Source of the DNA: Escherichia phage vB_EcoM-RPN187
Strand: one strand, 5' to 3'
Sequence record: OL770074.2
Length of the DNA stretch: 64,000 bases
The position numbers and the translations under genes were made by a program. The notes beneath the pieces were generated by a model. It ran no database searches and had not been told where the DNA came from. It saw only the letters and a list, made by a program, of their open reading frames with translations. Position 1 is the first letter of the stretch; the number at the start of each line of letters is the position of its first letter. Below are positions 1 through 64,000 of the stretch, piece by piece.

Positions 1-421
1 ATGATTTGTGCTTGGCGAATTCAAGACCAGCGTAGTTGACAGCCTTAGCTAATTTATTATCAATGACCCATTTACCGGCTTTAGGCACAAACACCGGGCC
101 TTTCTGTTTAGAGAATAGTTTTAAATTCCAGCGACGAAGATCACTGTCGGCTTTAACAAAAGCTGCGTCTAAGTTACTAGCAACAACATCTTGAATATGG
201 CCAAATTTAAGCCCATCAACTTCAATATTTAAATCGGTACGCCAGCGAAGTCCTTCCCAAGCGAAGGCTTTAAAATCAGAAGCTTTTGTGGCTAGATATC
301 GTTCAAGTGGAGCAGTTTTAGGGTCAAAGCCGTTACCGCCACGATAAGTCCACTCGTCCTTATTAATGCCTTGAGCTTTTCCTGCAAAGGCCTCGGCGAT
401 AAATTCTTTATATGTTTTCAT
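1..421 (-). CDS. internal-protein-like protein with capsid-targeting-sequence N-terminus; C-terminal end lies beyond window start
   Basis: Not in ORF track (partial). Hand translation from ATG at 421-419 runs without stop to position 1: MKTYKEFIAEAFAGKAQGINKDEW... N-terminus matches the T4 IP capsid-targeting sequence (MKTYQEFIAE, from memory). Early promoter immediately upstream (452-481). Confidence 0.5.
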   Translation of the reverse strand, partial: MKTYKEFIAEAFAGKAQGINKDEWTYRGGNGFDPKTAPLERYLATKASDFKAFAWEGLRWRTDLNIEVDGLKFGHIQDVVASNLDAAFVKADSDLRRWNLKLFSKQKGPVFVPKAGKWVIDNKLAKAVNYAGLEFAKHKS

Positions 422-451
422 TTTTGTTTCCTTGTTTGTTTTGATAGAGTA

Positions 452-481
452 ATTATACCATATTAATACTTAAGCGTAAAC
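452..481 (-). promoter_or_regulatory. T4-type early promoter (-35 GTTTAC, 18-nt spacer, -10 TATAAT)
   Basis: Minus strand reads GTTTAC (476-481) then 18 nt then TATAAT (452-457), about 30 nt upstream of ATG at 421. Confidence 0.55.
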
Positions 482-484
482 TGT

Positions 485-745
485 TTAAGCTTTACCGCCG
501 GAAATAATTCCGAAGTTGTTAAAATCGTATCCAATATCGTCAACATCTACTTTAGGACTTGTAGCAACATAAGCAATTTCACTACGTTTTGCATAGGTGT
601 TGATTTCTTTACCATCGCCACCTAAGAAAAAATACCCATTACGTTTTAATGAGCCAAAGTCTTCCGCATCACCAATGAAAGCTTTAACTTTAAATTTAGG
701 ACCTTTGGCATCTGCTTCAGCGATAAATTCTTGATACATTTTCAT
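485..745 (-). CDS. internal-protein-like small protein with capsid-targeting-sequence N-terminus
   Basis: ORF track 86 aa; starts MKMYQEFIAE|ADAKG (I-A-E fits gp21 protease L/I-x-E cleavage consensus). ATG verified at 745-743. Confidence 0.55.
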   Translation of the reverse strand: MKMYQEFIAEADAKGPKFKVKAFIGDAEDFGSLKRNGYFFLGGDGKEINTYAKRSEIAYVATSPKVDVDDIGYDFNNFGIISGGKA

Positions 746-751
746 TTTTCC

Positions 752-1165
752 TTAGTAAATTGATTTACCATAGTATTTGTACCAAGTAGGACGTTGAGCA
801 ATTTTTTCATCTAAGCGTGCTTGACTTATCGCAATGGACGCTTCGGACGGGACATAATTATTACGAAATTCGGCAGGGATGTCGGAAATATCCTGGACAG
901 TCGTGTCCTTGATTTTGAAACCACGTTTCAAGCATTCAGCGATTAGCTCGATTTGTCGTAAACGTAAAAATTCGAGTTTGTCGTAAAAGAATGTTACGTG
1001 GCCGGTGCCTAAGATAAATGTTGGAGAGATTTTAAAATCCCTTACACGTTTACCGTTTTGAACATGTTTACGGACTGCACTAAATACACGTGGTAATTCA
1101 CGATACTCAGCCATAAGATGTTGGTCGGTCAGTTCAGAAACAAGTGTTAAATTGATACGAGTCAT
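752..1165 (-). CDS. denV: endonuclease V, pyrimidine-dimer DNA glycosylase
   Basis: [28 protein letters not shown]...[13 protein letters not shown] is near-identical to T4 DenV over its whole length (memory). ORF track begins at a TTG 4 codons upstream; ATG at 1165-1163 with GGAGGAA SD is the likely start. Confidence 0.9.
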
Positions 1166-1223
1166 AATTTCCTCCAAGTAGTTGATGAATGTATAATATC
1201 AAAACCCTTGGAGGAAGTAAACA

Positions 1224-1505
1224 CTATTTTTCTGAAGCGCCTGAAATATATTTTTCAAGACGTTGTTTCATTAGCGAGCCGTTCTTAGCGATTTCTTCCG
1301 GTTTATCGCACATACGCAACAAGGCTTCAAGCTTAACGATATCGCTGGTACGTTCAAATTTGCGAGTATCTATCTTACTAGCAAGTTCAGAAATACGTGC
1401 TAATAGACTTTCAGCTTCAACCAAAGCTGCGCCTAGCTTAGTTGCAAATGTGTCAGTAGCTTCGTTAAGAATAGATTCTGATAAAAATTCACTATATGTT
1501 TTCAT
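1224..1505 (-). CDS. internal-protein-like protein (ipII/ipIII position between denV and e)
   Basis: From ATG at 1505-1503: [10 protein letters not shown]|[10 protein letters not shown]..., 93 aa; ATGA overlap with lysozyme stop (1502-1504). ORF track starts 5 codons upstream at a TTG. Confidence 0.55.
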
Positions 1506-1990
1506 ATATACGCTTTCCAAGTTCCTGTTTTAAATGTTGAGATTACGCGTTTCGCGCGATTAGGTGTCTGACGATACCATTTAGATTGGGCTAGATTTAC
1601 TGCCGCTTCATCCCAACGTTTCTGTTGAAGCATACGAAGAGAATTAGTAAAACCAGCAACGCCTGCTACACCCATTTGGAAGACCATATTGACCAATGCA
1701 CATCGACGAACCGCATCTAAAGAATCATATACCGGTTTAAGTTTAGCATTACCCAAGATTCCTCGAACGGCTTTATCAACGTCTTCATTAAATAGCTTTT
1801 CGGCCTCATCAAGGGTAATTGTACCGTTGCATTTACGTCCGATCATTCTGTCAAGTTCAGCTTTAGCTACGGCTAAAGACGGGTTCTTTGTTACTAAATG
1901 ACCTATGCCAATCGTCCAAAAGCCTTCAGTGTCTTTGTATAAAGACAGTCTAAGACCTTCGTCATTACGAAGCATTTCAAATATATTCAT
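1502..1990 (-). CDS. e: lysozyme (endolysin), T4 e type
   Basis: [32 protein letters not shown]...[18 protein letters not shown]; near-identical to T4 lysozyme (memory). ATG at 1990-1988 preceded by GGAGG; ORF track starts at an upstream GTG. Confidence 0.95.
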
Positions 1991-2029
1991 AATACCTCCC
2001 ACGTTTATAGGAGGTATTTATTACTTATA
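1991..2029 (-). promoter_or_regulatory. hairpin sequestering the e ribosome-binding site, with late-promoter-like boxes
   Basis: Perfect 9-bp inverted repeat aatacctcc (1991-1999) / ggaggtatt (2010-2018); on the mRNA the 3' arm GGAGGUAUU is the SD directly before AUG. Loop contains TATAAACG and TATAAGTA lies at 2022-2029 (minus), resembling the late consensus TATAAATA. Confidence 0.6.
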
Positions 2030-2483
2030 GGAGGGTAGTGAGCACCTTATATAATGATTTGCCCATTACATATTCCCATTGAGAAGGTTTAATTAACGCG
2101 AATGCATCAAATTCAGGAATCTGTCTTCCGTCCGGGAACGTATGATAGGAATTACAAACACTGTTTCTGAATTGCTCGTGCTCTACAGGGATGGTATATA
2201 GGAACAGATGAATATTCTTATTGTCTGAGTAATGATGTTCACCTAGGTCTTTCAGGAAGGCAGGGTCATATTGTGTAAACCCAGTTTCTTCTTCGCATTC
2301 ACGAATAGCGGCTTCGATAGGAGATTCACCGGGCTCGACACGACCTTTAGGAATATCCCACCGATGAGCTAAAGAACCTTTAGGACGAGAACCAGTTACA
2401 CGCCCCATGAATAATTCTTTATCTTCGGTAAGGAAAATAATACCAGCTGATAGTTCTTTCACTTTATTTTTCTTACTCATCAT
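2025..2483 (-). CDS. nudE: Nudix hydrolase
   Basis: Nudix box-like GRVEPGESPIEAAIRECEEETGF; position next to e as T4 e.1/nudE. Start chosen at ATG with ATGA overlap to upstream stop; ORF track starts 5 codons earlier. Confidence 0.8.
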   Translation of the reverse strand: MMSKKNKVKELSAGIIFLTEDKELFMGRVTGSRPKGSLAHRWDIPKGRVEPGESPIEAAIRECEEETGFTQYDPAFLKDLGEHHYSDNKNIHLFLYTIPVEHEQFRNSVCNSYHTFPDGRQIPEFDAFALIKPSQWEYVMGKSLYKVLTTLL

Positions 2484-2971
2484 CTCAAATTCCTGCATTC
2501 GGTAATAAAACGTTCAACTTCATTATTCTTGGCCTTTATCTTGTCTTTATGTTCTTGTAAACTACTTTTAATAAGATTAATAATGATGGCGGCGGTACCG
2601 CCGCCAATGATGCCACCAACAACACTTATGATAATAGATGCTAATAAGATAGCAATAATATCAACAAAACCGAAAGAACTCACCTTAGTACTGAAAAACC
2701 ATATAGATGGTACAAATATAATCCATCCTGTTATCCATTGGCACTTATTGAAAAACTTTTCAAGCTCAGCTTGAGTTGTTCGTATTACTTCATCGATAGG
2801 TTGATATCCATTAATGTATCTGTTCACAATAATACCTGCTGGCTGGTCGATTTTAAATTCTTGGCAAATACGTTTCACTAAGTAGGATGGACATCCTGTC
2901 CATCCTACTGAATAGTATGAAATACCTTCGTTGCCATCGTCTATATTAGACCAATATGTTTTGTTAATCAT
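2480..2971 (-). CDS. hypothetical membrane protein, C-terminal FITECR motif
   Basis: ORF track 163 aa; hydrophobic/Gly-rich segment IIAILLASIIISVVGGIIGGGTAAIIINLI; ends ...ERFITECRNLR. Confidence 0.5.
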   Translation of the reverse strand: MINKTYWSNIDDGNEGISYYSVGWTGCPSYLVKRICQEFKIDQPAGIIVNRYINGYQPIDEVIRTTQAELEKFFNKCQWITGWIIFVPSIWFFSTKVSSFGFVDIIAILLASIIISVVGGIIGGGTAAIIINLIKSSLQEHKDKIKAKNNEVERFITECRNLR

Positions 2972-3657
2972 TACCAGCCTTCCATAGGGAATTCCAGATA
3001 AACTTGGGCGTTGACACGAATTTCATTGGTAATCTTTTTAAATCGGTCTGTATTACGAGATACACGTCCGAACCAACGCCATCCATTACTAATTGCACGA
3101 GAACCAGTGTGCCATGTTTGCCAATCAAACTGAAGAAGAGTACGATCTGGAGCTTCCCATTTCTCTAGTTCACCTTTTTCAATTTTTTCGAGGACTTCTT
3201 TGTGCCACTGGCGATAGATAAGTTCGCCATCAGGAATCTGACTGAACTCTGCAGTTCCTGTTGCAAAATGAGTAGGACACACATCAGCGTTAACAAGACC
3301 AAGAATATGTTCAGAATGGTAACGAGGGTTATCATAATCAGGTTGTCCTGCAGTAATAAAGTGTTGACCAACTGGAATATCAGGGCGTGGTACATCATCA
3401 TGGTGATATCCAGGAATAGCAGGATACCAACCAGGCATCAGCATGTGAACTCGTGAATCAAATACTACATCCGAGTCTTTCCAATCATCAGGAAGATTTT
3501 GGATAAAGCTACGAGTAATTGGGCCACCATTATCAAAAGCAAAATTCAAATCGCAGTTAAAGAACATAGGCTCGTTTTTAATCTGGTTGTTTTTAATCTC
3601 ATGAGCAAAACCACCTACTGCACGAGCTTGGCTATTAAACACTTTAGAACTATTCAT
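2971..3657 (-). CDS. hypothetical protein (HHDD motif; possible metal-dependent enzyme)
   Basis: ORF track 228 aa; ATG verified 3657-3655. Contains PGYHHDD and later His residues (YHSEH, WHTGSR). Fold not assignable by eye. Confidence 0.5.
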   Translation of the reverse strand: MNSSKVFNSQARAVGGFAHEIKNNQIKNEPMFFNCDLNFAFDNGGPITRSFIQNLPDDWKDSDVVFDSRVHMLMPGWYPAIPGYHHDDVPRPDIPVGQHFITAGQPDYDNPRYHSEHILGLVNADVCPTHFATGTAEFSQIPDGELIYRQWHKEVLEKIEKGELEKWEAPDRTLLQFDWQTWHTGSRAISNGWRWFGRVSRNTDRFKKITNEIRVNAQVYLEFPMEGW

Positions 3658-3658
3658 A

Positions 3659-3964
3659 TTATTTTCCTCGGCATTCTTTAATGAAATTTTCTAGATTGGT
3701 AGATTCAATAGCTTTTTTACGAGCTTCTGCGTGTTCTTCTTCAGACAATTTACATTTATAATTGACCCAGGCATTATGGTCGAAACTAGTCGTGGCATAT
3801 AATAACAATGCTCCGACGAATAATAAAAACGGTGATAAGAATACAAAACCAGGAACACCATCCATATCGTAAGCCTTTTGTAATACTGCAACAGAAAGGG
3901 CCGCGTAAAAAGGTGATGCAAATATTGTTAAAAGACCAATTCGGTTGGTTTCTGTTAATTTCAT
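3659..3964 (-). CDS. small membrane protein, C-terminal ENFIKECR motif
   Basis: ORF track 101 aa; two hydrophobic helices (LLTIFASPFYAALSVAVL, FVFLSPFLLFVGALLLYA); GAGGAG SD; ends ...NLENFIKECRGK. Confidence 0.5.
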   Translation of the reverse strand: MKLTETNRIGLLTIFASPFYAALSVAVLQKAYDMDGVPGFVFLSPFLLFVGALLLYATTSFDHNAWVNYKCKLSEEEHAEARKKAIESTNLENFIKECRGK

Positions 3965-3992
3965 ATTATTCTCCTCATGTTTTAATAGGACT

Positions 3993-4022
3993 ACTATAAC
4001 ATAGTCCTATCATGTTGTAAAC
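3993..4022 (-). promoter_or_regulatory. T4-type early promoter embedded in a stem-loop
   Basis: Minus strand GTTTAC (4017-4022), 18 nt, TATAGT (3993-3998); 9-bp inverted repeat ataggacta/tagtcctat (3985-4010) spans the -10 region. Confidence 0.55.
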
Positions 4023-4034
4023 AGTTTTGTGAAG

Positions 4035-4991
4035 TTATTTGAAAGGTTTCACCATATGAAAATTTTCTTTAAACCGTTTGATGTAATCATTTTTGCCGAG
4101 CTTATGATACATAGCCACTACTTCATAATAGTTCTCGTATGCGTACTCACGGAACCAACCAGAGGTGATGCTTGTACAGACCTTTTCCAATGCCATCATG
4201 AAACTGGCTTCAGGGTTAATTTTAAAGTCATTAGGAATCTGAGAACGTTCTAATGCTAGTACACATGATTCTTCGTATACACCGGCCAATTTGACCATTT
4301 CTGGTAATGATTCGAACTTCTCTCGTGAGGTCATGACTTCAGAACCGTCTTTCATATAAAATGTATACGCTGGACGGTCTGTTAGCGCAATGGCTTCATG
4401 AATAGTATCATGGTCATATGTATAGATGTCATCTTTAAAGAACGCACTTTTAGAAGTGTCAAGAACTGGGTGAGCATAGTTCAAGGTTTCTTTCTGGCGT
4501 TTCAGCATAATTTCAGTAAGTTCATCGTTCAGTGTAACACCTTTACCGCGAAGATACTGAATATGGTTCATAGTCTTTAAAAAGAATGGATTATTTTTCT
4601 TGAAACGATGAGACATCTTAATTGCAAGACACATCTCAGGAGTTGCCCAGTAAAACCCGTTCAAACGGTCTTTAGTCAAATTTTTCTTGGCGTATTTTAA
4701 AAGGTCATAAGAAGACGTGAAATCTTCAGGAGTGAGTTCACCGACTAATTCACGGACATTAGTGATTGCCGGAACAATATATGCTTCAAAATGAGTTTCG
4801 CGTCCGTTATGGAAACATTTGAAAACTTGGACACCAGGGTTATCTTGATGAACGTATACACCCATCATTTGATTTTTGAATGCATTCCAAGAACCTTGGT
4901 CTGCAATAAAGTCCCAGTCACTATTTTTGATAGCGTTAGAATCAATAAGACCGTGATAGTGAAGTGCACGAGAACCAATAACTAACATCAT
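4035..4991 (-). CDS. hypothetical protein, 318 aa (possible nucleotidyltransferase-like N-terminus)
   Basis: ORF track; ATG verified with GAGGAAA SD. N-terminus IGSRALHYHGL...NSDWDFIAD loosely resembles the GS...DxD motif of Pol-beta-fold nucleotidyltransferases; spacing is longer than typical. Confidence 0.5.
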   Translation of the reverse strand: MMLVIGSRALHYHGLIDSNAIKNSDWDFIADQGSWNAFKNQMMGVYVHQDNPGVQVFKCFHNGRETHFEAYIVPAITNVRELVGELTPEDFTSSYDLLKYAKKNLTKDRLNGFYWATPEMCLAIKMSHRFKKNNPFFLKTMNHIQYLRGKGVTLNDELTEIMLKRQKETLNYAHPVLDTSKSAFFKDDIYTYDHDTIHEAIALTDRPAYTFYMKDGSEVMTSREKFESLPEMVKLAGVYEESCVLALERSQIPNDFKINPEASFMMALEKVCTSITSGWFREYAYENYYEVVAMYHKLGKNDYIKRFKENFHMVKPFK

Positions 4992-5019
4992 AATATTTTC
5001 CTCGGATTAATTCATTAAC

Positions 5020-5271
5020 TTAAATTTCACGACATGCGATATCATATTCATCCCATAGGTCATCGTGTGAAGCCTCTACTAATGGAACGATTGTACCATT
5101 TATGTCTTCATTATAAGGGCAAATTGTACAGTGTGCATCTTCGAATCGGATGCCTTTGTGTTCAGATTTTTTATAACGCATATCGAATATCTTTGCAAAC
5201 TTTTCACGAGTAATGGTTTTAGCAACCACTTTGGTTCCAACACTTTCGTAATAAATCATTGTGGACTCCAT
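5020..5271 (-). CDS. hypothetical small protein
   Basis: ORF track 83 aa; own early promoter upstream (5288-5317); ATG verified 5271-5269. Confidence 0.45.
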   Translation of the reverse strand: MESTMIYYESVGTKVVAKTITREKFAKIFDMRYKKSEHKGIRFEDAHCTICPYNEDINGTIVPLVEASHDDLWDEYDIACREI

Positions 5272-5287
5272 TTAATTTGATAGGACT

Positions 5288-5317
5288 ACTATAACATAGC
5301 CCTATCTTGTTGTAAAC
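5288..5317 (-). promoter_or_regulatory. T4-type early promoter next to an imperfect stem-loop
   Basis: Minus strand GTTTAC (5312-5317), 18 nt, TATAGT (5288-5293); near-identical sequence to the 3993-4022 promoter. Confidence 0.55.
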
Positions 5318-5321
5318 TGTT

Positions 5322-5519
5322 TTAGCAAGAATAACTAGATGATACCCAGCCTTGAACAGTAATACTATTATTTGATACCGAGATTGCATTCTGGAGATTC
5401 AAACCTGCATTATCTTCAATCCACAATGTAACTTCTTCGCGTTCTTCTGTTGCAATTTGGAACAGGTTTTCTAGGGCAGCTACTGCCGTACGTACAGCAC
5501 AATCCAATTCACGAGACAT
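5322..5519 (-). CDS. small protein, member of tandem paralogue family with C-terminal GWVSSSxxC motif
   Basis: ORF track 65 aa; ends ...TVQGWVSSSYSC; ATG verified. Confidence 0.45.
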   Translation of the reverse strand: MSRELDCAVRTAVAALENLFQIATEEREEVTLWIEDNAGLNLQNAISVSNNSITVQGWVSSSYSC

Positions 5520-5528
5520 ATAGTTTCC

Positions 5529-5801
5529 TTAGCAAGTGTGAGAAGATGCAATCCAACCACCAGTTTCAAGGCTCAGGTTGTAGTCGTATTGGTAAACGTC
5601 AGCCCATTCAGCATAGCCGTTTTTTGTACAACGTTCAAGATCGGCTTTAAGTTGTCCGGGTGAATGATATGTTCCACCCATACCATAAGCTGGATACAAG
5701 TCGAATGTTGTGTTTTGTTTATCAGCAATTTCTTTGGCAGCCTCAATAGCTGCATAGATTTTTGCTACGGCTTCAGCCAGTTCGGTTTGTTCTTTAGACA
5801 T
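5529..5801 (-). CDS. small protein, member of tandem paralogue family with C-terminal GWIASSxxC motif
   Basis: ORF track 90 aa; ...YGMGGTYHSPG...ETGGWIASSHTC; stop runs into SD TAAGGAA of the next gene. Confidence 0.5.
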   Translation of the reverse strand: MSKEQTELAEAVAKIYAAIEAAKEIADKQNTTFDLYPAYGMGGTYHSPGQLKADLERCTKNGYAEWADVYQYDYNLSLETGGWIASSHTC

Positions 5802-5810
5802 AATGATTCC

Positions 5811-6116
5811 TTAGCACAACGCAGAAGACGAAACCCAAGCACCTTCAGTAATAACGTAACCATTACCTTCACGCTTAACATCGCCACCATTATTTTCAAT
5901 TTCATCTTTCATCCACTGGGATACGATTTCACCCTTAGGATAATAAGTACGACCGCTACCATAATCACCTACAGAAAATGATACGGCGTATTGGTCTGCG
6001 ATCTTTGTTGCTTCTTCTTCGATACGTTCAGCTTGATTCAGAAGTTTATAAATTGCATCTGAAGCGGATTTGGCATCATTAAACTCTGGTACTTTAATTT
6101 CAATAATCTTACTCAT
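5811..6116 (-). CDS. small protein, member of tandem paralogue family with C-terminal AWVSSSxxC motif
   Basis: ORF track 101 aa; ...GDYGSGRTYYPKG...TEGAWVSSSALC; ATGA overlap with upstream gene. Confidence 0.5.
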   Translation of the reverse strand: MSKIIEIKVPEFNDAKSASDAIYKLLNQAERIEEEATKIADQYAVSFSVGDYGSGRTYYPKGEIVSQWMKDEIENNGGDVKREGNGYVITEGAWVSSSALC

Positions 6117-6472
6117 TTTCTACATTCCTTAATAAAGTTTTCGATTGTTTCATTTTCACGTCTAGCTAGGAGTTCATTATAACTAATCATTTGAGAAGCG
6201 TAAACCTTTTTATTTTTCTTGTTATGGTTTATAAAATCGTAGTAAAAATAGACTACAGTACAAAATGATGCGATGGATGCAAAGGCTTGGGTATACCGTA
6301 AGTCCTGCCATTGGTCTGTGAATCCACCAGTGTTCCCTATAAATCCTAACACAACGCCGTCAATAAGAAATCCAACTAATCCAAAGGCAAATCCCATGCC
6401 AATACTCATAATAAAAATTAGAATGTTCTCACCAAGAGAAGGCCATACGGTTAAGAGTTGAGGCTTTTGCAT
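6113..6472 (-). CDS. membrane protein, C-terminal ENFIKECRK motif
   Basis: ORF track 119 aa; hydrophobic/Gly-rich segments (ILIFIMSIGMGFAFGLVGFLIDGVVLGFIG); ends ...ETIENFIKECRK. Confidence 0.5.
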   Translation of the reverse strand: MQKPQLLTVWPSLGENILIFIMSIGMGFAFGLVGFLIDGVVLGFIGNTGGFTDQWQDLRYTQAFASIASFCTVVYFYYDFINHNKKNKKVYASQMISYNELLARRENETIENFIKECRK

Positions 6473-6846
6473 CTTATTTCCTTAACGAATTCCATAGCTT
6501 CTTCATATTCGTACTTTTTAACAGCTTCATCATACTGAGCTTGGGCTTTTGCGCACTGAACTTTCCATTCTCTTAATCGGGCTCTATAATGACGTCCTTG
6601 GTGCCAATATCCTACCCAATTAATAGGCATTAATAAAAACGGTACAATAAGTGGTGCGACGAACATTAATGAAAATGCTGCATCAGACGATATAACTTCA
6701 CTAGAATCTAAAACAGCTCCTATAATCATAAAGATTAAAAATGCTAAAGCTAAAATAGGGCCAAATAGTACTTCGTTTGGGATTAATTTACGCTTGTATT
6801 CATACGCCCAGGGCTTAATTGGCATGTATAGGGTTGGCTTTGACAT
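6451..6846 (-). CDS. membrane protein (start uncertain)
   Basis: ORF track 6451..6876 starts at a TTG; first ATG at 6846-6844. Hydrophobic helices (FGPILALAFLIFMIIGAV, FSLMFVAPLIVPFLL); ends ...EFVKEIRCKSLNS. Confidence 0.4.
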   Translation of the reverse strand: MSKPTLYMPIKPWAYEYKRKLIPNEVLFGPILALAFLIFMIIGAVLDSSEVISSDAAFSLMFVAPLIVPFLLMPINWVGYWHQGRHYRARLREWKVQCAKAQAQYDEAVKKYEYEEAMEFVKEIRCKSLNS

Positions 6847-7411
6847 ATTCTCTACATTCCATAATAAATTGCTCAAGGATTAAATTGTTAGTGAAATTAG
6901 GACTAACAACCATGGTTTCATAAAGCGCATCAATAGCACTTAAAGCATCAACTCTTTTAAGCAAAGGCTTGCCTTCATACATAGTTTCAGAATCGACGAT
7001 TAACGTAAAGTAATATTTTTTATTATTGACCAGAACTTCTGTATCAATATAAAACATGTTAGATCTTAAAAGCTTATCTCTAAAACCATAATAATCTTCA
7101 GAGCGTTCGCTGATATATTCCAATTCAGTGTTTAAACAACAAACAGACCACGTAGGAGCAACGAAATCAGTGAATCTAATATCATGGTCTGCAACTAGTT
7201 TAGCAATAGCTCCGATATCATGAATCATAATACCTGGGGCTAATAAAGATTTTCGGTTATTTGCATATTCAGTTGTCTCATAAGAAGACGACCAGTACCA
7301 TTTACGTCCAGTTGCAACATATCGTAATGAATCAACTAAAGACGTAGGTGGATTTACCTTATTTCGGAACTCTTCGAACATTGAGTCAATATCATTATTT
7401 TGGTTTCGCAT
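6815..7411 (-). CDS. hypothetical protein with C-terminal EQFIMECRE motif
   Basis: ORF track 6815..7432; ATG at 7411-7409 with AAGGAG SD is the likely start (MRNQNNDIDSMFEEF...). Confidence 0.5.
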   Translation of the reverse strand: MRNQNNDIDSMFEEFRNKVNPPTSLVDSLRYVATGRKWYWSSSYETTEYANNRKSLLAPGIMIHDIGAIAKLVADHDIRFTDFVAPTWSVCCLNTELEYISERSEDYYGFRDKLLRSNMFYIDTEVLVNNKKYYFTLIVDSETMYEGKPLLKRVDALSAIDALYETMVVSPNFTNNLILEQFIMECREYVKANPIHAN

Positions 7412-7430
7412 GTTAACTCCTTTATTATCC

Positions 7431-7452
7431 AAAAGGAGGACCGGAGTCCTCC
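7431..7452 (-). terminator. intrinsic terminator-like hairpin
   Basis: 7-bp stem ggaggac/gtcctcc with cgga loop (7435-7452); minus strand followed by UUUU; lies 9 nt after the stop of the 7461..8054 gene. Confidence 0.4.
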
Positions 7453-7460
7453 GTATTATT

Positions 7461-8054
7461 TTATTTCAAAGAGTTAATATATTCTTGTACATCAGCAGAA
7501 GTGGTTTCGACACCAGCTGGAGTGCCATTGAACGTTTCAACACGAGTCAGAGTGTCTTCGATATCAACCTTAGTCAGTGCAGCGATTTCAATTACATCGT
7601 CAGCCGTAGAGATACCAAGGGCATTGGCTGCTCGAGTTTCACGAATGTATTCGAGTTTGATTGCCAGGTTCTGACGAGCATCGTCAAGTTCAACCACCTT
7701 ACGAGCAATTTCAATTCGCATAGCAGCGTACCCGTCAGCTTTTGTATTAAGTTGTTCGGCGGTTCGACGATACAGAAGACCAAGCTTAGCATGCATGGTA
7801 ACATCTTGTCCTTCAGCCAGGAGCTTACGAATTTCAAGTTCCTTAGAAGCGGCTTGCTTATTCTTTTCATTAACAAGTTCGCGAATACGTTTTTCTTCAT
7901 TAATAGATTTAACAGAAGCCGTTTTTAGTTCTTTGATTTGGGTAATCAACTTATCTGCGGCTGCGTTATACTGTTCTTCGACAGTCAGATTTTTAGCCAT
8001 AGCAGTACCCAGTTTAGTGCGGATGAATTCAACAAGTTTCTTCAGTGTGTTCAT
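7461..8054 (-). CDS. coiled-coil protein, possibly PspA/IM30-like
   Basis: ORF track 7461..8069; ATG at 8054 with GAAAGG SD. About 197 aa, predominantly helical/charged, resembling PspA by eye only. Confidence 0.45.
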
Positions 8055-8125
8055 ATTATTACCTTTCAATTGGTGGTTTATTATCCAATGAGAGCATTAT
8101 ACTCTGCTCTCAAGAGTTTGTACAC

Positions 8126-8407
8126 TTATTTGTACGAATTAATAATCTCTTCCATTTTATCCAGAACATGGATATCGATTATACGAGGAAGTGCCGAAAG
8201 ATTAGAACCGTCGAAAGATTTAAGGTCTTCCAAAATAATATTTTCAATGGCCTTTAAAGCTTCCGCAGATTCTGATGCAGAATTAAATTCAGGAATTTCT
8301 CCAAAAAGACGTAAGAATGAACCAAAGTATTCTGCGGCGATTTCTTTAGCTTGTTCGATATCAGACTTAAACATTTTGTTTTCCTCATTTGTTGGTGGAG
8401 TAATCAT
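8126..8407 (-). CDS. hypothetical protein
   Basis: ORF track 93 aa; ATG verified with AAGGATGG SD. Confidence 0.45.
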   Translation of the reverse strand: MITPPTNEENKMFKSDIEQAKEIAAEYFGSFLRLFGEIPEFNSASESAEALKAIENIILEDLKSFDGSNLSALPRIIDIHVLDKMEEIINSYK

Positions 8408-8431
8408 ATCACCATCCTTGGCGTTTGTACA

Positions 8432-8935
8432 TCATTTATTTTTAATTTTGCAAATTTTTTCTGCTTCAGCAATTGCAGCGTCAATGATGCTTTGTGCAAT
8501 TTTATTACTAGTTGACCTGGCAATCACACTAAGAACAATTTCTTTTTCTTCACCACCCCAACCCCAAGTCCTTTGTTCGTGGGTACCTTTAACTACAGCT
8601 GAAACTTCAACAGAACGTCCACCATCAGAAGTTTTAACATCTACAACCCAATCACCATCTTTCTCTTCTACCCTTGATTTATCCCAAGAAATACTAATAT
8701 ATGATTCGTTGTCAATAGAAGTCGCCGGGTTTTTCTCTACCGTAAGACCTTCACTTTCCAGCCATTCAATAGTATTTGCGCATAAATCGGAGGAACACCT
8801 CATCGGGAACCGGCAAGATTTTTCACCTTTAGATGCGGCGTTATACATCTTTTCTAAAATACGCTTTTGCACGTTTTTAAAAATAGTTTCAGCAGATTCT
8901 TCAGATTTTTTATTCAGTTCAGTATAAAGACTCAT
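8432..8935 (-). CDS. hypothetical protein
   Basis: ORF track 167 aa; ATG verified with AGGAAA SD; early promoter upstream. Confidence 0.5.
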   Translation of the reverse strand: MSLYTELNKKSEESAETIFKNVQKRILEKMYNAASKGEKSCRFPMRCSSDLCANTIEWLESEGLTVEKNPATSIDNESYISISWDKSRVEEKDGDWVVDVKTSDGGRSVEVSAVVKGTHEQRTWGWGGEEKEIVLSVIARSTSNKIAQSIIDAAIAEAEKICKIKNK

Positions 8936-8963
8936 AACATTTTCCTATGTTGTTGATAAGTCT

Positions 8964-8992
8964 ATAGTATCATGTCCTTAGAAGAAGTAAAC
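8964..8992 (-). promoter_or_regulatory. T4-type early promoter
   Basis: Minus strand GTTTAC (8987-8992), 17-18 nt, TACTAT (8964-8969). Confidence 0.5.
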
Positions 8993-9025
8993 ATCTTTAT
9001 GAAATATTTTTATGCCCTAGATACC

Positions 9026-9052
9026 AAAAAGCCCCAACCGTAAGGAAGGGGC
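9026..9052 (-). terminator. rho-independent terminator
   Basis: gcccc...ggggc stem (9031-9052) preceded on plus by aaaaa, i.e. followed by U-run on minus; just downstream of stop of 9059..9523. Confidence 0.6.
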
Positions 9053-9058
9053 ATTCTA

Positions 9059-9523
9059 TTATTTAATTTGTTTAGCAGACCAGATACGGTCTTTAATAAG
9101 TTTTTGGATATCTTCAACATACTCAAGGCTATGAGCGTGAGGATTATCTTTGAAGCTATGTGCTCGTGCCAGTTTCTGGCCTTCTGTTTTGATTACTAAA
9201 AGCTCTTTAAGAATTGCTTCATACTTAGAAATAATTCCTTTGGCGATATTTTTTTCTTGAGCGGCTTTAGGGTCCGCTTTTGGCGCAGGTGCTTTACCTG
9301 TAGCTTTCTGGAACAATTCACCTGATGCAGCTAGGCTTTTAAAAACTCGGCTAACAGTATTAGCATTAGTAAAACCTTCGGCTTTAAAATCTCTAATAAA
9401 ACGGAAACGTTCTTCATCAGAGGCGTCTTTGTAAGAATATTTACCTGCTCTAATTGCTGCAATCGCAGCGGCTTTTACATCTGAACTAGATTGTTCAGTC
9501 AAAAATTCAGCGTATGATTTCAT
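9059..9523 (-). CDS. internal-protein-like protein with capsid-targeting-sequence N-terminus
   Basis: ORF track 154 aa; MKSYAEFLTE|QSSSD...; Lys/Ala-rich; ATG verified 9523-9521. Confidence 0.55.
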   Translation of the reverse strand: MKSYAEFLTEQSSSDVKAAAIAAIRAGKYSYKDASDEERFRFIRDFKAEGFTNANTVSRVFKSLAASGELFQKATGKAPAPKADPKAAQEKNIAKGIISKYEAILKELLVIKTEGQKLARAHSFKDNPHAHSLEYVEDIQKLIKDRIWSAKQIK

Positions 9524-9567
9524 GTTGCTTTTCCTAAGTTAATTAACTTATCTATTTATTATTATGC

Positions 9568-9595
9568 AAAAAAGCCCCAACCTTTCGGAAGGGGC
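9568..9595 (-). terminator. rho-independent terminator closing the tRNA/stable-RNA transcription unit
   Basis: GCCCCUUCCGAAAGGUUGGGGC followed by UUUUUU on minus; near-copy of the 9026-9052 hairpin. Confidence 0.6.
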
Positions 9596-9602
9596 TATGC
9601 CT

Positions 9603-9905
9603 TGCGGCAACCTTGTCGGGGTTCCACCTGCTAAGGCAAGTGTTTGTACGAAACGCCGGGATTCGAACCCGGTTATTAAGCAGTTGACGCTACTCAATAT
9701 TTTTAAAAGGCCATATCTCGACCATATCCGAACGTTCCGTCAAAAACGCTACTCGGCTTACGGCAAAGATATTTCCTCGAATCGATAATTCTGTGCGCCG
9801 TTTCAGCTGTGATAGTAAAGAACCAGAACACAGTAAAACTGTGGGAGGAACTATACTCCAGGGAACATCAGTCCGACGACTTACCGGTAGCGACCCGGTT
9901 TCTTG
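9603..9905 (-). ncRNA. putative small stable RNA(s) downstream of tRNA-Arg, with tRNA-like T-arm
   Basis: About 300 nt with no credible ORF on the minus strand, between tRNA-Arg and a terminator. Contains a T-arm motif CCGGGUUCGAAUCCCGG (9655-9672) with possible acceptor pairing CGGAACG/CGUUUCG. T4 encodes stable RNA species at the same place (memory). Boundaries not resolved. Confidence 0.3.
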
Positions 9906-9907
9906 TT

Positions 9908-9983
9908 TGGTCGAGGCAGTAGGGGTCGAACCTACGACCTAGGACTTAGAAGGTCCTTGCTCTTCCTTCTGAGCTATGCCTCG
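9908..9983 (-). tRNA. tRNA-Arg (anticodon UCU)
   Basis: Hand-folded: acceptor CGAGGCA/UGCCUCG, D-arm GCUC..GAGC, anticodon loop CUUCUAA, T-arm GUAGG-UUCGACC-CCUAC, CCA encoded. Confidence 0.85.
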
Positions 9984-9987
9984 GATT

Positions 9988-10062
9988 TGGCGGACATGCA
10001 TGGATTCGAACCATGGACCAATTGATTAACAGTCAACTGCTCTACCACTGAGCTACACATCC
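9988..10062 (-). tRNA. tRNA-Asn (anticodon GUU)
   Basis: Hand-folded: acceptor GGAUGUG/CAUGUCC (two G-U pairs), D-arm UAGCUCAGUGGUAGAGC, anticodon loop CUGUUAA, T-loop UUCGAAU, CCA encoded. Confidence 0.75.
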
Positions 10063-10066
10063 AAAT

Positions 10067-10153
10067 TGGTTGGGAGTGATGGAGTCGAACCACCTGAGTC
10101 GCAATGACAATGGATTTACAGTCCACACCGCTACCTCTACGGGATAACTCCCC
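10067..10153 (-). tRNA. tRNA-Tyr (anticodon GUA), long variable arm
   Basis: 87 nt; anticodon stem GUGGA/UCCAU with loop CUGUAAA; T-arm GGUGG-UUCGACU-CCAUC; CCA encoded; 1:72 is a G-A mismatch so the 5' end is approximate. Confidence 0.7.
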
Positions 10154-10162
10154 AAATTAATT

Positions 10163-10237
10163 TGGTGGCCCTGGGTGGAATTGAACCACCATCTGGCGAT
10201 TATGAGTCGCTTGCTTGAACCTTCCAGCTACAGGGCC
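10163..10237 (-). tRNA. tRNA with anticodon CAU (elongator Met or lysidine-type Ile2)
   Basis: Acceptor GGCCCUG/CAGGGCC, anticodon loop CUCAUAA, T-arm GGUGG-UUCAAUU-CCACC, CCA encoded. Occupies the slot of T4 tRNA-Ile in the conserved order. Confidence 0.75.
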
Positions 10238-10238
10238 T

Positions 10239-10314
10239 TGGTGCTGATTGACGGAATCGAACCACCGACCTTCTCATTACAAGTGAGTTGCTCTACCTAC
10301 TGAACTAAATCAGC
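10239..10314 (-). tRNA. tRNA-Thr (anticodon UGU)
   Basis: Acceptor GCUGAUU/AAUCAGC perfect, anticodon loop CUUGUAA, T-loop UUCGAUU, CCA encoded. Confidence 0.8.
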
Positions 10315-10319
10315 AAAAC

Positions 10320-10409
10320 TGGCGGAGGCGATAGGATTTGAACCTATGAGTCGCCGGAGCGACTGCCGGTTTTCAAGACCGGTGCATTAAACCACTCTGC
10401 CACGCCTCC
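10320..10409 (-). tRNA. tRNA-Ser (anticodon UGA), long variable arm
   Basis: 90 nt; acceptor GGAGGCG/CGCCUCC, anticodon stem CCGGU/ACCGG with loop CUUGAAA, T-loop UUCAAAU, CCA encoded. Confidence 0.85.
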
Positions 10410-10411
10410 AG

Positions 10412-10485
10412 TCTCCATACAAGGATTTGAACCTTGGACCTCCTGATCCCAAATCAGGCGCTCTACCAAACTGAGCTACACGGAG
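10412..10485 (-). tRNA. tRNA-Pro (anticodon UGG), CCA not encoded
   Basis: Acceptor CUCCGUG/UAUGGAG, D-arm UAGCUCAGUUUGGUAGAGC, anticodon loop UUUGGGA, T-arm CAAGG-UUCAAAU-CCUUG. Confidence 0.8.
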
Positions 10486-10495
10486 TAAATTAAAT

Positions 10496-10569
<74 letters not shown>

Positions 10570-10574
10570 AAATT

Positions 10575-10661
10575 TGGTGCGAGAAGTGGGACTCGAACCC
10601 ACAAGGAAATCATTCCGCAGCATTTTAAGTGCTGTGCCTTTACCAATTTGACCATTCTCGC
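10575..10661 (-). tRNA. tRNA-Leu (anticodon UAA), long variable arm
   Basis: 87 nt; acceptor GCGAGAA/UUCUCGC, anticodon stem CAGCA/UGCUG with loop CUUAAAA, T-arm GUGGG-UUCGAGU-CCCAC, CCA encoded. Confidence 0.85.
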
Positions 10662-10662
10662 G

Positions 10663-10735
10663 CTGGGAATAAAGGACTCGAACCTTTGCATCCTGGAATC
10701 AAAATCCAGTGCCTTACCAACTTGGCTAATTCCCA
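10663..10735 (-). tRNA. tRNA-Gln (anticodon UUG), CCA not encoded
   Basis: Acceptor UGGGAAU/AUUCCCA, anticodon stem CUGGA/UCCAG with loop UUUUGAU, T-arm AAAGG-UUCGAGU-CCUUU. Confidence 0.8.
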
Positions 10736-10832
10736 ATTATTAACAAAGGCTCTCAAGCAAGAACCCTTGATGATAGAGGGTATTAATCAGTGCGATATGA
10801 GTTAATAATAACAAATAATTCTTAAAGCATAT

Positions 10833-11120
10833 TTACCATTTATGATAATACATATTTACGATGCATTCAAGACCCAAAGGATTCTTGAAAATATCATATT
10901 CAAGAGGACCTTTTTCCGTTTCAATAAAGAAATCAAAGTTAACTGTGTTAAATTTACGGTCTTCCTTTACTAATTTAACTTGAGAAGATGAACGGTCAAT
11001 GTAAACCTTTTCAACTTCAAAACATGTTAAAATGCCATAATCATCAATCAAGGCTTTAGCCGCATCTTGATCATATTTATATCCATTTTCAATGGATGAT
11101 ACTTTCGCATAAAGAATCAT
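10833..11120 (-). CDS. hypothetical protein
   Basis: ORF track 10833..11126 starts at TTG; ATG at 11120 with GAAGGT SD. Confidence 0.4.
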   Translation of the reverse strand: MILYAKVSSIENGYKYDQDAAKALIDDYGILTCFEVEKVYIDRSSSQVKLVKEDRKFNTVNFDFFIETEKGPLEYDIFKNPLGLECIVNMYYHKW

Positions 11121-11122
11121 TA

Positions 11123-11503
11123 TCAACCTTCATCAACAATAGTATGCGTATTGGCATTTACAATTTGCCACCAATCAAAGAGATTAGAACCATACATCAG
11201 TTTGTTTTCATTTTCTTTGATAATATCACGGAGTTCATCTTCAGTGGCGGCTTTCGCGATTAAATCAGCATATCCACCACGAGGATAATAATTATCACCT
11301 GCAAAAAGTAAAAAGTTTGGTTTAATGTTATTGAACTCTTCAAGAGTAATAACTTTTCCTGACGGTTGAACAATCTCTACATATTTATATCCCAATTTTT
11401 GAGCAGCATCTACTGCTTCAAGCAAAGTATCATGAGCCCATCCAATTTGACAACCTGGCTTTTCAGATGGATTAGCCTGATAATCCGCATACACTTTGTA
11501 CAT
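11123..11503 (-). CDS. hypothetical protein
   Basis: ORF track 11123..11542 starts at TTG; ATG at 11503 with AAAGGTGA SD gives 126 aa (MYKVYADYQ...). Confidence 0.4.
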   Translation of the reverse strand: MYKVYADYQANPSEKPGCQIGWAHDTLLEAVDAAQKLGYKYVEIVQPSGKVITLEEFNNIKPNFLLFAGDNYYPRGGYADLIAKAATEDELRDIIKENENKLMYGSNLFDWWQIVNANTHTIVDEG

Positions 11504-11504
11504 T

Positions 11505-11690
11505 CTATTCACCTTTAGAAATTTTATCCATAACGATAGCAATTAAACCAATTAAAAATGCTACTACAAGTGAAAACACATTTTCTGCTGTAGTTAATAA
11601 TCCGCATATAAATCCAACAAACATTGAAAAACTAAAAGCGGAAGCAGAAATTGCAATAGCAACATTTCGAATTAATTCACAACGTTTCAT
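11505..11690 (-). CDS. hypothetical small membrane protein
   Basis: ORF track 61 aa, largely hydrophobic; ATG verified; early promoter upstream. Confidence 0.35.
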   Translation of the reverse strand: MKRCELIRNVAIAISASAFSFSMFVGFICGLLTTAENVFSLVVAFLIGLIAIVMDKISKGE

Positions 11691-11718
11691 TTTATTCTCC
11701 TCTGTAGTTGATAGGGTA

Positions 11719-11748
11719 ATAGTATCACTACCCCATCTAAAAGTAAAC
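11719..11748 (-). promoter_or_regulatory. T4-type early promoter
   Basis: Minus strand GTTTAC (11743-11748), 18 nt, TACTAT (11719-11724). Confidence 0.5.
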
Positions 11749-12021
11749 TCATTTTAAATAAATTGCGTATTTTTTATAGCCACCAGGCTCGTGTCGAAGA
11801 CCCTTATCATTAGCAAAACGCTCAATGTTGTTAATTTGATTCTGGTCAAGTTCAGAGATGTCAAACACGAAATAGTTACGTTTGTTACCAACTGTTACAT
11901 AGTCAGTTAAATCAATACCATATAGGTAATTGATGTCAGCAATCATAGTCTTGACAGCTTTGCTAATTTTTACTTTTTCGTTAAAAGTAGCTTCATTGAT
12001 AAATTCTTTAAATGTTTTCAT
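11749..12021 (-). CDS. internal-protein-like small protein with capsid-targeting-sequence N-terminus
   Basis: ORF track 90 aa; MKTFKEFINE|ATFNE...; ATG verified 12021-12019. Confidence 0.55.
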   Translation of the reverse strand: MKTFKEFINEATFNEKVKISKAVKTMIADINYLYGIDLTDYVTVGNKRNYFVFDISELDQNQINNIERFANDKGLRHEPGGYKKYAIYLK

Positions 12022-12052
12022 TTTATTTTCTTAATTAATTTTGATAGGACCT

Positions 12053-12082
12053 ACTATAACATAGTCCTATCAACATGTAAAC
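12053..12082 (-). promoter_or_regulatory. T4-type early promoter beside a stem-loop
   Basis: Minus strand GTTTAC (12077-12082), 18 nt, TATAGT (12053-12058); inverted repeat taggac...gtcctat at 12044-12070. Confidence 0.55.
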
Positions 12083-12084
12083 TA

Positions 12085-12348
12085 TTAAATACCTGCTTCG
12101 CGCTTAACATAAGCAACATAAGCTTCGATAGCTTTCTTGCTGGTAATTTTTACCTGACCGCGTCCGTTGCCTTCTTTAGAGTTTTTCTTAACAACTACAT
12201 TACCATCTTTAACACCCCATACATGGACATAAGTACCGATGTTTCGGTCGTAGAACATTGCATGGTCGTTGTTGTAAGAGAATGATTCGTAGTTCTCTGT
12301 CAGAGTAGAAGATTGAGATTCAGCGATAAATTCTTTATACGTTTTCAT
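12085..12348 (-). CDS. internal-protein-like small protein (ipI position) with capsid-targeting-sequence N-terminus
   Basis: ORF track 87 aa; MKTYKEFIAE|SQSS...; ATG verified 12348-12346; lies between tRNA cluster and 57B as ipI does in T4. Confidence 0.55.
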   Translation of the reverse strand: MKTYKEFIAESQSSTLTENYESFSYNNDHAMFYDRNIGTYVHVWGVKDGNVVVKKNSKEGNGRGQVKITSKKAIEAYVAYVKREAGI

Positions 12349-12382
12349 TTTATTTCCTTGAGGTCGTTTATTTGATAGGATG

Positions 12383-12412
12383 ATAGTAACACACCATCAT
12401 CCTTATGTAAAC
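12383..12412 (-). promoter_or_regulatory. T4-type early promoter embedded in a stem-loop
   Basis: Minus strand GTTTAC (12407-12412), 18 nt, TACTAT (12383-12388); inverted repeat aggatgat/atcatcct around the -10. Confidence 0.55.
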
Positions 12413-12425
12413 TGTTTTGTGAAAA

Positions 12426-13111
<686 letters not shown>

Positions 13112-13115
13112 TTTA

Positions 13116-13850
13116 TTACCTTAAGATTGTTTCAATTTTAGAATAAAGCTCTTCTAAAGAGCCGTCGTTTGTAATAACTAAATCGCCTTCTTCAATAGGC
13201 AACCCAGCTTCTGTAATATGTTTATCAGTGGATTCCGTACCAGAGCGAACCACATGAATAACTGTAGCACCCATCGCTCTAGCGGTTTCCATTTCATGGA
13301 CTTGACGTGTATCGGTTACAACATAGTAATCGAAATCACTTCCAATATAATCCATATAGTTTAATGCAAAAAGTTTAACCCAATACATACGGTCAAATAA
13401 ATTAACGACAATATCCGTACCGAGGGCTTGCATAAGACGGCGGATTGACCATGTGTCGTTGATATTATTTATAGCTTCACGCAGGGCTTCATACGGTTTA
13501 ACATCTAGATATGAATACCCACCTTCTAATGATGATAATACTTTAACATTATTAATTGGTAAATATTGACTTTGTAAATAAATTAGCGTTTCTTCCATTA
13601 ATTCAATAACATCCAACTTATTGATATTTAATGGTGTTTCACGGTCGTATCCAACACCTTCAAAGTATTCATATTTCAACTCAGTGAATACATCAGGGTT
13701 TTCGGCATGTTTACGTCCCCAGGCTATTGCTAGAGCGTCTTTAATCGGATATGCCAATTGGTATTTTACGGATTTAAAGTTTGAATTGATGTAATCAGCA
13801 GTAGTGTCTTTACCACTACGTTTGATGCCGCTTAAAAAGATTAGCTCCAT
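13116..13850 (-). CDS. 1: deoxynucleoside monophosphate kinase
   Basis: 244 aa; P-loop GIKRSGKDT; ...RMYWVKLFALNY...HVVR...GLPI..GDLVITNDGSLEEL near-identical to T4 gp1 (memory). Confidence 0.9.
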   Translation of the reverse strand: MELIFLSGIKRSGKDTTADYINSNFKSVKYQLAYPIKDALAIAWGRKHAENPDVFTELKYEYFEGVGYDRETPLNINKLDVIELMEETLIYLQSQYLPINNVKVLSSLEGGYSYLDVKPYEALREAINNINDTWSIRRLMQALGTDIVVNLFDRMYWVKLFALNYMDYIGSDFDYYVVTDTRQVHEMETARAMGATVIHVVRSGTESTDKHITEAGLPIEEGDLVITNDGSLEELYSKIETILR

Positions 13851-13903
13851 AGGTTTTCCTCATATAATTTATGAGTGATTATAACATACGGAGCTAGAAG
13901 CGA

Positions 13904-14488
13904 TTAACGCAAGGAAGGGTGTCTAGAAATGGATTTAGATTCGACTGCTTGACGTGGTTGTTGAGATACAATGACTTCGCCATCCTTTTCTATCGTCATA
14001 TACGCGTAGTGAATAGTTGCTACGCACGTAACGGCAGGGTCAGAGTCTTCAGTGTAACTAAATTCAATTTCACTCAAATCAGAAATCCATGGTTTATAGA
14101 AATTTGCTGTCAAAACTACTTCGGTCTTATTGTTGTTTAAAATGTGCAAAGTAACAAACTCAGGACCATCGGAGTGGGCCGTATTATGTCCGGTTATATA
14201 GTTATTAGTGCTGAGCATCCATTTATACATGTTCATCCAGGACGTCATGTCTTCATCAACTATAAATCGTACAACAAAAGGGTCGTATTCAAATGTGGTG
14301 CCTGCACGCATTGCACGTCCTAACCCCATTGTGCCTGTCACAGTTTCAACAACAGGAATTCTCACACCGGGCAATGGAGCCGTTTGGGCATTGAGCACAA
14401 AACCTGAAGTTCGTGTACTATCTGGGATATCAACAACAAAGTTTGTTATATTTGTTTGGTTAAAAATCTGTCTCGCTGGACGAGTCAT
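13904..14488 (-). CDS. 3: tail completion and sheath stabiliser protein gp3
   Basis: Position between genes 1 and 2; ATG at 14488 with GAGGTG SD (ORF track starts at upstream GTG); NAQTAPLPGVRIPV...GTTFEYDPFVVRFIVDE. Confidence 0.8.
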   Translation of the reverse strand: MTRPARQIFNQTNITNFVVDIPDSTRTSGFVLNAQTAPLPGVRIPVVETVTGTMGLGRAMRAGTTFEYDPFVVRFIVDEDMTSWMNMYKWMLSTNNYITGHNTAHSDGPEFVTLHILNNNKTEVVLTANFYKPWISDLSEIEFSYTEDSDPAVTCVATIHYAYMTIEKDGEVIVSQQPRQAVESKSISRHPSLR

Positions 14489-14590
14489 AAGCACCTCAAA
14501 AACGCTTTAATAAAAATGCAGTATAATGGTTTTAGGTCTCTTCCATTAATCCGGTTCAACAGAATATCAGAAGAACGGAAGAGAATAGAA

Positions 14591-15412
14591 TTAAGATTTC
14601 CAAACAGTATTCGCAGAGAAACGTTTTCCTTTTGACATAAACTGCTGAGTAGGTAACATGATTATGTTAGCCCAGTCTTTAGGAGCTATTTCTGTTATTG
14701 TTCCTCTAATGTGGCCTGGCAGGTATGCTTTAATCATTTTGTCAGCACCTTGAAATCCTTTCACCTTGCTCCAGTCTATCTTCAACTTTGTGTTATTAGT
14801 AATAGTAGTTGTGCTAGCATATTGCTTCAGCAATTCTTCAAGAAACTGTTGTCGTGCTTTAGGTGGGATATAGTGCAAGTTTAACCCATACATCAAATTA
14901 TGTTTACCTAATCCTAAATAAATAATCAAAGGATATCGGTCCCAATACGGCAGAGTATCTTTATGTTTAGCATCATACACGTAAGTATAAATTTTGCCTG
15001 GCGTAGGCTTGACTACTTTATGACCTTTTACACTTTTCTTAATTGTTTCAATAAACCACTTAGATGATTTGTTGTTTACTGCTGCGCCTTCATTTCTAAT
15101 CTTTTCTCGTATTGAACTGCGAAACGAGTTTATCATCAGAAGTTGACGTTCTTGCTTATTGAGTTTATTTTTAGGTTTAGATTCAAGCGTTTCAATTTTC
15201 TGTGCAGTCTTAATAGATGATGCATATCTAGACATTGCAGATGTAAACGACGAGTATTTTATTCCTTTTGATTCTGCAAATGCTTTTGCAGTGATTCCTT
15301 TCTCTTTAGCTTTCTTGTATTCTAATCCTATCTCAATCCATTTTCTTTCATTCATAGACTGAGCAATCTTAGGGGCTTGTACGCCTTCAGATATAATTTG
15401 GAATATGCTCAT
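14591..15412 (-). CDS. 2: DNA end-protector protein gp2
   Basis: 273 aa (T4 gp2 about 274); synteny 1-3-2-4; ATG verified. Confidence 0.85.
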
Positions 15413-15414
15413 AA

Positions 15415-15864
15415 TTACCCCTTGTATCCGAGTTTTCTAAGACCATCTTCGGTTAGAACTCGAAATTTTATATTTCTCTTTTCAGCAACAGCTGAGGCAG
15501 CTTTCCATTTGTCACAGTTCACAGACCAGGTATATATTTCATTCATATAACGTTTCTTTGCTGCAGTCGTAAGATTTACAGGCTTAATAGGCGGTTGAGT
15601 TTCTTTCTTTGGTTTTATTTCTACAAAGAACTCTTGACCTGATGCATCTTTCATCCATATGTCCATATAGTATCGACGTTTCTTACCTTCAGCATTACAA
15701 AAATATGGAATTACTGCCGTTTCACTACCCCATGCAATAATTTCTGGATTTTTATCCAACCATTCGAAAAAGAATTTTTCCCAGTTTGAACGATACGTTA
15801 TTTTGGTATGGTCTCCACGGTATTTTTTTAAATTTTTTGGGACCCATTTACCAGAGTAGGCCAT
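15415..15864 (-). CDS. 4: head completion protein gp4
   Basis: From ATG at 15864 (GGAGGA SD): [18 protein letters not shown]..., 149 aa, matching T4 gp4 N-terminus; ORF track extends upstream. Confidence 0.85.
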
Positions 15865-15875
15865 GTTGTCCTCCT

Positions 15876-15898
15876 TATAAATAGTATTATTATTTATA
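15876..15898. promoter_or_regulatory. divergent late promoters (TATAAATA on both strands) for genes 53 and 4
   Basis: Plus TATAAATA at 15876-15883 upstream of gene 53; plus tatttata at 15891-15898 is TATAAATA on minus upstream of gene 4. Confidence 0.55.
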
Positions 15899-15925
15899 CC
15901 AATTTCATATTGGAAGGAGACTATC

Positions 15926-16501
15926 TTGTTATTTACATTCTTCGACCCAATAGGATATAGTGCTAAAACAGTTAATAAGAACGCACCTACTATTCCTATG
16001 ACAGACATATTTCGTAACTATAAAGAGTACTTTAAACGTGTTGCTGCCAATTATAGATTACGTTCTTATTATATTAAAGGCTCTCCACGTCCTGAAGAAC
16101 TAGCAAACATAATTTATGGCAACCCTCAATTATACTGGGTCCTTTTGATGTGTAATGACAACTATGATCCATATTATGGTTGGATTACATCTCAGGAAGC
16201 CGCGTATCAAGCTTCTATTCAGAAATATGCTAATGCTGGCGGCGACCAAGTTCTTTATCATATTAATGAAAATCGTGAGAAATTTTACAATTTGGTTTCA
16301 TATCCGGATGAGCCTTTAGTGTGGTATGATAAAGGTGATGAAGCTCGTAAGTATCCGCAATATAAAGGACCTTTAGCTGCAGTAGATACTTATGAAGCGG
16401 CAGTATTAGATAATGAAAAACTTCGTAAAATAAAAATTGTTGCAAAAGAAGATATAAACTCGTTTATCACAGATTTGATTCGTGAGATGGAGATTGCATA
16501 A
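15926..16501 (+). CDS. 53: baseplate wedge protein gp53
   Basis: 191 aa; MLFTFFDPIGYSAKTVNKNAPTIPMTDIFRNYKEYFKR... matches T4 gp53; apparent TTG start. Confidence 0.9.
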   Translation: MLFTFFDPIGYSAKTVNKNAPTIPMTDIFRNYKEYFKRVAANYRLRSYYIKGSPRPEELANIIYGNPQLYWVLLMCNDNYDPYYGWITSQEAAYQASIQKYANAGGDQVLYHINENREKFYNLVSYPDEPLVWYDKGDEARKYPQYKGPLAAVDTYEAAVLDNEKLRKIKIVAKEDINSFITDLIREMEIA

Positions 16502-18234
16502 TGGAAATGATTAGCAGTAGCCTTAATTGGTTCGTGGGTGTTGTCGAGGACAGAATGGACCCATTAAAACAAGGGCGAGTTCGAGTTCGAGTCGTTGGTC
16601 TTCATCCGGCGCAGAGAACACAAGGTGATGTACAAGGTATTCCTACAGAAAAACTTCCATGGATGACTGTTATTCAACCTATTACGTCTGCATCAATGTC
16701 AGGTATTGGTGGTTCTGTTACAGGTCCTGTTGAAGGAACTCGAGTATATGGTCATTTCTTAGACAAATGGAAAACAAACGGGATTGTACTTGGTACATAT
16801 GGCGGAATAGTACGTGAAAAGCCTAATAGACTTGAAGGTTTTTCAGACCCGACAGGCCAGTATCCGCGACGTTTAGGTAATGATACGAACGTACTAAACC
16901 AAGGTGGTGAAGCTGGTTATTATTCGAACTCTAACGTAATTCAAGATAACAACTTGGATTATGGTATAAACCCAGACGATACAGATTTAGCAAATATTCC
17001 AGAAGATGATGACCCTAATTTTACAATAACAGAAATGTTACGTCGTGACGAAGGTCTTCGTGATAAAGTGTATTGGGACCATCTAGGGTATCCTACAGTA
17101 GGTATTGGACACCTTATCGTAATGGAAAAGACCCGAGACATGACTCGAATTAATAAATTGTTATCCGATCAAGTAGGGCGTGAAGTAACAGGAAATCCGG
17201 GAACTATTACATTAGAAGAAGCAACAGCGTTATTTGAGAAGGACCTTGCTAAGATGCAGAAAGACATTCGTTCTAATTCTAAAGTAGGTCCTGTTTATGC
17301 TAAAATGAACAGATCTCGCCAAATGGCATTAGAAAACATGTGCTTCCAGATGGGCGTTGGCGGTGTAGCAAAATTCAATACTATGCTTAAAGCAATGGCC
17401 ACAGGCGATTGGAAAACCGCATACAAATCTGGGCGCGATTCGTTATGGTTCCAACAGACTAAAGGGCGTGCTTCACGTGTAACAACAATTATTTTAACTG
17501 GTAACATGGAATCATATGGCGTTCCTGTTAAAACACCACCTTCACCAGGAGTTGGTGCCGATTTAGTTACTAGAAATACCGATCCAGAAGACCCAGCTGG
17601 TCCTCCTGTTCCGTTAGATTCACGTATCCTTTTTAAAGAACCTGAATCAAGTTATCGTGGTGAGTATCCATACGTTCATGCTATGGAAACAGAAAGTGGT
17701 CATATCCAAGAATTTGACGATACTCCAGGTAATGAACGTTATCGCTTAGTTCATCCAACAGGGTCATATGAGGAAGTTTCTCCGTCTGGGCGTCGTACTC
17801 GTAAAACTGTAGAAGACCTTTTTGACATCACTAATGGCGATGGGAACTTCTTGATTTCTGGCGATAAGCTTGTTAACGTTGGTGCTAATGAAATATATTA
17901 TAATATGGCAGACCGCCTCCATCAAATAGACGGCAATGATACAATCTTTATTCGTGGTAACCAATCTAAAACTGTTGAAGGCGATGGAACTCTTTACGTT
18001 AAGGGCAATATCAAAATAGTCGTTGACGGAAATGCAGATATTCTTGTTAAAGGCGATGCTAAAACTCAGGTCGAAGGGAATCATGATTACACCGTAAACG
18101 GAAACGTTAAATGGACTGTTAATGGTAATGTTGATATGACTGTTGCTGGGGATTGGGCAGAGACAATGTCTACAATGAGCTCAGTAGCTTCAGGACAATA
18201 CACTGTTGACGGATCTCGTATTGATATTGGGTAA
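16501..18234 (+). CDS. 5: baseplate hub subunit and tail lysozyme gp5
   Basis: 577 aa; N-terminal OB domain, central lysozyme domain (TEMLRRDEGLR...GIGHL), C-terminal VxGxxxxx beta-helix repeats. Confidence 0.95.
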   Translation: MEMISSSLNWFVGVVEDRMDPLKQGRVRVRVVGLHPAQRTQGDVQGIPTEKLPWMTVIQPITSASMSGIGGSVTGPVEGTRVYGHFLDKWKTNGIVLGTYGGIVREKPNRLEGFSDPTGQYPRRLGNDTNVLNQGGEAGYYSNSNVIQDNNLDYGINPDDTDLANIPEDDDPNFTITEMLRRDEGLRDKVYWDHLGYPTVGIGHLIVMEKTRDMTRINKLLSDQVGREVTGNPGTITLEEATALFEKDLAKMQKDIRSNSKVGPVYAKMNRSRQMALENMCFQMGVGGVAKFNTMLKAMATGDWKTAYKSGRDSLWFQQTKGRASRVTTIILTGNMESYGVPVKTPPSPGVGADLVTRNTDPEDPAGPPVPLDSRILFKEPESSYRGEYPYVHAMETESGHIQEFDDTPGNERYRLVHPTGSYEEVSPSGRRTRKTVEDLFDITNGDGNFLISGDKLVNVGANEIYYNMADRLHQIDGNDTIFIRGNQSKTVEGDGTLYVKGNIKIVVDGNADILVKGDAKTQVEGNHDYTVNGNVKWTVNGNVDMTVAGDWAETMSTMSSVASGQYTVDGSRIDIG

Positions 18235-18237
18235 CAT

Positions 18238-18753
18238 ATGGCACAAATACTTCCTTTAAATACCGACTTAGGAGAAGACATGGAAGGGGCGTCTATTGAC
18301 GTCCTTTTTACTCCACAGTTAGAAACAACCGAAACTTTAGTGTCAATAAATATAACAGATTATGAACCGACACAAGGCATTACGGTAGATGGTAATCGTT
18401 TATATGGAACATATGAAAGTGTGTTTAGCTTTTCTTCGGATGCATTGAAATACCGATTAAATGATGATTTTGAAACCGCATCTTCATGGGATGATTTACC
18501 AAAAGATGAATCCACACAGTTATATTTGTGGAGAGCTCCTCAGAATCTTCGTAAAGTGTTTAGTTATACGGTTGAAATGATTTATAACTACCAAGAAGAA
18601 AGTTCATCAGGCGGCTCTAGAAGTGACTCTGGTACAGAACCTCCACCGGCTCCAGTACAAAAAACTCTTACTAAGGTTTATACAAAAACTATAGTAGGAA
18701 ATTGGAGCAAATGGGCTCAACAATTACGAAACTATGTTTATGTGAGGCCGTGA
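18238..18753 (+). CDS. 5.1: gp5.1-like protein
   Basis: ORF track 171 aa directly after gene 5. Confidence 0.65.
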
Positions 18754-18755
18754 AA

Positions 18756-19049
18756 ATGTCTGGCTTAAGTTACGACAAGTGCGTTACAGCAGGTCATGAA
18801 GCATGGCCTCCTACTGTAATAAATGCTTCCCAATCTAAAGTGTTCACCGGTGGTATTCCTGTTCTTGTGGCAGGAGACCAAATAACACCTCATACAGAAA
18901 CTAAAAAACCATACGAGACTCATGGAGGTGTTACTGAACCTCGTACATCTAAAGTATACGTCACCGGTAAAAAGGCCGTTCAAATGGCCGACCCAATTTC
19001 ATGCGGGGATACTGTTTCTCAGGCCTCGTCAAAAGTCTTTATAAAATAG
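18756..19049 (+). CDS. 5.4: PAAR-repeat spike tip protein gp5.4
   Basis: From ATG at 18756: [19 protein letters not shown]..., 97 aa as T4 gp5.4. Confidence 0.8.
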
Positions 19050-19057
19050 GAATTAAA

Positions 19058-21031
19058 ATGGCAAACACTCCTGTAAATTATCAATTAACCCGAACAGCGA
19101 ATGCTATTCCCGAGATTTTTATCGGGGGCACATTTGCCGAAATCAAACAGAACATTATCGAATGGCTCAATGGACAGAATGAATTTCTTGATTATGATTT
19201 TGAAGGTTCGCGTTTAAACGTATTGTGTGACCTTTTAGCATATAACACTCTTTACATCCAACAGTTCAGTAATAGTGCAGTGTATGAAAGTTTTATGCGT
19301 ACTGCAAACTTGCGTAGTTCTGTTGTACAAGCGGCTCAAGATAACGGATATCTGCCTTCATCTAAATCAGCAGCACAAACAGAAATTATGCTCACATGTA
19401 CGGATGCATTAAATAGAAACTATATCACCATTCCACGCGGCACTCGTTTCTTAGCATACGCTAAAGATACTTCTGTTAACCCGTATAACTTTGTTTCTAC
19501 TGAAGATGTCATTGTAGTTAAAGACAAAAATAACCAATATTTTCCACGTCTTCGATTAGCTCAAGGACGTATTGTTCGCACTGAATTAACATTTGATAGA
19601 TTAAAACCTATCATTATTCGTGATAAGAATATTGACCGTAATTTGGTTAAGTTGTATGTTGACGGAGCAGAATGGATTAACTGGACTCGTAAGTCGATGG
19701 TTCACGCTGGTTCTACGTCAACAATCTATTATATGCGTGAAACAGTTGATGGGAACACCGAATTTTATTTTGGTGAAGGCGAAATCTCTATTAACACATC
19801 AGAAGGTGCGTTAACATCTAACTATATTGGTGGCCTTAAACCTGTTCAGGGTTCTAAAATTGTAATTGAGTATATTTCTACTAACGGCGCAGATGCTAAC
19901 GGTGCTGTAGGATTTTCTTATGCCGATACATTAGCTAATATCACGGTAATCGGTATTAACGAGAACCCTAGCAATAACCCAGACTTTGTTGGGGCTGATG
20001 GTGGTGGCGACCCTGAAGATATTGAACGTATCCGCGAATTAGGCACAATTAAACGCGAAACTCAACAACGTTGTGTAACTGCTTCCGACTATGACACATT
20101 CGTCTCTGAGCGGTTTGGTTCTATTATTCAAGCGGTTCAAACATTCACAGATTCATCTAAGCCTGGGTACGCATTTATTGCTGCTAAACCTAAGTCTGGG
20201 TTGTATTTGACTTCTGTTCAACGTGATGATATCAAAAACTATTTAAATGATTATAACTTAGGGACTATTACACCTGTTGTTATTTCGCCTGATTATTTGT
20301 TTATCAAAATGAATATCAAAGTTACGTACGCGTTGAATAAACTCCAAGAATCAGAACAATATCTTGAAGGGCAGATTATTAATAAAATAGACCGTTATTA
20401 TATTGAAGATGTAGAAATTTTTAACTCATCATTTGCAAAATCTAAAATGCTAACTTATGTCGATGATGCAGATATTTCTATTATTGGTTCTTCAGCTACT
20501 ATTCAAATGGTTCGCGAAGTACAAAACTTCTATAAAACGCCTGAGGCCGGTATTAAATACAATAATCAGATTAAAGATAGATCGATGGAATCTAATATAT
20601 TCTCGTTTGATTCACACAGACCTAATCCAGAAAATGCAAACGAAACTATTAAATATGGTGTTCGCATAGTATCTTCTGACCGTAATGACCGTGGCATAGG
20701 TCAAGTTATTATTGGTCCATTTGCAGACGGCGATGTTGTTGAAAACGAAAATATACAACCTTATACAGGTAATGATTTTAATAAACTTACTGTTACTGAC
20801 GGACGAAACAAATACTATTCAATTGGTGAAGTGAATTATCCTGCCGATTCGATTTATTGGAACATTGCTAAAATTGACCTCACTTCAGACCGTTTTGAAG
20901 TTCAAACAATTGAACTTTATTCCGACCCTGCAGATGATATTATTTTTACAAAGGATGGTTCTTTAATCGTATTCGAAAATGACTTACGTCCTCAGTACTT
21001 AACTATAGATTTGGAGCCTATTTCACAATGA
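19058..21031 (+). CDS. 6: baseplate wedge protein gp6
   Basis: From ATG at 19058 (MANTPVNYQLTRTANAIPEIF...); ORF track starts at upstream ATG within 5.4. Confidence 0.9.
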   Translation: MANTPVNYQLTRTANAIPEIFIGGTFAEIKQNIIEWLNGQNEFLDYDFEGSRLNVLCDLLAYNTLYIQQFSNSAVYESFMRTANLRSSVVQAAQDNGYLPSSKSAAQTEIMLTCTDALNRNYITIPRGTRFLAYAKDTSVNPYNFVSTEDVIVVKDKNNQYFPRLRLAQGRIVRTELTFDRLKPIIIRDKNIDRNLVKLYVDGAEWINWTRKSMVHAGSTSTIYYMRETVDGNTEFYFGEGEISINTSEGALTSNYIGGLKPVQGSKIVIEYISTNGADANGAVGFSYADTLANITVIGINENPSNNPDFVGADGGGDPEDIERIRELGTIKRETQQRCVTASDYDTFVSERFGSIIQAVQTFTDSSKPGYAFIAAKPKSGLYLTSVQRDDIKNYLNDYNLGTITPVVISPDYLFIKMNIKVTYALNKLQESEQYLEGQIINKIDRYYIEDVEIFNSSFAKSKMLTYVDDADISIIGSSATIQMVREVQNFYKTPEAGIKYNNQIKDRSMESNIFSFDSHRPNPENANETIKYGVRIVSSDRNDRGIGQVIIGPFADGDVVENENIQPYTGNDFNKLTVTDGRNKYYSIGEVNYPADSIYWNIAKIDLTSDRFEVQTIELYSDPADDIIFTKDGSLIVFENDLRPQYLTIDLEPISQ

Positions 21032-24000
21032 CAGTAAAAGCGCCAGCAGTCACAAGTCTCAGAATATCCAAGTTGTCCGCTAACCAAGTTCAAATACGCT
21101 GGGATGACGTTGGTGCTAATTTCTACTATTTCGTAGAAATCGCTGAGACTAAAACGTCAGACGGGGAAATAATTCCACCTGCCAACTACAGATGGATAAA
21201 TTTAGGATATACTCCTAATAGCAACTGGTTCGAAAGTAGCTTAGACCCATTAACTTCTTATATTATTCGTGTATCAACTGCCGCCGAAGGCTTCGAGAGA
21301 TCTGATTGGGTATACACCGAAATATTTGAATCATTTCAGACCAACGCGTATACATTTCAACATATGATTGAAATGCAATTGGCTAACAGTTTTATTAGAG
21401 AAAAATTTACAAATAACAACATGGCTTATGTCGATTTTAATAACGACACTATAATGGCAGCTCTAATGAATGAATCGTTCCAATTTAGCCCTGCTTATGC
21501 GGATATTTCATCTATTAAAAATTTCATTATTGGCGAAAACGAGTATCATGAAATTCAAGGTTCGATTCAACAGGTGTGTCATGATATAAACCGTGTTTAT
21601 TTGATGGAATCCGAAGGAATTCTTTATTTGTTTGAACGGTATCAGCCTGTGGTTAAAGTCTCTAATGATAAGGGACAAACCTGGAAATCGGTTAAATTGT
21701 TTAATGACCGTGTAGGGTACCCTGTATCAAGAACAGTGTATTACCAGACGGATCACACCACGTATGTTCTTGGGTATGATAAATTATTTTACGGCCGTAA
21801 ATCAACCGACGTTCGTTGGTCTGCCGATGATGTGAGATTTAGTTCTCAAGATATAACATTTGCTAAAATTGGCGACCAATTAAATTTAGGATTTGATGTA
21901 GAAATATTTGGTAACTACGCATCATTACCTGCTAACGTATCACGTATTGCAGAAGCTATCGTTTGCAATGACGATTATGTATACGTTGCTGCTCGAGATA
22001 AAGTTCGTTTTATTAAAACTAGTAATGCCCCTATTGATTCGGACCCGTTATCTCCGACATATTCCGAACGTTTGTTTGAACAAGAAACATTTAACATCAC
22101 AGGTAACCCTAAGGCAGTTTGCTATAAAATGGATTCTGTCGGTGGTAAAATATTTGCACTGATTGTCGGTGAAGTTGTTAATCTTAATGACGACCCGAGG
22201 ACCACTCCTATTGTTGATTCTGCTGATAAGGGTGTTTACGTTCTAGACCATGATGCTGGCACATTTAAACGTGTGTTTGGTAATACTGAAGAAGAACGCC
22301 GTCGTATTGAACCTGGGTACACCAGTATGTCTACTGATGGTGTTGAGTTATCTATTTCATCTAGTAATTTTAAATTTTTAGAATCAGATATTGTTGATGA
22401 CCAAAAAACACAAGTCAAGTACGGTTTAAACGGTGCTGTTAAATACGAGTATCCTCGCGAATGGTTGGCTGATAAACATTATCATATGATGTCATTTATT
22501 TCAACTGAAGACTCTCAATGGGAATCGTTCACTCCTCAACCGATGGAATACTATGCTGAGCCATTCTTTAGTTATTCTAGAAAGTCTGGTACTCGTTGTT
22601 GGATTAATAACTCAGACAAGGCCGTTGTAATTTATTCTGATTTACTTTACACTAAGGTTATTGAGAGTCATCCACTTAGTTCTCCAGACCGTGAAGTTCA
22701 TGAATATTGGAAGGACGGTGACTGTACAATAGTGATGCCTAACGTAGATTTCACCGGATTTAAAAAATATGCATCCGGCATGATTTTCTATAAAGCATCA
22801 GGTGAGATTATTTCTTATTATGATTTTAGTTACCGTGTTAGAGATAATGTTTCTATAATTTGGAAGCCTACTAATGTATTCTTAACAGCATCGTTACAAA
22901 ACCAAGAAAAAGATACCACATGGTCTCCTGTGGAAGAGAACGGTATTGCGGACCCAGATTTACGACCATTGCTCACTACAATGATGCCGGAGTCTTATCT
23001 TTTAGATAATACAAACTTCGAAGCATTCTGCGAGGCTTATATTCAGTATCTTTCTGACGGCTATGGGACCCATTATAACAACCTTTTAAATCTTATTAAA
23101 AATCAATATCCGCGAGAAGAACATGCGTGGGAATATTTATGGTCTGAGATTTATAAACGAAACATTTACTTAAACGCCGAAAAACGCGATTTAGTGTCTC
23201 GTTTCTTTGAATCAAGAAGTTATGACTTCTATTCAACTAAAGGAACTGAAGCATCATATAAATTCTTGTTTAAAGTGCTTTATAATGAAGATGTTGAAAT
23301 TGAAATTGAATCTAGTTCCGGGACCGAATATGATATCATCATTGAATCTGATTCGTTGACAGAAGATTTGGTCGGACAAACCATATACACCGCTACAGGA
23401 CGTTGTAATGTGACGTATATCGAGAGAAGTTACTCTAAAGGTAAATTACAATGGGCTGTAACAATTCACAACCTCTTAGGTCGTTTAATCCAAGGACAGG
23501 AAGTTAAAGCTGAAAGACTCCCTGGTTTTGAAGGTGAAATTGTTCGTGGTATTAAAGGTAAAGAGCTTTCTCAGAACAACATCGATTACATAAATCGTGG
23601 TAGAGCATACTACGTAATGAAGATTAAATCTAAACTTCCATCATCTCGTTGGAAATCAGACGTATTACGTTTTGTTCATCCGGTTGGATTTGGATTTATC
23701 GCAATTACCCTTCTCACAATGTTTATTAACACCGGATTAACACTTAAACATGTTGAAACCATTATTAATAAATACAAAAACTATAAGTGGGATTCTGGAT
23801 TACCGACTAAATATGCAGACCGAGTGGCTAAATTAGACCCACAAGGAAATGTTGAGTTTGACCCTATTACAGGTGAAGCGATATATGAAATAGGCCCTAT
23901 GGCTGGTCAAGATTATCCATTGCCTGAAGATTATAACGCTGAAAACAATAACTCCATATTTCAAGGTCAACTTCCATCGGAACGACGTAAACTGATGAGC

Positions 24001-24126
24001 CCATTATTTGATGCGTCCGGAACAACATTCTCTAGATTTAGAGATTTGGTTGAACAGCGGTTAATCGATAATGTAGGAAATCCAAGAGACCCCGTGAATC
24101 CACCACAGGTTAAATTAGATGAATGA
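21028..24126 (+). CDS. 7: baseplate wedge protein gp7
   Basis: 1032 aa, same length as T4 gp7; synteny. Confidence 0.9.
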   Translation: MTVKAPAVTSLRISKLSANQVQIRWDDVGANFYYFVEIAETKTSDGEIIPPANYRWINLGYTPNSNWFESSLDPLTSYIIRVSTAAEGFERSDWVYTEIFESFQTNAYTFQHMIEMQLANSFIREKFTNNNMAYVDFNNDTIMAALMNESFQFSPAYADISSIKNFIIGENEYHEIQGSIQQVCHDINRVYLMESEGILYLFERYQPVVKVSNDKGQTWKSVKLFNDRVGYPVSRTVYYQTDHTTYVLGYDKLFYGRKSTDVRWSADDVRFSSQDITFAKIGDQLNLGFDVEIFGNYASLPANVSRIAEAIVCNDDYVYVAARDKVRFIKTSNAPIDSDPLSPTYSERLFEQETFNITGNPKAVCYKMDSVGGKIFALIVGEVVNLNDDPRTTPIVDSADKGVYVLDHDAGTFKRVFGNTEEERRRIEPGYTSMSTDGVELSISSSNFKFLESDIVDDQKTQVKYGLNGAVKYEYPREWLADKHYHMMSFISTEDSQWESFTPQPMEYYAEPFFSYSRKSGTRCWINNSDKAVVIYSDLLYTKVIESHPLSSPDREVHEYWKDGDCTIVMPNVDFTGFKKYASGMIFYKASGEIISYYDFSYRVRDNVSIIWKPTNVFLTASLQNQEKDTTWSPVEENGIADPDLRPLLTTMMPESYLLDNTNFEAFCEAYIQYLSDGYGTHYNNLLNLIKNQYPREEHAWEYLWSEIYKRNIYLNAEKRDLVSRFFESRSYDFYSTKGTEASYKFLFKVLYNEDVEIEIESSSGTEYDIIIESDSLTEDLVGQTIYTATGRCNVTYIERSYSKGKLQWAVTIHNLLGRLIQGQEVKAERLPGFEGEIVRGIKGKELSQNNIDYINRGRAYYVMKIKSKLPSSRWKSDVLRFVHPVGFGFIAITLLTMFINTGLTLKHVETIINKYKNYKWDSGLPTKYADRVAKLDPQGNVEFDPITGEAIYEIGPMAGQDYPLPEDYNAENNNSIFQGQLPSERRKLMSPLFDASGTTFSRFRDLVEQRLIDNVGNPRDPVNPPQVKLDE

Positions 24127-25123
24127 TTCAAGTGTTATCTATCGTGCAATAGTTACATCAAAATTTAGAACAGAGAAAATGCTGAATTTTTATAATTCAG
24201 TTGGGGATGGAGATGATAAGAACTCCATTTATATTACGTTTGGACGTTCAGAGCCTTGGGCGTCAAATGAAAATGAGGTGGGCTTCGCCCCACCTTATCC
24301 TACAGATTCTGTTCTTGGTGTTACTGATATGTGGACCCATATGATGGGTATCGTTAAAGTTTTACCTTCAATGTTAGATTCTGTTATTCCTAGACGTGAT
24401 TGGGGAGATGTGCGATATCCAGACCCTTACACGTTTAGAATTAACGATATAGTCGCATGTAATACTGCTCCGTACAACGCGACAGAAGTTGGAGCTGGTT
24501 GGTTAATTTACCGTTGTTTAGATGTCCCTGACGTAGGGCTCTGTTCAATAGAATCTTTAGATAATAAAGATGAATGTCTTAAATTAGGTGGTAAATGGAC
24601 TCCGTCTGTTCGTTCTATGTCTCCTCCTGAAGGCAGAGGCGATGCTAATGGGGTTATCGAAACCGGTGATGGATATATTTGGGAATACCTTTATGAGATT
24701 CCTGCCGATGTGTCAATTAACCGTTGCACTAATGAATATCTTGTAGTTCCATGGCCGGAAGAAATTAAAGAAGACCCCACCCGTTGGGGATATGAAAATA
24801 ACTTAACTTGGCAACAAGATGACTACGGCTTGATTTACCGTGTTAAAGCCAATACGATGCGGTTTAAAGCATATTTTGATTCTGTTTATTTCCCTGAGGC
24901 GGCTTTGCCTGGTAACAAGGGTTTTAGACAGATATCAATTATCGCAAACCCGTTAGAAGCTAAGAAAAATCCAAATGACCCTAATGTTAAAGCAGAAAAG
25001 GATTATTATGACCCTAGAGACCTGCAGCGTCATTCCGGTGAAATGATTTATATGGAAAACCGACCACCTGTTATTATGGCAATGGACCAAACAGAAGAAA
25101 TTAACATTTTGTTTATGTTTTAA
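24119..25123 (+). CDS. 8: baseplate wedge protein gp8
   Basis: 334 aa as T4 gp8; synteny. Confidence 0.9.
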   Translation: MNDSSVIYRAIVTSKFRTEKMLNFYNSVGDGDDKNSIYITFGRSEPWASNENEVGFAPPYPTDSVLGVTDMWTHMMGIVKVLPSMLDSVIPRRDWGDVRYPDPYTFRINDIVACNTAPYNATEVGAGWLIYRCLDVPDVGLCSIESLDNKDECLKLGGKWTPSVRSMSPPEGRGDANGVIETGDGYIWEYLYEIPADVSINRCTNEYLVVPWPEEIKEDPTRWGYENNLTWQQDDYGLIYRVKANTMRFKAYFDSVYFPEAALPGNKGFRQISIIANPLEAKKNPNDPNVKAEKDYYDPRDLQRHSGEMIYMENRPPVIMAMDQTEEINILFMF

Positions 25124-25126
25124 TTA

Positions 25127-25150
25127 GGGAGCCTTCGGGCTCCCATTTTT
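25127..25150 (+). terminator. rho-independent terminator after gene 8
   Basis: gggagcc-ttcg-ggctccc hairpin followed by attttt. Confidence 0.6.
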
Positions 25151-25155
25151 GTATC

Positions 25156-25163
25156 TATAAATA
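25156..25163 (+). promoter_or_regulatory. late promoter TATAAATA for gene 9
   Basis: Exact TATAAATA 33 nt upstream of the gene 9 ATG. Confidence 0.55.
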
Positions 25164-25195
25164 GAATATAATATCGGACAACAAAAGGCAGAATT

Positions 25196-26068
25196 ATGGC
25201 ATTTTTTAAGCAAACTCCTAAACAATTAATCGATACCGGCGAAATTGGTAATGCCTCAACAGGTGATATCTTATTCGACGGTGGTAATAAAATAAATGAC
25301 GATATCAACGCTATTTACAATGCATTTGGCGATCAACGTAAAATGGCCGTAGCAGATGGAACCGGACCTACAGGTCAAACTATTCATGCCACAGGCTATT
25401 ATCAAAAAGGAAAGGCTGTCGATTATCAAACTCCTATTAAACCAGGCACAATGCATGATATTGATGCTTCTGATGGTGGTGTGATTGTTATTATTGACCG
25501 TCCTGAATTAGGTGACTCTGTAGAATTCATAAACTCTAATGGGTCTATTTCTGTTAACAATCCTTTAAGTATCCAAGTAACCGATGGTTCAATTAAAGGT
25601 GTTCTTAATAATCTTGTTATTTCCACCCCTTATACACATGTTGTTCTTCGTTGTATTGAAATTAATGGGCCAACTTCAGTATGGAATTATTCTACTGATA
25701 GCATGTTTGGACAGAAAGAATCTCCTGTCGATGGGACTTGGAGTCTTACAGGAAACACAGTTTCTATTCCTCTGTTTTATCGCACAGATTATAACATGGC
25801 TAAATTGCTTGTTACATGTCAATCCGCCGACGGTAGAAAAATAAAAACATGCGAAATAAATATTCTAATAGATACAATTAACTCAGAAGTTCTTTCTACC
25901 GAATTTGCAGTAATGCGAGTTGGTAATGTAGATGAAACCGACGAGATTGCTAATATTAGCTTTAGTATTATTAACAACTTTGTTACTATGACGATTACAT
26001 CTGATATTATTGGATTACGTTCAGCAGTTAAAATTATCTCAACTCAGAAAATTGGGGTCGCTCAATAA
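25196..26068 (+). CDS. 9: baseplate wedge, long-tail-fibre socket protein gp9
   Basis: 290 aa (T4 288); synteny. Confidence 0.9.
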   Translation: MAFFKQTPKQLIDTGEIGNASTGDILFDGGNKINDDINAIYNAFGDQRKMAVADGTGPTGQTIHATGYYQKGKAVDYQTPIKPGTMHDIDASDGGVIVIIDRPELGDSVEFINSNGSISVNNPLSIQVTDGSIKGVLNNLVISTPYTHVVLRCIEINGPTSVWNYSTDSMFGQKESPVDGTWSLTGNTVSIPLFYRTDYNMAKLLVTCQSADGRKIKTCEINILIDTINSEVLSTEFAVMRVGNVDETDEIANISFSIINNFVTMTITSDIIGLRSAVKIISTQKIGVAQ

Positions 26069-27873
26069 TGAAACAAAATATTAAAATTGGTAACGTCGTT
26101 GATGACGGACAAGGCGATTACCTTCGTCGAGGTGGTGAAAAAATAAATGAGAACTTTGACGAAATCTATTATGAATTAGGTGATGGTGAAGTTCCTTATT
26201 CCGCTGGCGCATGGAAGACTTATGATGCGGCTGATGGTCTTAATCTTAATGCCGCTTGGGGTAAATCTTATGCAATTAATACTACTTCTGGGCGAGTTTC
26301 GGTAAATCTTCCTAAAGGGACAATTGCAGACTATAATAAAGTTATTCGTGCTCGTGACGTATTTGCAACTTGGAACATTAACCCTGTTACTTTAATTCCG
26401 GCAAACGGAGACACGATTAAAGGTTCTTCATCTCCGGTAGAAATTAACGTTCAGTTCTCTGATTTAGAATTAGTTTATTGTGCTCCTGGACGTTGGGAAT
26501 ACATCAAGAACAAACAAATTGATAAAATAGTTAGCTCTGACATTAGTAATGTTGCTCGTAGAGAATATCTGGTTGAAACCCAAGGTCAGACCGATTTCGT
26601 GGATGTTTTTAACGGGACCTCTTATAACGTTAATAACATTCGCGTAAAACATCGTGGCAACGAATTGTATTATGGTGATGTATTCAGTGATAATAGTGAT
26701 TTTGGTTCTCCAGGCGCTAATCCTGGTGAACTGGTTGCACTTGATGGATTTAATATTAGATTACGCCAACCATGTAATGTTGGCGACACTGTACAAATTG
26801 AGACATTCTTAGATGGTGTTTCTCAGTGGCGCAGTTCATATACTCGTCGCCAAGTTCGCATTTTAGATAGTAAATTGACCGCTAAAAAGTCTATTGATGG
26901 AAGTATTTACGTCACTGATTTGAGTACGTTCCGGTCTATTCCATTTACAGCATTTGGTATTAATCCTACGGAACCACCTAACCCGAATTCGTTAGAAGTT
27001 CGCTTCAATGGTATTCTCCAAGAATTAGCTGGTACTGTTGGAACTCCTATTTTCCGTTGTGAAGGTGTGGATGCTGATTCTGAAGAGACATGCGCTAATC
27101 TCGGTGGGACATGGACTCAATCATATACAGATTATGCGATTGAATATACTGATAATATCCCTAGCGCAATTTTGTTTGACCGTCAATTTGAAGACCAAGA
27201 CATTATTACCATCACATGGTTTAATAACGATTTAGGAACTCTTCTTGAAATGGAAGAAATCCTTGATGTCGCTGATGAGAAATATGTTTCTCAAGGGTCT
27301 AACATTGAAATTACTGGTGACGTTGCATTAACCGATTTCGATAAAATTGGATGGCCTAATGTAGAACCTGTTCCTAAGTATGAACGTGAATTCTCGACTA
27401 TCTCAGCAATATTTGATACAATTTATCCTGTCGGGACTATTTACGAAAATGCGGTTAACCCTAATAATCCGGCAACTTATTTAGGTTTTGGTTCGTGGAA
27501 AATTTGGGGACAAGGCAAAGTATTAGCAGGTTGGAATGATGACGCGTCAGATCCTAATTTTGCATTAAATAATAATGACCTTGACGTCAATGGTAACCCT
27601 ACTCATACCGCAGGTGGGACCGTTGGTGTAACAACCATCACATTAGAAAATGCTGATTTACCAGCTACACAAACCGATGAAAAGGTTCTTATTTCTGATG
27701 ATAATGGTACAGTAATTATAGGCGGTTGCCAATATGACCCAGATGAAGAAGGTCCTATTTACACTAAATATCGTGAAGACCATGCAAAGACTAATGGATC
27801 TCATGTTCCAGCGCGTTCTATAACTAATATTCAGCCATCTATAACTGTATACCGTTGGGTAAGGATTGCATAA
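26068..27873 (+). CDS. 10: baseplate wedge and tail-pin protein gp10
   Basis: 601 aa (T4 602); synteny. Confidence 0.9.
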
Positions 27874-28532
27874 TGACTGTACTTAATACAAAGGCGGGAG
27901 TTATTTCCCGTCATGCTGATTTTTTGAATTACAGAAAAAATCCAGCTCAAATTGATGTTTTAAACAACCAAGCTGTAGGTTCCGTGACTATTTCTCAGTT
28001 AGCTCGCGGTTTTTATGATGCCAACGTAGAATCTGCAATAAATGATGTCCATAATATGGCACGAGCTGATATTGGTACTGTTGTCACAAACACTTCAGGC
28101 GTATCGCCTGAAGGTGCAGCACAAGTTGATTATTGGACTTTTTCCGGTGATGTTCTCGACGATACTTTGGACACTGGAACGCCAGTCGTTATTAACGTAT
28201 TTGGACTTGCCGTTAAAGCAACAATCGGTATGACTGATAACGAATTAACGGCACAAGTTCGTATAGCTTTACAAGAAGCCATTGCTAATCAAATCGCTAT
28301 TTCTTCTTATAAAGACCATCCGTCCGAAGGTAATAAACTTCAGGTGACATATTTAGATAACCAACGTCATGTGTTGCCAACATATGCTTCGTTTGGTGTA
28401 ACAATTTCGCAAGAAATTTTGTCTGAAGCAAAATCCGGATACGGAACATGGAATTTATTGGGTGCCCAAACGGTTACTCTTGATAACCATAGCACTCCTA
28501 CCGTTTTCTACCACTTTGTGAGAGCCTCATGA
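27873..28532 (+). CDS. 11: baseplate wedge and tail-pin protein gp11
   Basis: ATG at 27873 overlaps gp10 stop; 219 aa as T4 gp11; ORF track starts at upstream TTG. Confidence 0.9.
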
Positions 28533-30112
28533 GTAATAACAATACATACCAACACGTTTCAAACAAATCCATTTACGTTGAATTCGACCCCGTAGGGTCG
28601 AATTTTCCAGATACAGTCACTAATGTCCAAGCCGCATTAGCTGCTATTTCTCCTTCAGGTGTTAATGGCGTACCGGAAGCAACAACTACTACACCAGGAA
28701 TTATTCAAATAGCTACTCCACAAGAAGTTATTGATGGATTAGATAATAGTAAAGCTGTTACTCCGGCAACACTGAATGCTCGTCTACAATATCCTAATGC
28801 AACCGAAACTCAATACGGCTTAACTCGTTATGCTACTGAAGATGAAGCAGTAACCGGAGCTATTGACGATGCATCAATTACTCCGCTTAAATTGAATCAA
28901 AAAATAGACAATGTATTTCAGACAAAAGTGTCAACAGAAGCAACAAATGGTGTAATTAAAATTTCAACTTCTGCCGCGGCATTAGCTGGTTCTGACGATA
29001 CAACGGCAATGACTCCGTTAAAAACGCAACAATTAGCAATTAAACTTATTTCGCAAATTGCTCCAAATAATAGTGACGCCACCGAATCTATTACAGGTGT
29101 TGTTCGTTTGGCTACAGTTGCTCAAGCACAGCAAGGCACCCTGCGTGAAGGATATGCAATTTCACCTTATACCTTTATGAATTCAGTAGCGTCAGAAACT
29201 AATAAAGGTGTCGTTAAACTAGGGACACAGACTGAAGTAAATAGTAACAACTCTTCAGTTGTAGTGACCGGTGCAACATTAAACGGGCGTGGGGCTACAA
29301 CTTCTTTACGTGGAGTTGTTCGTTTAACTACACAAGCTGGTAGTCAATCAGGTGGTGATGGTTCTTCTGCCCTTGCTTGGAATGCTGATGTTATCCACCA
29401 ACGAGGTGGACAAACTATTAACGGCACGCTTCGCATTAATAATACGTTGACGGTTGGTTCTGGTGGAGCTAATATAACTGGTAATGTCAATATGACAGGT
29501 GGTTATATTCAAGGCAATCGTATTGTGACTCAAAATGAATTAGACCGAATTCTTCCAGTTGGCGCTATTACAATGTGGGCTGCGGATAGTTTACCGAGTT
29601 CTGACTGGCGCTTCTGTCACGGTGGGACTGTTTCTGCTTCAGAATGTCCGGTATATGCTTCCAGAATTGGGACACGATATGGTGGTAGTTCTTCTAACCC
29701 GGGCTTGCCTGATATGCGTGGATTATTTGTTCGCGGCTCAGGTCGTGGTACCCATTTAACTAACCCTAATGTTAATGGTAATGACCAATTCGGTAAGCCT
29801 CGTCTGGCGGTAGGTTGTACCGGTGGATATGTTGGTGAAGTGCAAAAACAACAGATGTCATATCATAAGCATGCTGGTGGTTTTGGCGAGCATGACGATT
29901 CCGGTGCATTTGGTAATACTCGTCGTTCAAACTTTGTTGGTACTCGTAAAGGACTTGACTGGGATAACCGTTCGTATTTTACTAACGAGGGATATGAAAT
30001 TGATCCAGCGTCTCAGCGTAACTCTAAATATACCATGAATCGTCCAGAATTAATTGGAAATGAAACTCGCCCATGGAATATTTCTTTAAACTATATCATT
30101 AAGGTAAAATAA
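28529..30112 (+). CDS. 12: short tail fibre protein gp12
   Basis: 527 aa as T4 gp12; repetitive beta-rich sequence. Confidence 0.9.
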
Positions 30113-31560
30113 TGACTGATATAACTCTGGTAGATTTACCATATGTTGACGGCCCACCAGACGCGGGTCAGAGTCGTATTGAATGGATTAAAAACGATGA
30201 AGAAATAACAGGTGCTGACACAAAATACGGTTCTGAAGGTGTAATGAACCGTCCTATTGTTGAAGTTCAACGTAACGTAGAAGCGTTAGATGTTAATATT
30301 AAAACTATAGCATCTTCTCTGAATACAGCCAATGAAGATATCAAAGTTATTCAAGGTATTTTAGATGTTTCTGGGGATGTTGATGCTCTTGCACAGATAG
30401 GCCAGAACACCCAAGATATCGATGTCATTAAAGTCACAGTTCAAACCCATGCTAGTGAATTGAATGATTTGAATGAACATATTGATGCGAATACTGATGA
30501 TATTGGTGTTTATAATCAGGAAACAGATTCAGTTTATAGAACTGTTCGTAACGACCTGCTTTGGATTAAAAATGAATTAGGACAATATACGGGTCAAGAT
30601 ATTAACGGGGTTCCTACTCCAGGAAATGATAGCACCGGTATGAAACGCCGTATTATGACTAATAGCTCCGTGATTGTTGACCACGGTGTTCGATTAACTG
30701 ATTTAGAAACTAAATTTGCTGATTCTGACGTCGGCTCTTTAACTAATGAAGTCGAACACTTACGCGAAGAAATGGGACCTCGCACTTCTTTCACTACTCC
30801 AGTATTTAGTCGTCTTTCCGGTATTGATTTAACTTTGTCGCGTCAAAATGCTGACTTGGATGGCATTAAACAGTCTATTGGGTATCCTAATACGACTTCT
30901 ATTATTACCACAACTAATGCGAATAGTTCAGCAATAAATGACATTAATCTTGAGCTCAATCAATCGGGCGGTATTAAACCTCGTTTGACTACAGTAGAAA
31001 CTGCCATTGGCTCTGATGATTTGCCTACTACAATCCAAGGACGTATTAAACTCAATACTGATGCTATCGGAGCATTGAACACTGTTGTCGGCTCTGATTC
31101 TTCGTCAGGATTGCGTTTTAATGTGTCATGGTTAAATAACGTAGTTGGTGTTGACGCTTCAGGTGGGAAACCGGAACCAGACGGCTCTTTGCTTTATCGT
31201 ACTCGAGTGCTTGAAGGATCTATCAGTGAGATGAGTAATGACATTCAGAACGTTCAAACTGATGTTGGGACTAATACCACAGGAATTAAGGGTTCTGTAA
31301 ACACATTAAATACTCTTATAAACGGCACCAACCCAAATGGTTCGACTGTTGAAGAACGTGGTATATTGCCTACAGTTAAAAGTCATGATACGACAATTAA
31401 TGGTTTAACTTCTAGAATTGCTACTCTTGAAACTGATTTGGCCGCTGCAGAAGCTGAAATCCAAACTCTTAAGGACGCTGGATATATTGAAGATGCTCCT
31501 TCAGACGGTAAATTCTATGTTCGCAAAGACGGTGCATGGGTTGAACTTCCTACAGCTTAA
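30112..31560 (+). CDS. wac: fibritin (neck whiskers)
   Basis: 482 aa; coiled-coil segments; C-terminal foldon-like GYIEDAPSDGKFYVRKDGAWVELPTA. Confidence 0.9.
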   Translation: MTDITLVDLPYVDGPPDAGQSRIEWIKNDEEITGADTKYGSEGVMNRPIVEVQRNVEALDVNIKTIASSLNTANEDIKVIQGILDVSGDVDALAQIGQNTQDIDVIKVTVQTHASELNDLNEHIDANTDDIGVYNQETDSVYRTVRNDLLWIKNELGQYTGQDINGVPTPGNDSTGMKRRIMTNSSVIVDHGVRLTDLETKFADSDVGSLTNEVEHLREEMGPRTSFTTPVFSRLSGIDLTLSRQNADLDGIKQSIGYPNTTSIITTTNANSSAINDINLELNQSGGIKPRLTTVETAIGSDDLPTTIQGRIKLNTDAIGALNTVVGSDSSSGLRFNVSWLNNVVGVDASGGKPEPDGSLLYRTRVLEGSISEMSNDIQNVQTDVGTNTTGIKGSVNTLNTLINGTNPNGSTVEERGILPTVKSHDTTINGLTSRIATLETDLAAAEAEIQTLKDAGYIEDAPSDGKFYVRKDGAWVELPTA

Positions 31561-31592
31561 TGAAAAGGGCCTTCGGGCCCTAAAGGATTTAT

Positions 31593-32519
31593 ATGTCAGG
31601 TTATAATGCACAAAACCCTAAAGAATTAAAGGACGTAATATTACGTCGTTTAGGCGCTCCTATTGTAAATGTTGAATTAACTACAGATCAAATTTATGAT
31701 TGTATTTCACGAGCGTTAGAACTTTATGGCGAATACCATTTTGACGGGTTGAATAAAGGTTTCCATGTATTTTTTGTTGATGACGAAGAAAAATACCGTC
31801 ACGGCGTATTTGATATGCGTGGTTCTAACGTATTTGCTGTAACAAGAATTATAAGAACAAACGTTGGCTCTATTACTTCAATGGATGGTAATGCAACTTA
31901 TCCATGGTTCACTGATTTCCTTTTAGGAATGGCAGGTGTTTCAGGTGGTATGGGTAGTAATTGCGGTAAATTCTACGGCCCGAACGCTTTTGGCGCTGAT
32001 CTCGGGTATTATTCTCAATTAGTATCTTATATGGGTATGCTTCAAGATATGATTGCTCCTCTTCCAGATTTTTGGTTTAACTCTGCAAACGAGCAATTAA
32101 AAGTAATGGGTAACTTTAGACAGAAAGATGTAATTATCGTTGAATCGTATGTTCGCTCTTATATCGAGACCCATAAGATGGTAGGAAATACAGTAGGGTA
32201 CGGTCAAGTAGGTCCTCGTGATTCATGGTCTATTTCTGAACGTTATGATAATCCAGACCATAATTTGGTCGGACGTCGAGTTGGTGAAGATCCTGCAACT
32301 AAACAAGGCGCATATAACAACCGCTGGGTTAAAGATTATGCAACTGCATTAGCTAAAGAGCTTAATGGACAAATTCTTGCTAAACATCAAGGTATGATGT
32401 TACCGGGTGGCGTCACTGTTGACGGTGTTCGATTAATTGAAGAAGCTCGTTTAGAGAAAGAAGCTTTACGAGAAGAGTTATATTTACTGGACCCTCCTGC
32501 AGGTATTTTGGTAGGTTAA
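31593..32519 (+). CDS. 13: neck protein gp13
   Basis: 308 aa (T4 309); synteny. Confidence 0.9.
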
Positions 32520-32520
32520 T

Positions 32521-33156
32521 ATGGCAACATACTACAGATTGTATATTACAACATTTGAAACATCCACCGGTATAAAGATTTATGGTGGTAAACACAAATC
32601 AGTTTACGAAGACCCTTCAAAAGACCCTTATACTGGGTCTGGTACCTTTATACGAAGGGCCAAAAGAAAATACGGTCCGTCTTGTATAAAAGAAATTATA
32701 TGGTCTAAGCCATTTGAATCTAAAGCTCTAATGGATGAAGCTGAAGAGTTACTGGTAGATGAATTATCCATTTTAGAAAATTGCGCAAATCTTGTTAAAG
32801 GTGGTGCAGGCGGAAGGTCGTATATTAACCCAGAAGATAATCCATCTATAGGACAAAAACGTTCAGCCCAATCTAAAAAGAAAATGTCTGACGCCGCAAA
32901 ATCAAGAAAATGGACTGAAGAAGGGTTAAGAAAACGTAAAGAATCTACAGCAAGAATGTGGAAAGATTTCAAACATAGACATCCTGATTTTTCTGGTTCA
33001 AAGAATCCAGCAGCTCGAAAAGTTAGTGTAAATGGTAAAATATTTAACACCTGCAAAGAATGTGGTGAAGAATTTAATATCACATCAAGCGCGGTTATAG
33101 GCCGATGCAAAAACAACAAACCTAAATGGGCAGGATGGAATTATGTCGACGTATAA
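32521..33156 (+). CDS. free-standing GIY-YIG (Seg/I-TevI-like) homing endonuclease inserted between genes 13 and 14
   Basis: N-terminus [19 protein letters not shown] has GIY-(11 aa)-YIG-like spacing; Lys-rich NUMOD-like linker; C-terminus [38 protein letters not shown] resembles the I-TevI C-terminal DNA-binding domain (memory). T4 has no gene here. Confidence 0.6.
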
Positions 33157-33907
33157 TTCAAATTTATTTGCAAAGTTAGAAAACCGAGAAGGCTATTCTA
33201 AAACTAATGAAACCGAGATTTTAAACAAATACGTGAACTTTAACAAATACGAAAATAGTCAGACATTAGCCGATGTTCTAGTGGCAGAAAGCATACAGAT
33301 GCGCGGTATTGAATGTTTTTATGTTCCACGTGAATATGTTGCCGTGGACCTTATCTTTGGTGAGGACCTTAAAAATAAATTTACTAAAGCATGGAAATTT
33401 GCTGCATATCTGAACTCTTTTGAAGGTTATGAAGGAGCGAAATCGTTCTTCAGCAACTTCGGAATGCAAGTTCAAGACGAAGTTACATTATCTATTAACC
33501 CAGGTCTTTTCAAACACCAGGTCAACAATCAGGAGCCCAAGGAAGGTGATTTAATATACTTCCCAATGGATAACAGTTTGTTTGAGATTAACTGGGTTGA
33601 ACCATATGACCCATTCTATCAAGTAGGTAAAAATGCGATTCGTAAAATTACTGCAGGCAAGTTTATTTACTCTGGCGAAGAAATCAATCCGGTGCTTCAG
33701 AAAAATGAAGGTATCAATATACCTGAATTTAGTGACTTGGAACTTAACCCTGTTAGAAATCTTGACGGTATCCATGACATTAATATCGATGAATATTCTG
33801 AAGTTGAGCAAATCAATTCAGAGGCAAGTGAATACGTTGAGCCGTATGTAGTAGTTAACAACCGTGGTAGACAAAATTCACCATTTGACGATGGGTTTAT
33901 GAATTAA
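33143..33907 (+). CDS. 14: neck protein gp14
   Basis: 254 aa (T4 256); overlaps the 3' end of the endonuclease gene by 14 nt. Confidence 0.9.
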
Positions 33908-33956
33908 TAAATAGATAAGATAAAGCAAACACCGGTCGAAAGGCCGGTTAGGAGAA

Positions 33957-34781
33957 ATGATGTTTGGTTATTTTTACAACTCGTCGTTCAGGCGATATAT
34001 CACAATGATGGGCGATTTGTTTTCAAATATCCAAGTTAACCGTCAATTGTCTACAGGCAATAAATTAATTAGAGTTCCTATTACGTATGCATCTAAAGAG
34101 CACTTTATGATGAAACTTAATAAATGGACCTCTATAAACTCACAAGAAGATGTGGCTAAAGTCGAAACTATTCTACCACGTATAAATCTCCAAATGGTAG
34201 ATTTCGTTTATAACCCAACGTTTAAAACGAATATATTGAATAACTCTCTTTTGAGTAAATCGACTAAGGATATTGTAGACCAATACAACCCATCACCAAT
34301 TAAAATGATTTTTGAACTGAGCATCTTTACTCGTTATGAAGATGATATGTTCCAAATCGTTGAGCAAATTATTCCATATTTTCAGCCGCATTTTAATACG
34401 ACTATGATTGAGCAATATGGGCAGGATATTCCATTTGAAAGGGATATTAAAGTCGTATGGATGTCAGCAGCAATGGATGAACAAATAGACGGTGATAATT
34501 TATCCCGTCGACGTTTAGAGTGGTCATTAACATTTGAAGTAAATGGATGGATGTATCCTCCGGTAGGCGCAGCAGAAGGCCTTATTAAAACGACTTATCT
34601 TGATTTTCATGCTAATGAACGAGACCTTCAAACAGCCGCCAGCGTTTTTGAATCAGTTGATACAGAAATTAAACCGAGAGAAGTTGAAGCACAAGATTGG
34701 AATGGCGAAGTTGAACAAACTTATACTCATGATATTCCAATCCCGACTCCACCAACCCCTCCTGGTCCTAGAAAACAATAA
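33957..34781 (+). CDS. 15: tail sheath stabiliser/completion protein gp15
   Basis: M-MFGYFYNSSFRRY...ITYASKEHFMMKLNKWTSINSQEDVAKVETILPRINL matches T4 gp15 (memory). Confidence 0.9.
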   Translation: MMFGYFYNSSFRRYITMMGDLFSNIQVNRQLSTGNKLIRVPITYASKEHFMMKLNKWTSINSQEDVAKVETILPRINLQMVDFVYNPTFKTNILNNSLLSKSTKDIVDQYNPSPIKMIFELSIFTRYEDDMFQIVEQIIPYFQPHFNTTMIEQYGQDIPFERDIKVVWMSAAMDEQIDGDNLSRRRLEWSLTFEVNGWMYPPVGAAEGLIKTTYLDFHANERDLQTAASVFESVDTEIKPREVEAQDWNGEVEQTYTHDIPIPTPPTPPGPRKQ

Positions 34782-37107
<2,326 letters not shown>

Positions 37108-37134
37108 AAATAAAGCAAATTAAGAGGAATTAAA

Positions 37135-39117
37135 ATGGCACTTCTCTCTCCGGGCGTTGAGCTCAAAGAAACTACCGTACAGAGTACTGTAGTTAATAAC
37201 TCCACTGGTACTGCTGCCCTGGCTGGAAAATTCCAATGGGGACCTGCATTCCAGATTAAACAAATCACTGATGAAGTTGCATTGGTTGATATGTTTGGTA
37301 CTCCTAATACGGATACAGCAGATTATTTCATGTCTGCTATGAACTTCCTTCAATATGGTAATGACCTTCGTGTTGTACGCGCAGTTGATCGTGATACCGC
37401 TAAGAACTCATCTCCTGTAGCAGGCAATATTGAATTCACAATCTCTGCTACTGGTAGTAACTATGCAGTTGGTGATAAAATTATCGTTAAGTATTTGACC
37501 GAAACTGTTGAAGCAGATGGTTATGTCACTTCAGTTGATGTCGATGGTAAAATTCTTAACATTTATATCCCAACCGGTAAAATTATTGCTCGTGCAAAAG
37601 AAATTAATGAATATCCGACATTGGGTTCTAATTGGACCGCCGAAGTTGCCAGTTCTTCTTCTGGACTTTCTGGCGTTATTACAATTGGTTCTATCGTAAC
37701 CGATTCGGGTATTCTGTTAACTGAAGTTGAAACTTCTGAAGAAGCTATTACTTCTCTAACTTTCCAAGAATCTATTAAAAAATATGGTGTCCCAGGCGTA
37801 GTTGCTCTTTATCCTGGTGAACTTGGCGACCAGCTCGAAATTGAAATCGTATCTAAAGCAGACTATGACAAAGGTGCTTCAGCCCAGTTAAAAATTTATC
37901 CTGATGGTGGTACTCGTGCATCTACTGCTAAAGCAATCTTTGGATATGGCCCACAAACTGATGACCAATATGCAATTATCGTTCGTCGTAACGATGCTGT
38001 AGTTCAGAGCGTAATTCTTTCTACTAAACGCGGTGAACGCGATATTTATGGTAGTAATATCTTTATTGATGATTTCTTTGCTAAAGGCGCAAGCAATTAT
38101 ATTTTCGCTACTGCACAAGGTTGGCCAAAAGGTTTCTCTGGCGTAATCAAACTGGGTGGCGGCTTATCATCTAATGAAACGGTTGACGCTGGTGATTTAA
38201 TGGAAGCTTGGGATTTGTTTGCTGACCGTGAATCTGTTAATGCGCAGTTGTTTATTGCCGGTTCTTGTGCAGGTGAATCTTTAGAAGTTGCTTCTACAGT
38301 TCAGAAACATGTTGTAGCAATTGGTGATTCTCGCCAAGATTGTTTGGTTCTTTGCTCGCCGCCACGTGCAACTATAGTTGGTATTCCTGTTAATCGTGCA
38401 GTTGATAATCTGGTTGATTGGCGTACTGCGTCAGGAACTTACACTGATAATAACTTTAATATAAGTTCTACTTATGCTGCTATTGACGGTAACTATAAAT
38501 ATCAATATGACAAATATAATGACGTGAATCGTTGGGTTCCATTAGCTGCTGATATTGCTGGTCTTTGTGCTCGCACAGACAATATTTCTCAGCCTTGGAT
38601 GTCTCCCGCCGGTTATAACCGTGGACAAATTCTTAACGTTATTAAGCTTGCAATTGAAACTCGCCAACCACAGCGTGATCGTTTGTATCAGGAAGCTATT
38701 AACCCTGTTACTGGTACCGGCGGTGATGGGTATGTTCTGTATGGTGATAAAACTGCCACTTCTGTTCCTTCACCATTTGACCGTATTAACGTTCGTCGTT
38801 TGTTCAATATGGTTAAAACGAACATTGGTTCAGCATCTAAATATCGCCTGTTTGAATTGAACAACGCATTTACCCGTTCTTCTTTCCGTACAGAGACTTC
38901 TCAATATCTACAGGGTATTAAAGCTCTTGGTGGTGTATATAACTTTAAAGTTGTTTGTGATACTACCAATAACACCCCAGCAGTTATCGACCGTAATGAA
39001 TTTGTAGCTACTTTCTACTTACAACCTGCCCGCTCGATAAATTATATTACGTTGAACTTTGTAGCAACAGCAACTGGTGCCGATTTCGACGAACTAATTG
39101 GTACTGTAAGTGGCTAA
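37135..39117 (+). CDS. 18: tail sheath protein gp18
   Basis: 660 aa (T4 659); MALLSPGVELKETTVQ... matches T4 gp18. Confidence 0.95.
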   Translation: MALLSPGVELKETTVQSTVVNNSTGTAALAGKFQWGPAFQIKQITDEVALVDMFGTPNTDTADYFMSAMNFLQYGNDLRVVRAVDRDTAKNSSPVAGNIEFTISATGSNYAVGDKIIVKYLTETVEADGYVTSVDVDGKILNIYIPTGKIIARAKEINEYPTLGSNWTAEVASSSSGLSGVITIGSIVTDSGILLTEVETSEEAITSLTFQESIKKYGVPGVVALYPGELGDQLEIEIVSKADYDKGASAQLKIYPDGGTRASTAKAIFGYGPQTDDQYAIIVRRNDAVVQSVILSTKRGERDIYGSNIFIDDFFAKGASNYIFATAQGWPKGFSGVIKLGGGLSSNETVDAGDLMEAWDLFADRESVNAQLFIAGSCAGESLEVASTVQKHVVAIGDSRQDCLVLCSPPRATIVGIPVNRAVDNLVDWRTASGTYTDNNFNISSTYAAIDGNYKYQYDKYNDVNRWVPLAADIAGLCARTDNISQPWMSPAGYNRGQILNVIKLAIETRQPQRDRLYQEAINPVTGTGGDGYVLYGDKTATSVPSPFDRINVRRLFNMVKTNIGSASKYRLFELNNAFTRSSFRTETSQYLQGIKALGGVYNFKVVCDTTNNTPAVIDRNEFVATFYLQPARSINYITLNFVATATGADFDELIGTVSG

Positions 39118-39149
39118 TAAGACGCCTGATGGGCTATTTCGGTAGCCCA

Positions 39150-39157
39150 TATAAATA
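39150..39157 (+). promoter_or_regulatory. late promoter TATAAATA for gene 19, preceded by hairpin
   Basis: Exact TATAAATA directly after hairpin atgggcta-tttcgg-tagcccat (39129-39150). Confidence 0.55.
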
Positions 39158-39230
39158 TAACTATATCGTTTAAAAATTAATTCTATGGGCATCTGGTTAA
39201 TCCTAAGCCCATATTACTACAGAGGCTAAT

Positions 39231-39722
39231 ATGTTTGTAGATGACGTAACTCGTGCCTTCGAATCAGGTGATTTCGCTCGCCCTAACCTGTTCGAAGTAG
39301 AAATCTCTTATCTTGGGCAAAACTTTAGCTTCCAGTGTCGTGCTACGGCTCTTCCTGCTGCGATCGTTGAAAAGGTTCCTGTTTCTTATATGAACCGTAA
39401 AATTAACGTGGCCGGTGATCGTACATTCGATGATTGGACTATTACAGTAATGAACGATGATGCTCATAGCATTCGTCAGAAATTTGTTGATTGGCAAGGT
39501 ATTGCAGCAGGACAAGGTAATGAAATTACCGGTGGTAAACCTGCTGAATATAAAAAGACCGCTATCGTTCGTCAATTTGCTCGTGATGCTAAAACGGTCA
39601 CTAAAGAAGTTGAAATTGTTGGCTTGTGGCCTACTAACGTTGGTGAAGTATCTCTTGACTGGGACAGCAATAACGAGATTGAAACGTTCGAAGTAACTCT
39701 TGCTCTTGATTGGTGGGAATAA
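39231..39722 (+). CDS. 19: tail tube protein gp19
   Basis: 163 aa as T4 gp19. Confidence 0.95.
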   Translation: MFVDDVTRAFESGDFARPNLFEVEISYLGQNFSFQCRATALPAAIVEKVPVSYMNRKINVAGDRTFDDWTITVMNDDAHSIRQKFVDWQGIAAGQGNEITGGKPAEYKKTAIVRQFARDAKTVTKEVEIVGLWPTNVGEVSLDWDSNNEIETFEVTLALDWWE

Positions 39723-39770
39723 TCTGGTTGGGGAGAAATCCCCAGCTTCCCGTGATGACGGAGAAGTCCA

Positions 39771-39778
39771 TATAAATA
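39771..39778 (+). promoter_or_regulatory. late promoter TATAAATA for gene 20, preceded by hairpin
   Basis: Exact TATAAATA; same 16-mer tataaatataactata as at 39150; hairpin ggggagaaatcccc at 39730-39743. Confidence 0.55.
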
Positions 39779-39806
39779 TAACTATAATTCCCATTCGGAG
39801 AATACA

Positions 39807-41378
39807 ATGAAATTTAATATCTTAAGTTTGTTTGCTCCATGGGCAAAAATGGACGAACGTGATTACAAAGACCAAGAAAAAGAAAATTTAGAATCTATCA
39901 CCGCACCAAAATTGGACGACGGCGCTAAAGAATATGAAGTATCTGAAAATGAAGCACAGCAAACATATAATGCTATGTTTCAGAGAATGTTCGGTAGTCA
40001 AGAACCAGGGCTCAAATCAACCCGTGAATTAATCGATACGTATCGAAATTTGATGACGAACTATGAAGTGGATAACGCGGTCTCTGAAATAGTTTCCGAT
40101 GCTATCGTGTATGAAGATGATACAGAAGTCGTTTCTATAAATTTAGACAACACAAAATTTAGTCCAAATATCAAATCAATGATGTTGGATGAATTTAATG
40201 AAGTGTTAAATCATTTATCTTTCCAACGTAAAGGTTCAGATCATTTTAGACGTTGGTATGTGGATTCTCGAATTTTCTTCCATAAAATTATTGACCCTAA
40301 ACGCCCTAAAGAAGGTATTAAAGAGCTTCGTCGTTTAGACCCACGTCAAGTTCAATATGTCCGTGAAGTTATTACAACCACTGAAGCCGGTGTTAAAATA
40401 GTCAAGGGTTATAAAGAATATTTCATTTATGACACATCACACGAATCTTATGCTTGTGATGGTCGCATATATGAAGCCGGCACAAAAATAAAAATCCCTA
40501 AAGCCGCGATTGTTTATGCCCATTCTGGTTTAGTTGATTGTTGTGGTAAAAATATCATTGGTTATTTGCATCGGGCTATTAAGCCGGCGAACCAATTAAA
40601 ACTTCTTGAAGATGCCGTCGTAATTTATCGTATTACTCGTGCTCCTGATCGTCGTGTATGGTATGTTGATACAGGTAATATGCCTTCAAGAAAAGCAGCC
40701 GAACATATGCAACATGTTATGAATACGATGAAAAACCGTATTGCGTATGATGCTACTACAGGCAAGATTAAAAACCAGCAGCATATTATGTCGATGACCG
40801 AAGATTATTGGTTACAACGACGTGATGGTAAAGCGGTAACAGAAGTTGACACATTACCAGGTGCAGATAATACTGGAAATATGGAAGATGTACGTTGGTT
40901 CCGTAATGCGCTTTATATGGCTTTACGTATTCCTATTACCCGTATTCCAAGTGACCAAGGTGGTATACAGTTTGATGCTGGTACTTCTATTACACGAGAT
41001 GAATTGACATTTGGTAAATTTATTCGTGAGCTGCAACATAAATTTGAAGAGATATTCCTAGACCCGCTTAAAACTAATTTAATTCTTAAAGGAATTATTA
41101 CAGAAGATGAGTGGAATGATGAAATAAATAATATTAAGATAAAATTTCATCGGGATAGTTATTTCTCGGAATTAAAGGATGCTGAGATTCTGGAGCGTCG
41201 CATTAATATGCTTCAGATGGCCGAACCATTTATTGGTAAATATATTTCTCACAGAACAGCTATGAAAGATATTCTTCAGATGTCTGACGAGGAAATTGAA
41301 CAAGAGGCTAAGCAAATTGAAGAAGAGTCGAAAGAGGCTCGTTTCCAAGACCCCGACCAAGAACAAGAGGATTTTTAA
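39807..41378 (+). CDS. 20: portal vertex protein gp20
   Basis: 523 aa (T4 524); synteny. Confidence 0.95.
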
Positions 41379-41608
41379 TGGACGATTTAATTCAAGCTAT
41401 TAAATCAAACGACCTCGTTGCTACTCGAAAGTTTTTTGAAAGTGCAATGGCAGAAAAAACGGTTCGTTTGATTGAAGCACGCAAAGCAGAAATCGCTTCT
41501 CAATTTTTGATTGAAGGCGAAGAACCCGAAGAAGAAGAGAAAGCTTCGGAAGACGACGCTGATGAAGGCGATGACGACGAAGACGAAGATGATGAGGACG
41601 ATGAATAA
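41378..41608 (+). CDS. 67: prohead core protein gp67
   Basis: 76 aa with highly acidic C-terminal tail ([18 protein letters not shown]) as in T4 gp67. Confidence 0.85.
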
Positions 41609-42033
41609 TGTATCTTATCCCTGAATCTTATGAATTGGTACTCGAAAATGTCGAAGCACTTATTCCTGAAGCACAGGGCCGAATCGATGCATTGTCTTCT
41701 GCTCTCGATATTGACGATATAAATACTATTATCGAGAACATGCTTGAAACTGAAACGGATTTAGCTGTTGCAATGGCTTCCATTATTAATGAAGAACAGT
41801 TAAATGAGTTTATCGTTAAACATGTTTCTTCTCGTGGTGAAGTCACTCGCACTAAAGACCGTAAAACTCGTGAACGTAACGCGTTCCAAACAACTGGTCT
41901 TTCTAAAGCAAAACGTAGACAAATCGCTCGTAAGGTCGTTAAAGCTAAAAAAGCTAACCCTTCAGGCCAAGTTAAAGGCTTGCGTAAGCGTAAAAAAGCT
42001 CTTAAACGTCGTAAAGCATTAGGATTAAGCTAA
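41608..42033 (+). CDS. 68: prohead core protein gp68
   Basis: 141 aa as T4 gp68; basic C-terminus. Confidence 0.85.
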
Positions 42034-42680
42034 TGAATAAACCCGAGTTACTTATTGAAACTTGGGGTCAACCCGGTGAGATTATTGATGGCGTTCCAAT
42101 GTTGGAATCTCATGATGGAAAAGATTCTGGCTTAAAACCAGGGCTTTATATAGAAGGTATTTTTCTTCAGGCAGAGGTTGTTAACCGAAATAAACGTTTA
42201 TATCCTAAACGCGTTTTGGAAAAAGCAGTAAGTGACTATATTAAAGAACAAGTCGAAACCAAACAAGCCCTTGGAGAATTAAACCATCCACCTCGTGCAA
42301 ATGTTGACCCCATGCAAGCCGCTATCATTATTGAAGATATGTGGTGGAAAGGAAACGATGTATACGGACGTGCTAGAATTATTGAAGGCGACCATGGTCC
42401 CGGTGATAAATTAGCTGCTAATATACGAGCTGGTTGGATTCCAGGTGTTTCCTCTCGTGGTCTTGGTTCTTTAACCGACACCAATAAAGGGTACCGTATC
42501 GTGAACGAAGGATTTAAATTAACCGTCGGCGTAGATGCCGTATGGGGACCTTCTGCTCCAGATGCTTGGGTTACTCCTAAACAAATATCAGAATCAGAAT
42601 CAGAAAATTCGGTGGAAACCACCAAAAACAGTGCTGATGAAGCATTTAAAGCTCTCGCAGAGAGTTTAAAAGCATTATAA
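42033..42680 (+). CDS. 21: prohead core protease gp21
   Basis: 215 aa (T4 212); synteny between 68 and 22. Confidence 0.9.
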   Translation: MNKPELLIETWGQPGEIIDGVPMLESHDGKDSGLKPGLYIEGIFLQAEVVNRNKRLYPKRVLEKAVSDYIKEQVETKQALGELNHPPRANVDPMQAAIIIEDMWWKGNDVYGRARIIEGDHGPGDKLAANIRAGWIPGVSSRGLGSLTDTNKGYRIVNEGFKLTVGVDAVWGPSAPDAWVTPKQISESESENSVETTKNSADEAFKALAESLKAL

Positions 42681-42713
42681 ATAATAATGTAATCTAAACC
42701 ACAGGACACTAAA

Positions 42714-43526
42714 ATGATCAAAGAACAACTTTTGAAAGAAGCTCAAAACATCGAGACTTCAGTTGCTCTTAATAGTGTTTTCGAATCAGTAGAACTGTCT
42801 CCGGACGTTAAAGCTAATTTCAGCACTGTATTCGAAGCCACCGTTAAGCAGGAAGCAGTCAAACTGGCTGAATCTCATATCAAAGCCATCGCCGAAAAGG
42901 CCGAAGAAGAAGTTGAAAAGGCCAAAGAAGATGCTGAAGAGAAAGCTGATAAAAAATTGGCTGAACAAGCTTCTAAATTCCTAGACCATCTTGCAAAAGA
43001 ATGGCTCGCAGAAAACCAAATCGCAGTTGATAAAGGCATTAAAGCTGATTTGTTCGAATCCATGCTTGGTGGTCTGAAAGAACTGTTTGTTGAACATAAC
43101 GTTGTTGTTCCAGAAGAATCTGTAGATGTTGTAGCAGAAATGGAAGAAGAGCTGGCCGAACATAAAGAAGAAACCGCTCGTTTGTTCGAAGAAGTTACCA
43201 AACGTGATGCATATATCAATTACGTTCAGCGTGAAACCGCTATTAATGAAAGCGTAAAAGACCTGACTGAATCTCAGAAAGAAAAAGTTATTGGCCTGGT
43301 TGAAGGTATGGATTATTCTGACGCATTTGGTACTAAGTTAACTGCTATTGTAGAAATGGTTAAAGGTTCTACTAAAGAAGAAGCCGCTATTACCGAAAGT
43401 ATAAATACAGTTGACAATGACGCTGCCGGTCTTAATTTTGTTGCCGAAGCAGTTGACACTACCACAACTCAGGTAGAACAGAATTCTAATGTAAGTTTAT
43501 ATGCGAAAGTCGCATCTCGTTTCTAA
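42714..43526 (+). CDS. 22: prohead core scaffold protein gp22
   Basis: 270 aa, helical and Glu/Lys-rich (T4 269). Confidence 0.9.
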   Translation: MIKEQLLKEAQNIETSVALNSVFESVELSPDVKANFSTVFEATVKQEAVKLAESHIKAIAEKAEEEVEKAKEDAEEKADKKLAEQASKFLDHLAKEWLAENQIAVDKGIKADLFESMLGGLKELFVEHNVVVPEESVDVVAEMEEELAEHKEETARLFEEVTKRDAYINYVQRETAINESVKDLTESQKEKVIGLVEGMDYSDAFGTKLTAIVEMVKGSTKEEAAITESINTVDNDAAGLNFVAEAVDTTTTQVEQNSNVSLYAKVASRF

Positions 43527-43543
43527 TTTAAAGGTTAACACAA

Positions 43544-45112
43544 ATGACTACTATCAAAACTAAAGCTCAGCTCGTAGACAAATGGAAAGAACTGCTGGAA
43601 GGTGAAGGCCTGCCGGAAATCGCTAATAGCAAGCAGGCTATTATCGCTAAAATCTTCGAAAACCAGGAAAAAGATTTCGAAGTATCCCCTGAATATAAAG
43701 ACGAGAAAATCGCTCAGGCATTTGGTTCTTTCTTGACCGAAGCTGAAATTGGTGGTGACCATGGTTATAATGCTCAGAACATCGCAGCAGGTCAAACCTC
43801 TGGTGCAGTAACCCAAATTGGGCCAGCAGTTATGGGTATGGTTCGTCGTGCTATTCCTAATCTGATCGCTTTTGATATTTGTGGTGTTCAGCCTATGAAC
43901 AGCCCGACCGGTCAGGTATTTGCTCTCCGTGCAGTATATGGTAAAGACCCTATCGCTGCTGGCGCTAAAGAAGCTTTCCATCCGATGTATGCCCCGGACG
44001 CGATGTTCTCTGGTCAGGGTGCTGCTAAGAAATTCCCAGCTCTGGCTGCTGACACTACTACTGTTGTAGGTGATATCTATACTCACTTCTTCCAAGAAAC
44101 TGGTACCGTATATCTGCAAGCTTCTGCTATCGTAACACTTGATTCTAGTGCGACTGATGCTGCTAAATTAGATGCAGAAGTTAAGAAACAAATGGAAGCT
44201 GGTGCACTGGTAGAAATCGCTGAAGGTATGGCTACTTCTATCGCTGAACTCCAGGAAGGTTTCAACGGTTCTACCGACAACCCATGGAACGAAATGGGCT
44301 TCCGTATCGATAAACAAGTTATCGAAGCTAAATCTCGTCAGCTGAAAGCAGCTTACTCCATCGAATTAGCACAAGACCTCCGTGCAGTACACGGTATGGA
44401 TGCTGATGCTGAACTGAGCGGTATTCTTGCTACTGAAATTATGCTAGAAATCAACCGTGAAGTTGTTGATTGGATTAACTACTCAGCACAGGTTGGTAAA
44501 TCTGGTATGACCCTGACTCCGGGTTCTAAAGCCGGTGTATTTGACTTCCAGGACCCGATTGATATCCGTGGTGCTCGTTGGGCCGGTGAAAGCTTTAAAT
44601 CTCTGTTGTTCCAGATTGATAAAGAAGCAGTTGAAATTGCTCGTCAAACCGGTCGTGGTGAAGGTAACTTCATTATCGCTTCCCGTAACGTAGTTAACGT
44701 ACTGGCTTCAGTTGATACTGGTATTTCTTACGCTGCACAGGGTCTGGCTTCTGGTTTTAATACCGACACTACTAAGTCTGTATTTGCCGGTGTACTTGGT
44801 GGTAAATACCGCGTATACATCGACCAGTATGCTAAACAGGATTACTTCACCGTTGGTTACAAAGGCGCTAACGAAATGGATGCAGGTATTTACTATGCTC
44901 CTTACGTTGCACTTACCCCACTGCGTGGTTCCGATCCTAAGAACTTCCAGCCGGTAATGGGCTTTAAAACTCGTTACGGTATCGGTGTTAACCCGTTTGC
45001 TGAAAGTTCCCTGCAGGCTCCAGGTGCTCGCATCCAGTCCGGTATGCCGTCTATCCTGAACAGCCTTGGTAAGAACGCTTACTTCCGCCGTGTATATGTA
45101 AAAGGCATCTAA
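43544..45112 (+). CDS. 23: major capsid protein gp23
   Basis: 522 aa; MTTIKTKAQLVDKWKELLEGEG...RRVYVKGI near-identical to T4 gp23 (memory). Confidence 0.97.
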   Translation: MTTIKTKAQLVDKWKELLEGEGLPEIANSKQAIIAKIFENQEKDFEVSPEYKDEKIAQAFGSFLTEAEIGGDHGYNAQNIAAGQTSGAVTQIGPAVMGMVRRAIPNLIAFDICGVQPMNSPTGQVFALRAVYGKDPIAAGAKEAFHPMYAPDAMFSGQGAAKKFPALAADTTTVVGDIYTHFFQETGTVYLQASAIVTLDSSATDAAKLDAEVKKQMEAGALVEIAEGMATSIAELQEGFNGSTDNPWNEMGFRIDKQVIEAKSRQLKAAYSIELAQDLRAVHGMDADAELSGILATEIMLEINREVVDWINYSAQVGKSGMTLTPGSKAGVFDFQDPIDIRGARWAGESFKSLLFQIDKEAVEIARQTGRGEGNFIIASRNVVNVLASVDTGISYAAQGLASGFNTDTTKSVFAGVLGGKYRVYIDQYAKQDYFTVGYKGANEMDAGIYYAPYVALTPLRGSDPKNFQPVMGFKTRYGIGVNPFAESSLQAPGARIQSGMPSILNSLGKNAYFRRVYVKGI

Positions 45113-45135
45113 TCTTAATTGATTAAATCTTATTT

Positions 45136-45159
45136 TGGGAGACTTCGGTCTCCCATTTT
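45136..45159 (+). terminator. rho-independent terminator after gene 23
   Basis: gggagac-ttcg-gtctccc hairpin followed by atttttggtttt. Confidence 0.65.
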
Positions 45160-45164
45160 TGGTT

Positions 45165-45434
45165 TTATTTCTGTGCAATTTCGATGTAAGTTTTCAAAAT
45201 ATTTTGCCAATTAGGCATACCTTCTTGGACATATGCCGGAGAACCATCTTTGTTTTTGAATGACGCAAGTTTATCAGTGGCCCAATAACCTTTAGCTCGA
45301 GCTTCGGAATCAACTTTCATCCATACTTTGTTGAAGGCATTACCATTAACTTTTGCACCATATTTTTCTACTAATCTAACTGCTTCAGCTTCCAGAACTT
45401 TTAAAGTATCTCGTAAGAAACGTGCTTTAGTCAT
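45165..45434 (-). CDS. hypothetical early protein between genes 23 and 24
   Basis: ORF track 89 aa; own early promoter; ATG verified. Confidence 0.45.
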   Translation of the reverse strand: MTKARFLRDTLKVLEAEAVRLVEKYGAKVNGNAFNKVWMKVDSEARAKGYWATDKLASFKNKDGSPAYVQEGMPNWQNILKTYIEIAQK

Positions 45435-45464
45435 TTTGTTTACTCCTCTGTAGTTGATAAGTCT

Positions 45465-45494
45465 ATAGTATCACATACCAAATACGTTGTAAAC
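45465..45494 (-). promoter_or_regulatory. T4-type early promoter
   Basis: Minus strand GTTTAC (45489-45494), 18 nt, TACTAT (45465-45470). Confidence 0.5.
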
Positions 45495-45500
45495 AATCTT

Positions 45501-45508
45501 TATAAATA
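45501..45508 (+). promoter_or_regulatory. late promoter TATAAATA for gene 24
   Basis: Exact TATAAATA 28 nt upstream of gene 24 ATG, 7 nt from the divergent early promoter. Confidence 0.55.
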
Positions 45509-45535
45509 ATCTATATCACATAAGGAAAAAATGCA

Positions 45536-46819
45536 ATGAGTAAAATCCAAAAATTATTGCGTGAATCTACAACGTCTACTAGCAACTCAATTGGTCGCCC
45601 AAATCTCGTTGCTTTGACTCGCGCTACGACTAAATTAATATATTCTGACATTGTAGCAACACAAAGAACTAATCAACCTGTTGCTGCTTTTTATGGTATC
45701 AAATATCTTAACCCAGATAACGAATTCACATTTAAAACTGGTGCTACTTATGCAGGCGAAGTTGGATATGTGGACCGAGAAAAAATTACTGAGCTCACAG
45801 AAGATTCAAAAGCCACACTAAATAAAGGCGATTTTTTCAAATATAATAATATCGTCTATAAAGTGTTAGAAGATACACCGTTTGCAGATATTCAAGAAAG
45901 TGATCTAGAACTAGCTCTTCAGATTGCAATCGTTCATTTAAAGGTACGGTTATTTTCAGATGCAGCGGTAACAAGCAAATTTGAAAGCTCTGATAGCGAA
46001 ATTTCTGATGCAAGATTCCAGATTAATAAATGGCAAACTTCGGTCAAATCTCGTAAACTTAAAACTGGTCTCACGGTTGAATTAGCGCAAGATTTGGAAG
46101 CGAATGGATTTGATGCCCCTAACTTCTTAGAAGATTTGCTTGCTACTGAAATGGCTGATGAAATTAATAAAGATATTCTTCAGTCTTTAATTACTGTATC
46201 TAAACGCTATAAAGTTACTGGAATTACTGACACCGGATTTATTGACTTGAGCTATGCATCCGCTCCAGAAGCAGGTCGTTCATTATATCGAATGGTGTGT
46301 GAAATGGTATCACACATTCAAAAAGAGACAACTTATACTGCAACGTTTTGTGTAGCCTCAGCTCGTGCAGCTGCTATTCTTGCTGCTTCTGGTTGGTTAA
46401 AACATAAGCCAGAAGATGACAAGTATCTTTCACAAAATGCTTATGGATTCTTGGCAAATGGATTACCTCTTTACTGCGATACCAACAGTCCGTTAGATTA
46501 TGTTATTGTGGGTGTTGTAGAAAATATCGGCGAAAAAGAAATTGTAGGGTCCATCTTTTATGCTCCATACACTGAAGGAGTAGATTTAGATGACCCTGAA
46601 CATGTTGGTGCATTTAAAGTTGTAGTTGATCCAGAAAGCTTGCAACCGTCTATCGGATTATTGGTTAGATATGCTTTATCAGCAAATCCTTACACAGTAG
46701 CAAAAGATGAAAAAGAAGCGAGAATAATTGATGGCGGGGACATGGATAAAATGGCAGGACGTTCAGACTTGTCTGTTTTACTCGGTGTTAAATTGCCAAA
46801 AATCATCGTTGATGAATAA
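45536..46819 (+). CDS. 24: capsid vertex protein gp24
   Basis: 427 aa as T4 gp24; gp23 paralogue. Confidence 0.95.
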   Translation: MSKIQKLLRESTTSTSNSIGRPNLVALTRATTKLIYSDIVATQRTNQPVAAFYGIKYLNPDNEFTFKTGATYAGEVGYVDREKITELTEDSKATLNKGDFFKYNNIVYKVLEDTPFADIQESDLELALQIAIVHLKVRLFSDAAVTSKFESSDSEISDARFQINKWQTSVKSRKLKTGLTVELAQDLEANGFDAPNFLEDLLATEMADEINKDILQSLITVSKRYKVTGITDTGFIDLSYASAPEAGRSLYRMVCEMVSHIQKETTYTATFCVASARAAAILAASGWLKHKPEDDKYLSQNAYGFLANGLPLYCDTNSPLDYVIVGVVENIGEKEIVGSIFYAPYTEGVDLDDPEHVGAFKVVVDPESLQPSIGLLVRYALSANPYTVAKDEKEARIIDGGDMDKMAGRSDLSVLLGVKLPKIIVDE

Positions 46820-46848
46820 AAAAAAAAGGGACCTTACGGTCCCTTTTT
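46818..46848. terminator. bidirectional rho-independent terminator between convergent genes 24 and rnlB
   Basis: A10 run, gggacc-ttac-ggtccc hairpin, T5 run. Confidence 0.65.
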
Positions 46849-46850
46849 CG

Positions 46851-47849
46851 TTATGATACTAATTCAATCCATGCAGGACGCAGAACATCTTGCACCATTC
46901 GGACTAATTCTTTCTTAACAAGATTCGGATTATCAGATGATGTTAATACAATACCTTCACGAGAAGTTTCTTCCAGAATATCTTGAACAGTCAATCCCAT
47001 CACTTTGCCAAAATCTTTTGGCGTTACAGTCCCAATCTTAGAAATCACATTATTAACACGATTTAATGTAACATAACAAGCTAGAACATCAAGCAAGTTT
47101 TTGTCAATTTCGGTTAATGGAACCTGAGTTTTAATAGGCTTATCAGACTTTTTCTTTTCACTGAATTTAGAGTTCTTGCACTTAATAGCTACACGAGTAC
47201 CGTTTGGCAGCCATTTAGGGAAACAAGGCTTCAGAACATAACCTTCTGCCGTATTATCGCCAATAACATTAGCATCAAATACACAATTATTTGCTTCTAA
47301 AAGGTCTTCTGACGCAGTAGCATTATAAGCGGCTAAGACGGAATCAAGGTCGTTCGGAATCATGATAAGAGAATCAAATGTTCCACGACCAAGCATTGGT
47401 GCCATTTTAAAACCGAATTCATTACAGAAATCTTGCATTTCGTAATCGGTCAAATACGTATTATCACCACTTTCTGTATTGATAAGGATATCGAACACAT
47501 AAAAATCTTTTTCACCGTAGTCAACACCTTTCTGGATTCCACCGCCAGCGAATTCACCGAATACTTGATATGATACGGCTCGAGCTGCGTGCATTAATTC
47601 CTGAACGGCTTTAATAGCTTTATCATACTTCTTGAGTACGATTTCATAGCCGTAAAAATCTTCTGCTGGAAGAATAGGGCCTGTGCGCTTGGCGCATGTG
47701 ACGTTGTCACGTTCAATTATTAACGAGAAGTTGGTCCCATGGATCTTCTCACGTGCTACCCAAACACCAGTAGTCAAACCGTTAGTGTAGAGGTTTTCAA
47801 TAAACTTAGAGTTGTAGTGGTTTTCAAGACTGCTGTATTTCTTAAACAT
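46851..47849 (-). CDS. rnlB: RNA ligase 2
   Basis: 332 aa; [18 protein letters not shown]...[18 protein letters not shown] (ligase motif I KxHGxN)...[11 protein letters not shown] near-identical to T4 Rnl2 (memory). Confidence 0.9.
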
Positions 47850-47968
47850 AAATCACCATTATAAATAATAATATCAAAATAATTAGCAGAGACTCTATCT
47901 CTGTCCCAATGTTTAATTTGAATGGATAGAACCTAGATTCATTATACCATCAAAAAATGTAAAGCATA

Positions 47969-48220
47969 CTAGAACTTGATTTCTATCCAGTGCCCATCAC
48001 GCTGGTCGTGATTAATTTTGTACTGAAAGCCGTTATCACGGAACCACTGCCCGATTTGCTCGGTGATAGTTAAATCATTCTTTGACGGATAGTATGTAAA
48101 TTGTGTCTGGCCTTTGTCAGCGGCTTTCTCTGCCATCACAGAGAAGTTAGTAATAAAATCTTTCAACAAATTGGCTTTAGTGGCCAGGGCCCTTTCTCTT
48201 AATTCCTGTGCAAAACTCAT
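47969..48220 (-). CDS. hypothetical protein (T4 24.2 position)
   Basis: ORF track 83 aa. Confidence 0.45.
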   Translation of the reverse strand: MSFAQELRERALATKANLLKDFITNFSVMAEKAADKGQTQFTYYPSKNDLTITEQIGQWFRDNGFQYKINHDQRDGHWIEIKF

Positions 48221-48417
48221 TTCTTCACCTTTTTGTTAATAAAACGTTTACGGTATACAACTTTTTCTTTTGCTTTAAACTTTGACCGAGCTGTCTCGGC
48301 TTTAGTCCATAGTAATCCAACTTCTTTAGGTTGTAAACCGATTTTTTGAGCAATTTCTACGAATGAAAATCCCGCCTCATGTAATGTATAAACTTCAACT
48401 TCAGCTCTCATAATCAA
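48217..48417 (-). CDS. hypothetical small protein with possible helix-turn-helix (T4 24.3 position)
   Basis: ORF track 66 aa; FSFVEIAQKIGLQPKEV resembles an HTH; basic C-terminus. Confidence 0.45.
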   Translation of the reverse strand: MIMRAEVEVYTLHEAGFSFVEIAQKIGLQPKEVGLLWTKAETARSKFKAKEKVVYRKRFINKKVKK

Positions 48418-48512
48418 TCCCGTATTATTTGGTTTGTGCCATTATACACATCAATCTCAAGATGTGTTTTGTATGCTTTAAAAACGAAGAAAGGGGCCGA
48501 AGCCCCTTACGA

Positions 48513-49364
48513 TTATTGATAGGTATAGATGATACCAGTTTCTAAAGCAGTTTTATGAATGATGTATCCATTACGTGATTCTTGAACATCAACTTCTGGA
48601 TAATCTTGCAACATCTTCTGAAGAGTGTAACGATGCAGGTAGTATTTACTATCTGGATCTTCAGTTTTCCAATCTTTACCTTCTTCGGTCATTTTTTGGA
48701 TTTCATCCATAACCCACCAACCGCACCAGATGTAAGCTGAAGTACGATGTGGAAGAGGATGAACATAAGGTAATTCGCCTTCTGGTTCTTGAGCAACTTT
48801 ATCATTCACAGTAAGTGATACTTCATTCGAAGTAACTTCCTTTGCATCATAATCTGTCGCGGTTACTTGAGCTACACACTTAATTGTTTTAACTCCGCTT
48901 GTGGAAGGAGTGTAATTAAATGTAGCAGAAGTTGCTTCGCCTACAGGAGAACCGTCAACGTACCACTGATACGTAGCAGATGCGCCTGATGGTTGAGAAG
49001 CTAAAGCAGCAGTAAATTCAACAGGAGTTCCAATCGCTCCAGTAGCAGGACTATCAGGAGTTACAGCTAAGGTAGTTGACTGAGTTTTATTTTTAACTGT
49101 GATAGTTGTTGTCGCTTCAGCCGTTTCCGGGCCTCCTTCAGAAAGTGTATTTGTTGCAACAACTTTAATTGTTTTTGTTCCAGCAGGTCCTTTTAACACA
49201 TAATCAAAAGTTGCTTCAGATCCATCTTGTTGAACATTATCTACAGTCCAAGCATAGGTAATAGTTCCACCTCCAGTTTCACCACTGGGTGTAGCAGTAA
49301 ACTGCTGAGTCTGATCTATAACTCCAGTAGGTGTTTTAGGAGTTATATCAACTGTAAAAGTCAT
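48513..49364 (-). CDS. hoc: highly immunogenic outer capsid protein Hoc (short form)
   Basis: 283 aa; N-terminal Ig-like domains and C-terminal capsid-binding region (PYVHPLPHR..YIWCGWWVMDEIQKMTEEGKDWKT...) near-identical to T4 Hoc, but about 90 aa shorter. Confidence 0.9.
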   Translation of the reverse strand: MTFTVDITPKTPTGVIDQTQQFTATPSGETGGGTITYAWTVDNVQQDGSEATFDYVLKGPAGTKTIKVVATNTLSEGGPETAEATTTITVKNKTQSTTLAVTPDSPATGAIGTPVEFTAALASQPSGASATYQWYVDGSPVGEATSATFNYTPSTSGVKTIKCVAQVTATDYDAKEVTSNEVSLTVNDKVAQEPEGELPYVHPLPHRTSAYIWCGWWVMDEIQKMTEEGKDWKTEDPDSKYYLHRYTLQKMLQDYPEVDVQESRNGYIIHKTALETGIIYTYQ

Positions 49365-49373
49365 AAGTTATCC

Positions 49374-50042
49374 TTATTTTAATGTTACGAAAGAAGAATT
49401 GCGTGTTTCACGAATTAGAACTGATCCGTCGCGATTAATGTAATAAATTAAGCTAAATAAAGTTTGGTGAGCAGAAGCATGCACAAAACTAGTTGGGCGA
49501 GATTTCCAATCTGGGGTTTCGGCTATCCATTGATAAATCCACCAAGGAACAGTAACATATCCTGGGCCTTTGCCTAATTTAATGAGTGTAGGACTAAAAT
49601 TTTCAGGCAGAACAAATTTTACTTCTTTATTTACATCTGCCTCAGGCTCTTTTTCAGATTCAACAACCTGAGTAATTGCTTCTTCGAATTTATCATGGTC
49701 GAATTCTTTTTCTTGTTCGACAACTTCTAATACTTCAACTTGTTCTGTTGGAGAATCAAACAACAGAATAGCTTCTTCTTTAACTTCTTCGTTGGTGAAA
49801 TTAACACCGTCCACATCATCTGCGGCAGTAATTAAATCGGTGATAGATAATCCATCAGTTTCAGGTAATGGTTCATCAGCCAGTGCTTTAAGAGCTTCTT
49901 CGATATCAATAACAATATTATCGAATGATTTTGTTTTCTTAACACTAATCCCAAATTGTTCTGCGTATTCAAACAGTTTAGCTTTGGCTTCCTTTTTATC
50001 AGAAAGAGCACGTAACTCTTCAATATAGTCTTTATCGATCAT
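49374..50042 (-). CDS. inh: inhibitor of prohead protease
   Basis: 222 aa; position and length as T4 inh; acidic central region. Confidence 0.8.
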   Translation of the reverse strand: MIDKDYIEELRALSDKKEAKAKLFEYAEQFGISVKKTKSFDNIVIDIEEALKALADEPLPETDGLSITDLITAADDVDGVNFTNEEVKEEAILLFDSPTEQVEVLEVVEQEKEFDHDKFEEAITQVVESEKEPEADVNKEVKFVLPENFSPTLIKLGKGPGYVTVPWWIYQWIAETPDWKSRPTSFVHASAHQTLFSLIYYINRDGSVLIRETRNSSFVTLK

Positions 50043-50055
50043 GGTATTTCCTCAT

Positions 50056-50063
50056 TATAAATA
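50056..50063 (+). promoter_or_regulatory. late promoter TATAAATA for uvsW
   Basis: Exact TATAAATA within the shared 16-mer tataaatataactata, 30 nt upstream of the uvsW ATG. Confidence 0.55.
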
Positions 50064-50092
50064 TAACTATATTTATTACATGGTAATTTGAC

Positions 50093-51607
50093 ATGACTGA
50101 CATTAAAGTACATTTTTATGATTTTAGTCACGTGCGCATTGAATGCGACGAAAGTACGTTTTACGAACTTCGTGACTTTTTTAGTTTTGAAGCTGACGGG
50201 TATAAATTTAACCCAAAATATCGCTATGGGAACTGGGATGGTAGAATTCGACTTTTAGATTATAACCGTTTGTTACCATATGGACTTGTAGGACAAATAA
50301 AAAAGTTCTGTAATAATATGAGTTATTCTGTATGGATTGACCCTAAAATATTTGAGACCGAAGACCTTACCAGGGAAGATTTTGACGCATGGCTTTCTAA
50401 ACAAGAAATTTATTCGGGCAACTCCAAAATCGAACCACATTGGTATCAAAAAGATGCAGTATACGAAGGATTAGTTAATCGTCGTCGAATTTTAAACCTT
50501 CCGACATCAGCAGGTAAATCACTAATCCAAGCACTTTTAGCTCGATATTATCTAGAGAACTATGAAGGTAAAATTCTCATTATCGTCCCTACAACAGCAT
50601 TGACAACCCAGATGGCTAATGATTTTGTTGATTATCGCTTGTTTAGTCATTCGATGATTAAGAAAATTGGCGGTGGTGCTGATAAAGCAGACAGAGCTAA
50701 AAACGACGCTCCAATTATTGTTGGCACATGGCAAACAGTAGTTAAGCAGCCTAAAGAATGGTTCTCTCAGTTCGGTATGATGATGAATGATGAATGCCAC
50801 TTAGCAACAGGCAAAAGTATTTCTTCAATCATCTCAGGATTAAATAATTGCATGTTTAAATTCGGTTTATCTGGCTCATTAAGAGATGGAAAAGCCAATG
50901 TAATGCAGTACGTAGGTATGTTCGGCGAAATCTTCCGTCCTGTTAGCACGTCTAAATTAATGGAAGACGGACAGGTAACTGAGCTTAAGATTAATAGTAT
51001 TTTCCTTCGTTATCCGGACGAATTCACCGTTAAATTAAAAGGTAAAACATACCAAGAAGAAGTTAAAATTATTACCGGACTAAAACGACGTACAAAGTGG
51101 ATTGCTCAACTTTCAGTCAAATTGGCTAAGAAAGACGAGAACGCCTTTGTAATGTTTAAACACGTTACACACGGTAAAGAAATATTTGAAGCTATTAAAG
51201 AGCTTGGATACGAAAAAGTTTATTACGTATCAGGTGAAGTTGATACTGAAACACGTAACGCGCTTAAAGTCATGGCAGAAAATGGTAAAGGCATTATTAT
51301 TGTCGCATCATATGGAGTATTCTCTACTGGTATTTCAGTCAAGAATCTTCATCATGTTATTTTTGCCCATGGTGTTAAATCAAAAATTATCGTACTTCAA
51401 ACCGTAGGTCGCGTGCTTCGTAAGCATGGTTCTAAAGCTGTTGCTACAGTTTGGGATCTCATCGATGACGCAGGTGTAAAACCTAAATCATTAAATACTA
51501 AAAAGAAGTATACTCATCTTAATTACTTGTTAAAACACGGTATTGATCGTATCCAACGTTACGCTGATGAGAAATTTAACTATGTAATGAAAACAATTAA
51601 TTTATAA
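50093..51607 (+). CDS. uvsW: UvsW DNA/RNA-DNA helicase
   Basis: 504 aa; SF2 helicase motifs PTSAGKS, DECH; T4 UvsW about 502 aa. Confidence 0.95.
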   Translation: MTDIKVHFYDFSHVRIECDESTFYELRDFFSFEADGYKFNPKYRYGNWDGRIRLLDYNRLLPYGLVGQIKKFCNNMSYSVWIDPKIFETEDLTREDFDAWLSKQEIYSGNSKIEPHWYQKDAVYEGLVNRRRILNLPTSAGKSLIQALLARYYLENYEGKILIIVPTTALTTQMANDFVDYRLFSHSMIKKIGGGADKADRAKNDAPIIVGTWQTVVKQPKEWFSQFGMMMNDECHLATGKSISSIISGLNNCMFKFGLSGSLRDGKANVMQYVGMFGEIFRPVSTSKLMEDGQVTELKINSIFLRYPDEFTVKLKGKTYQEEVKIITGLKRRTKWIAQLSVKLAKKDENAFVMFKHVTHGKEIFEAIKELGYEKVYYVSGEVDTETRNALKVMAENGKGIIIVASYGVFSTGISVKNLHHVIFAHGVKSKIIVLQTVGRVLRKHGSKAVATVWDLIDDAGVKPKSLNTKKKYTHLNYLLKHGIDRIQRYADEKFNYVMKTINL

Positions 51608-51632
51608 GGGCTTCGGCCCTTAGGAGATAAAA

Positions 51633-51863
51633 ATGGTACTTGAATTTAAACAATTTTTATACGAAGCATCTATTGACGAATTCATGGGTAAAATTGCTAG
51701 TTGTCATACCTTAGAAGGGCTTGAAGAATTGGAAGCTTATTATAAGAAACGTATAAAAGAAACGAAATTAAAAGATACAGATGATATTTCTGTCAGGGAT
51801 GCCTTAGCAGGTAAGCGTGCCGAACTTGAAGGCGACGATGATGATGAGGAAGAAGACTTCTAA
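51633..51863 (+). CDS. uvsW.1: UvsW.1 small acidic protein
   Basis: 76 aa with acidic C-terminus, immediately after uvsW as in T4. Confidence 0.8.
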   Translation: MVLEFKQFLYEASIDEFMGKIASCHTLEGLEELEAYYKKRIKETKLKDTDDISVRDALAGKRAELEGDDDDEEEDF

Positions 51864-51865
51864 TT

Positions 51866-51894
51866 AAAAAAGGCCCGACCTTTTTGGAAGGGCC
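51866..51894 (-). terminator. terminator-like hairpin for the minus-strand uvsY-region transcript
   Basis: Minus strand GGCCCUUCC-AAAAA-GGUCGGGCC followed by UUUUUU. Confidence 0.45.
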
Positions 51895-51919
51895 AAAACC
51901 ATAGGCAAAAAAGGTAACA

Positions 51920-52087
51920 CTATAGTAAAAGTTGGGTTTCGTTCAATTGCTCTTCTGAACTTTCTGAAACCGGCATTTGTTGGACATAATTATAACAAGG
52001 CCCAGGATGTGCTGGTCCTTTGTCTGTTTCAACAACCAATGCAGAATCGATTGGAGTTTTACAGACAACACAAATCTTATCTGACAT
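51920..52087 (-). CDS. small Cys-rich protein (uvsY.-2 position)
   Basis: Not in ORF track (55 aa). Hand-translated from ATG at 52087 (GGAGGC SD): MSDKICVVCKTPIDSALVVETDKGPAHPGPCYNYVQQ... Confidence 0.4.
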   Translation of the reverse strand: MSDKICVVCKTPIDSALVVETDKGPAHPGPCYNYVQQMPVSESSEEQLNETQLLL

Positions 52088-52119
52088 GATTGCCTCCTAA
52101 GTTGAAATTACATATCTAT

Positions 52120-52344
52120 TTATACAACTCGCATGCACATATCGATACCCATATCTTTTGTATAAAAATACTCGTCGATGTACCCAGCAAACTTCCCTTT
52201 AATATAAAGGACGTCTTCGCCACAAGGGTGGTCTGCCAGGATACGAATATCCTGGCGTCGTAGACGATACTTTTCCATTAAGAATTTAATTTCAGTTTCA
52301 AATTCTTCATCATTATTAAAGGCATCTTCAATTGAATAGCGCAT
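52120..52344 (-). CDS. UvsY.-1-like protein
   Basis: ORF track 74 aa immediately downstream of uvsY. Confidence 0.65.
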   Translation of the reverse strand: MRYSIEDAFNNDEEFETEIKFLMEKYRLRRQDIRILADHPCGEDVLYIKGKFAGYIDEYFYTKDMGIDMCMRVV

Positions 52345-52757
52345 TATTGCCCCGCTTCAAATTCTCGCATATCCTGGATATGTTTAAGTGCAAAACTACG
52401 AGACTTAACTGCGTCAAGTGCACCACTACAGAACTCAAGTAAAATTCCCCAGTATTGTAAAGTAGTCTCTATTTTAAGCACATCTTTATCTGCAGCCAGG
52501 ACAGTTTTCATTTCAGACTTCTCGTATCGGTCCATACTGAATTCATCACCGTCACCTCGTCCCGAGTAGTAGTCTAATCTTGCTTTTAGAGCAGTTTTCT
52601 TCTGAGTCTCTATACGCAACATTTCTTTACGAATAAATGAGTGCTTACGTAGCCATTTGCTGTATAACTTAACATTATTCGCCGTCTCATATTGCAACTT
52701 TGTCATATCAATAGCTAAGTCTGCGTCTAACTCTTCCTGTAAATCTTCCAGCTTCAT
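52344..52757 (-). CDS. uvsY: UvsY recombination mediator
   Basis: From ATG at 52757: MKLEDLQEELDADLAIDMTKLQYETANNV...ARLDYYSGRGDGDEFSMDRYEKSEMKTV..., 137 aa matching T4 UvsY (memory); ORF track extends 27 codons upstream. Confidence 0.9.
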   Translation of the reverse strand: MKLEDLQEELDADLAIDMTKLQYETANNVKLYSKWLRKHSFIRKEMLRIETQKKTALKARLDYYSGRGDGDEFSMDRYEKSEMKTVLAADKDVLKIETTLQYWGILLEFCSGALDAVKSRSFALKHIQDMREFEAGQ

Positions 52758-52837
52758 AATGTTCTCTCTTTTAACTAATAATCTCCCGGCTGTATCGGAA
52801 GGACCTAAAACCATTATACACAGGTTGCCTTGAAGCA

Positions 52838-53236
52838 TTACACTCTATTGCTTGACGCTAACTGAAGTTTAATTTGTTCAATATCGTCAGGGTTGTCTAC
52901 GACCGAAAATCTAATCTCTACTATAACCGTATAGTCATCATATACTGGCGTTACACTCACAGAAAGTTTGTCGATGCGTGGCTCATAGTTACGAACAGCT
53001 GCCTGGATATTACGCTCAATCGTATCGGCTGTAAGTGGTGTCATGTTCTCGAAAAGTTCGTCGACCAAATCGCATCCAAATTCAGGGTCGAAGGGGCGTG
53101 AGCCTTTTCTAGTTGTCACTATGCCAAGAAGACTATTTTTAATAGAACGAAGTCCTACAGAACGAGCAACGTCCTTGTTCCAATCCATACGCATTTCTGG
53201 GTCGATATCTGAATAAAGTTTATTGATATTAGACAT
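52838..53236 (-). CDS. 25: baseplate wedge protein gp25
   Basis: 132 aa as T4 gp25. Confidence 0.9.
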   Translation of the reverse strand: MSNINKLYSDIDPEMRMDWNKDVARSVGLRSIKNSLLGIVTTRKGSRPFDPEFGCDLVDELFENMTPLTADTIERNIQAAVRNYEPRIDKLSVSVTPVYDDYTVIVEIRFSVVDNPDDIEQIKLQLASSNRV

Positions 53237-53862
53237 TATAGTAACTCAAAGAATTCTTTGAGGCCTCGTATTGTGTGAACGTGTGACGCCCCACATTTGG
53301 GACATTTAATAGGGGTTGCCAGATAAATTGATGGCGATACTAAAAGATTTTTAATATTGATCATGTCATCTTCTGTTATAAGGCCGTAAAGGTCGTTTAT
53401 TTCTGCTTCAGTTAAATCTTCAACAGGGATGGACTCTCCATTGACAAAAACAGCCTCAATACATGAAGCAATCATTAATGCGATATTTTTATCGTCAAAT
53501 AATTTAGGTTGACGGAACTTAATTTTAATACCACTGAACGAATACCAGGGATCGGCCTGTTCATCTAATCGAGTGTGCAATAAATTCATATAGACTTGAA
53601 ATGAATGCCCACAGGAACAATTCCAGGTGTGTTCTTGATTCACTTCACCTAATGAATGTGCCCACAGATTTACCAACAATAACTCGGCTTCTTGTTTAGT
53701 CAAGTTTTTAGCGTTAGAGCAATTAGTGATAATATTGTTCACTGCTGATTCAATAGTACCTGTAGCCCGCGCACCTATGAGTCCTAGATATTCTTTTAAA
53801 GTAAAGGCTCTACAATTCACTTCTTTATCGCCTAAACGTACGGTAAACGTATATTTGTACAT
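53236..53862 (-). CDS. 26: baseplate hub protein gp26
   Basis: 208 aa as T4 gp26. Confidence 0.9.
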   Translation of the reverse strand: MYKYTFTVRLGDKEVNCRAFTLKEYLGLIGARATGTIESAVNNIITNCSNAKNLTKQEAELLLVNLWAHSLGEVNQEHTWNCSCGHSFQVYMNLLHTRLDEQADPWYSFSGIKIKFRQPKLFDDKNIALMIASCIEAVFVNGESIPVEDLTEAEINDLYGLITEDDMINIKNLLVSPSIYLATPIKCPKCGASHVHTIRGLKEFFELL

Positions 53863-53880
53863 GTTAACTCCTTTATTGTG

Positions 53881-53892
53881 TATTTATAAATA
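53881..53892. promoter_or_regulatory. palindromic divergent late promoters for genes 26 and 51
   Basis: tatttataaata: TATAAATA on plus (53885-53892) for gene 51 and on minus (53881-53888) for gene 26. Confidence 0.55.
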
Positions 53893-53909
53893 ATAGAAAA
53901 GGAGTAATT

Positions 53910-54662
53910 ATGGCTAATATAATTCGTTGTAAATTACCGGATGGTGTTCATCGTTTTAAGCCGTTCACTGTGGCGGATTATAGAGACTTTTTACTAGTTA
54001 GAAATGATATCGAACATCGTTCGCCACAAGAACAAAAAGAAATAATTGCCGATCTGATTGATGATTATTTTGGCGAGTACCCTAAAACATGGCAACCATT
54101 TATATTCCTGCAAGTTTTTGCAGGCTCTATAGGCAAAACAAAAGTTCCCGTTATTTTCACTTGCCCTAAATGCTCTAAAGAAAAAACTGCACCATTTGAA
54201 ATATATCAAAAAGAACTAGTCGAACCTGAACTTGATGTTGCTGGTATAAAAATACGTTTTTCTTTCCCTGAAAAGTTTTATGACAATAAAGCATTAATGA
54301 TAAGTGAAAACATAAAAGAAATATATTATAATGATGAATGGTACCCATGGAATGATTTGACTGAAGAGAACCAAATCCAAGTAATAGAAGCAATAGACAT
54401 TGACTCGCTCGAGAAGGTTATTGCTTCTATGAACCCTATTAATTTGACCCTTAGATTAGGTTGTTGTGAACGTCATGTTAAAACATATACTGATATCTTA
54501 GAGGTTTTTAAATTGTTAGTTAACCCTGATGAGATTTTTACATTCTATCAGATAAACCATTCACTAGTAAAGAGTCAATACACATTGGATTCTATTATGC
54601 AAATGATTCCTGTTGAACGTGGTATTGCTTTAACATTAGTAGAAAAGGACCATAAAAAATGA
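53910..54662 (+). CDS. 51: baseplate hub assembly catalyst gp51
   Basis: 250 aa (T4 249); Cys pairs CPKC...CCERH. Confidence 0.9.
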
Positions 54663-55831
54663 CAGTATTCCAACGTCCAGGATATCCTAACTTAAGCGTT
54701 AAATTATATCAAGATTATTCGGCTTGGCAAGAAAATAGATACGTTGAACTCGCGGCAACAATAACAACTTTAACCATGCGAGATTCGCTATATGGAAGAA
54801 ATGAAGGGATTCTTCAATTTTATGACACTAAAAACATCCACACTAAAATGGATGGTAGACAGATAGTCCAAATCTCTGTTTCAAATTCAAACACACCTCT
54901 CCAAGTTAGAACTCGAATTTATGGATGTAGACATTATTCTGTGTCTGTGGACTCAAAAGGTGACAATATTATTGCAATTGAGCTTGGAACAATACATTCT
55001 ATAGAGAACCTTAAATTTGGGCGTCCATTCTTCTCAGACGCAGGAGAATCTATACGTGAAATGTTAGGTGTCATATATAAAGACCGTACGTTAATTACTC
55101 CGCCAATAAACACTATTAATGCTTATGTTCCTGATATTCCTTGGACAAGCACATTTGATGATTATTTGGCATATGTCAGAGAATTAGGACTTGCTACAGC
55201 GAGTGATAAGTTCGTATTCGTATGGCAAGATATTTTAGGCGTAAACATGATTGACTACGATACTCTTATTGGTCAGGAAGGCATTAAGATGGTTGTAGGT
55301 GAGCCAAATACTGTAGGTCAGTATATTCAAGAGCTTGAGTATCCATTAGTATGGGATTTCACCTGGATGACTAAAGCTAACCAATTTACAAGAGACCCTA
55401 TTAAAAACGCCACGATATTCGCTCATTCATTTTTAGATACATCTATTCCGGTTATTGTTACAGGTGATGGTGATAATGCTATTCTTGTGTCAAGATCAGG
55501 TGGATATTCCGAAATGACCTATCGTAATGGATTTGAAGAAGCAAGTCGTCTTCAGACAATGGCCCAATATGACGGATATGCTAAATGCACTACTACAGGT
55601 AATTTTAACATAACGCCTGCTACTAAAATTATATTTGTTGACCAAAAGAACCAATTCAAATCCGAATTTTACGTGGATGAAGTTATTCATGAGTTATCAA
55701 ATAACAACTCGCAAACTCATCTGTACATGTTTACCAACTCAATGGTGTTAGAACCTGTTAACCCAGTTAAGGTTAAAAATGAACTTAAATCTGATTCTAC
55801 CTCTAAAGAAAATAATTCTACCACAGTCTAA
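54659..55831 (+). CDS. 27: baseplate hub protein gp27
   Basis: 390 aa (T4 391); [13 protein letters not shown]...[22 protein letters not shown] matches T4 gp27 (memory). Confidence 0.9.
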
Positions 55832-56312
55832 TAAAAAGGTAATGATTCCCAAACTAGGGCTCAAACATTATAATCTTTTAAAGGACGTTAAAGGTCCTGA
55901 CGAAAACATGAAAATCTTAGCTGATTCTATTTGTAAAAATATGAGTCCCGCAGATTTTGATTTTGCATGTCTACACATATTGGAATTTAATAACAAACTT
56001 AAGTCTGAAGTTGAAAAAGATGGATTCACTTATAAACTAGATGACGTCTATGTATGCCAACGAACAGAATTCCAATTTCAAGGTAATACTTTTTATTTTA
56101 GACCCCCAGGCAAATTTGAACAATTCGCTACAATCAGTGAAATGCTATCAAATTGCTTAATAAAAGTTAACGACGAAGAGAAAGAAATTTCTTTCCTTGA
56201 GATGCCTGCTTTTGTAATCAAATGGGCAGAAGACCTTTCGACAACTATTGCTATTCCAGGCCCTAATGGTCCTATTAAGGGTATAGCAGAAATTATTGGA
56301 TTGCTTGAATGA
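55779..56312 (+). CDS. 28: baseplate distal hub protein gp28
   Basis: 177 aa as T4 gp28; overlaps the 3' end of gene 27. Confidence 0.85.
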
Positions 56313-58081
56313 AACCTGAAGAAATGAAATCCATGCGTAGAAATAAGGTCATTGCCGATAATAAACCACAAAAAGTAGCTGCAACAGCAGCTACTGATTC
56401 ATTAGAAGCATTGAATAACATTTCATCAAAACTGGACGATGTCCAAGCCGCGTCTGAACTCACATCACAAAGTGTAGAAGATAAAGGCAATGGAATTATT
56501 GAATCAATTGGAGACTTAAAGAATTCGACAGATAATACTGCTGAAGGCGCAGAGCTTATCGCAGAAGTTATTGAAAAACAAACTGAAGTCACTAAAAGTA
56601 TAAACGAAGTTTCTAGTGCAATAAGCTCCAAGTTAGACCGATTAGCTACATTATTAGAGCAAAAATTACAAACATCTACCGCTATTCAAAATACAGGAGG
56701 CACCTCTCTTGAAGTAATTGAGAACGCAATACCTGTTAAAGTGGTTGATAACGAAACTTATGATGAGTTGTTTAAAGCATTACCTACACCTGAAAAGATT
56801 GATAATAAGCCAGACGAAGATTTCTTCCCAGCCCCGGTTCAAGAAAGTGCTAATTCTACTTCCGATTCTAAAGGTGGAATTAGCTTTAAATTGAGCGATA
56901 AAATTGCAATGCTCACCAAAACAGTTCAAGCCGGGTTTAATAAATCAATATCAATTTCAGACAGAATTGCTGGAATGCTTTTCAAATACACTATAACGGC
57001 TGCTATTGAAGCAGCAAAAATGGCCGCACTTATTCTTGGTATTGTTATCGGTATTGATTTATTGATAGTCCATTTCAAATATTGGACAGACAAGTTCACT
57101 TCTGCCTGGGATTTATTTGATGAAAACTTTACTAAATTCTCCGATGAAGCTAAAGAGTGGGGTAAATTCTTAAGTGATATATTCACTTCTATTGACTCGA
57201 TAAAACAATTGTGGGAAGCCGGAGACTGGGGTGGTTTAACCGTTGCTATTGTCAAAGGTGTAGGAACAGCGTTAATGAACTTAGGTGAACTAATTCAATT
57301 AGGAATGGCTAAACTCTCCGCGTCTATATTGCGTGCTATAGGTTTTGGTGATACCGCGGACGAAATAGAAGGACGTGCTTTGGAAGGATTCCAAGAAACT
57401 ACTGGGAACAAATTAAAGAAAGAAGACCAAGAGAAAGTCGCTAAATATCAAATGAAGCGTGACGATGGTGAATTAGGAACCGTTTCTAAAGGTCTTGATA
57501 TGTTACAACGCGGCAAAACATTTGTTACTAACTGGGTTCGTGGTAATGACAATAAAGAAGAGTTTAGTACAAGCGATGAACGTGCTGCAGAATCAGCAAA
57601 ATTAAAAGAGTTACCTGAAGAGGAGCGTAAAGAGGCATATATAAAAGCTAATGAAACTCGTGCAGCACTGGTTAGATTTGAGGATTATATCGATAAAATC
57701 GATATGACTAATCCGGAAAATGCTAAAAACGTCGAGAAGTCTTATGCTGATTTAAGTAAACTTATTAAAGACCCTGAACTTAATAAAACTCCTGTTGTTA
57801 AAAAGGAATTAGATGCTAGATTTGAAAAGCTAAATAATAAAATGGCTGAAGCCAAAAAGGCCCAGACGACAGTTAAGCCTGAATCTTCGACTAAATCTCC
57901 AGAAGCAAAACAAGTTCAGTCAATAGAGAAAGGACGTGCTTCTGAATCTAAACAACAGCAACCGGTAGCGGCGATTAGTAACACAAATAATGTCGTCAAA
58001 AAGAATACCGTAGTCCAGAATATGACCCCTGTAACAAGTACAACGGCTCCTGGAATTTTCCATGCCACCGGTGTTAATTAA
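56309..58081 (+). CDS. 29: baseplate hub / tail-length determining protein gp29
   Basis: 590 aa as T4 gp29. Confidence 0.9.
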   Translation: MKPEEMKSMRRNKVIADNKPQKVAATAATDSLEALNNISSKLDDVQAASELTSQSVEDKGNGIIESIGDLKNSTDNTAEGAELIAEVIEKQTEVTKSINEVSSAISSKLDRLATLLEQKLQTSTAIQNTGGTSLEVIENAIPVKVVDNETYDELFKALPTPEKIDNKPDEDFFPAPVQESANSTSDSKGGISFKLSDKIAMLTKTVQAGFNKSISISDRIAGMLFKYTITAAIEAAKMAALILGIVIGIDLLIVHFKYWTDKFTSAWDLFDENFTKFSDEAKEWGKFLSDIFTSIDSIKQLWEAGDWGGLTVAIVKGVGTALMNLGELIQLGMAKLSASILRAIGFGDTADEIEGRALEGFQETTGNKLKKEDQEKVAKYQMKRDDGELGTVSKGLDMLQRGKTFVTNWVRGNDNKEEFSTSDERAAESAKLKELPEEERKEAYIKANETRAALVRFEDYIDKIDMTNPENAKNVEKSYADLSKLIKDPELNKTPVVKKELDARFEKLNNKMAEAKKAQTTVKPESSTKSPEAKQVQSIEKGRASESKQQQPVAAISNTNNVVKKNTVVQNMTPVTSTTAPGIFHATGVN

Positions 58082-58089
58082 GGATTATT

Positions 58090-59199
58090 ATGATTAGTGT
58101 AAAAGAAATAGTAGTAGATGCAAAGGATTTAAATAAAGCAATCCCAGTCTCAGAAAGTGCTGGGCAAAGCACTAAAACCGAAACAACTACTAAAACTTAT
58201 GTTGCTCAATTTCCTACAGGAAGAGCAGCCGGAAATGACTCCACAGGAGACTTCCAGGTAACAGATCTTTATAAGAATGGATTATTATTTACCGCGTACA
58301 ATATGTCTGCACGCGATTCAGGATCCCTCAGGAATTTACGTCCGGCATACGCCGGCACTTCATCTAACGGTATCATATCAGATTTAACTGATAATGTGAA
58401 AGATGCAGTGACTAAATTCTCTAATGGGTTGCTTCCTGCCGGAGCTAATAAACCTACTATAAATAAAACTCCTGTTGCTAATATACTTTTGCCACGTTCC
58501 AAATCTGACGTTGATACAACTTCACATCGTTTTAATGATATTGGTGATAGCCTTATTACTAAAGGTGGAGGTACTGCTACGGGTGTTTTAAGTAACATTG
58601 CTTCTACTGCAGTTTTTGGTGCATTAGATTCTATTACTCAAGGGCTTATGGCTGATAATAACGAACAGATTTATACGACTTCTCGTAGTATGTACGGCGG
58701 TGCTGAGAACCGTACTAAAGTCTTTACATGGGATTTAACTCCACGTTCAACTGAAGACCTTATGGCTATTATAAACATTTACCAGTATTTTAACTATTTC
58801 TCATATGGTGAGACCGGTAAATCACAGTACGCCCAAGAGATTAAAAGTTATTTAGACGAATGGTACCGTTCAACGTTTATTGAGCCTATGACGCCTGATG
58901 ATGCAGTAAAAAATAAGACATTGTTTGAAAAGATTACTGCGTCATTAACAAATGTATTAGTTGTAAGCAACCCTACAATTTGGATGGTTAAAAACTTTGG
59001 TTATACGTCTAAATTTGATGGATTAACTGACGTATTTGGCCCATGTCAAATTCAAAGCGTACGTTTTGATAAAACTCCAAATGGACAATTTAATGGTCTT
59101 GCTGTTGCTCCTAACTTACCGTCAACATTTACGTTAGAGATAACAATGCGAGAAATTATTACATTAAACCGTTCTTCACTTTATGCGGGGACTTTCTAA
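58090..59199 (+). CDS. 48: baseplate-tail tube junction protein gp48
   Basis: 369 aa (T4 364); synteny. Confidence 0.9.
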   Translation: MISVKEIVVDAKDLNKAIPVSESAGQSTKTETTTKTYVAQFPTGRAAGNDSTGDFQVTDLYKNGLLFTAYNMSARDSGSLRNLRPAYAGTSSNGIISDLTDNVKDAVTKFSNGLLPAGANKPTINKTPVANILLPRSKSDVDTTSHRFNDIGDSLITKGGGTATGVLSNIASTAVFGALDSITQGLMADNNEQIYTTSRSMYGGAENRTKVFTWDLTPRSTEDLMAIINIYQYFNYFSYGETGKSQYAQEIKSYLDEWYRSTFIEPMTPDDAVKNKTLFEKITASLTNVLVVSNPTIWMVKNFGYTSKFDGLTDVFGPCQIQSVRFDKTPNGQFNGLAVAPNLPSTFTLEITMREIITLNRSSLYAGTF

Positions 59200-60161
59200 T
59201 GTACTCTTTAGAAGAATTTAATAACCAAGCTATAAATGCAGATTTCCAACGAAACAATATGTTTAGTTGTGTATTTGCTACTACACCGTCGACCAAATCG
59301 TCTTCACTAATTTCGTCAATTGGTAGTTTTGCTTATAATAACTTAGGGTTGGATTCAGATTGGCTAGGATTATCTCAAGGTGATATCAATCAGGGCGTAA
59401 CAACCCTGATTACAGCAGGAACACAGAAATTAATTCGAAAATCAGGTGTAAGTAAATATCTGATTGGAGCAATGAGTCAACGTACGGTACAAAGCTTGTT
59501 AGGCGAGTTCACAGTAGGAGCTTATCTGATAGACTTCTTCAATATGGCATATAATAATACAGGTTTAATGATTTATTCTGTAAAAATGCCTGAGAACCGA
59601 TTATCTTATGAAACGGATTTCAACTATAACTCTCCGAACATCCGAATTACCGGCCGTGAAATGGACCCGTTAGTAATAAGCTTTAGAATGGATTCCGAAG
59701 CATCTAACTTTAGAGCAATGCAAGACTGGGTAAACTCAGTCCAAGACCCTGTAACAGGTCTTCGTGCTTTACCACAAGACGTCGAAGCAGATATTCAGGT
59801 TAATTTACATGCACGAAATGGTTTACCACATACCGCTGTCATGTTCACCGGATGTATTCCTGTTAGTGTCTCTTCTCCTGAGTTAACGTATGATGGTGAT
59901 AATCAGATAACAGTTTTTGATGTAACATTTGCTTATCGCGTTATGCAATCAGGTGCCGTAAATAGACAGGCTGCTTTAGAATGGCTGGAATCAGGACTTA
60001 TTAGTAGTGTTTCAGGAATGTTTGGAAATAATCAGAATGATTCTGGCCTAGGAAGTGCAGTATCAAGACTTTCTAGATTAGGTGGGACTGCTGGAGGTGT
60101 GTCTAATATAAACACATTGACAGGTGTGGTGAATTCTGCGTCAAGAGTTTTAGGACTATAA
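59199..60161 (+). CDS. 54: baseplate-tail tube initiator gp54
   Basis: 320 aa as T4 gp54. Confidence 0.9.
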   Translation: MYSLEEFNNQAINADFQRNNMFSCVFATTPSTKSSSLISSIGSFAYNNLGLDSDWLGLSQGDINQGVTTLITAGTQKLIRKSGVSKYLIGAMSQRTVQSLLGEFTVGAYLIDFFNMAYNNTGLMIYSVKMPENRLSYETDFNYNSPNIRITGREMDPLVISFRMDSEASNFRAMQDWVNSVQDPVTGLRALPQDVEADIQVNLHARNGLPHTAVMFTGCIPVSVSSPELTYDGDNQITVFDVTFAYRVMQSGAVNRQAALEWLESGLISSVSGMFGNNQNDSGLGSAVSRLSRLGGTAGGVSNINTLTGVVNSASRVLGL

Positions 60162-60163
60162 GG

Positions 60164-60190
60164 AAAAAAGGGAGACGTCGTCTCCCTTTA
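60164..60190. terminator. bidirectional terminator between gene 54 and the minus-strand alt region
   Basis: A6 run, gggagacg/cgtctccc hairpin, T-rich tail. Confidence 0.55.
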
Positions 60191-60195
60191 GGGGT

Positions 60196-60489
60196 TTATT
60201 TACGGAATGAAAGGAATGCTGGTGCTCGGAATGGAGTATCATCTTTAGAGTATTTAACTAATACGACCATTGGTACCTCTGTTTCTAAATGACCTGTCAC
60301 TACACCGACAAAAATTTGATCAGTGTGCTCAGGGTCGCGAAAGTTTTTAAGAGGTTCCATAGCAATATGGAATGCACCTGGGAATACTCGATTCAATTCG
60401 TCAATCACAGCTTCGTTAAAAGCATCATCCGCTGGGATAACATCTTCAACTACTAGTTCTTGACCATTAAAGCGAAGCATAGATTTCAT
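60196..60489 (-). CDS. hypothetical protein downstream of alt
   Basis: ATG at 60489 with GAGGAAA SD gives 97 aa (MKSMLRFNGQELVVEDVIP...); ORF track 60196..60561 overlaps the alt 3' end. Confidence 0.45.
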   Translation of the reverse strand: MKSMLRFNGQELVVEDVIPADDAFNEAVIDELNRVFPGAFHIAMEPLKNFRDPEHTDQIFVGVVTGHLETEVPMVVLVKYSKDDTPFRAPAFLSFRK

Positions 60490-60518
60490 AACGTTTTCCT
60501 CATGTTGTTGATGGGATG

Positions 60519-60548
60519 ATAGTATCACACATCCATGTGTTTGTAAAC
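60519..60548 (-). promoter_or_regulatory. T4-type early promoter overlapping the alt stop codon
   Basis: Minus strand GTTTAC (60543-60548), 18 nt, TACTAT (60519-60524). Confidence 0.5.
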
Positions 60549-62635
60549 TATCCTTGGACAAATTTAAATGGAACTGATTCTAAATCCATTAAAGATGCTA
60601 ACAATTTCAATCCTTTAGGAGCACTAGTTTTTTCTACAAATGAAGAGAACGATACCGGCTCATCCGATTCGATTTCACCAGTCATAGCAACCACCTCGCC
60701 TGTTTCCATGAGAACATCACCATCGTAAATGACAGCTTCGTCCAACTGGTCTGAGGACATGACTTCAGCTTGAATAAATTTAAGGTTGGATTCTAAACCT
60801 GCACCAGTGTCAGATGACGCATCTGTAATTTTATTTATCTGCAAGAGAATGCCTCTAGGCAAAATAATTTCTTGCTCGTTAGGGTGATTACTCAACTGTC
60901 CAGGATAAATCACGTTAACTTTATGGGCGCCATCAATAGCCCATCCAACGTTAACACGGATTTGGTCTGGTGCATGCATAGCTGTTCTTACTTGACTAGG
61001 AGAAATAGTAACACCTTCGTCATTATTATCAATGTTAAGCTCTTTGCGAACTTCTTCAGGAGCAAGTCCAAGGGCAACGTTCTCTTTAAACCCGCCGAAA
61101 ATAATAGGAGCTAGTGAAGTGGAAACATAGTTTCTGAAGTAGAATACCTTATTTTTAACCATTGCTTCGTAAATAGGCATTCTGATAGACTGAGCTCTAT
61201 ATAACGTTAGTCCTTCAGGTAAACGGTCTCCATTTAAAAACGCCGAATCAAGACCATCAATAGCGCGTTTAACTTCATCTTCATCTGCAACATCGTAAAA
61301 ATCTGGTTTATAACGACCTAACAACATATTATTGATATCGGTATACGCAGAAGAGGCATATTCACGAATAGCTCGTTTTTCAGCAACAGAGTATTGATTA
61401 GGGACCCGATTCATTGTTATATTAAAGGTGCCTCTAGCCGATTCTCGTGCATAAGTATACATCACATTAGACAAGAACGCTGATTTACGCTGTTTCCAAG
61501 TTTTTTCAGATACTTCAGCTAAAACGTCGTCAGCCAGTTGGAAATTATCACGTCTAAAATCTTCAAACCATTCGTCTTTAATAGAGTCTGCAATTTCATT
61601 TGCAGCTTCAACAAAAGCAGCTAATGCTTTAACAGATGTTGTTTTTTCAGTTTTAATTTTCTTAGCAAACTTTTCTAAAGTTGGCTTAATAACACTACCG
61701 TAAGAAACTTCATCAGCAAATCTAAAGGATTCATCAATACGATTATAAATCTTATTTTCGATATCAGCAACTAAAGTGCCTTTTGCTGTGGACGATGCTT
61801 GGGCTAGTACGATTTCATATGCTTCAGGAAGTAATTCGGCTGTAGCTGGGCCACTAACTTCTTTAGCAGAATTTTCGTATTTCTGGAATAACTCACCTTC
61901 TTGACGGTCAGCTTCTAAAGATTGACTTGCTGCAATAGCACGACGAGAAATTTTAGTACGAGCAATAACAGGCTTATCTTTACGTTTTTCTTCTACAGCA
62001 GCAATAGAACCAGCGATAGCAGTTTCTTTGGTGACCATTTCACCAGTCTTTTTACTCACATAAACTTCGCCAACATCAGAATCTACTTTCGTGTACAACT
62101 CTGTGTTAATGTTAGGGATGCCTTTAATATCTTCAATGTTGGCATTTTTACGAACCATCATCACATAGGTGTGTTTACCTGTGAATTGATACATTGCCGA
62201 CAATACTTTAAAACGACCACCGGTTTTAGTAGAAACTAAACGAGCAAGAAGAGTTTGAAGTTGTTGTCCACGTCCTTTCAATTTCTTTGTAGGGAATCGG
62301 AACAGAACTGCATCCATACGAAGAGCTTTAACCTGTTCATATACTGTATTGAAAATGGTGTTGATTGCATCAATAGGAGCAGGACCAAGGCCGTTTTTCA
62401 ATTCAGCGAGATTACCCTTTTCAGACAGACTCATAATAACAACATGAGCGTATTTGTCGCCAAGTTTAACTTGTTTTACAGCATCGCCTTCAGAAAGGTA
62501 AGAGAATAAGCGAACTACGATGTTTGTATCAACATCACCAATTTTCCAGACTTGTGGAACTTTAGCTTTAGGGTTCAAATTGACGACAGGAAGACTGCCT
62601 TCAGATTCAAACACTTCATTTAATTGTTCAGACAT
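60548..62635 (-). CDS. alt: ADP-ribosyltransferase Alt (virion-packaged)
   Basis: 695 aa (T4 Alt about 682); ART signature in C-terminal half (YRAQ, FYFRNYVSTSL, EQEIILPRG); position between 54 and 30. Confidence 0.85.
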   Translation of the reverse strand: MSEQLNEVFESEGSLPVVNLNPKAKVPQVWKIGDVDTNIVVRLFSYLSEGDAVKQVKLGDKYAHVVIMSLSEKGNLAELKNGLGPAPIDAINTIFNTVYEQVKALRMDAVLFRFPTKKLKGRGQQLQTLLARLVSTKTGGRFKVLSAMYQFTGKHTYVMMVRKNANIEDIKGIPNINTELYTKVDSDVGEVYVSKKTGEMVTKETAIAGSIAAVEEKRKDKPVIARTKISRRAIAASQSLEADRQEGELFQKYENSAKEVSGPATAELLPEAYEIVLAQASSTAKGTLVADIENKIYNRIDESFRFADEVSYGSVIKPTLEKFAKKIKTEKTTSVKALAAFVEAANEIADSIKDEWFEDFRRDNFQLADDVLAEVSEKTWKQRKSAFLSNVMYTYARESARGTFNITMNRVPNQYSVAEKRAIREYASSAYTDINNMLLGRYKPDFYDVADEDEVKRAIDGLDSAFLNGDRLPEGLTLYRAQSIRMPIYEAMVKNKVFYFRNYVSTSLAPIIFGGFKENVALGLAPEEVRKELNIDNNDEGVTISPSQVRTAMHAPDQIRVNVGWAIDGAHKVNVIYPGQLSNHPNEQEIILPRGILLQINKITDASSDTGAGLESNLKFIQAEVMSSDQLDEAVIYDGDVLMETGEVVAMTGEIESDEPVSFSSFVEKTSAPKGLKLLASLMDLESVPFKFVQG

Positions 62636-62671
62636 AGTGTTTTCCTTTTAGTAATAATTTATATTTATGCC

Positions 62672-62692
62672 AAAAAGAGCCCGAAGGCTCTT
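62672..62692 (-). terminator. terminator-like hairpin upstream of alt
   Basis: aagagcc-cgaa-ggctctt; minus strand followed by UUUUUGG. Confidence 0.45.
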
Positions 62693-62879
62693 AATCCACA
62701 ATCGGGAGCAAAGTACGATAAACTTCAAAATTAGGGCCTTTTTCGTACCCATTAACGTTATCTACGAAAACCCGATACGAATTTTCATTAGGAAAATCTA
62801 ATATAATCTGAGAGCAAGAGGTGGAAACATCTCCACCATCCTTCTTAGCTACAATAACTGTTTCTAAATAAGCTTTCAT
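62691..62879 (-). CDS. hypothetical small protein between DNA ligase and alt
   Basis: ATG at 62879 overlapping ligase stop (TAATG): MKAYLETVIVAKKDGGDVS..., 62 aa; ORF track starts 7 codons upstream. Confidence 0.4.
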   Translation of the reverse strand: MKAYLETVIVAKKDGGDVSTSCSQIILDFPNENSYRVFVDNVNGYEKGPNFEVYRTLLPIVD

Positions 62880-64000
62880 TATAAACCTGTCTGGGACCAC
62901 GGTCCAAATACGTCTTCAAATGAATCCGCTTCTGTTTTATCAAAACGGAACCCTTTAATAATTGGAAGGAAAATACCTACAGTACCTTCACGGCCTTTAG
63001 AATGAACCCAACCATTACATTCACAATCAGCGATACGCCCAATTAATTTACCTTCACGAGCTTCGGTCATTAATCGTTCACGGTCCAAATCATGACGCTC
63101 GTCTAAAGGAATAAGAACCTTTACACCGTCAACTGTTTTATGAGTTGTATCTTTAAAACCTGAACCACAATCAGTTGTAATACGACGACAACGTGATACG
63201 AGTTCGACACCACCTAATTTGTTAGGGTCTTTAGAGTGTTCATAGTATCCTACAACTTCTAAAGCGATATCAATAACTTCTTTAAATTTAATTAGGTTCT
63301 TAGATCGTTTGTTTTCCCAATATGAATCACGGTTTTTAAGGATAATACCTTCAAGACCTTGGTCAACATATTTTTTATAAACCGCTTTAGCTTCGTCAAG
63401 ATTACGAACTAACTGATTTTCAATTGGCTCAATTCGCTTAAAGCCTTCAGCCATATTTTCAAGAGCAGCAAAACGAACATCGTATTTCTGACCTTTAATT
63501 TTGCCATCAGAATAGACTTCATCTAAAGGAACATAGTCCCAGGCTTGAAGAACCATACCTTCCGCTTCTTTAGGAGAAATAGTCCCTTGAAGAGATTTAT
63601 TTGCTAAACCATTTGAAGTGCTACGGTCTGCAACTTGTACTTCTTCTGATTCTTCATTATCACCAAATAAGAACGACAGGTCATTTCCTGAGCTCACAGC
63701 CTTTTTAATATCAAATGAATGATAAACTAATTCACCGTCGATTAAAACCCCATTAGGGTGTCTTTCACGAGCTTCTTTAGTCATTTCCATTAGTTCATCC
63801 GCTAATAGAGTAAGACCATGGTATTCGTTACCAGCACGAGAAAAGAATTGAACACCATCATCGCGAACTTCAGCGAAACAACGAGCACCATCTGCTTTTA
63901 ATTGGGCAAATGCTGGCCATTTAATATTTTTAGTAATCAATTTCTCATCATATGCAGATGCTAACATCTGTGGTTGCAATTGAATAAGTCCAGGCCACAC
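62879..64000 (-). CDS. 30: ATP-dependent DNA ligase, C-terminal ~370 codons (N-terminus beyond window end)
   Basis: ...FAQLKADGARCFAEVR (motif I KxDGxR)...LIDGELVYH...EGIILKN...ECNGW... matches T4 DNA ligase (memory); frame open to position 64000. Confidence 0.9.
   Translation of the reverse strand: MWPGLIQLQPQMLASAYDEKLITKNIKWPAFAQLKADGARCFAEVRDDGVQFFSRAGNEYHGLTLLADELMEMTKEARERHPNGVLIDGELVYHSFDIKKAVSSGNDLSFLFGDNEESEEVQVADRSTSNGLANKSLQGTISPKEAEGMVLQAWDYVPLDEVYSDGKIKGQKYDVRFAALENMAEGFKRIEPIENQLVRNLDEAKAVYKKYVDQGLEGIILKNRDSYWENKRSKNLIKFKEVIDIALEVVGYYEHSKDPNKLGGVELVSRCRRITTDCGSGFKDTTHKTVDGVKVLIPLDERHDLDRERLMTEAREGKLIGRIADCECNGWVHSKGREGTVGIFLPIIKGFRFDKTEADSFEDVFGPWSQTGL

Follow-up and report, generated by a model that had tools for sequence, protein, structure and literature searches.

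Six dispersed genes of a Mosigvirus phage carry the T4 capsid targeting sequence and probably encode injected internal proteins

Why do six small, dispersed genes of a T4-like phage begin with nearly the same ten amino acids and then have nothing in common? The window analysed here is a 64,000-base stretch of Escherichia phage vB_EcoM-RPN187, a Mosigvirus with 99.4% identity to phage AV113. A first-pass annotation had listed six minus-strand reading frames with a shared N-terminus, and a six-frame scan of the whole window found precisely these: MK[TMS][YF]xEF[IL]xE matches exactly six times, all six within 1-12348 on the minus strand, and each match opens a reading frame downstream of an AGGAAA-type ribosome-binding site. 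The motif was absent from all of 100 shuffled sequences, and two relaxed versions of it revealed no extra ORFs within the window. The reported divergence of the bodies was also borne out, as BLASTP among the six gave no significant likeness past residue 10 (best E=0.18).

Judged from its sequence, the decapeptide is the capsid targeting sequence (CTS) of T4, as had been proposed. T4 IPII and IPIII both begin with MKTYQEFIAE, and experiments on T4 have placed targeting at residues 4 and 7 and processing by gp21 at residues 8 and 10, where Glu, not Asp, is needed (PMC9026906). In the six copies found here, M1, K2, E6, F7 and E10 are identical, position 4 is Y or F, position 8 is I or L, and positions 3, 5 and 9 vary. 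Hence every protein has the targeting determinants (Y or F at 4, F at 7) and a processing site of the form [I/L]-x-E at residues 8-10 (IAE, IAE, LSE, LTE, INE, IAE), with Glu and never Asp at residue 10. That variation falls outside 4, 7, 8 and 10 while the determinants are kept agrees with the experimental map, and synonymous codon differences exist among the copies. The CTS is modelled as a disordered segment N-terminal to folded bodies. The predicted mature forms would be 8-20 kDa with a pI of 6.3-9.7, like the T4 internal proteins; four are basic (pI 8.9-9.7) and two near neutral (pI 6.3-6.4).

The machinery that such a signal would engage is encoded in the same window (Table 1), including the prohead protease gp21 and the core proteins gp22 and gp67, and the cleavage contexts of gp23 (FLTE/A) and gp24 (LLRE/S) are those of T4. 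We therefore consider it very probable that the six genes encode T4-type internal proteins (Ips), targeted by the CTS, cleaved by gp21 and injected, which are likely to inhibit host nucleases. CTS function, cleavage and injection are taken from published T4 work (PMC9026906), as is the inhibition of GmrSD by Ip1-3 (PMC12373910), and it is from these that we infer the packaging, cleavage and injection of each of the six. The ten-residue CTS would hold each precursor on the scaffolding core of gp22, gp67 and gp68 during prohead assembly, and the serine protease gp21 would then cut after Glu10, freeing the mature protein inside the head. At infection the mature Ips would enter the host cytoplasm together with the DNA and be at work there ahead of phage gene expression. 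Their likely role would be to inhibit nucleases attacking sugar-modified hmC DNA, for which T4 Ip1, Ip2 and Ip3 are the precedent, and each unrelated body may have its own variant of the enzyme as target. The prohead-protease-cleaved ejection proteins of phiKZ and SPN3US likewise enter the head while it is being assembled and reach the host along with the DNA, as do the Dar proteins of P1, whose purpose is anti-restriction. However, their sequences, targeting signals and proteases are unrelated to those of Ips, and the likeness is one of analogy only.

Table 1. Genes and elements discussed in the text, with their positions in the window.
Feature	Position	Strand	Details
Ip3 (IpIII) orthologue, N-terminal 140 codons, cut by window edge	1..421	-	CTS MKTYKEFIAE
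RB69 ORF125c-type internal protein, 86 aa	485..745	-	CTS MKMYQEFIAE; phrog_2667 'internal head protein'
RB69 ORF127c / Ip5-like internal protein, 93 aa	1224..1505	-	phrog_3499 'internal head protein'
Lysozyme gene e	1502..1990	-	Phage_lysozyme
CTS protein of unannotated family, 154 aa	9059..9523	-	CTS MKSYAEFLTE; phrog_2280
Ip9, 90 aa	11749..12021	-	CTS MKTFKEFINE; phrog_7673
CTS protein of rare unannotated family, 87 aa	12085..12348	-	CTS MKTYKEFIAE; phrog_13302
Early-type sigma-70 promoter of IpIII orthologue	452..480	-	TTTACG-17-TATAAT
Early-type promoter of Ip9	12053..12081	-	TTTACA-17-TATAGT
Early-type promoter of 12085-12348 gene	12383..12411	-	TTTACA-17-TACTAT
Terminator-like GC hairpin with T-run, directly upstream of 9059-9523 gene	9564..9595	-	3' end of rnaC-like region
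Second copy of that hairpin, directly downstream of 9059-9523 gene	9021..9052	-	flanking repeat
gp67	41378-41608		GP67, E 1.5e-20; 62.5% identity to T4
gp68	41608-42033		core component beside gp22, gp67
gp21 prohead protease	42033..42680	+	Peptidase_S77, E 2.6e-107; 87% identity to T4 gp21
gp22 scaffolding core protein	42714..43526	+	T4_CASP, E 1.5e-89; 77% identity to T4 gp22

Comparison with other T4-like genomes places this repertoire in context. RB69 has at least seven CTS genes, and AV113 has a seventh, an IpII orthologue with 94% identity to T4 IPII, immediately left of where the window starts. Six or seven per genome is thus the norm in Mosigvirus, and we rejected the idea that six copies are unusual; the count of at least six against three in T4 was right, but the contrast was overstated. 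The class of CTS proteins has been known since 1994, and four of the six genes already belong to families that PHROGs calls 'internal head/virion protein', although neither Pfam nor NCBIfam has a family for any of the six. Accordingly, the proposal that the bodies are new injected anti-defence candidates reflects the accepted view of the class but exaggerates its novelty. Two hypervariable Ip loci have been described, one beside 57B and one around e/denV (PMC12373910). They hold five of the six genes; the 9059-9523 gene lies elsewhere, downstream of the tRNA/rnaC-rnaD cluster.

At the e/denV locus the gene order is e-[1505 gene]-denV-[745 gene]-IpIII, in contrast to e-ipIII-ipII-denV in T4. 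Thus the place of T4 ipII/III is taken by the 1224-1505 gene, while the two genes after denV are displaced. This revises the initial mapping of the denV area, which had also put an extra gene left of denV whereas 1224-1505 lies right of it in window coordinates. T4 IPIII is a classical head protein, and the body of the truncated gene at the window edge is 92% identical to it. This gene also matches phrog_5341 'internal virion protein' (E 2.6e-117) and, on these similarities, is an Ip3 orthologue, the full-length form of which has 192 aa in AV113. It shares the CTS type and an early-type promoter with T4 IPIII but stands after denV instead of between e and denV. The same mechanism may be expected of it, namely inhibition of the two-gene type IV system GmrS1/GmrSD2 of E. 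coli ECOR17, the GmrSD that T4 Ip3 inhibits (PMC12373910). The 485-745 gene begins 7 nt past denV, lacks a promoter of its own, and matched 217 phage records, with 93% identity to RB69 ORF125c (RB69p125; internal head protein in RefSeq). The 1224-1505 gene matched 496 records, homologues at 47-50% being annotated 'ip5', and falls in the same 90% cluster as RB69 ORF127c; after its CTS, residues 13-15 form a second LNE site. The positions of ORF125c and ORF127c around denV and e are the same as here. However, the CTS of ORF127c is degenerate (MKTYMNFYQNLSLNE) whereas that of 1224-1505 is canonical, and ORF123c and ORF124c stand where this phage has IpIII (and AV113 IpII). The ATGA overlap reported between the lysozyme gene and 1224-1505 could be read directly (stop of e at 1504-1502, start at 1505), and e is thus translationally coupled to an internal-protein gene.

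The ipI locus beside 57B holds two genes in place of the one in T4, with 12085-12348 first and adjoining 57B. Neither body is similar to T4 IPI*, the injected inhibitor of GmrSD from E. coli CT596, and both CTSs are of the 10-residue IPII/III type, unlike the 19-residue type of T4 IPI. The T-even ipI locus is reported to be polymorphic, with Ip4-Ip13 (Repoila et al. 1994, as cited in PMC12373910 and PMC9026906), a series compared with this phage through database names only. By its similarity, 11749-12021 is Ip9, sharing 87% identity with RB15 'Ip9' (UniProt Q38376) across 100% of its length and 79% with VR25 'ip9'. With T4 ipI it has in common the promoter, a homologous 5' UTR and the first seven codons, after which the two genes diverge. 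As for 12085-12348, 35 phage records matched, the annotated matches listed carrying 'hypothetical' or a phage-name label only, and a word-indexed search of 5.8 billion proteins returned only its own single 90% cluster. Both bodies have homologues that lack the CTS, that of 12085-12348 in Dhakavirus IME08 and those of Ip9 in Kagunavirus and Kuttervirus. This suggests that the bodies can function by themselves in the cytoplasm, and the two look like ordinary cytoplasmic accessory proteins of other phages that may have become pre-delivered by gaining a CTS.

T4 has no gene at the place of 9059-9523 and no homologue of it, and RB69 has a different CTS gene there, ORF149c. The gene matched 511 phage records, with all annotated matches listed as 'hypothetical protein', and T4-like phages of Klebsiella have homologues at this locus. 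Its family keeps a CTS-like N-terminus across genera, down to about 36% body identity; an exhaustive HMM search with the family gave 10 representatives, nearly all of them apparent family members. The protein is predicted to comprise a conserved N-domain of three helices and, after a Lys/Ala/Pro linker, a C-domain that is also helical (AF2 model, pLDDT 75.7), and the residue after the predicted cut is Gln, not Ala or Ser. A full-length homologue, g140 (157 aa, N-terminus MKSYTQFLNE), is found in Yersinia phage fD1 (phiD1), flanked by g141 upstream and by the e.8-like g139, in a record without annotated tRNA genes. Its CTS region has a duplicated LNEA, in which 9059-9523 differs. The g140 protein was detected in purified fD1 virions by LC-MS/MS (at least 2 peptides, mean spectral count at least 2), albeit in a permissive list that counts 113 of 277 gene products, rIIB included, as particle-associated. 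It is listed as a particle-associated hypothetical protein and was never named an internal protein. In our window the gene is flanked by two copies of a hairpin, and T4 has a single copy with the downstream tail of the 9021..9052 copy, which marks the gene as a cassette with a repeated terminator at either end. Recombination between the flanking hairpins is apparently why T4 lacks it, and this absence would explain why the family was missed. On these comparisons phrog_2280 would represent a widespread family of injected proteins that has escaped recognition, its N-domain conserved and its C-domain open to exchange. We put the chances at about even that the region downstream of the tRNA/rnaC-rnaD cluster is an undescribed third Ip locus and that at least two bodies (Ip9 and 12085-12348) acquired their CTS.

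The flanks of these genes are themselves repeated. The early-promoter cassette of Ip9 (family D2) is present five times in 1-13000; it is common to three CTS gene starts, and two copies drive genes without a CTS (starts 3964 and 5271). Conversely, the CTS genes starting at 745, 1505 and 9523 have no promoter cassette. A 71-nt DNA repeat comprising the RBS and the CTS (D1) is common to four gene starts. The repertoire may thus turn over by cassette exchange at conserved flanks, which would be the promoter, 5' UTR and CTS on the 5' side and terminator hairpins on the 3' side. Directly upstream of the six genes no exact match to the late promoter TATAAATA was found, so that late supply would come by read-through or continued use of early promoters. 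We set this absence aside as a case against packaging, given that T4's own ip genes also lack TATAAATA and are apparently supplied late by the same route.

What the injected bodies would do can be approached from T4, where Ip1, Ip2 and Ip3 have been shown to inhibit type IV restriction enzymes of the GmrSD kind, a different one for each protein (PMC12373910). DNA of the RB69 group, to which the Mosigvirus type member RB69 belongs, carries arabinosyl-hmC where T4 has glucosyl-hmC, and is still attacked by GmrSD enzymes. However, Ip4-10, Ip9 included, had no reproducible target among 15 GmrSD groups (PMC12373910), and the role of GmrSD inhibitor may therefore not extend to all Ips. In the window only the Ip3 orthologue belongs to one of the three inhibitor types, the Ip2 orthologue of AV113 lying outside it. 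The other five bodies show no similarity to Ip1, Ip2 or Ip3 (best E 0.17); we thus do not file them as GmrSD inhibitors, and for them an anti-defence role is presumed from the class. Neither fold nor family gives a hint of function for any body in Pfam, NCBIfam, PDB or Foldseek searches. A PDB sequence search with three of the six proteins found no match. The structural comparison proposed at the outset did yield AF2 models of the 9059-9523 protein and Ip9 (pLDDT about 75), but Foldseek found no significant match to them in the PDB and only uncharacterised family members in BFVD.

It might be argued that the six are packaged and cleaved but are mostly generic internal head proteins, serving as basic counter-ions that organise the DNA or as ejection aids. 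The four basic mature forms would suit such a role, the phosphates of the DNA inside the T4 head are in contact with IP lysines (PMC3012670), and the lack of a reproducible GmrSD target for Ip4-10 points the same way. In contrast, the two near-neutral forms do not fit counter-ions, all three T4 IPs are specific inhibitors (PMC12373910), and two bodies have CTS-less small-ORF homologues in phages that lack this head system. Moreover, the bodies are unrelated and turn over fast, as close relatives such as moha, RB69 and this phage have different repertoires. This pattern is more in keeping with an arms race than with a structural role, and we regard the generic role as improbable. Less probable still is that the N-terminus hitch-hikes as a by-product on a recombining cassette of promoter, RBS and start, without a role in packaging or processing, at least in the two unannotated genes: although D1 and D2 recur at four and three gene starts and Ip9 matches T4 ipI from upstream through codon seven, we rejected this idea, which the first-pass annotation had named as its own possible undoing, because promoter and CTS are separable (D2 without CTS, CTS without D2), what is conserved, despite synonymous changes, is the amino-acid sequence, exactly at the determinant positions, and the 9059-9523 family both keeps its CTS-like motif across genera and has a particle-associated member in fD1.

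The reading of the six genes as injected Ips leaves the current understanding of the Ip system unchanged, and what it adds is modest: two families so far called 'hypothetical' (9059-9523 and 12085-12348), a putative third locus, and CTS-less homologues of two bodies. Nevertheless, of the counter-defence tools of T-even phages the Ips act earliest, and targets are known for only three. The seven-Ip repertoire, made up of the Ip2 and Ip3 orthologues and five further bodies, is a candidate list for screens against type IV and other first-line defences, and membership of the RB69 group, with its arabinosyl-hmC type member, makes it ready for type IV screens. The two families can be relabelled from 'hypothetical' to candidate internal proteins, and the third locus is worth looking for in other genomes.

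The first-pass annotation had described six minus-strand genes whose products begin with one shared decapeptide, identified as the capsid targeting sequence (CTS) of the T4 internal head proteins (Ips), and then diverge completely. The description was confirmed and the identification is supported, subject to the changes to the map given below. When all 64 kb were scanned in six frames, MK[TMS][YF]xEF[IL]xE matched exactly six times, always on the minus strand between 1 and 12348 and always at the start of an ORF with an AGGAAA-like Shine-Dalgarno sequence ahead of it, and the motif did not appear in any of 100 shuffled sequences; looser motifs returned no extra CTS ORFs within the window. Past residue 10, in the part referred to here as the body, the six proteins showed no relatedness to one another. 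The N-terminus of T4 IPII and IPIII is MKTYQEFIAE, and that of T4 IPI is MKTFKEF. This motif is named the CTS in the literature, where residues 1-10 of IPIII were found to be enough to bring foreign proteins into heads, and where suppressor analysis assigned targeting to residues 4 and 7 and processing to residues 8 and 10, with Asp at position 10 blocking cleavage (PMC9026906). The six copies agree at residues 1, 2, 6, 7 and 10, have Y or F at residue 4 and I or L at residue 8, and otherwise vary only at positions 3, 5 and 9. Given that the copies also differ in synonymous codons (ACA/ACG, GCC/GCT, GAA/GAG, TTA/TTG, TAT/TAC), conservation is at the level of the peptide and falls exactly on the positions that matter.

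Features discussed in the text, with window coordinates; CTS genes are named in the text by their upper coordinate
Feature	Coordinates	Strand	Assignment
CTS gene, IpIII (Ip3) orthologue	1-421	-	body 92% identical to T4; phrog_5341
CTS gene, RB69 ORF125c type	485-745	-	phrog_2667; 93% identical to ORF125c, RefSeq name 'internal head protein'
CTS gene, RB69 ORF127c / ip5-like	1224-1505	-	phrog_3499; 90% cluster shared with ORF127c
CTS gene, unannotated family	9059-9523	-	phrog_2280 ('unknown function'); 511 phage records
CTS gene, Ip9	11749-12021	-	87% identity to UniProt Q38376 (RB15); 79% to 'ip9' of VR25
CTS gene, unannotated family	12085-12348	-	phrog_13302 ('unknown'); only 35 records
ORF sharing C-terminal motif	2480-2971	-	
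ORF sharing C-terminal motif	3659-3964	-	
ORF sharing C-terminal motif	6113-6472	-	
ORF sharing C-terminal motif	6451-6876	-	
ORF sharing C-terminal motif	6815-7432	-	

The same window encodes the prohead protease gp21 (Peptidase_S77 match, E 2.6e-107; 87% identity to T4), gp22 (T4_CASP match; 77% identity to T4), gp67 and gp68. The sites in gp23 (FLTE/AEIGGD) and gp24 (LLRE/STT) that gp21 is known to cleave in T4 are the same in this phage. The predicted mature products of the six genes (8-20 kDa, pI 6.3-9.7) are similar to the T4 IPs. Taken together, it is quite probable that the six are internal proteins that are packaged and processed by gp21.

The 421, 12021 and 12348 genes each have a T4-early-type promoter, and a terminator hairpin and the sequence AATAAATA lie ahead of the 9523 gene. 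No separate promoter precedes the 745 and 1505 genes, which directly follow denV and the lysozyme gene e, respectively; the ATGA overlap reported to couple the 1505 gene to e is real. An exact TATAAATA directly upstream was found for none of the six. However, the T4 genes ipI, ipII and ipIII, which are preceded by early-type promoters and located downstream of the e late promoters, likewise have no exact TATAAATA directly upstream, so this is no argument against packaging. It had also been considered that the shared N-terminus might be a functionless by-product of a recombining promoter-RBS cassette. Indeed, four CTS genes share a 71-nt DNA repeat over the RBS and the CTS, and a 48-nt early-type promoter cassette with a palindrome between its hexamers (repeat family D2) occurs five times (440-487, 3981-4028, 5276-5323, 12041-12088 and 12371-12418), three of them ahead of CTS genes. 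However, the other two copies precede unrelated genes (starts 3964 and 5271) that have no CTS, and the cassette is absent from three of the CTS genes, indicating that promoter and CTS are separable. In addition, the Ip9 gene has its promoter, 5' UTR and first seven codons in common with T4 ipI before diverging completely, and within the Ip9 family the same body is paired with differing CTS variants. This separability, the Ip9-ipI breakpoint and the swapping of CTS variants on one body led us to reject a functionless N-terminus. The pattern instead fits recombinational exchange at conserved flanks, as described for Ip loci.

Bases 1-12400 of the window are 99.4% identical to Escherichia phages AV113 and AV112, classified as Mosigvirus (Tevenvirinae, RB69 group), and matches of lower identity extend to more than 1,100 T4-like genomes. 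Gene order is T4-like, with IpIII, denV, e, nudE, the e.2-e.8 region, ten tRNAs, trna.2-4, the ipI locus and 57B on the minus strand in the left part, and late genes including 20, 67, 68, 21, 22, 23 and 24 on the plus strand to the right. The ipI locus here holds two CTS genes. The earlier mapping around denV has to be changed. T4 has the order e-ipIII-ipII-denV, whereas the window has e, the 1505 gene, denV, the 745 gene, IpIII and (IpII); thus, it is the 1505 gene that lies where T4 has ipII/III, and the pair past denV is displaced. The truly extra site relative to T4 is that of the 9523 gene, downstream of the tRNAs. The tRNA genes (9569-10735) include Asn, Tyr and Met, and T4 has eight. 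Five neighbouring e.2-e.5 ORFs, several of them predicted membrane proteins, share a C-terminal motif (ERFITECRNLR, ENFIKECRGK, ENFIKECRK, EFVKEIRCK, EQFIMECREY), with a short DNA repeat (D5) on two of the ends; they could be paralogues, or the shared end could be a conserved junction element. Another set of small ORFs, three paralogues in tandem (65, 90 and 101 aa; 5322-6116, minus strand) that all end GW[VI][SA]SS..C, has a 48-nt repeat (D7) at its junctions.

Scanning the other 104 kb of AV113 revealed one further CTS ORF only, an orthologue of IpII (100 aa, with 94% identity to T4 IPII; 133274-133576) immediately left of the window start (4175-4477 in the AV113 sequence L010), which brings the genome to probably seven. 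The corresponding region of RB69 has at least seven CTS genes (ORF123c, 124c, 125c, 127c, 149c, IpI and ORF156c), the region examined in phage moha has five, and T4 has three ip genes. Thus, having more such genes than T4 is not unusual, six or seven being normal in the genus, and the comparison with other T4-like genomes shows that the Ip repertoire varies among close relatives. Distant relatives (47-50%) of the 1505 protein are annotated 'ip5'. RB69 ORF127c (2423-2704 of the RB69 sequence L014) has a degenerate N-terminus (MKTYMNFYQNLSLNE) on a body nearly identical to that of the 1505 protein, whose CTS is canonical, and comparing the two may show, as a natural experiment, what portion of the CTS is required.

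The 9523 gene lies between e.8-like genes and a segment (9569-9911) that is 88.5% identical to the T4 stable RNAs rnaC/rnaD with flanking sequence and reaches 4 nt into tRNA-Arg; no Rfam family exists for rnaC/rnaD. At this locus T4 has only a 285-bp gap, and in RB69 the place is taken by another CTS gene, ORF149c (MKTYAEFLTE). A 32-nt terminator hairpin is found on either side of the gene in vB_EcoM-RPN187 (9564-9595 and 9021-9052), moha and HY01, whereas T4 has a single hairpin with the tail of the downstream copy after it, an arrangement that is the signature of gain or loss through recombination between repeats. Homologues in Tequatrovirus (~75% identity) start MKSYAQFLNEAVLNEA, those of Klebsiella T4-like phages (36-39%), downstream of their own tRNAs, start MITFNDILAE or MKFKEFLAE, and farther representatives start MLKFNEFLAE, MLEYSEFLKE or MISFNEFVDGNLITE. 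The N-domain (AGKYSYKD...RDMKAEGF) is conserved in the family, and the C-domain is swapped out in the Klebsiella forms. An AlphaFold2 model (pLDDT 75.7) predicts that the CTS is disordered and is followed by a three-helix domain, a Lys/Ala/Pro linker and a helical hairpin; no related fold was found. The homologue g140 of Yersinia phage fD1 is listed among the particle-associated proteins from LC-MS/MS of purified virions, in a permissive list of 113 of 277 products that includes rIIB. One metagenome-assembled contig encodes a natural chimera (P0083, 94 aa) in which the N-terminal part of a trna.3-like protein is fused to the C-terminal 31 residues of the 9523 family. Its two parts correspond to window 11123-11542 and 9059-9150, which implies a variant phage that has lost the entire tRNA cluster along with most of this CTS gene.

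The arabinosyl-hmC DNA of RB69 is still cut by GmrSD type IV restriction enzymes. Silas et al. showed that Ip1, Ip2 and Ip3 inhibit one distinct GmrSD variant each, spoke of two Ip loci, and obtained no reproducible target for ip4-10 (PMC12373910). For the five bodies other than Ip3, we lean towards an anti-defence role. Since the CTS/Ip class is already published, the finding is a correct rediscovery of a known class, and what is new is limited to two member families that lacked annotation, a third locus and the evidence that the CTS has been captured. Among the matches listed, every annotated one is 'hypothetical protein' for the 9523 protein and either 'hypothetical' or a bare phage-name label for the 12348 protein, which has only one cluster among 5.8 billion proteins. 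Two bodies have relatives without a CTS. Over residues 18-90, Ip9 shares 51% identity with a free-standing 72-aa ORF of siphovirus UTEC10 (Kagunavirus; E 2e-20) and 35% with the C-terminus of a large Kuttervirus protein (>950 aa from annotated coordinates; E 7e-6). For the 12348 protein, the relative is an unannotated Dhakavirus IME08 ORF that adjoins motA, starts MKTLNINSFFYN and matches residues 17-82 with 66% identity. These relatives are most simply explained if the CTS was joined to small accessory proteins that already existed, in which case the bodies would act on their own in the cytoplasm, as T4 Ip3 does without its CTS (PMC9391042).

Follow-up and report, generated by a model that had tools for sequence, protein, structure and literature searches.

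Predicted early promoter cassettes, proposed read-through hairpins and gene exchange in a T4-type phage

Why does one promoter-like sequence return repeatedly along one strand of this phage genome, in several places with an inverted repeat across it and with variable genes on either side? The window, the 64,000-nucleotide stretch analysed here, belongs to a Mosigvirus with 99.4% identity to phage AV113. A sequence-only reading had proposed nine T4-type early promoters in it, some within stem-loops. In our view these are probably sigma-70-dependent early promoter cassettes, about half of which carry hairpins that would form in read-through RNA only, and which recur as junctions of gene swaps.

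A repeated cassette on the early strand

The motif GTTTAC-N18-TAnnnT occurs 11 times in the whole window against 0.88 expected, and none of 100 shuffles reached that count (maximum 4). All 11 matches lie on the minus strand, which is the strand of the early genes. Eight of the nine sites first proposed are among them, but the spacer of the ninth (8964-8992) is 17 nt and not 18. Sites at 1193-1222, 6176-6205 and 48309-48338, the last inside an ORF, had been missed, as had two with weaker -35 boxes, 8096-8125 (GTGTAC) and 8403-8432 (ATGTAC). If the boxes are read instead as TTTACA-N17-TAnnnT, with an extended -10 (TGn), they stand at the canonical sigma-70 distance. The cassettes stand upstream of minus-strand ORFs, each with a Shine-Dalgarno sequence (SD).

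The early promoters predicted in phage RB69 by Nolan et al. 2006 (PMC1524935) have the same -35 GTTTAC, TGn, -10 TAnnnT, A-rich UP element and C-rich -3 to -1 positions, and they too lie on the early strand before early genes and novel ORFs. RB69 promoters 64193, 64934, 67959, 69254 and 70143 are spaced as window positions 481, 1222, 4022, 5317 and 6205, and 109605, 112451 and 125323 correspond to 45494, 48338 and 60548, although the genes between the cassettes differ in the two phages. Consensus, strand, position before ORFs and RB69 spacing support the T4-type early promoter reading well, and on these grounds the repeats are predicted to be strong early promoters of the ordinary sort in an RB69-like T4-type phage. 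Each cassette, of some 80-110 bp, would comprise an A-rich UP element, -35 GTTTAC(A), TGn, -10 TAnnnT, start region, SD and ATG; the conserved start region is CCTATCAA.

Folding against shuffles gave significant hairpins in 7 of the 14 window cassettes (z -3.9 to -6.0; 0/200 shuffles fold as well). Six bracket the -10 box (class A), and the seventh, at 1193 before denV, involves the spacer and the downstream SD (class B).

419-501, minus strand: early promoter cassette 452; -35 GTTTAC 481-476, -10 TATAAT 457-452, ATG 421; predicted to drive an IpIII-like internal-protein (IP) gene (MKTYKEFIAE...); without hairpin (z -0.23).
1163-1242, minus strand: early promoter cassette 1193, upstream of denV; -35 1222-1217, -10 TATTAT 1198-1193; class B hairpin 1169-1216, 5′ arm TTCCTCCAAG (1216-1207, spacer) pairing over 10 bp with CTTGGAGGAA (1178-1169, SD), z -5.1.
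3962-4042, minus strand: early promoter cassette 3993; -35 4022-4017, -10 TATAGT 3998-3993; class A hairpin 3983-4012 with the -10 within loop and 3′ arm, -15.3 kcal/mol, z -5.1; indel junction against JK36 and ST0 at 4015-4022.
5257-5337, minus strand: early promoter cassette 5288; -35 5317-5312, -10 5293-5288; class A hairpin 5279-5306, z -6.0.
6114-6225, minus strand: early promoter cassette 6176, within the 3′ part of ORF 6113-6472; -35 6205-6200, -10 6181-6176; no hairpin by folding against shuffles; a deletion in phiE142 and PTE-Eco05 begins at 6205.
8052-8145, minus strand: early promoter cassette 8096; -35 GTGTAC 8125-8120, -10 TATAAT 8101-8096; class A hairpin TGAGAGCA/TGCTCTCA, 8089-8112, -13.8 kcal/mol, z -3.9; replacement junction at 8131.
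8372-8452, minus strand: weaker early-type promoter 8403; -35 ATGTAC 8432-8427, extended -10 TGATATGAT (-10 8408-8403); the true start codon is likely at 8374; replacement junction at 8372.
8933-9012, minus strand: early promoter cassette 8964 with 17-nt spacer; -35 8992-8987, -10 TACTAT 8969-8964; preceded by a terminator hairpin (9021-9052), without promoter hairpin.
11688-11768, minus strand: early promoter cassette 11719, upstream of a trna.4 homologue; -35 11748-11743, -10 11724-11719; class A hairpin 11710-11737 with one G.U pair, -16.1 kcal/mol, z -4.2; a T4-like sequence block stops at 11728-11731, within the spacer.
12019-12102, minus strand: early promoter cassette 12053, upstream of an IP-like gene (MKTFKEFINE...); class A hairpin, -14.6 kcal/mol, z -4.4.
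12346-12432, minus strand: early promoter cassette 12383, upstream of an IP-like gene (MKTYKEFIAE...); class A hairpin, -15.4 kcal/mol, z -4.6.
45432-45514, minus strand: early promoter cassette 45465, upstream of a small variable ORF between genes 23 and 24, where T4 and PST have segD; no significant hairpin by folding against shuffles.
48309-48338, minus strand: promoter-consensus match inside ORF 48217-48417, without TGn or hairpin; spacing equivalent to RB69 Pe:112451, function uncertain.
60487-60568, minus strand: early promoter cassette 60519, downstream of alt at a locus conserved genus-wide; predicted driver of the alt.-3 homologue that follows; no significant hairpin by folding against shuffles.

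Hairpins across the start site

Inverted repeats had been noticed at 3985-4010, 12044-12070 and 12377-12398, and these proved to be the hairpins 3983-4012, 12041-12073 and 12377-12403, each unmatched in 200 shuffles. The repeat at 5288, described as imperfect, does contain one G.U pair, yet with -16.0 kcal/mol it ranks among the most stable hairpins rather than below the others. Those at 11710-11737, 8089-8112 and 1169-1216 are additional. Since half of the cassettes have no hairpin, it is not required for promoter function.

Across their whole genomes, AV113, T4 and an Acinetobacter phage contain both classes. Helices of at least 8 bp formed in 39% of cognate spacer/downstream pairs against 9.4% when partners were swapped, and cognate pairing was stronger in AV113 (-10.35 vs -7.25 kcal/mol, p<5e-5), in T4 (-11.53 vs -7.07 kcal/mol, p<5e-5) and in Acinetobacter phage DP45 (p=0.005). 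Covariation in a fixed register was modest, with 51% of cells paired against 46.8±1.4 in shuffles (1/500 shuffles match). The sense strand folded better than the antisense strand (p=0.0025), and internal non-Watson-Crick positions comprised 9 G.T and 1 A.C (p=0.02). In about half of the cassettes, spacer sequence upstream of the predicted transcription start is complementary to sequence at or after it; because the 5′ arm precedes the start, the hairpin could form only in read-through RNA, never in the promoter's own transcript. In class A the spacer would pair with roughly -6 to +3, leaving the -10 in the loop.

The repeats might instead act as DNA, as the operator of a dimeric regulator such as an early-promoter shut-off factor, or as a cruciform or single-stranded hairpin hot spot for recombination. 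Uzan & Miller 2010 (PMC3014915) describe early-promoter shut-off as mechanistically unexplained, arms of the form GATAGG...CCTATC lie on either side of the -10 at a distance of some two helical turns, and the same arms recur in Acinetobacter T4-like phages with 92-95% identity over 40 nt. The stems, however, vary freely while complementarity stays (GGTACAGGT/ACCTGTACC, GTAGAGTT/AACTCTAC, TGAGAGCA/TGCTCTCA, GACAAGACT/AGTCTTGTC), and their register and length, from 6 to 15 bp, vary as well. The preponderance of G.T over A.C argues against recognition of duplex DNA, although it would also fit folding of the non-template DNA strand. The 3′ arm matches the promoter's own start-region consensus, which is present even where the 5′ arm is missing, so the similarity across genera can be convergent. 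We regard a DNA-level role as very improbable.

The proposed likeness to promoter-early stem-loops (PeSLs) was borne out by the literature on phages RB49 and phi1, in which the commonest places for the stem-loop are the stretch between -35 and -10 and the -10 itself, which it may overlap (Arbiol 2010, PMC2839356). PeSLs (Arbiol 2010; Comeau 2014, PMC4122927) and the window cassettes are alike as composites of strong early promoter, stem-loop, SD and ATG, repeated in hyperplastic regions where they flank small accessory ORFs and bound indels between close relatives. In RB49 the stems are rich in GC (GGGG/CCCC) and terminator activity has been ascribed to them, whereas those of the window are AT-rich, lack U-tracts and occur in about half of the cassettes. 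Published PST and T4 stem-loops lie upstream of the promoter, whereas those described here span the start site; according to Arbiol et al. 2010 the T-even elements are analogues of PeSLs and not their homologues. The text of Nolan et al. 2006 contains none of the words stem, hairpin or inverted repeat and leaves hairpins unmentioned.

The original PeSL proposal, in which stem-loops terminate or attenuate upstream transcription, would provide insulation by transcription rather than translation. One RB49/phi1 stem-loop lowered lacZ expression to an extent similar to that of the rrnB T1 terminator (Arbiol 2010), and the window hairpins lie between genes in the path of read-through transcription and have stable folds (-14 to -16 kcal/mol). 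None of the seven is followed by a U-tract, their tails being A-rich (for example AUCAAAAUUAA), and a terminator scan that detected genuine terminators at 7435-7452 flagged no promoter hairpin. The stems are AT-rich, unlike those of RB49, and in class B they enclose a 28-nt loop and finish in the SD, a geometry foreign to terminators; we consider termination unlikely. Two observations count against the read-through reading: class A hairpins leave the SD untouched as well as lacking a U-tract, and the absence of a hairpin, expected where a terminator lies upstream, goes with one only as a trend (1/9 vs 26/62, p=0.14).

Predicted Shine-Dalgarno sequestration at denV and regB

In class B, an anti-SD tract right after the -35 would pair with the SD of the downstream gene; in read-through RNA this would block translation, so that the gene would be expressed only from its own early promoter. 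The precedent (Uzan & Miller 2010; Edgell 2010, PMC2988022) is promoter-within-hairpin translational gating at T4 e, soc, 49 and I-TevI. There the 5′ arm precedes the start site of the proximal promoter and the 3′ arm covers the SD, which restricts folding to long read-through transcripts. Class B cassettes have the same layout. The window's own e leader retains its gating hairpin (-18.3 kcal/mol), and that of denV is equally stable (-18.9 kcal/mol). The T4 examples involve late promoters, and Edgell 2010 states that the genes under such gating 'are all late genes'; the window class, in contrast, embeds an early promoter before early genes (denV, regB and others).

At denV promoters from IMG/VR loci (29 distinct upstream sequences, L016-L051) the SD is mostly sequestered, by stems that differ: CCAAG/CTTGG, TGTAG/CTACA, GTTTG/CAAAC and TGTG/CACA. 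At regB it is sequestered in 15 of 16 loci. Across 12 lineage variants, cognate pairing averaged -19.2 kcal/mol against -11.6 with partners swapped, and the cognate partner ranked best in 10. Compensatory changes preserve the pairing at the denV and regB promoters from genus to genus. The anti-SD hairpin at early promoters may be under-described in the literature.

Cassettes and gene-swap junctions

The copies had been called near-identical, with 25-45 bp of near-identical flank, and recombination between them was proposed to explain the mosaic gene content. Near-identity did not hold: mean column identity is 48% over 13 aligned cassettes, median identity over 70 nt is 47%, and the longest exact matches are 20-22 bp in three pairs (median 9 bp). 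Only 3993, 5288 and 12053 are close (3993/5288, 92% over 48 nt; 3993/12053, 73%).

We scored breakpoints as indel or replacement junctions of the window against seven relatives (n=33). Cassette zones, 9.1% of the sequence, hold 13 of the 33, an enrichment of about 4-fold (p=3e-6), and three junctions fall within the promoter itself (4015-4022, 8125-8131 and 11728-11731). A block 98.2% identical to T4 stops at 11728, inside a cassette, and dozens of Tequatrovirus alignments share an end in the interval 11728-11755. JK36 carries an extra ORF with a cassette on both sides, and a hybrid cassette in the window is joined within GT(T/G)TACAA. Gene swaps between related phages often start or stop at cassettes, as already described for T4-type phages. 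Illegitimate recombination through the cassettes is only partly supported, by the enrichment and the three intrapromoter junctions: 20 of 33 breakpoints lie elsewhere, for example at 2480-2486 and in the tRNA cluster, and the copies share only microhomology.

Selection alone would be expected to concentrate breakpoints at gene boundaries. If accessory genes move with their own promoters, moron-like, and only intergenic junctions survive, cassettes would mark module borders without promoting recombination. The off-cassette breakpoints fit this, several being at cassette-free gene junctions (2480-2486, 9907, 10839, 11120 and 11501), as do the limit of 22 bp of exact sequence in common and the median identity of 47%. 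Against it, the three intrapromoter junctions are in the -35 box or spacer and not merely between genes, the dozens of Tequatrovirus alignments stop in one interval, and mini-circles between PeSLs were demonstrated experimentally in RB49/phi1 (Arbiol 2010). Selection with hitch-hiking is a serious possibility, though we lean against it. We infer that short-homology recombination at cassettes may allow genes, especially IP genes, to be inserted, deleted and swapped; the cassettes would recur as junctions because the copies have the extended consensus in common and lie at gene boundaries.

The IP genes illustrate this exchange. As cited by Arbiol 2010, Repoila 1994 reported PeSL-like, early-promoter-based elements at the two polymorphic T-even IP loci, and the window holds both. 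Its five IP-like genes have a common MKTYKEFIAE capsid-targeting sequence (CTS). Among relatives the gene bodies are exchanged between cassette and CTS borders while the promoter and CTS-coding stretch are kept. Compared with the T-even elements as described in that citation, the window cassettes also flank non-IP genes, namely denV, e.x ORFs, trna.4 and alt.-3.

Early promoter cassettes and their setting

Escherichia phage AV113 (OR352943; genus Mosigvirus, RB69 group) shares 99.4% identity with the window over positions 1-14000. The window's gene order at the start is syntenic with T4 ipIII/denV/e/nudE, the e.x ORFs, the tRNA cluster and ipI/57B/1; the ipIII-like gene and denV stand in an order that differs from T4's. 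Late structural genes occupy the plus strand after the ipI/57B/1 region, and 24, rnlB, alt and gene 30 lie at the window's end. Ten tRNAs were the only Rfam matches in the window. The content of their cluster varies among relatives, with mogra, PTE-Eco05 and JM10 retaining Arg and Met only.

Variable-gene features at the start of the window
2-421, 485-739, 1224-1505, 11749-12021 and 12085-12348, minus strand: five genes resembling internal protein (IP) genes, with a common N-terminal capsid-targeting sequence (CTS), MKTYKEFIAE and variants
9908-10735, minus strand: tRNA cluster of 10 genes (Arg, Asn, Tyr, Met, Thr, Ser, Pro, Gly, Leu, Gln)

A search for GTTTAC-N18-TAnnnT returned 11 matches, every one on the minus strand, which is that of the early genes; shuffled sequences gave an expectation of 0.88 and a maximum of 4. 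The sequence-only reading had listed nine such sites; eight of them are among the 11, and the ninth, at 8964, has a spacer of 17 nt. Sites at 1193, 6176 and 48309 were absent from that reading, as were two with a weaker -35, at 8096 (GTGTAC) and 8403 (ATGTAC). We refer to the resulting 14 cassettes by the window coordinate of the -10 end. Shifted by one base, the motif reads as TTTACA-N17-TAnnnT and has a TGn extended -10, the canonical sigma-70 geometry; the TG is present in 9 of the 11 exact-GTTTAC N18 matches and also at 8964. An A-rich UP element (consensus AAnTTnTnAnAAAAnA) lies 5′ of the -35, and 13 of the 14 sites are followed within 25-60 nt by a minus-strand ATG with a Shine-Dalgarno sequence (SD), the exception being 48309, which is within an ORF. 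The consensus of 13 aligned cassettes runs from the UP element through GTTTAC, TGn, the -10 and a start region, CCTATCAA, to the SD and ATG. Judged by sequence, the cassettes have the makeup that defines T4-type early promoters.

The cassettes and their flanks had been called near-identical, a description that overstates their likeness: mean column identity across the 13 aligned cassettes is just 48%, and pairs have a median identity of 47% over 70 nt, with longest exact matches of 20-22 bp in three pairs. Close copies are limited to 3993, 5288 and 12053 (92% and 73% across 48 nt).

These promoters have already been predicted for RB69 (Nolan et al. 2006, PMC1524935). The supplementary list of that study gives 64193, 64934, 67959, 69254 and 70143, whose spacing equals that of window positions 481, 1222, 4022, 5317 and 6205 once a 219-bp indel is allowed for, and 109605, 112451 and 125323, which correspond to 45494, 48338 and 60548. 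Nolan et al. make no mention of hairpins, whereas part of the window cassettes carry them. For the minus-strand CDS 8126-8407, the ATG annotated in AV113 falls within the extended -10 (TGATATGAT) of the promoter at 8403; a start at 8374, with GAGGAAAA before it, is more plausible.

Hairpins across the start site

We folded minus-strand RNA from just 3′ of the -35 to +14 and compared each fold with 200 shuffles. Stem-loops had been noted around several promoters, and the folds bear this out: hairpins of what we term class A form at 3993, 12053 and 12383, and also at 5288, 8096 and 11719. Their stabilities range from -13.8 to -16.1 kcal/mol (z -3.9 to -6.0), and none of the 200 shuffles was equally stable. 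In each, the spacer supplies the 5′ arm and the stretch from approximately -6 to +3 the 3′ arm, with the -10 in the loop and upper stem. The same fold gave no significant hairpin at 452, 6176, 8403, 8964, 45465, 48309 or 60519.

The denV promoter at 1193 has a second arrangement, class B, in which TTCCTCCAAG, straight after the -35, pairs with CTTGGAGGAA, the denV SD (window 1216-1207 with 1178-1169, SD GGAGG; -18.9 kcal/mol, z -5.1). Here the 3′ arm covers the SD and the 5′ arm lies 5′ of the proximal start site, the geometry expected of promoter-within-hairpin translational gating. AV113 has stems of 11-14 bp at 88838, 75929 and 131054, again with the 5′ arm upstream of the start site and the 3′ arm over the SD or AUG. 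A stable stem-loop in or beside the promoter is thus found in 7 of the 14 window cassettes and at 39% of promoters genome-wide, the rest being without one. Because both classes place the 5′ arm before the expected start site, only RNA begun at an upstream promoter would be able to fold.

To separate selection from chance, promoters of this form were gathered from three sources, and the pairing of each spacer with its own downstream region (cognate) was compared with its pairing to those of other promoters (non-cognate).

Cognate and non-cognate spacer pairing (kcal/mol)
AV113, whole genome: 43 promoters; cognate -10.35, non-cognate -7.25; permutation p<5e-5
T4, 1-100 kb: 27 promoters; cognate -11.53, non-cognate -7.07; permutation p<5e-5
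Acinetobacter phage DP45, 40 kb: 8 promoters; cognate -10.61, non-cognate -8.09; permutation p 0.005

When a helix was required to have 8 bp or more and no more than 2 internal mismatches, a strand-symmetric criterion, 39% of cognate combinations (32 of 82) passed, as against 9.4% of non-cognate ones. Stem sequences differ widely while pairing is retained (GATAGGACT/AGTCCTATC, GGTACAGGT/ACCTGTACC, GTAGAGTT/AACTCTAC, TGAGAGCA/TGCTCTCA), and T4 stems are likewise divergent yet paired (GACAAGACT/AGTCTTGTC and CCTAGAATTGTGA/TCACAATTCTAGG). A fixed-register covariation measure over 66 unselected promoters gave a significant but weak signal, with 51% paired versus 46.8% in shuffles and 1 of 500 shuffles as high, because only about one third of promoters use that register. 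Phages of Acinetobacter and Serratia, and Tequatrovirus phages, share the core of the cassette at 92-95% identity over 40 nt; the likeness is explained by a 3′ arm that is simply the start-region consensus of the promoter and a 5′ arm that is its complement. DP45 (locus L012) is a Lazarusvirus of the subfamily Twarogvirinae; its early promoters at 7219-7248, 13090-13119, 20011-20040 and 35467-35496 read GTTTAC-N18-TATAAT, with arms GATAGG.../...CCTATC around the -10, G.U variants included.

An operator recognized in duplex DNA was considered and rejected: pairing is retained although the stems differ in sequence and in register, and internal mismatches are G.T rather than A.C (9 versus 1, p=0.02). 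Folds of the sense strand are also more stable than those of the antisense strand (p=0.0025), and these two strand biases together favour a single-stranded, sense-strand structure over duplex-DNA recognition. Nor do the hairpins look like terminators in their sequence, as no U-tract lies 3′ of any of them and a terminator scan flags none. Their position across the start site, covariation over three phage genera and the one-strand mismatch bias together point instead to a function in read-through RNA. A hairpin is present at 1 of 9 promoters with an upstream terminator and at 26 of 62 without, a difference in the expected direction that is not significant (p=0.14).

Predicted SD sequestration at denV and regB

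DenV-encoding loci were taken from IMG/VR, and the interval from promoter to ATG was folded for loci L016-L051. Most of the 29 distinct upstream sequences among these loci have the SD sequestered, by differing stems. In one form the arm is straight after the -35 (...CCAAG/CTTGG..., ...TGTAG/CTACA..., ...GTTTG/CAAAC..., ...TGTG/CACA...); in the other, the -10 and discriminator (TATGATGTCTTCC) make up a 5′ arm whose partner is the SD and AUG (GGAGGACATCATG). The regB promoters likewise sequester the SD, in 15 of 16 loci, through stems such as CTAGTTG/CAACTAG, CTTGACTG/CAGTTAAG, CTTTATG/CATAAAG and TGTAAG/CTTACA. RNAalifold recovered only the 7-bp anti-SD:SD core from the regB promoters because the MAFFT alignment is not structure-aware, and per-sequence folds with partner swapping were used in its place. 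Among 12 lineage variants, cognate pairing averaged -19.2 kcal/mol versus -11.6 with partners swapped, and the cognate partner was best in 10 of the 12. Pairing at denV and regB is preserved through compensatory change across genera. At some denV and regB promoters (IMG/VR loci L031 and L108/L109) both classes are nested, with a class A stem around the -10 (e.g. GGGCCAT...ATGGCCC) inside the outer anti-SD:SD stem.

The logic of class B is that of T4 e, soc, 49 and I-TevI (Uzan & Miller 2010, PMC3014915; Edgell 2010, PMC2988022), except that those hairpins contain a late promoter and that of the window's denV an early one. The T4 e hairpin is itself preserved in the window's e (lysozyme) leader (1982-2050, minus strand): a 12-bp hairpin of -18.3 kcal/mol sequesters the SD GGGAGG, and TATAAA-type, late-promoter-like boxes lie inside and just 5′ of its 5′ arm, an arrangement as in T4 e. 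Both reviews give such gating for late genes only. Edgell states that the genes concerned "are all late genes", and the regB section of Uzan & Miller has no hairpin in its text. No prior description of an anti-SD hairpin at an early promoter was found in the literature searched, which excluded Miller 2003 and Repoila 1994; an earlier description is possible. What may be new, on sequence grounds, is that hairpins bridging the start site, above all the anti-SD form, are conserved and covary at early promoters across T4-type genera.

We propose tentatively, and a little short of even confidence, that a large share of T4-type early promoters lies inside RNA hairpins with the spacer as 5′ arm, and that the denV/regB class silences read-through translation and serves as a general insulator. 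An anti-SD tract just 3′ of the -35, as at denV, regB and others, would silence translation of read-through RNA. The gene would then be expressed from its own early promoter alone, and so in the first minutes of infection only, despite continuing transcription of the region. With such an insulator, no promoter-gene cassette would depend on its surroundings in the genome, and this independence would explain how cassettes could be shuffled freely. The anti-SD version at denV and regB offers a simple, testable account of how some early genes could depend on their own promoter, and would also account for accessory-gene cassettes staying functional wherever they are inserted.

Relation to promoter-early stem-loops and recombination junctions

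The likeness to the promoter-early stem-loops (PeSLs) of T4-type phages had been pointed out, and the published arrangement (Arbiol 2010, PMC2839356; Comeau 2014, PMC4122927) shows that interpretation to be largely correct. Most PeSL features are present in the window cassettes. They are repeated in a hyperplastic region, with 11 of 14 in the first 12.5 kb (IP loci, e.x ORFs, tRNA flank); 45465 adjoins a variable ORF, and 60519 does not. Some indel or replacement junctions between close relatives lie in or beside cassettes, another PeSL trait. In contrast, only half of the cassettes have a stem-loop, and to judge by their sequence these hairpins lack the terminator feature. The published PST and T4 stem-loops are upstream of the promoter, whereas those of the window lie across the start site; in RB49 and phi1 they mostly occupy the interval from -35 to -10 or overlap the -10, as here, but are GC-rich. 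T4-type early promoters, PeSL-like cassettes and IP-locus shuffling are already known, and finding them again is of value mainly for correct annotation of this phage.

Window 1-15000 was compared with seven relatives (JK36, ST0, mogra, LF82-9, phiE142, PTE-Eco05 and JM10) by chained BLAST alignments. With a breakpoint defined as the edge of an indel or replacement of at least 30 bp, there were 33 distinct breakpoints. Cassette zones, taken from the UP element to ATG+30, hold 13 of them in 9.1% of the sequence (binomial p=3e-6), and promoter cores 6 in 4.9% (p=0.005). Some junctions fall inside promoters. JK36 and ST0 have an additional 201-bp ORF between two cassettes where the window has one hybrid cassette, joined within GT(T/G)TACAA, and the homology of the 8096 cassette to other genomes begins at the -35 TACAAAC. 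Identity to T4 is 93.6% over window 10218-11318 and 98.2% over 11501-11728, as against 70-74% for adjoining conserved genes, which suggests exchange with a Tequatrovirus. This T4-like block stops between the -10 and spacer of cassette 11719, and many Tequatrovirus alignments terminate at 11728-11755. The block (10218-11728) spans most of the tRNA cluster to trna.4; the allele recurs in LF82-9, where the promoter is T4-like throughout. IP-like gene bodies are swapped among relatives, with breakpoints just 3′ of the CTS codons (393-399, 12316-12326), the pattern that a passage in Arbiol 2010 (PMC2839356) credits to Repoila 1994 for T-even IP loci.

The suggestion that the cassettes mediate recombination is therefore partly supported: breakpoints are enriched in them and junctions lie inside promoters, but 20 of the 33 fall outside cassette zones, and the copies share microhomology only. 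Selection for viable intergenic junctions would also enrich gene boundaries.

A 17-nt stretch, AAATAAGTGTACAAACT, comprising a stop codon and the unusual GTGTAC -35, is found at window 8115-8131 (8096 cassette) and in JK36 (L006) at approximately 5346-5362. In JK36 and ST0 it lies at another locus, the 3993 orthologue, and the adjoining ORFs are unrelated. Relocation of the JK36 ORF from the 3993 cassette to the slot at window 8126-8374 was rejected, as there is no protein similarity and this identical stretch is the sole piece shared. Two GC-rich terminator hairpins with U-tracts, 84% identical, lie at 9021-9052 (-16.3 kcal/mol) and 9564-9595 (-18.0 kcal/mol), either side of the ORF 9059-9523; as ST0 has 8998-9562 replaced, terminator repeats too bound a swapped module. 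At 2480-2486, all seven relatives carry a 219-bp insertion (ORF of ~237 bp) that the window and AV113 are without; its junction shows an overlap of 7 nt and lacks a promoter cassette, which marks it as a cassette-independent indel.

Follow-up and report, generated by a model that had tools for sequence, protein, structure and literature searches.

The primary account of the translational control of gene e in phage T4 is the paper by McPheeters et al. (Nucleic Acids Res 14:5813, 1986). As described in the passage on gene e in the review of Uzan and Miller 2010 (PMC3014915), long early T4 e transcripts form an inhibitory structure, transcripts from late promoters lack its 5' part, lysozyme synthesis from the structured transcripts is about 100-fold lower, and the structure is reported as demonstrated. 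In the same passage, two late promoters are given as the source of those late e transcripts that are translated, and similar e leaders are predicted for close relatives (Fig. 5A), with a late promoter of the T4 type lying in each case where the 5' strand is encoded. For the upstream of the two T4 promoters, 5' transcript ends have reportedly been mapped. In the supplement of a T4 dRNA-seq preprint, the positions where the e starts would be expected (67004-67018) have no entry, and a literature search for transcript-start data from RB69 or Mosigvirus returned nothing relevant. The locus considered here is the e leader in a stretch of 64,000 nucleotides from Escherichia phage vB_EcoM-RPN187 (sequence record OL770074.2), hereafter the window. 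The reading preferred for it, with a probability of roughly 0.78, is an RB69-type version of the T4 gene e translational switch, opened most likely from the late-promoter-like box AATAAATA.

The window is an RB69-type Mosigvirus. A 1.1-kb region of it matches 154 phage records at 95-99% identity, all of them Mosigvirus-type T-even phages, TU01, APCEc01 and JS09-like phages included, and in the e leader it agrees with RB69 at every base. The e product matches the PHROG endolysin (E = 2e-28), is annotated as lysozyme in relatives and is 82% identical to T4 e, with the N-terminus MNIFEMLR common to both; the product of nudE, directly upstream and co-oriented, matches the PHROG nudix entry (E = 3e-74). 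The nudE-e gene order is identical in T4 and RB69 and belongs to a conserved nudE-e-internal-protein context. In the sense of the mRNA, the junction of the two genes reads CTA-TAA-G-TAATAAATACCTCCTATAAACGTGGGAGGTATT-ATG (Table 1).

Two further observations concern the annotation of this neighborhood. An extra 237-bp ORF, RB69ORF130c, lies between nudE and an e.2-like membrane-protein gene in RB69 (66171-66407), TU01 and many close relatives (567-803 in record L001); it is missing from the window (about 2480-2500), as it is from SQ17 and KMB38, and the 1.1-kb region consequently matches in two pieces. Likewise, the RB69 RefSeq record NC_004928 (L137; 7674 versus 7689) begins e at an internal Met6 (65673), giving 157 aa. 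The T4-homologous AUG of RB69 e is at 65688, directly 3' of the SD hairpin, and the Met6 start is, judging from the sequence, probably a start-codon mis-annotation. For annotation purposes, the start of e in RB69-type phages is the T4-homologous AUG that follows the hairpin, not the RefSeq Met6.

Table 1. Coordinates of the features at and upstream of the e leader in the window
Feature	Coordinates	Strand	Basis and remarks
Gene e, endolysin / T4-type lysozyme, 162 aa, N-terminus MNIFEMLR	1502..1990	minus	ORF + homology
e start codon AUG (ATG 1990..1988), adjoins hairpin 3' arm	1988..1990	minus	homologous to T4 e start
Hairpin 3' arm GGAGGUAUU, Shine-Dalgarno GGAGG (1999..1995) + spacer	1991..1999	minus	inverted repeat + RNA fold
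Inter-arm segment UAUAAACGUG	2000..2009	minus	RNA fold; contains TATAAACG
Loop of the RNA stem, AAAC	2006..2003	minus
Hairpin 5' arm (anti-SD) AAUACCUCC	2010..2018	minus	inverted repeat + RNA fold
Box TATAAACG	2009..2002	minus	mismatches at -7 and -6; predicted +1 ~1996; degenerate counterpart of the T4 loop promoter
Box AATAAATA	2022..2015	minus	mismatch: A at -13; predicted +1 2009/2008
Box TATAAGTA	2029..2022	minus	mismatch: G at -8; predicted +1 2016/2015; overlaps nudE stop
nudE stop codon TAA	2027..2025	minus
nudE (e.1), Nudix hydrolase, co-oriented, directly upstream of e	2025..2483	minus	ORF + PHROG
Nearest strong sigma-70-type (early-like) promoter match, TTTACA-17-TATAGT with TG	3993..4021	minus	consensus match
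Further sigma-70-type match	5110-5137	minus	consensus scan
Further sigma-70-type match, TG-extended -10	5288-5316	minus	consensus scan
Further sigma-70-type match	6176-6204	minus	consensus scan

The initial annotation of this DNA had described a perfect 9-bp hairpin at 1991-2029 over the lysozyme ribosome-binding site, with GGAGG in its 3' arm just before the AUG and TATAAGTA just upstream. A repeat finder and RNA folding bear out these coordinates, on the minus strand, which had been left unstated, and TATAAGTA lies where it had been placed. The arms, AATACCTCC and GGAGGTATT, pair perfectly with 10 nt between them, and the 3' arm ends directly before the ATG. In RNA the stem extends to 12 bp by three added pairs (U.G, A-U and U.G) formed by the outer 3+3 nt of the inter-arm segment, leaving a loop of 4 nt. 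The minimum free energy (MFE) of the hairpin is -16.3 kcal/mol (z = -5.0), none of 200 dinucleotide shuffles folds as well, and the hairpin is still dominant when folded in a 101-nt context. The modelled probability that the SD is unpaired is close to zero on RNA that carries the upstream arm, and on such transcripts a stable local hairpin is predicted to hide the SD and AUG of e.

A 10-nt direct repeat, CCTCCTATAA, is also found here (2034..2025 and 2014..2005, minus strand), so that nudE ends in another copy of the anti-SD, which could pair with the e SD in an alternative 8-bp pairing. A role as a back-up anti-SD was considered and rejected: the upstream copy lies within nudE coding sequence and reads CCATCC in the closest IMG/VR relatives (L003 and L004), and because it is not conserved there it is probably incidental.

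What is unusual about the e hairpin is its position, exactly on the SD and AUG, and its strength. The window contains 9 perfect short-loop hairpins of at least 9 bp, where first-order Markov simulations give 3.2 +/- 1.9, so that a single such hairpin anywhere is unremarkable. Across both strands (about 64,000 windows) the 38-nt MFE at e ranks in the top 0.12%, and when the sequence upstream of the SD is shuffled, a stem this long through the SD core arises in just 0.05% of cases. When occlusion is measured as the free energy needed to make positions -12 to +3 single-stranded, e is the costliest of 81 non-overlapping candidate gene starts: it needs 16.2 kcal/mol, where the median is 5.0 (sd 3.3).

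Several other starts in the window are occluded as well. The second most occluded, at 16.0 kcal/mol, belongs to ORF 13116-13850, whose leader (13851-13900, minus strand; GTTATAATCACTCATAAATTATATGAGGAAAACCTATG) holds its SD in a CTCATA...TATGAG hairpin just after a TATAAT-like -10. In the denV leader (1166-1225, minus strand, ATG at 1165) the SD is buried by perfect pairing of TCCTCCAAG with CTTGGAGGA across a loop of about 26 nt (-19.8 kcal/mol, z = -2.6; opening cost 15.4 kcal/mol). The 5' arm of this hairpin lies inside the spacer of the denV sigma-70-type promoter, TTTACT-17-TATTAT, so that denV's own transcripts would be predicted to start in the loop with the ribosome-binding site free; on late read-through from e/ip the site would be closed, in a mirror image of the e design. 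T4 denV shares the architecture with different bases (TCTCCTGTAG...CTACAGGAGA), a case of covariation. Similarly, the segment 53863-53909, which separates two divergent baseplate-hub genes (53236-53862, minus; 53910-54662, plus), carries two overlapping palindromic TATAAATA boxes (53881-53892) between ACTCCTTT and AAAGGAGT. By this palindromic layout the SD of each hub gene complements that of the other and the late promoter lies between anti-SD arm and SD; the two ribosome-binding sites cost 10.2 and 10.9 kcal/mol to open on RNA with the far arm.

A switch of the T4 kind presupposes transcripts that reach e from upstream. Same-strand sigma-70-type matches, the nearest strong one a candidate source of read-through RNA, are available there (Table 1), a terminator scan reports no terminator-like site between nudE and e, and early or middle read-through into e is, from the sequence, plausible; transcripts crossing nudE carry the full hairpin. 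Further, with 6 nt between the nudE stop codon and the 5' arm, a ribosome that terminates there should reach the helix but hardly enter it, and any opening of the stem through translational coupling with nudE is probably small.

The late signal of this phage is clearly the perfect octamer TATAAATA, which occurs 20 times in the window against 8.0 expected, a count that 0 of 100 shuffles reach. The sense strand carries no perfect TATAAATA in the 9 kb upstream of e. The late-promoter-like boxes that had been noticed at the hairpin do exist as three near-matches, all of them imperfect relative to TATAAATA, and none of their octamers is clearly enriched: AATAAATA occurs 9 times in the window against 10.6 expected, TATAAGTA once in 64 kb against 3.9, and TATAAACG, mildly over-represented, 7 times against 3.4. 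Within 1.6 kb the only boxes with one mismatch are the overlapping AATAAATA and TATAAGTA at the hairpin and, given that endolysin must be made late, one of these two almost certainly serves. Transcription starts were predicted by setting the octamer at -13 to -6, following PMC1524935.

As to which of the two it is, the nature of their mismatches is informative. Conservation of the T at -13 is poor in RB69 and other T4-like phages, where A and T are both common (PMC1524935), and of the 50 T4 late promoters on one list, 32 match the consensus perfectly and 9 carry A at -13 (PMC2988020); A at -13, the deviation of AATAAATA, is the commonest natural late-promoter variant. In the window itself AATAAATA also lies 28-44 nt upstream of late genes, those for the tail sheath stabiliser and the prohead-protease inhibitor. 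A cryo-EM structure shows gp55 flipping bases -12, -9 and -8 into protein pockets, with the -8 adenine hydrogen-bonded (PMC7892883); AATAAATA alters none of these three bases and TATAAGTA alters the one at -8, which sits in a deep pocket. The flanks speak for TATAAGTA, which like the consensus late promoters has AT-rich sequence after it (ATAAATAC). AATAAATA is followed by CCTCC, five positions at which 11 of 11 consensus sites in the window are AT-rich, and it accordingly scores poorly in flank context. A position weight matrix from the window consequently places TATAAGTA somewhat above AATAAATA on flanks alone; trained on the 11 consensus late sites of the window, all perfect, it cannot separate two cores with single mismatches. 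The upstream e late promoter of T4 has CCTTC where the window has CCTCC, and the matrix is weak evidence against AATAAATA, offset by this T4 precedent. A hidden Markov model search by Nolan et al. lists 31 predicted late promoters in RB69, none of them near e (65,700).

Another copy of AATAAATA, at 9560..9553 (minus strand), lies 30 nt upstream of a 154-aa ORF (9523..9059; PHROG 2280, function unassigned) and is, by sequence, another candidate A(-13) late promoter. It is preceded by the strongest hairpin of the window (9573-9610, -21.5 kcal/mol; region 9553-9610, minus strand), which folding suggests is probably a bidirectional terminator.

The energetic consequence of each candidate start was also computed. 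RNAs beginning at each predicted +1 were folded and the cost of exposing the stretch from SD to AUG was measured. Read-through RNA costs 14.6-17.4 kcal/mol to open. A start from AATAAATA, which lies downstream of the whole 9-nt 5' arm, lowers this to 4.8 kcal/mol, about the gene median of the window. The initial annotation had taken a start from TATAAGTA, inside the 5' arm, to leave the ribosome-binding site free. In the computed folds this does not hold up: such a start trims just 2-3 nt of the arm, (U)ACCUCCUAU can still pair, a 9-10-bp hairpin stays, and for that reason the site would not be freed, the cost being 14.2 or 13.4 kcal/mol (for starts at 2016 and 2015, respectively) against 14.6-15.6 for read-through. 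T4, put through the same computation as a positive control, gives 15.5 kcal/mol for early RNA, 5.0 for the start at the upstream late promoter and 1.5 for the loop promoter, and the matched computation for the window gives 17.4 for early RNA and 4.8 for AATAAATA, which thus behaves like the upstream late promoter of T4.

That TATAAGTA is nevertheless the operative late promoter, and that a start inside the 5' arm suffices, is therefore unlikely. The box does have a single mismatch to TATAAATA, single deviations from consensus do occur among the listed T4 late promoters (PMC2988020), and its flank score is the better one. Against it stand the structure left intact by its start, the mismatch in the gp55 pocket, its single copy in the window, and its distribution, confined to the RB69 clade, where it lies over the nudE stop (CTA TAA G), and missing from the more distant leaders that keep the hairpin. 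A gp55-type late promoter whose predicted +1 falls downstream of the 5' arm is found, at the level of sequence, in AATAAATA, unlike TATAAGTA, and AATAAATA, the positional homologue of the upstream e late promoter of T4, is most likely the operative late promoter of e.

In RB69-type phages, both T4 e late promoters have drifted (T to A at -13; TA to CG at -7/-6), and a new near-consensus box, TATAAGTA, has come to lie 7 nt upstream of AATAAATA. It is possible in principle, if quite improbable, that both overlapping boxes fire and yield two classes of late e mRNA, or that lysozyme output relies on an unusually weak variant promoter. If both boxes fire, the mRNA starting at about 2016 would be closed and that starting at about 2009 open, and the ratio of box usage, not promoter strength alone, would set the dose or timing of lysozyme.

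Under the preferred reading, with AATAAATA as the box in use, early and middle transcripts would start upstream, run through nudE into e and carry both arms of the 9-12-bp hairpin. The hairpin would bury GGAGG and end at the AUG so that 30S subunits could not bind and no lysozyme would be made prematurely, provided that translation follows accessibility. After the onset of DNA replication, RNA polymerase with gp55 would initiate at a late promoter embedded in the hairpin region, most likely AATAAATA, with +1 at about 2009/2008, and the late mRNA would begin in the loop, lacking the 5' arm, with an open ribosome-binding site. The initial annotation had invoked temporal control of the T4 e type; as to kind this stands, on orthology, synteny, identity with RB69, 22 related leaders and the T4 literature, and it is the choice of promoter that had to be changed.

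The comparison across relatives rests on two IMG/VR scans, one by lysozyme protein and one by alignment, which together with T4 and RB69 gave 39 distinct leaders; 22 distinct T-even-type leaders were aligned with MAFFT and 19 distinct leaders entered the comparison of opening costs. The box ATAAATAC, which covers the start of the 5' arm, does not vary among the 22; at -13 they have A, T or G, and the flanks diverge. Every one of the 19 distinct T-even leaders examined has an NATAAATA box, and with a start at its predicted +1 the opening cost drops from 10-19 to 1-8 kcal/mol. RNAalifold returned no structure on the MAFFT alignment of the 22 leaders, in which the ACCUCC and AC-UCC registers had been put out of phase, and pairs were consequently counted with an SD-anchored script. 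By this count, which is fitted to the structure, the four pairs of the CUCC:GGAG core form in 22 of 22 leaders; substitutions within the core include U.G pairs, two at each of two positions, and one change from U-A to C-G, in L023 (AAUACCCCU...GGGGGUAUU), a compensatory CCCC:GGGG. Outside the core the lineages diverge. In the T4/Mosigvirus group the stem grows outward to the AUG (AAUA:UAUU), and in a second lineage it grows inward (UAUC:GAUA or UAUA:UAUA), AAUAC being unpaired there yet invariant. An invariant ATAAATAC together with pairing maintained through different bases is the pattern expected if a promoter and an SD-occluding structure have both been kept. In most lineages, further, the stem beats shuffled controls. 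The e arrangement is, in these sequences, conserved in relatives, with pairing kept despite sequence change.

Five IMG/VR contigs of about 17-35 kb (L108, L111, L114, L115 and L120) encode more distant homologues of T4 lysozyme, 37-48% identical. In their predicted hairpins an SD of GAGG is paired with CCTC upstream of it; the 5' arm contains CATAAATA, as in CCTCTCATAAATAAG...TATTTATGAGG, and these may be independent cases of endolysin RBS sequestration.

The remaining explanations fare worse still. The loop box TATAAACG could be the operative promoter, as the positional homologue of the perfect TATAAATA in the T4 loop. Its start would give the most open mRNA of all, at 0.9 kcal/mol, and the octamer is the one with a mild excess in the window. 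Its two deviations fall in a core that is invariant in the upstream box of 22 of 22 leaders, most lineages have no box in the loop at all, and a start at 1996, inside the SD, would truncate GGAGG to GG and so lose most of it. These points make TATAAACG a very unlikely choice. Whether late lysozyme might instead come from long transcripts, opened by a trans-acting factor or by an endonuclease cutting between the arms, with no internal promoter, is a question raised by the absence of a consensus late promoter call at e in the survey of Nolan et al. and by the caution that 5' ends from primer extension cannot tell initiation from processing (PMC2988020). The invariance of ATAAATAC at a fixed distance from the stem in divergent leaders, those with AAUAC unpaired included, is what would be expected of a promoter and not of a cleavage site, and the relevant passage of PMC3014915 credits the two late promoters with the translated T4 transcripts; processing of this kind is highly improbable. 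Least credible is a hairpin with no role in e translation, whether an intrinsic terminator or stabiliser of nudE mRNA or a chance inverted repeat: the stem does sit just after the nudE stop codon, and chance alone would put about 3 perfect 9-bp short-loop hairpins into 64 kb, but the SD itself forms the 3' arm, which reaches to the AUG, sequestration is kept through different pairings in 22 leaders, and the homologous T4 structure is, in that passage, reported as demonstrated, with lysozyme synthesis about 100-fold lower. The terminator reading was also rejected on the absence of a U-run after the stem and of the hairpin from the terminator scan.

Given that this control is published for T4 and already noted for relatives, the finding is an ordinary and known one. 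The mechanism has been textbook temporal translational control since 1986, and its discovery value here is small. Its implications are more practical. The e late promoter of RB69-type phages is to be sought at the A(-13) box AATAAATA, which the survey based on hidden Markov models missed. More broadly, choosing by eye the promoter-like box that lies nearest can lead to a start at which the inhibitory structure persists.

Compared with T4 directly, the window has the orthologous gene in the same nudE-e synteny, the same SD GGAGGUAUU followed by AUG, and a 5' arm at the same position; the T4 leader reads TTTTATAAATACCTTCTATAAATACTTAGGAGGTATTATG, with AAUACCUUCUA as its 5' arm. Likewise, a late promoter box overlaps the start of the 5' arm at equal distance, and the computed opening energies of early and late RNAs are nearly identical. 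The differences lie in the boxes and in the details of the stem. In T4 the upstream box, over the start of the 5' arm, and the loop box are both perfect TATAAATA, whereas in the window the upstream box is AATAAATA, with A at -13, the loop box has decayed to TATAAACG, and an extra TATAAGTA lies over the nudE stop. The window pairs CCUCC with GGAGG perfectly where T4 has one U.G pair, and 10 nt separate the 9-nt arms where the corresponding T4 segment has 12. From the leaders of T4-related phages, as that passage of PMC3014915 presents them, the window leader does not differ in substance. Beyond gene e, the same review describes soc, gene 49 and I-TevI in the td intron of T4, as well as mobE of Aeh1, as genes whose ribosome-binding sites are hidden on upstream transcripts and free on those from proximal late promoters; these are other genes with other sequences, and they stand to the e leader as analogues, not homologues.

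Follow-up and report, generated by a model that had tools for sequence, protein, structure and literature searches.

A short C-terminal motif carried by early accessory proteins of T4-like phages and threaded by downstream Shine-Dalgarno sequences

Five genes in a 64,000-nucleotide stretch of Escherichia phage vB_EcoM-RPN187 (OL770074.2; hereafter the window) encode proteins that carry, at or close to their C-termini, the same short motif. The core of this tail reads h(-3)-x-x-[F/W](0)-[I/V](+1)-x-x-[C/I](+4)-R(+5), and selection on it acts at the protein level. Chances are about even, in our estimate, that the tail is a common docking or assembly helix with a shared partner. Its codons also contain the Shine-Dalgarno sequence (SD) of the next gene.

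The tail-bearing genes and their locus

The 64-kb window was assigned to Mosigvirus (T4-like, RB69-type phage). The following features of the locus are considered here:

2480..2971, minus strand: e.2 homologue, 163 aa (phrog_2203, E 4e-53)
3659..3964, minus strand: RB69 ORF133c homologue, 101 aa (phrog_9798)
3993..4021, minus strand: sigma-70/T4-early-like promoter match, TTTACA-17-TATAGT with TG (consensus scan only)
6113..6472, minus strand: e.3 homologue, 119 aa (phrog_2330)
6451..6846, minus strand: e.4 homologue, 131 aa from ATG 6846 (phrog_2604)
6815..7411, minus strand: e.5 homologue, 198 aa, soluble (phrog_2607)
7435..7452, minus strand: terminator-like element between e.6 and e.5, a GC-rich hairpin with a T-run after it (consensus scan only)
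7461..8054, minus strand: e.6 homologue, 197 aa, helical, no transmembrane (TM) segment, weak tail-like ending V-Q-E-Y-I-N-S-L-K before the stop codon

All five tail-bearing ORFs of the original prediction were confirmed on the minus strand. They are homologues of T4 e.2, e.3, e.4 and e.5 and of RB69 ORF133c (PHROGs 2203, 2330, 2604, 2607 and 9798, respectively), with full-length profile matches at E 4e-50 to 2e-94; precomputed Pfam entries exist for e.2 (PF26896) and e.5 (PF26876). The T4 orthologues are 35-47% identical to the window genes (tblastn). Gene order on the early strand from nudE to the tRNA cluster (tRNAs at 9908-10735 of the window) is the same in the window, RB69 and T4, and the window genes equal their T4 and RB69 orthologues in order, length and tails. 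The window has a deletion of ORF130c, and phage moha one of e.3. The terminator-like hairpin lies upstream of the tightly packed e.5-e.4-e.3 block and the promoter match upstream of the ORF133c-ORF132c-e.2-nudE block. Annotations of the five families go no further than hypothetical or predicted membrane protein, and the families are filed as separate and unrelated; no mention of a shared tail was found in any of these annotations, nor a description of it in the literature.

The e.2 homologue comprises an N-terminal soluble domain, two TM segments and a 32-aa basic C-terminal region that ends in the tail ERFITECRNLR (motif 2492-2509; extended tail V-E-R-F-I-T-E-C-R 2492-2518). Its stop codon overlaps the nudE start (ATG 2483-2481), and the nudE SD, AGGA, falls within the R and N codons of e.2. 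The ORF133c homologue consists of two TM segments and a 46-aa charged C-terminal region with the tail ENFIKECRGK (motif 3668-3685; L-E-N-F-I-K-E-C-R 3668-3694); the ORF132c homologue starts directly after it at 3657, with its SD AGGA in the CGA-GGA (R-G) codons. In the e.3 homologue, which ends in ENFIKECRK (motif 6119-6136; I-E-N-F-I-K-E-C-R 6119-6145), stop codon and downstream ATG overlap (ATGA, 6116-6113) and the SD TAAGGA occupies the I-K-E codons. The e.4 homologue has two TM segments and a degenerate tail with Ile replacing Cys, M-E-F-V-K-E-I-R-C-K at 6472-6498, the protein ending in EFVKEIRCKSLNS (motif 6472-6489); the e.3 start codon (6472-6470) overlaps the R and C codons of this tail. 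The e.5 homologue ends in EQFIMECREYVKANPIHAN, with the motif at 6851-6868 and L-E-Q-F-I-M-E-C-R at 6851-6877, and the e.4 start (6846) lies 4 nt past the tail Arg codon. The motif predicted to be common to the C-termini of the five proteins is thus present in each, except that in e.5 it is not the protein end, 11 residues following it. Hydrophobic segments had been attributed to three of the proteins; instead, TM segments are predicted in four of the five (e.2, ORF133c, e.3 and e.4).

The ending of e.6, [ED]-Y-[IL]-x-S-L-K, recurs in T4, LQ5, LC53, Biddle and EnA02 and stays below threshold in the position-matrix scan of the window; e.6 is possibly a degenerate member of the set or a partner.

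Rarity of the motif

Translated in six frames, the window yields 127,996 residues, among which F[IVL]xE[CI]R occurs five times against 0.36 expected, and FIxECR four times against 0.03 expected; 200 DNA shuffles yielded a mean of 0.33 and a maximum of three matches. All five matches lie on one strand, within 5 kb and 1-11 codons ahead of a stop, and are those of the five tail genes. A position matrix trained on other phages only scored these genes at 30.7 to 12.2 bits, with the next best window position at 8.4. Run on the whole T4 genome (58,822 positions, ORFs of 50 aa or more), the matrix located the motif only in this cluster: e.2, e.5 and e.4 ranked at the top and e.3 fell just inside the noise.

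Conservation across T4-like phages

The original prediction depended on conservation in related phages, and the tail is indeed kept in T4 itself and seven other Tevenvirinae genera. It was recorded 36 times in eight genomes of eight genera (3-6 per genome), in every instance 0-12 residues from the C-terminus. Members of the e.5 family, in which the tail sits 5-12 residues ahead of the C-terminus, share about 15% identity between genera, and F182, C186 and R187 are three of their 6-7 invariant residues. Among distant e.5 relatives, F-[IV]-x-x-C-[RK] is present in 22/22 full-length representatives, i.e. those fetched full-length from a search of 1.84 billion proteins. Of the five invariant residues of the e.3 family, F113 and C117 belong to the tail. 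Tails beyond the E. coli phages include FIKGCR, FIKHCR, FIKYCR, FVKMCR and WIKGCR. The Glu at x3 (I-x-E) occurs in just 20 of the 36 instances and is missing from most tails of Klebsiella, Serratia, Enterobacter and Erwinia phages as well as from most distant e.5 representatives. In e.4-like groups, I, L, V or S stands in for Cys, as would suit a residue engaged in packing and not in catalysis or metal binding.

A shared module rather than one family

Profile-profile comparisons (hhalign) between the groups gave probabilities of 60-89%, with alignments over the tail region only; without the tail, all pairs fell below 8% and no homology between groups was detected, although alignments this shallow might miss very remote homology. 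The tail is therefore better described as a shared module, and the earlier wording of a protein "family" is misleading. Common descent would nevertheless offer another origin: the membrane carriers would be tandem paralogues, by now too divergent to be recognised as such, and the tail their slowest-evolving structural piece, serving for instance in homo-oligomerisation, with no shared partner. The genes are clustered and share an architecture of short N-terminus, TM hairpin, charged helix and tail, and a web of weak BLAST matches extends over TM region plus tail. The ORF133c homologue also weakly matches the e.2 PHROG over TM region plus tail (E 0.003). The BLAST matches, however, came from hydrophobic sequences without composition correction, the profile similarity is gone once the tail is removed, and the same tail occurs without any TM region in the soluble e.5 family and in two further soluble proteins. 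We regard such a relic as unlikely; being a statement about origin, it is also compatible with a docking helix.

Topology and structure of the tail

One or two TM segments are predicted in 26-27 of the 36 carriers. Inter-TM loops hold 0-2 K/R residues and the N- and C-terminal regions 0-16 (7-16 in the C-terminal region), while 29-84 mostly charged residues separate the last TM segment from the tail. In the AF2 model of e.3 (pLDDT 77), a TM hairpin leads into a single uninterrupted helix (residues 59-118) that ends in the tail, and in the poor model of e.5 (pLDDT 59.7) helix 176-192 spans it, so that the tail is helical in both. Its hydrophobic moment averages 0.55, where shuffled tails give 0.35 (sd 0.17), and the hydrophobic residues at -3, 0/+1 and +4 (and +8 in e.5) fall on one helix face. 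The tail is thus predicted to be the cytoplasmic tip of a helical stalk on N-in/C-in inner-membrane proteins. The long stalk itself is only a prediction, since AF2 is prone to model charged sequences as long single helices, and the e.5 helix may simply be part of the fold, given the quality of that model. The proposal of small membrane proteins with a cytoplasmic tail mostly holds, with topology prediction, K/R distribution and the e.3 model in agreement.

MinD and FtsA possess C-terminal membrane-targeting amphipathic helices. Like these, the tail is C-terminal and amphipathic, with an aromatic plus aliphatic face and K/R flanks, and soluble proteins encoded among the membrane proteins also bear it. 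It could accordingly lie in the cytoplasmic leaflet with no protein partner, attaching e.5 peripherally to the membrane and serving the TM proteins as an in-plane anchor. Unlike MinD and FtsA, however, most carriers are already integral to the membrane, so that the tail is not the sole anchor of a soluble protein, and it is separated from the last TM segment by the long charged region, modelled as one straight helix. Acidic residues are frequent in the motif (E at -2 and +3). F and R are nearly invariant and Cys predominates, to a degree that would be unusual for lipid-binding helices such as those of MinD and FtsA. A membrane-targeting role is, on balance, rather improbable.

Codons of the tail and the downstream Shine-Dalgarno sequence

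Both Arg codon families are used in the tails (AGA 14, CGT 7, CGA 5, AGG 5, CGC 3), as are both codons for Cys (TGT 14, TGC 12) and Phe (TTT 22, TTC 9); information is concentrated at codon positions 1-2, with little at third positions. The codon differences from which protein-level selection had been argued are real and hold generally. Selection on the protein is also seen in the invariance of F, C and R in e.5 and of F and C in e.3.

These codons could alternatively form a cassette junction at the DNA level, the tail codons, SD and ATG together being a recombination site that serves in-frame gene gain and loss in this plastic region and is maintained for that reason. One such event was found: the e.3-nudE junction of T2 has the T4 e.3 sequence up to GATTGCAGGAAA and the T4 e.2-tail sequence from TGCAGGAAA on, so that a crossover inside the C-R-K codons removed e.2 and left a hybrid, intact tail. 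Tail-tail identity, however, amounts to just 9-12 nt with freely varying synonymous sites, the e.3 deletion of moha and the ORF130c deletion of the window avoid tails, and conservation of amino acids at about 15% family identity requires selection on the protein. We consider a recombination site very unlikely as the explanation of the motif.

The next start codon lies -1 to +11 nt from the tail Arg codon in 31 of 36 instances, and 29 of 36 tails contain, within their codons, an SD-like run of the next gene. SD-like x2-x3 codons occur in 16/16 tails with the start at or below +2 nt, compared with 6/20 otherwise (Fisher p = 1.3e-5, the orthologues not being independent). Within the e.3 family, a start at +8 accompanies I-D in T4, and one at +2 accompanies K-E in VR7, LQ5 and the window; in each of the five tails with AGG as the Arg codon, the start lies at +8 to +10. 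The downstream SD hence dictates the middle residues K-E, K-G or E-E and the AGG Arg codon.

Whether initiation signals could account for the whole motif, as a mere by-product of the SD and start codon of a packed downstream gene, is decided by the remaining positions. The SD shifts with start distance, occupying x2-x3, R/+6 or positions further downstream, whereas the places of F, I/V, C and R do not change, and the F and I/V codons precede any SD. Because it slides relative to them, the SD does not explain F/I/C/R. Moreover, Arg alternates between AGR and CGN, third positions are poorly informative, and the e.5 family retains the motif with free x2-x3 and starts up to +25 nt away. A nucleotide-level SD element, with conserved bases including synonymous positions at fixed start spacing, was not found among the 36 tails. 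The caveat attached to the original prediction, that initiation signals lie within the motif, applies to the middle residues and the Arg codon; as an account of the whole motif it is largely refuted and most improbable. Packed phage operons, with ATGA overlaps and the SD in the upstream ORF, likewise constrain residues and codons through a downstream SD and start in the last codons; here, the SD is threaded through a conserved motif, using its free positions (x2-x3, Arg wobble and family, +6).

Comparison with known terminal peptides

T4 gp43, gp33 and gp55 possess C-terminal tails that bind the gp45 clamp, and T4 internal proteins an N-terminal capsid-targeting sequence with a gp21 protease site, MKTYQEFIAE/A (slash, cleavage). 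The tail resembles both in being a short conserved terminal peptide on unrelated phage proteins with one common (for the tail, proposed) partner. It differs from them in its consensus F-I/V-x-x-C-R, its carriers (early accessory, mostly membrane proteins) and its predicted place at the C-terminal tip of a membrane-anchored stalk.

That the tail mimics the capsid-targeting sequence as a prohead-targeting or cleavage signal is disfavoured and extremely unlikely: E-F-I-x-E is common to both, ipII TYQEFIAEA is the sixth-best match to the matrix in the T4 genome (8.1 bits) and four window ORFs have MK[TS][YF]xEF[IL]xE N-termini, but this resemblance is partial, the tail being C-terminal in all 36 instances and not N-terminal after Met, the Glu of the cleavage triplet (L/I)-x-E not being conserved outside E. 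coli phages, the invariant C-R lacking a counterpart in the targeting sequence and integral membrane proteins being unlikely prohead cargo.

The FtsZ C-terminal peptide, D-[IL]-P-x-F-[LI]-[RK]-[RK], has only h-x-x-F-[IL]-[KR] in common with the tail. Mimicry of it was rejected: there is no Pro at -2 in the 36 tails, +3 is mostly E or G, and C-R has no FtsZ counterpart.

Proposed role as a docking helix

The shared protein-level module would be a short C-terminal amphipathic helix, which in most carriers may cap the cytoplasmic end of a charged helical stalk of 30-80 residues continuing the last TM helix. As a common docking or assembly helix, it could allow otherwise unrelated early accessory proteins of Tevenvirinae to contact one same partner on the cytoplasmic side of the inner membrane. 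Candidate partners are the carriers themselves, with e.5 for instance recruited by the membrane-bound members, or one particular protein of the host or the phage. In addition, the tail codons contain the SD of the following packed gene, and this fixes the two free residues and the Arg codon. As in short linear motifs, the carriers are unrelated, selection acts on the protein and the motif occupies a predicted exposed helix end; from this combination we infer an interaction surface and what it might bind. A purely structural or self-stability role of the helix would likewise yield protein-level conservation. The sole functional data found are entries in the CRISPRi-ART supplement (PMC11879866), which give the T4 e.2-e.6 knock-down as "Not Fit"; read as no detectable fitness effect in a laboratory host, this leaves no phenotype to tie to the tail. 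The roles first suggested for these proteins, in superinfection exclusion, lysis timing or defence evasion, are hypothetical.

More tentatively, the docking helix may be an "address tag" by which 3-6 changing, unrelated early effectors, several membrane-anchored and one soluble, plug into one host or phage hub at the inner membrane, new ones possibly being recruited simply by gaining the tail. How a tail can be acquired or exchanged in frame is illustrated by the T2/T4 crossover within the C-R-K codons. The logic would be comparable to that of the capsid-targeting sequence, with the tag acting in host takeover.

Implications

Although no large phage has been studied better than T4, its genes e.2-e.6 and dozens of similar accessory genes lack an assigned function. 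The nine-residue tail is conserved over at least eight genera, while the remainder of each protein is unrelated or down to about 15% identity; no other feature of these proteins is therefore as constrained, and all carriers can be approached experimentally through this one. The locus also provides a clean natural case of dual coding, in which residue and codon choice in a conserved peptide motif can be predicted from how far away the following start codon lies. A common partner, if there is one, would assign a pathway to a whole block of Tevenvirinae dark matter, and if the tail is an address tag, T4-like phages would possess a modular system for effector recruitment.

Gene content of the region

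Over positions 2000-9600 the window shares 99.4% identity with Escherichia phage AV113; its identity to many other RB69-like members of the genus Mosigvirus is 95-97%. Gene names on the minus strand of positions 1-11000 were assigned from RB69 and T4 annotations.

Genes and features on the minus strand; (a), RB69/T4 annotation
Within 1-11000, minus: denV, then an internal-protein-like ORF (a)
1502-2002, minus: e, lysozyme (a)
2025-2483, minus: nudE (a)
2480-2971, minus: e.2 (a)
2971-3657, minus: ORF132c (a)
3659-3964, minus: ORF133c (a)
4035-4991, minus: ORF134c (DUF7275/DUF7277) (a)
Beyond ORF134c, minus: ORF135c (a)
5322-6116, minus: three small paralogues
6113-6472, minus: e.3 (a)
6451-6846, minus: e.4 (a)
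6815-7411, minus: e.5 (a)
7461-8054, minus: e.6 (a)
Beyond e.6, before the tRNA block, minus: frd.3 and others
9908-10735, minus: tRNA block, ten genes

By this map, the five genes sharing a C-terminal motif (the tail) are therefore homologues of RB69 ORF133c and of T4 e.2, e.3, e.4 and e.5, and each falls in a PHROG family of its own. Neither their products nor that of e.6 have a match in sequence searches of local copies of Pfam, NCBIfam and PDB; newer Pfam entries exist as separate families for e.2 (PF26896) and e.5 (PF26876). A homologue search with e.2 returned close relatives only. An Rfam scan of positions 1-12000 returned tRNAs only; the tails thus coincide with no RNA family.

The tRNA block comprises Arg, Asn, Tyr, Met, Thr, Ser, Pro, Gly, Leu and Gln; RB69 and mogra possess only tRNA-Met and tRNA-Arg there, and the tRNA content of the window resembles that of T2. 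Downstream of tRNA-Arg, about 380 non-coding nucleotides (9524-9907) include a conserved stretch in common with the T4 rnaC region and have no match in Rfam. The 50-nt gap between e.6 and e.5 contains a perfect 7-bp GC-rich hairpin, GGAGGAC-TCCG-GTCCTCC, with a T-run (7435-7452), and promoter-like TTTACA-17-TATAGT sequences occupy the gaps upstream of ORF133c (3993-4021) and ORF135c (5288-5316). Promoter/stem-loop cassettes have been described for plastic regions of T4-type genomes, and these elements recall them.

Occurrence and conservation of the tail

The motif itself is real. Translated in six frames (127,996 residues), the window contains five copies of F[IVL]xE[CI]R, and these fall exactly in the five genes; the expectation from residue frequencies is 0.36 (200 shuffles: mean 0.33, maximum 3). 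FIxECR is found four times with 0.03 expected. All five occurrences are 1-11 codons before the stop; the description of the motif as the protein end needs correcting for e.5, whose product continues for 11 further residues. A position matrix trained without T4 was applied to the complete T4 genome, where 412 six-frame ORFs of 50 aa or more offer 58,822 positions. It gave its top scores to e.2 (26.1 bits), e.5 (20.3) and e.4 (15.0), with noise from 9.3 bits and e.3 at 8.7. For the window, scores run from 30.7 down to 12.2 in the five genes, and the next position reaches 8.4; the tail is thus confined to this one gene cluster. An HMM built from the tail alone gives genuine tails of other genera just 18-30 bits, which is not enough for searching libraries of billions of proteins.

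The tail is kept in all four T4 orthologues: e.5 (EKFVKECREYVKA...), e.4 (MKFVKESRCKSQS), e.3 (KEFVIDCRKIK) and e.2 (NNFITECRKLK). The region upstream of nudE was compared in six more genera, represented by Gaprivervirus VR7, Dhakavirus-like LQ5, Winklervirus LC53, Jiaodavirus-like Klebsiella phage Biddle, Karamvirus EnA02 and Roskildevirus FBB1. In every one, three to six genes close with a tail of this kind, among them FIKGCRK, WIKGCRK, FIKHCREAVNG, FINDCRKARK, FLKEIRND and YVKECRRK. The motif is conserved in T4 and six further genera. Over 36 curated instances the core consists of a hydrophobic residue at -3, an aromatic residue at 0 (F31, W4, Y1), I, V or L, two free positions (x2-x3), C in 26 instances (otherwise I, L, V or S) and R34 or K2. 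One Slopekvirus and one Pseudotevenvirus have nothing tail-like in the neighbourhood of nudE.

The e.6 product (197 aa, helical, no TM segment) ends in V-Q-E-Y-I-N-S-L-K. This form, h-x-x-Y-I-x-x-L-K, weakly echoes the tail pattern and is kept in five other genomes examined; e.6 may be either a degenerate tail carrier or a partner of the carriers. A PspA-like identity for it was rejected, with no Pfam match.

Carriers, topology and structure

BLAST at E < 1e-5 divides the 36 tail proteins into 21 groups. Profile-profile comparison of the larger groups yields probabilities of 60-89%, limited to the tail region, and every pair falls below 8% once the tail is cut off; describing these proteins as one family is accordingly misleading. 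Soluble carriers are the e.5 family and two other proteins, with the tail 5-12 residues from the end. Given this lack of similarity outside the tail and the soluble carriers, the tail is treated as a shared C-terminal module. The membrane carriers are built alike: their short N-terminus is followed by one or two TM segments, a K/R/E-rich region of 29-84 residues and the tail. They may be very old paralogues; the tail as a relic of descent is a rival reading.

Transmembrane segments are predicted in four of the five window proteins, where three with clear hydrophobic segments had been counted from sequence. Loops between TM segments hold 0-2 Lys or Arg, C-terminal regions 7-16 and N-terminal regions 0-15, from which the positive-inside rule predicts an N-in/C-in topology with a cytoplasmic tail, in agreement with the original picture of small membrane proteins. 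The hydrophobic moment of the tail is 0.55 (0.35 when shuffled), and positions -3, 0/+1 and +4 (+8 in e.5) share one helix face. The AF2 model of e.3 (18 homologues, pLDDT 77) has TM1 as helix 13-45 and an unbroken helix 59-118, in which TM2 runs on as a stalk of about 40 residues with the tail at its end. The e.5 model is of low confidence (pLDDT 59.7), draws the tail as helix 176-192, and had no Foldseek match in PDB (best E 0.05, TM at most 0.25). The predictions make the tail a short amphipathic helix, kept on unrelated carriers and exposed where the stalk ends on the cytoplasmic side of the membrane; a lipid-binding helix is a rival reading.

Recombination, deletions and neighbouring elements

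At the T2 e.3-nudE junction (L003, the T2 locus, 5300-5400; T4 locus L005, 5300-5400 and 5784-5884) the sequence matches T4 e.3 exactly as far as GATTGCAGGAAA; from TGCAGGAAA onward it is identical to the end of T4 e.2. T2 has no e.2. A crossover within the C-R-K codons of two tails therefore accounts for the loss of the gene (or for its gain in T4). It lies in the shared TGCAGGAAA and left an intact hybrid tail, FVSDCRKLK; tails can thus serve as in-frame breakpoints. This event favours the rival reading of the tail as a recombination junction, but a single case does not make breakpoints the reason for its conservation.

Two overlapping ORFs make up e.2 in T4 (L005:5360-5847, also L006; NC_000866 67472-67960): the annotated gene (102 aa) is the N-terminal part only, and an unannotated 63-aa ORF carries the last TM segment and the tail FITECRKLK. 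Other genera have a single intact gene of 163-197 aa, so that the T4 locus must be either two genes or a pseudogene with a frameshift. In Mosigvirus moha (L004:4001-4090) e.3 is deleted save for its last 30 codons, left without annotation between e.4 and the gene that follows; natural phages can therefore do without individual tail-bearing genes. The 78-aa ORF130c, located between e.2 and nudE in RB69, mogra, VR7, LQ5 and LC53, is missing at 2480-2483 of the window and likewise in AV113 and AV112. The longest nudE frame of the window opens with MQEFEM, as does the RB69 ORF130c frame, which suggests a precise start-codon-to-start-codon deletion.

A second tandem set of small paralogues (65-101 aa, minus strand) lies between e.3 and ORF135c, with three copies in the window (5811-6116, 5529-5801, 5322-5519) and five each in VR7 and Klebsiella phage Biddle (also at the phage loci L007:3307-4566 and L010:2852-4424). 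These end in W-[VILYQ]-x-S-S-x-x-C with invariant W, S, S and C, the Cys being the last residue; one subgroup has the motif twice (WLNSSC...WYPSSC). PHROGs 899 and 4882 are matched, and Pfam is without a match.

Selection on the protein and the downstream ribosome-binding site

Selection acts on the protein and not on the nucleotides, as originally argued. Both Arg codon families are used in the tail (AGA 14, CGT 7, CGA 5, AGG 5, CGC 3), as are both codons for Cys (TGT 14, TGC 12) and Phe (TTT 22, TTC 9), and the information is concentrated in codon positions 1 and 2. In the alignment of e.5 homologues (about 15% identity between genera) M1, S89, N94, F182, C186 and R187 are invariant; among 18 e.3 homologues M1, F70, K89, F113 and C117 are. 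A profile search with e.5 over 1.84 billion representative proteins returned 30 clusters only. Full-length sequences were fetched for 22 distant members, and every one closes with h-x-x-F-[IV]-x-x-C-[RK]-x-x-[VLI]-K, x2-x3 being free. Two distant members located by tblastn belong to T4-like phages of about 170 kb, almost all of Enterobacterales; three distant representatives used as queries gave no IMG/VR loci.

The next gene starts -1 to +11 nt from the tail Arg codon in 31 of 36 instances, and a Shine-Dalgarno-like run lies inside the tail codons in 29 of 36. With a start at +5 nt or less it is found in x2-x3 (AAG-GAA, AAA-GGA and GAG-GAA, i.e. K-E, K-G and E-E); with a start at +7 to +10, in the Arg codon and the next (AGG-A, CGA-GGA, AGA-GGT), a class holding 5/5 AGG Arg codons; with starts farther away, downstream of those codons. 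The x2-x3 codons are SD-like in 16/16 instances with a start at +2 nt or less and in 6/20 otherwise (p = 1.3e-5; the orthologues are not independent). Orthologous groups show the switch too: in the e.3 group T4 has I-D with a start at +8, the other genes K-E with a start at +2; in the e.2 group VR7 and LQ5 have E-E, T4 and the window T-E. Since the Shine-Dalgarno position tracks the start distance, it is the ribosome-binding site of the next gene that dictates the K-E of FIKECR, the choice of Arg codon and residue +6. The caveat raised from the sequence stands to this extent; the tail F, I/V, C and R are not set by that site, and the tail as a Shine-Dalgarno artefact only fails this direct test.

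Possible function and meaning

An exposed helix of this kind, kept on unrelated carriers and present in several co-expressed proteins per genome, has the features expected of a common docking or assembly element. This is the favoured reading, with chances that seem to us about even. Carriers might associate via their tails, the membrane members recruiting soluble e.5, or all might bind one host or phage protein through the tail. In e.4-type groups the Cys gives way to Ile, Leu, Val or Ser, which points to a role in packing; Cys as a catalytic residue or metal ligand was rejected for this reason. A mimic of an FtsZ C-terminal peptide was considered and rejected, and mimicry of a capsid-targeting sequence or gp21 site was rejected as it fails a direct test. 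The capsid-targeting/gp21-cleavage signature of T4 internal head proteins, MK[MTS][YF]xEF[IL]xE, opens four minus-strand ORFs (485-745, 1224-1505, 9059-9523, 11749-12021); several internal-protein-like cargo proteins are therefore encoded, scattered around the region.

A CRISPRi-ART study lists T4 e.2-e.6 as 'unknown function' and scores their knock-downs 'Not Fit' (PMC11879866, supplementary files 8 and 15), which we read as the lack of any detectable effect on fitness. Literature searches on e.2-e.6 function yielded nothing relevant beyond such tables, and no description of the shared tail was found in open-access literature. The tail is a real, conserved, protein-level C-terminal motif with Shine-Dalgarno sequences in its free positions. 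Within Tevenvirinae it marks out a set of early accessory proteins specific to this gene cluster, and it is a handle on the dark matter of T4.
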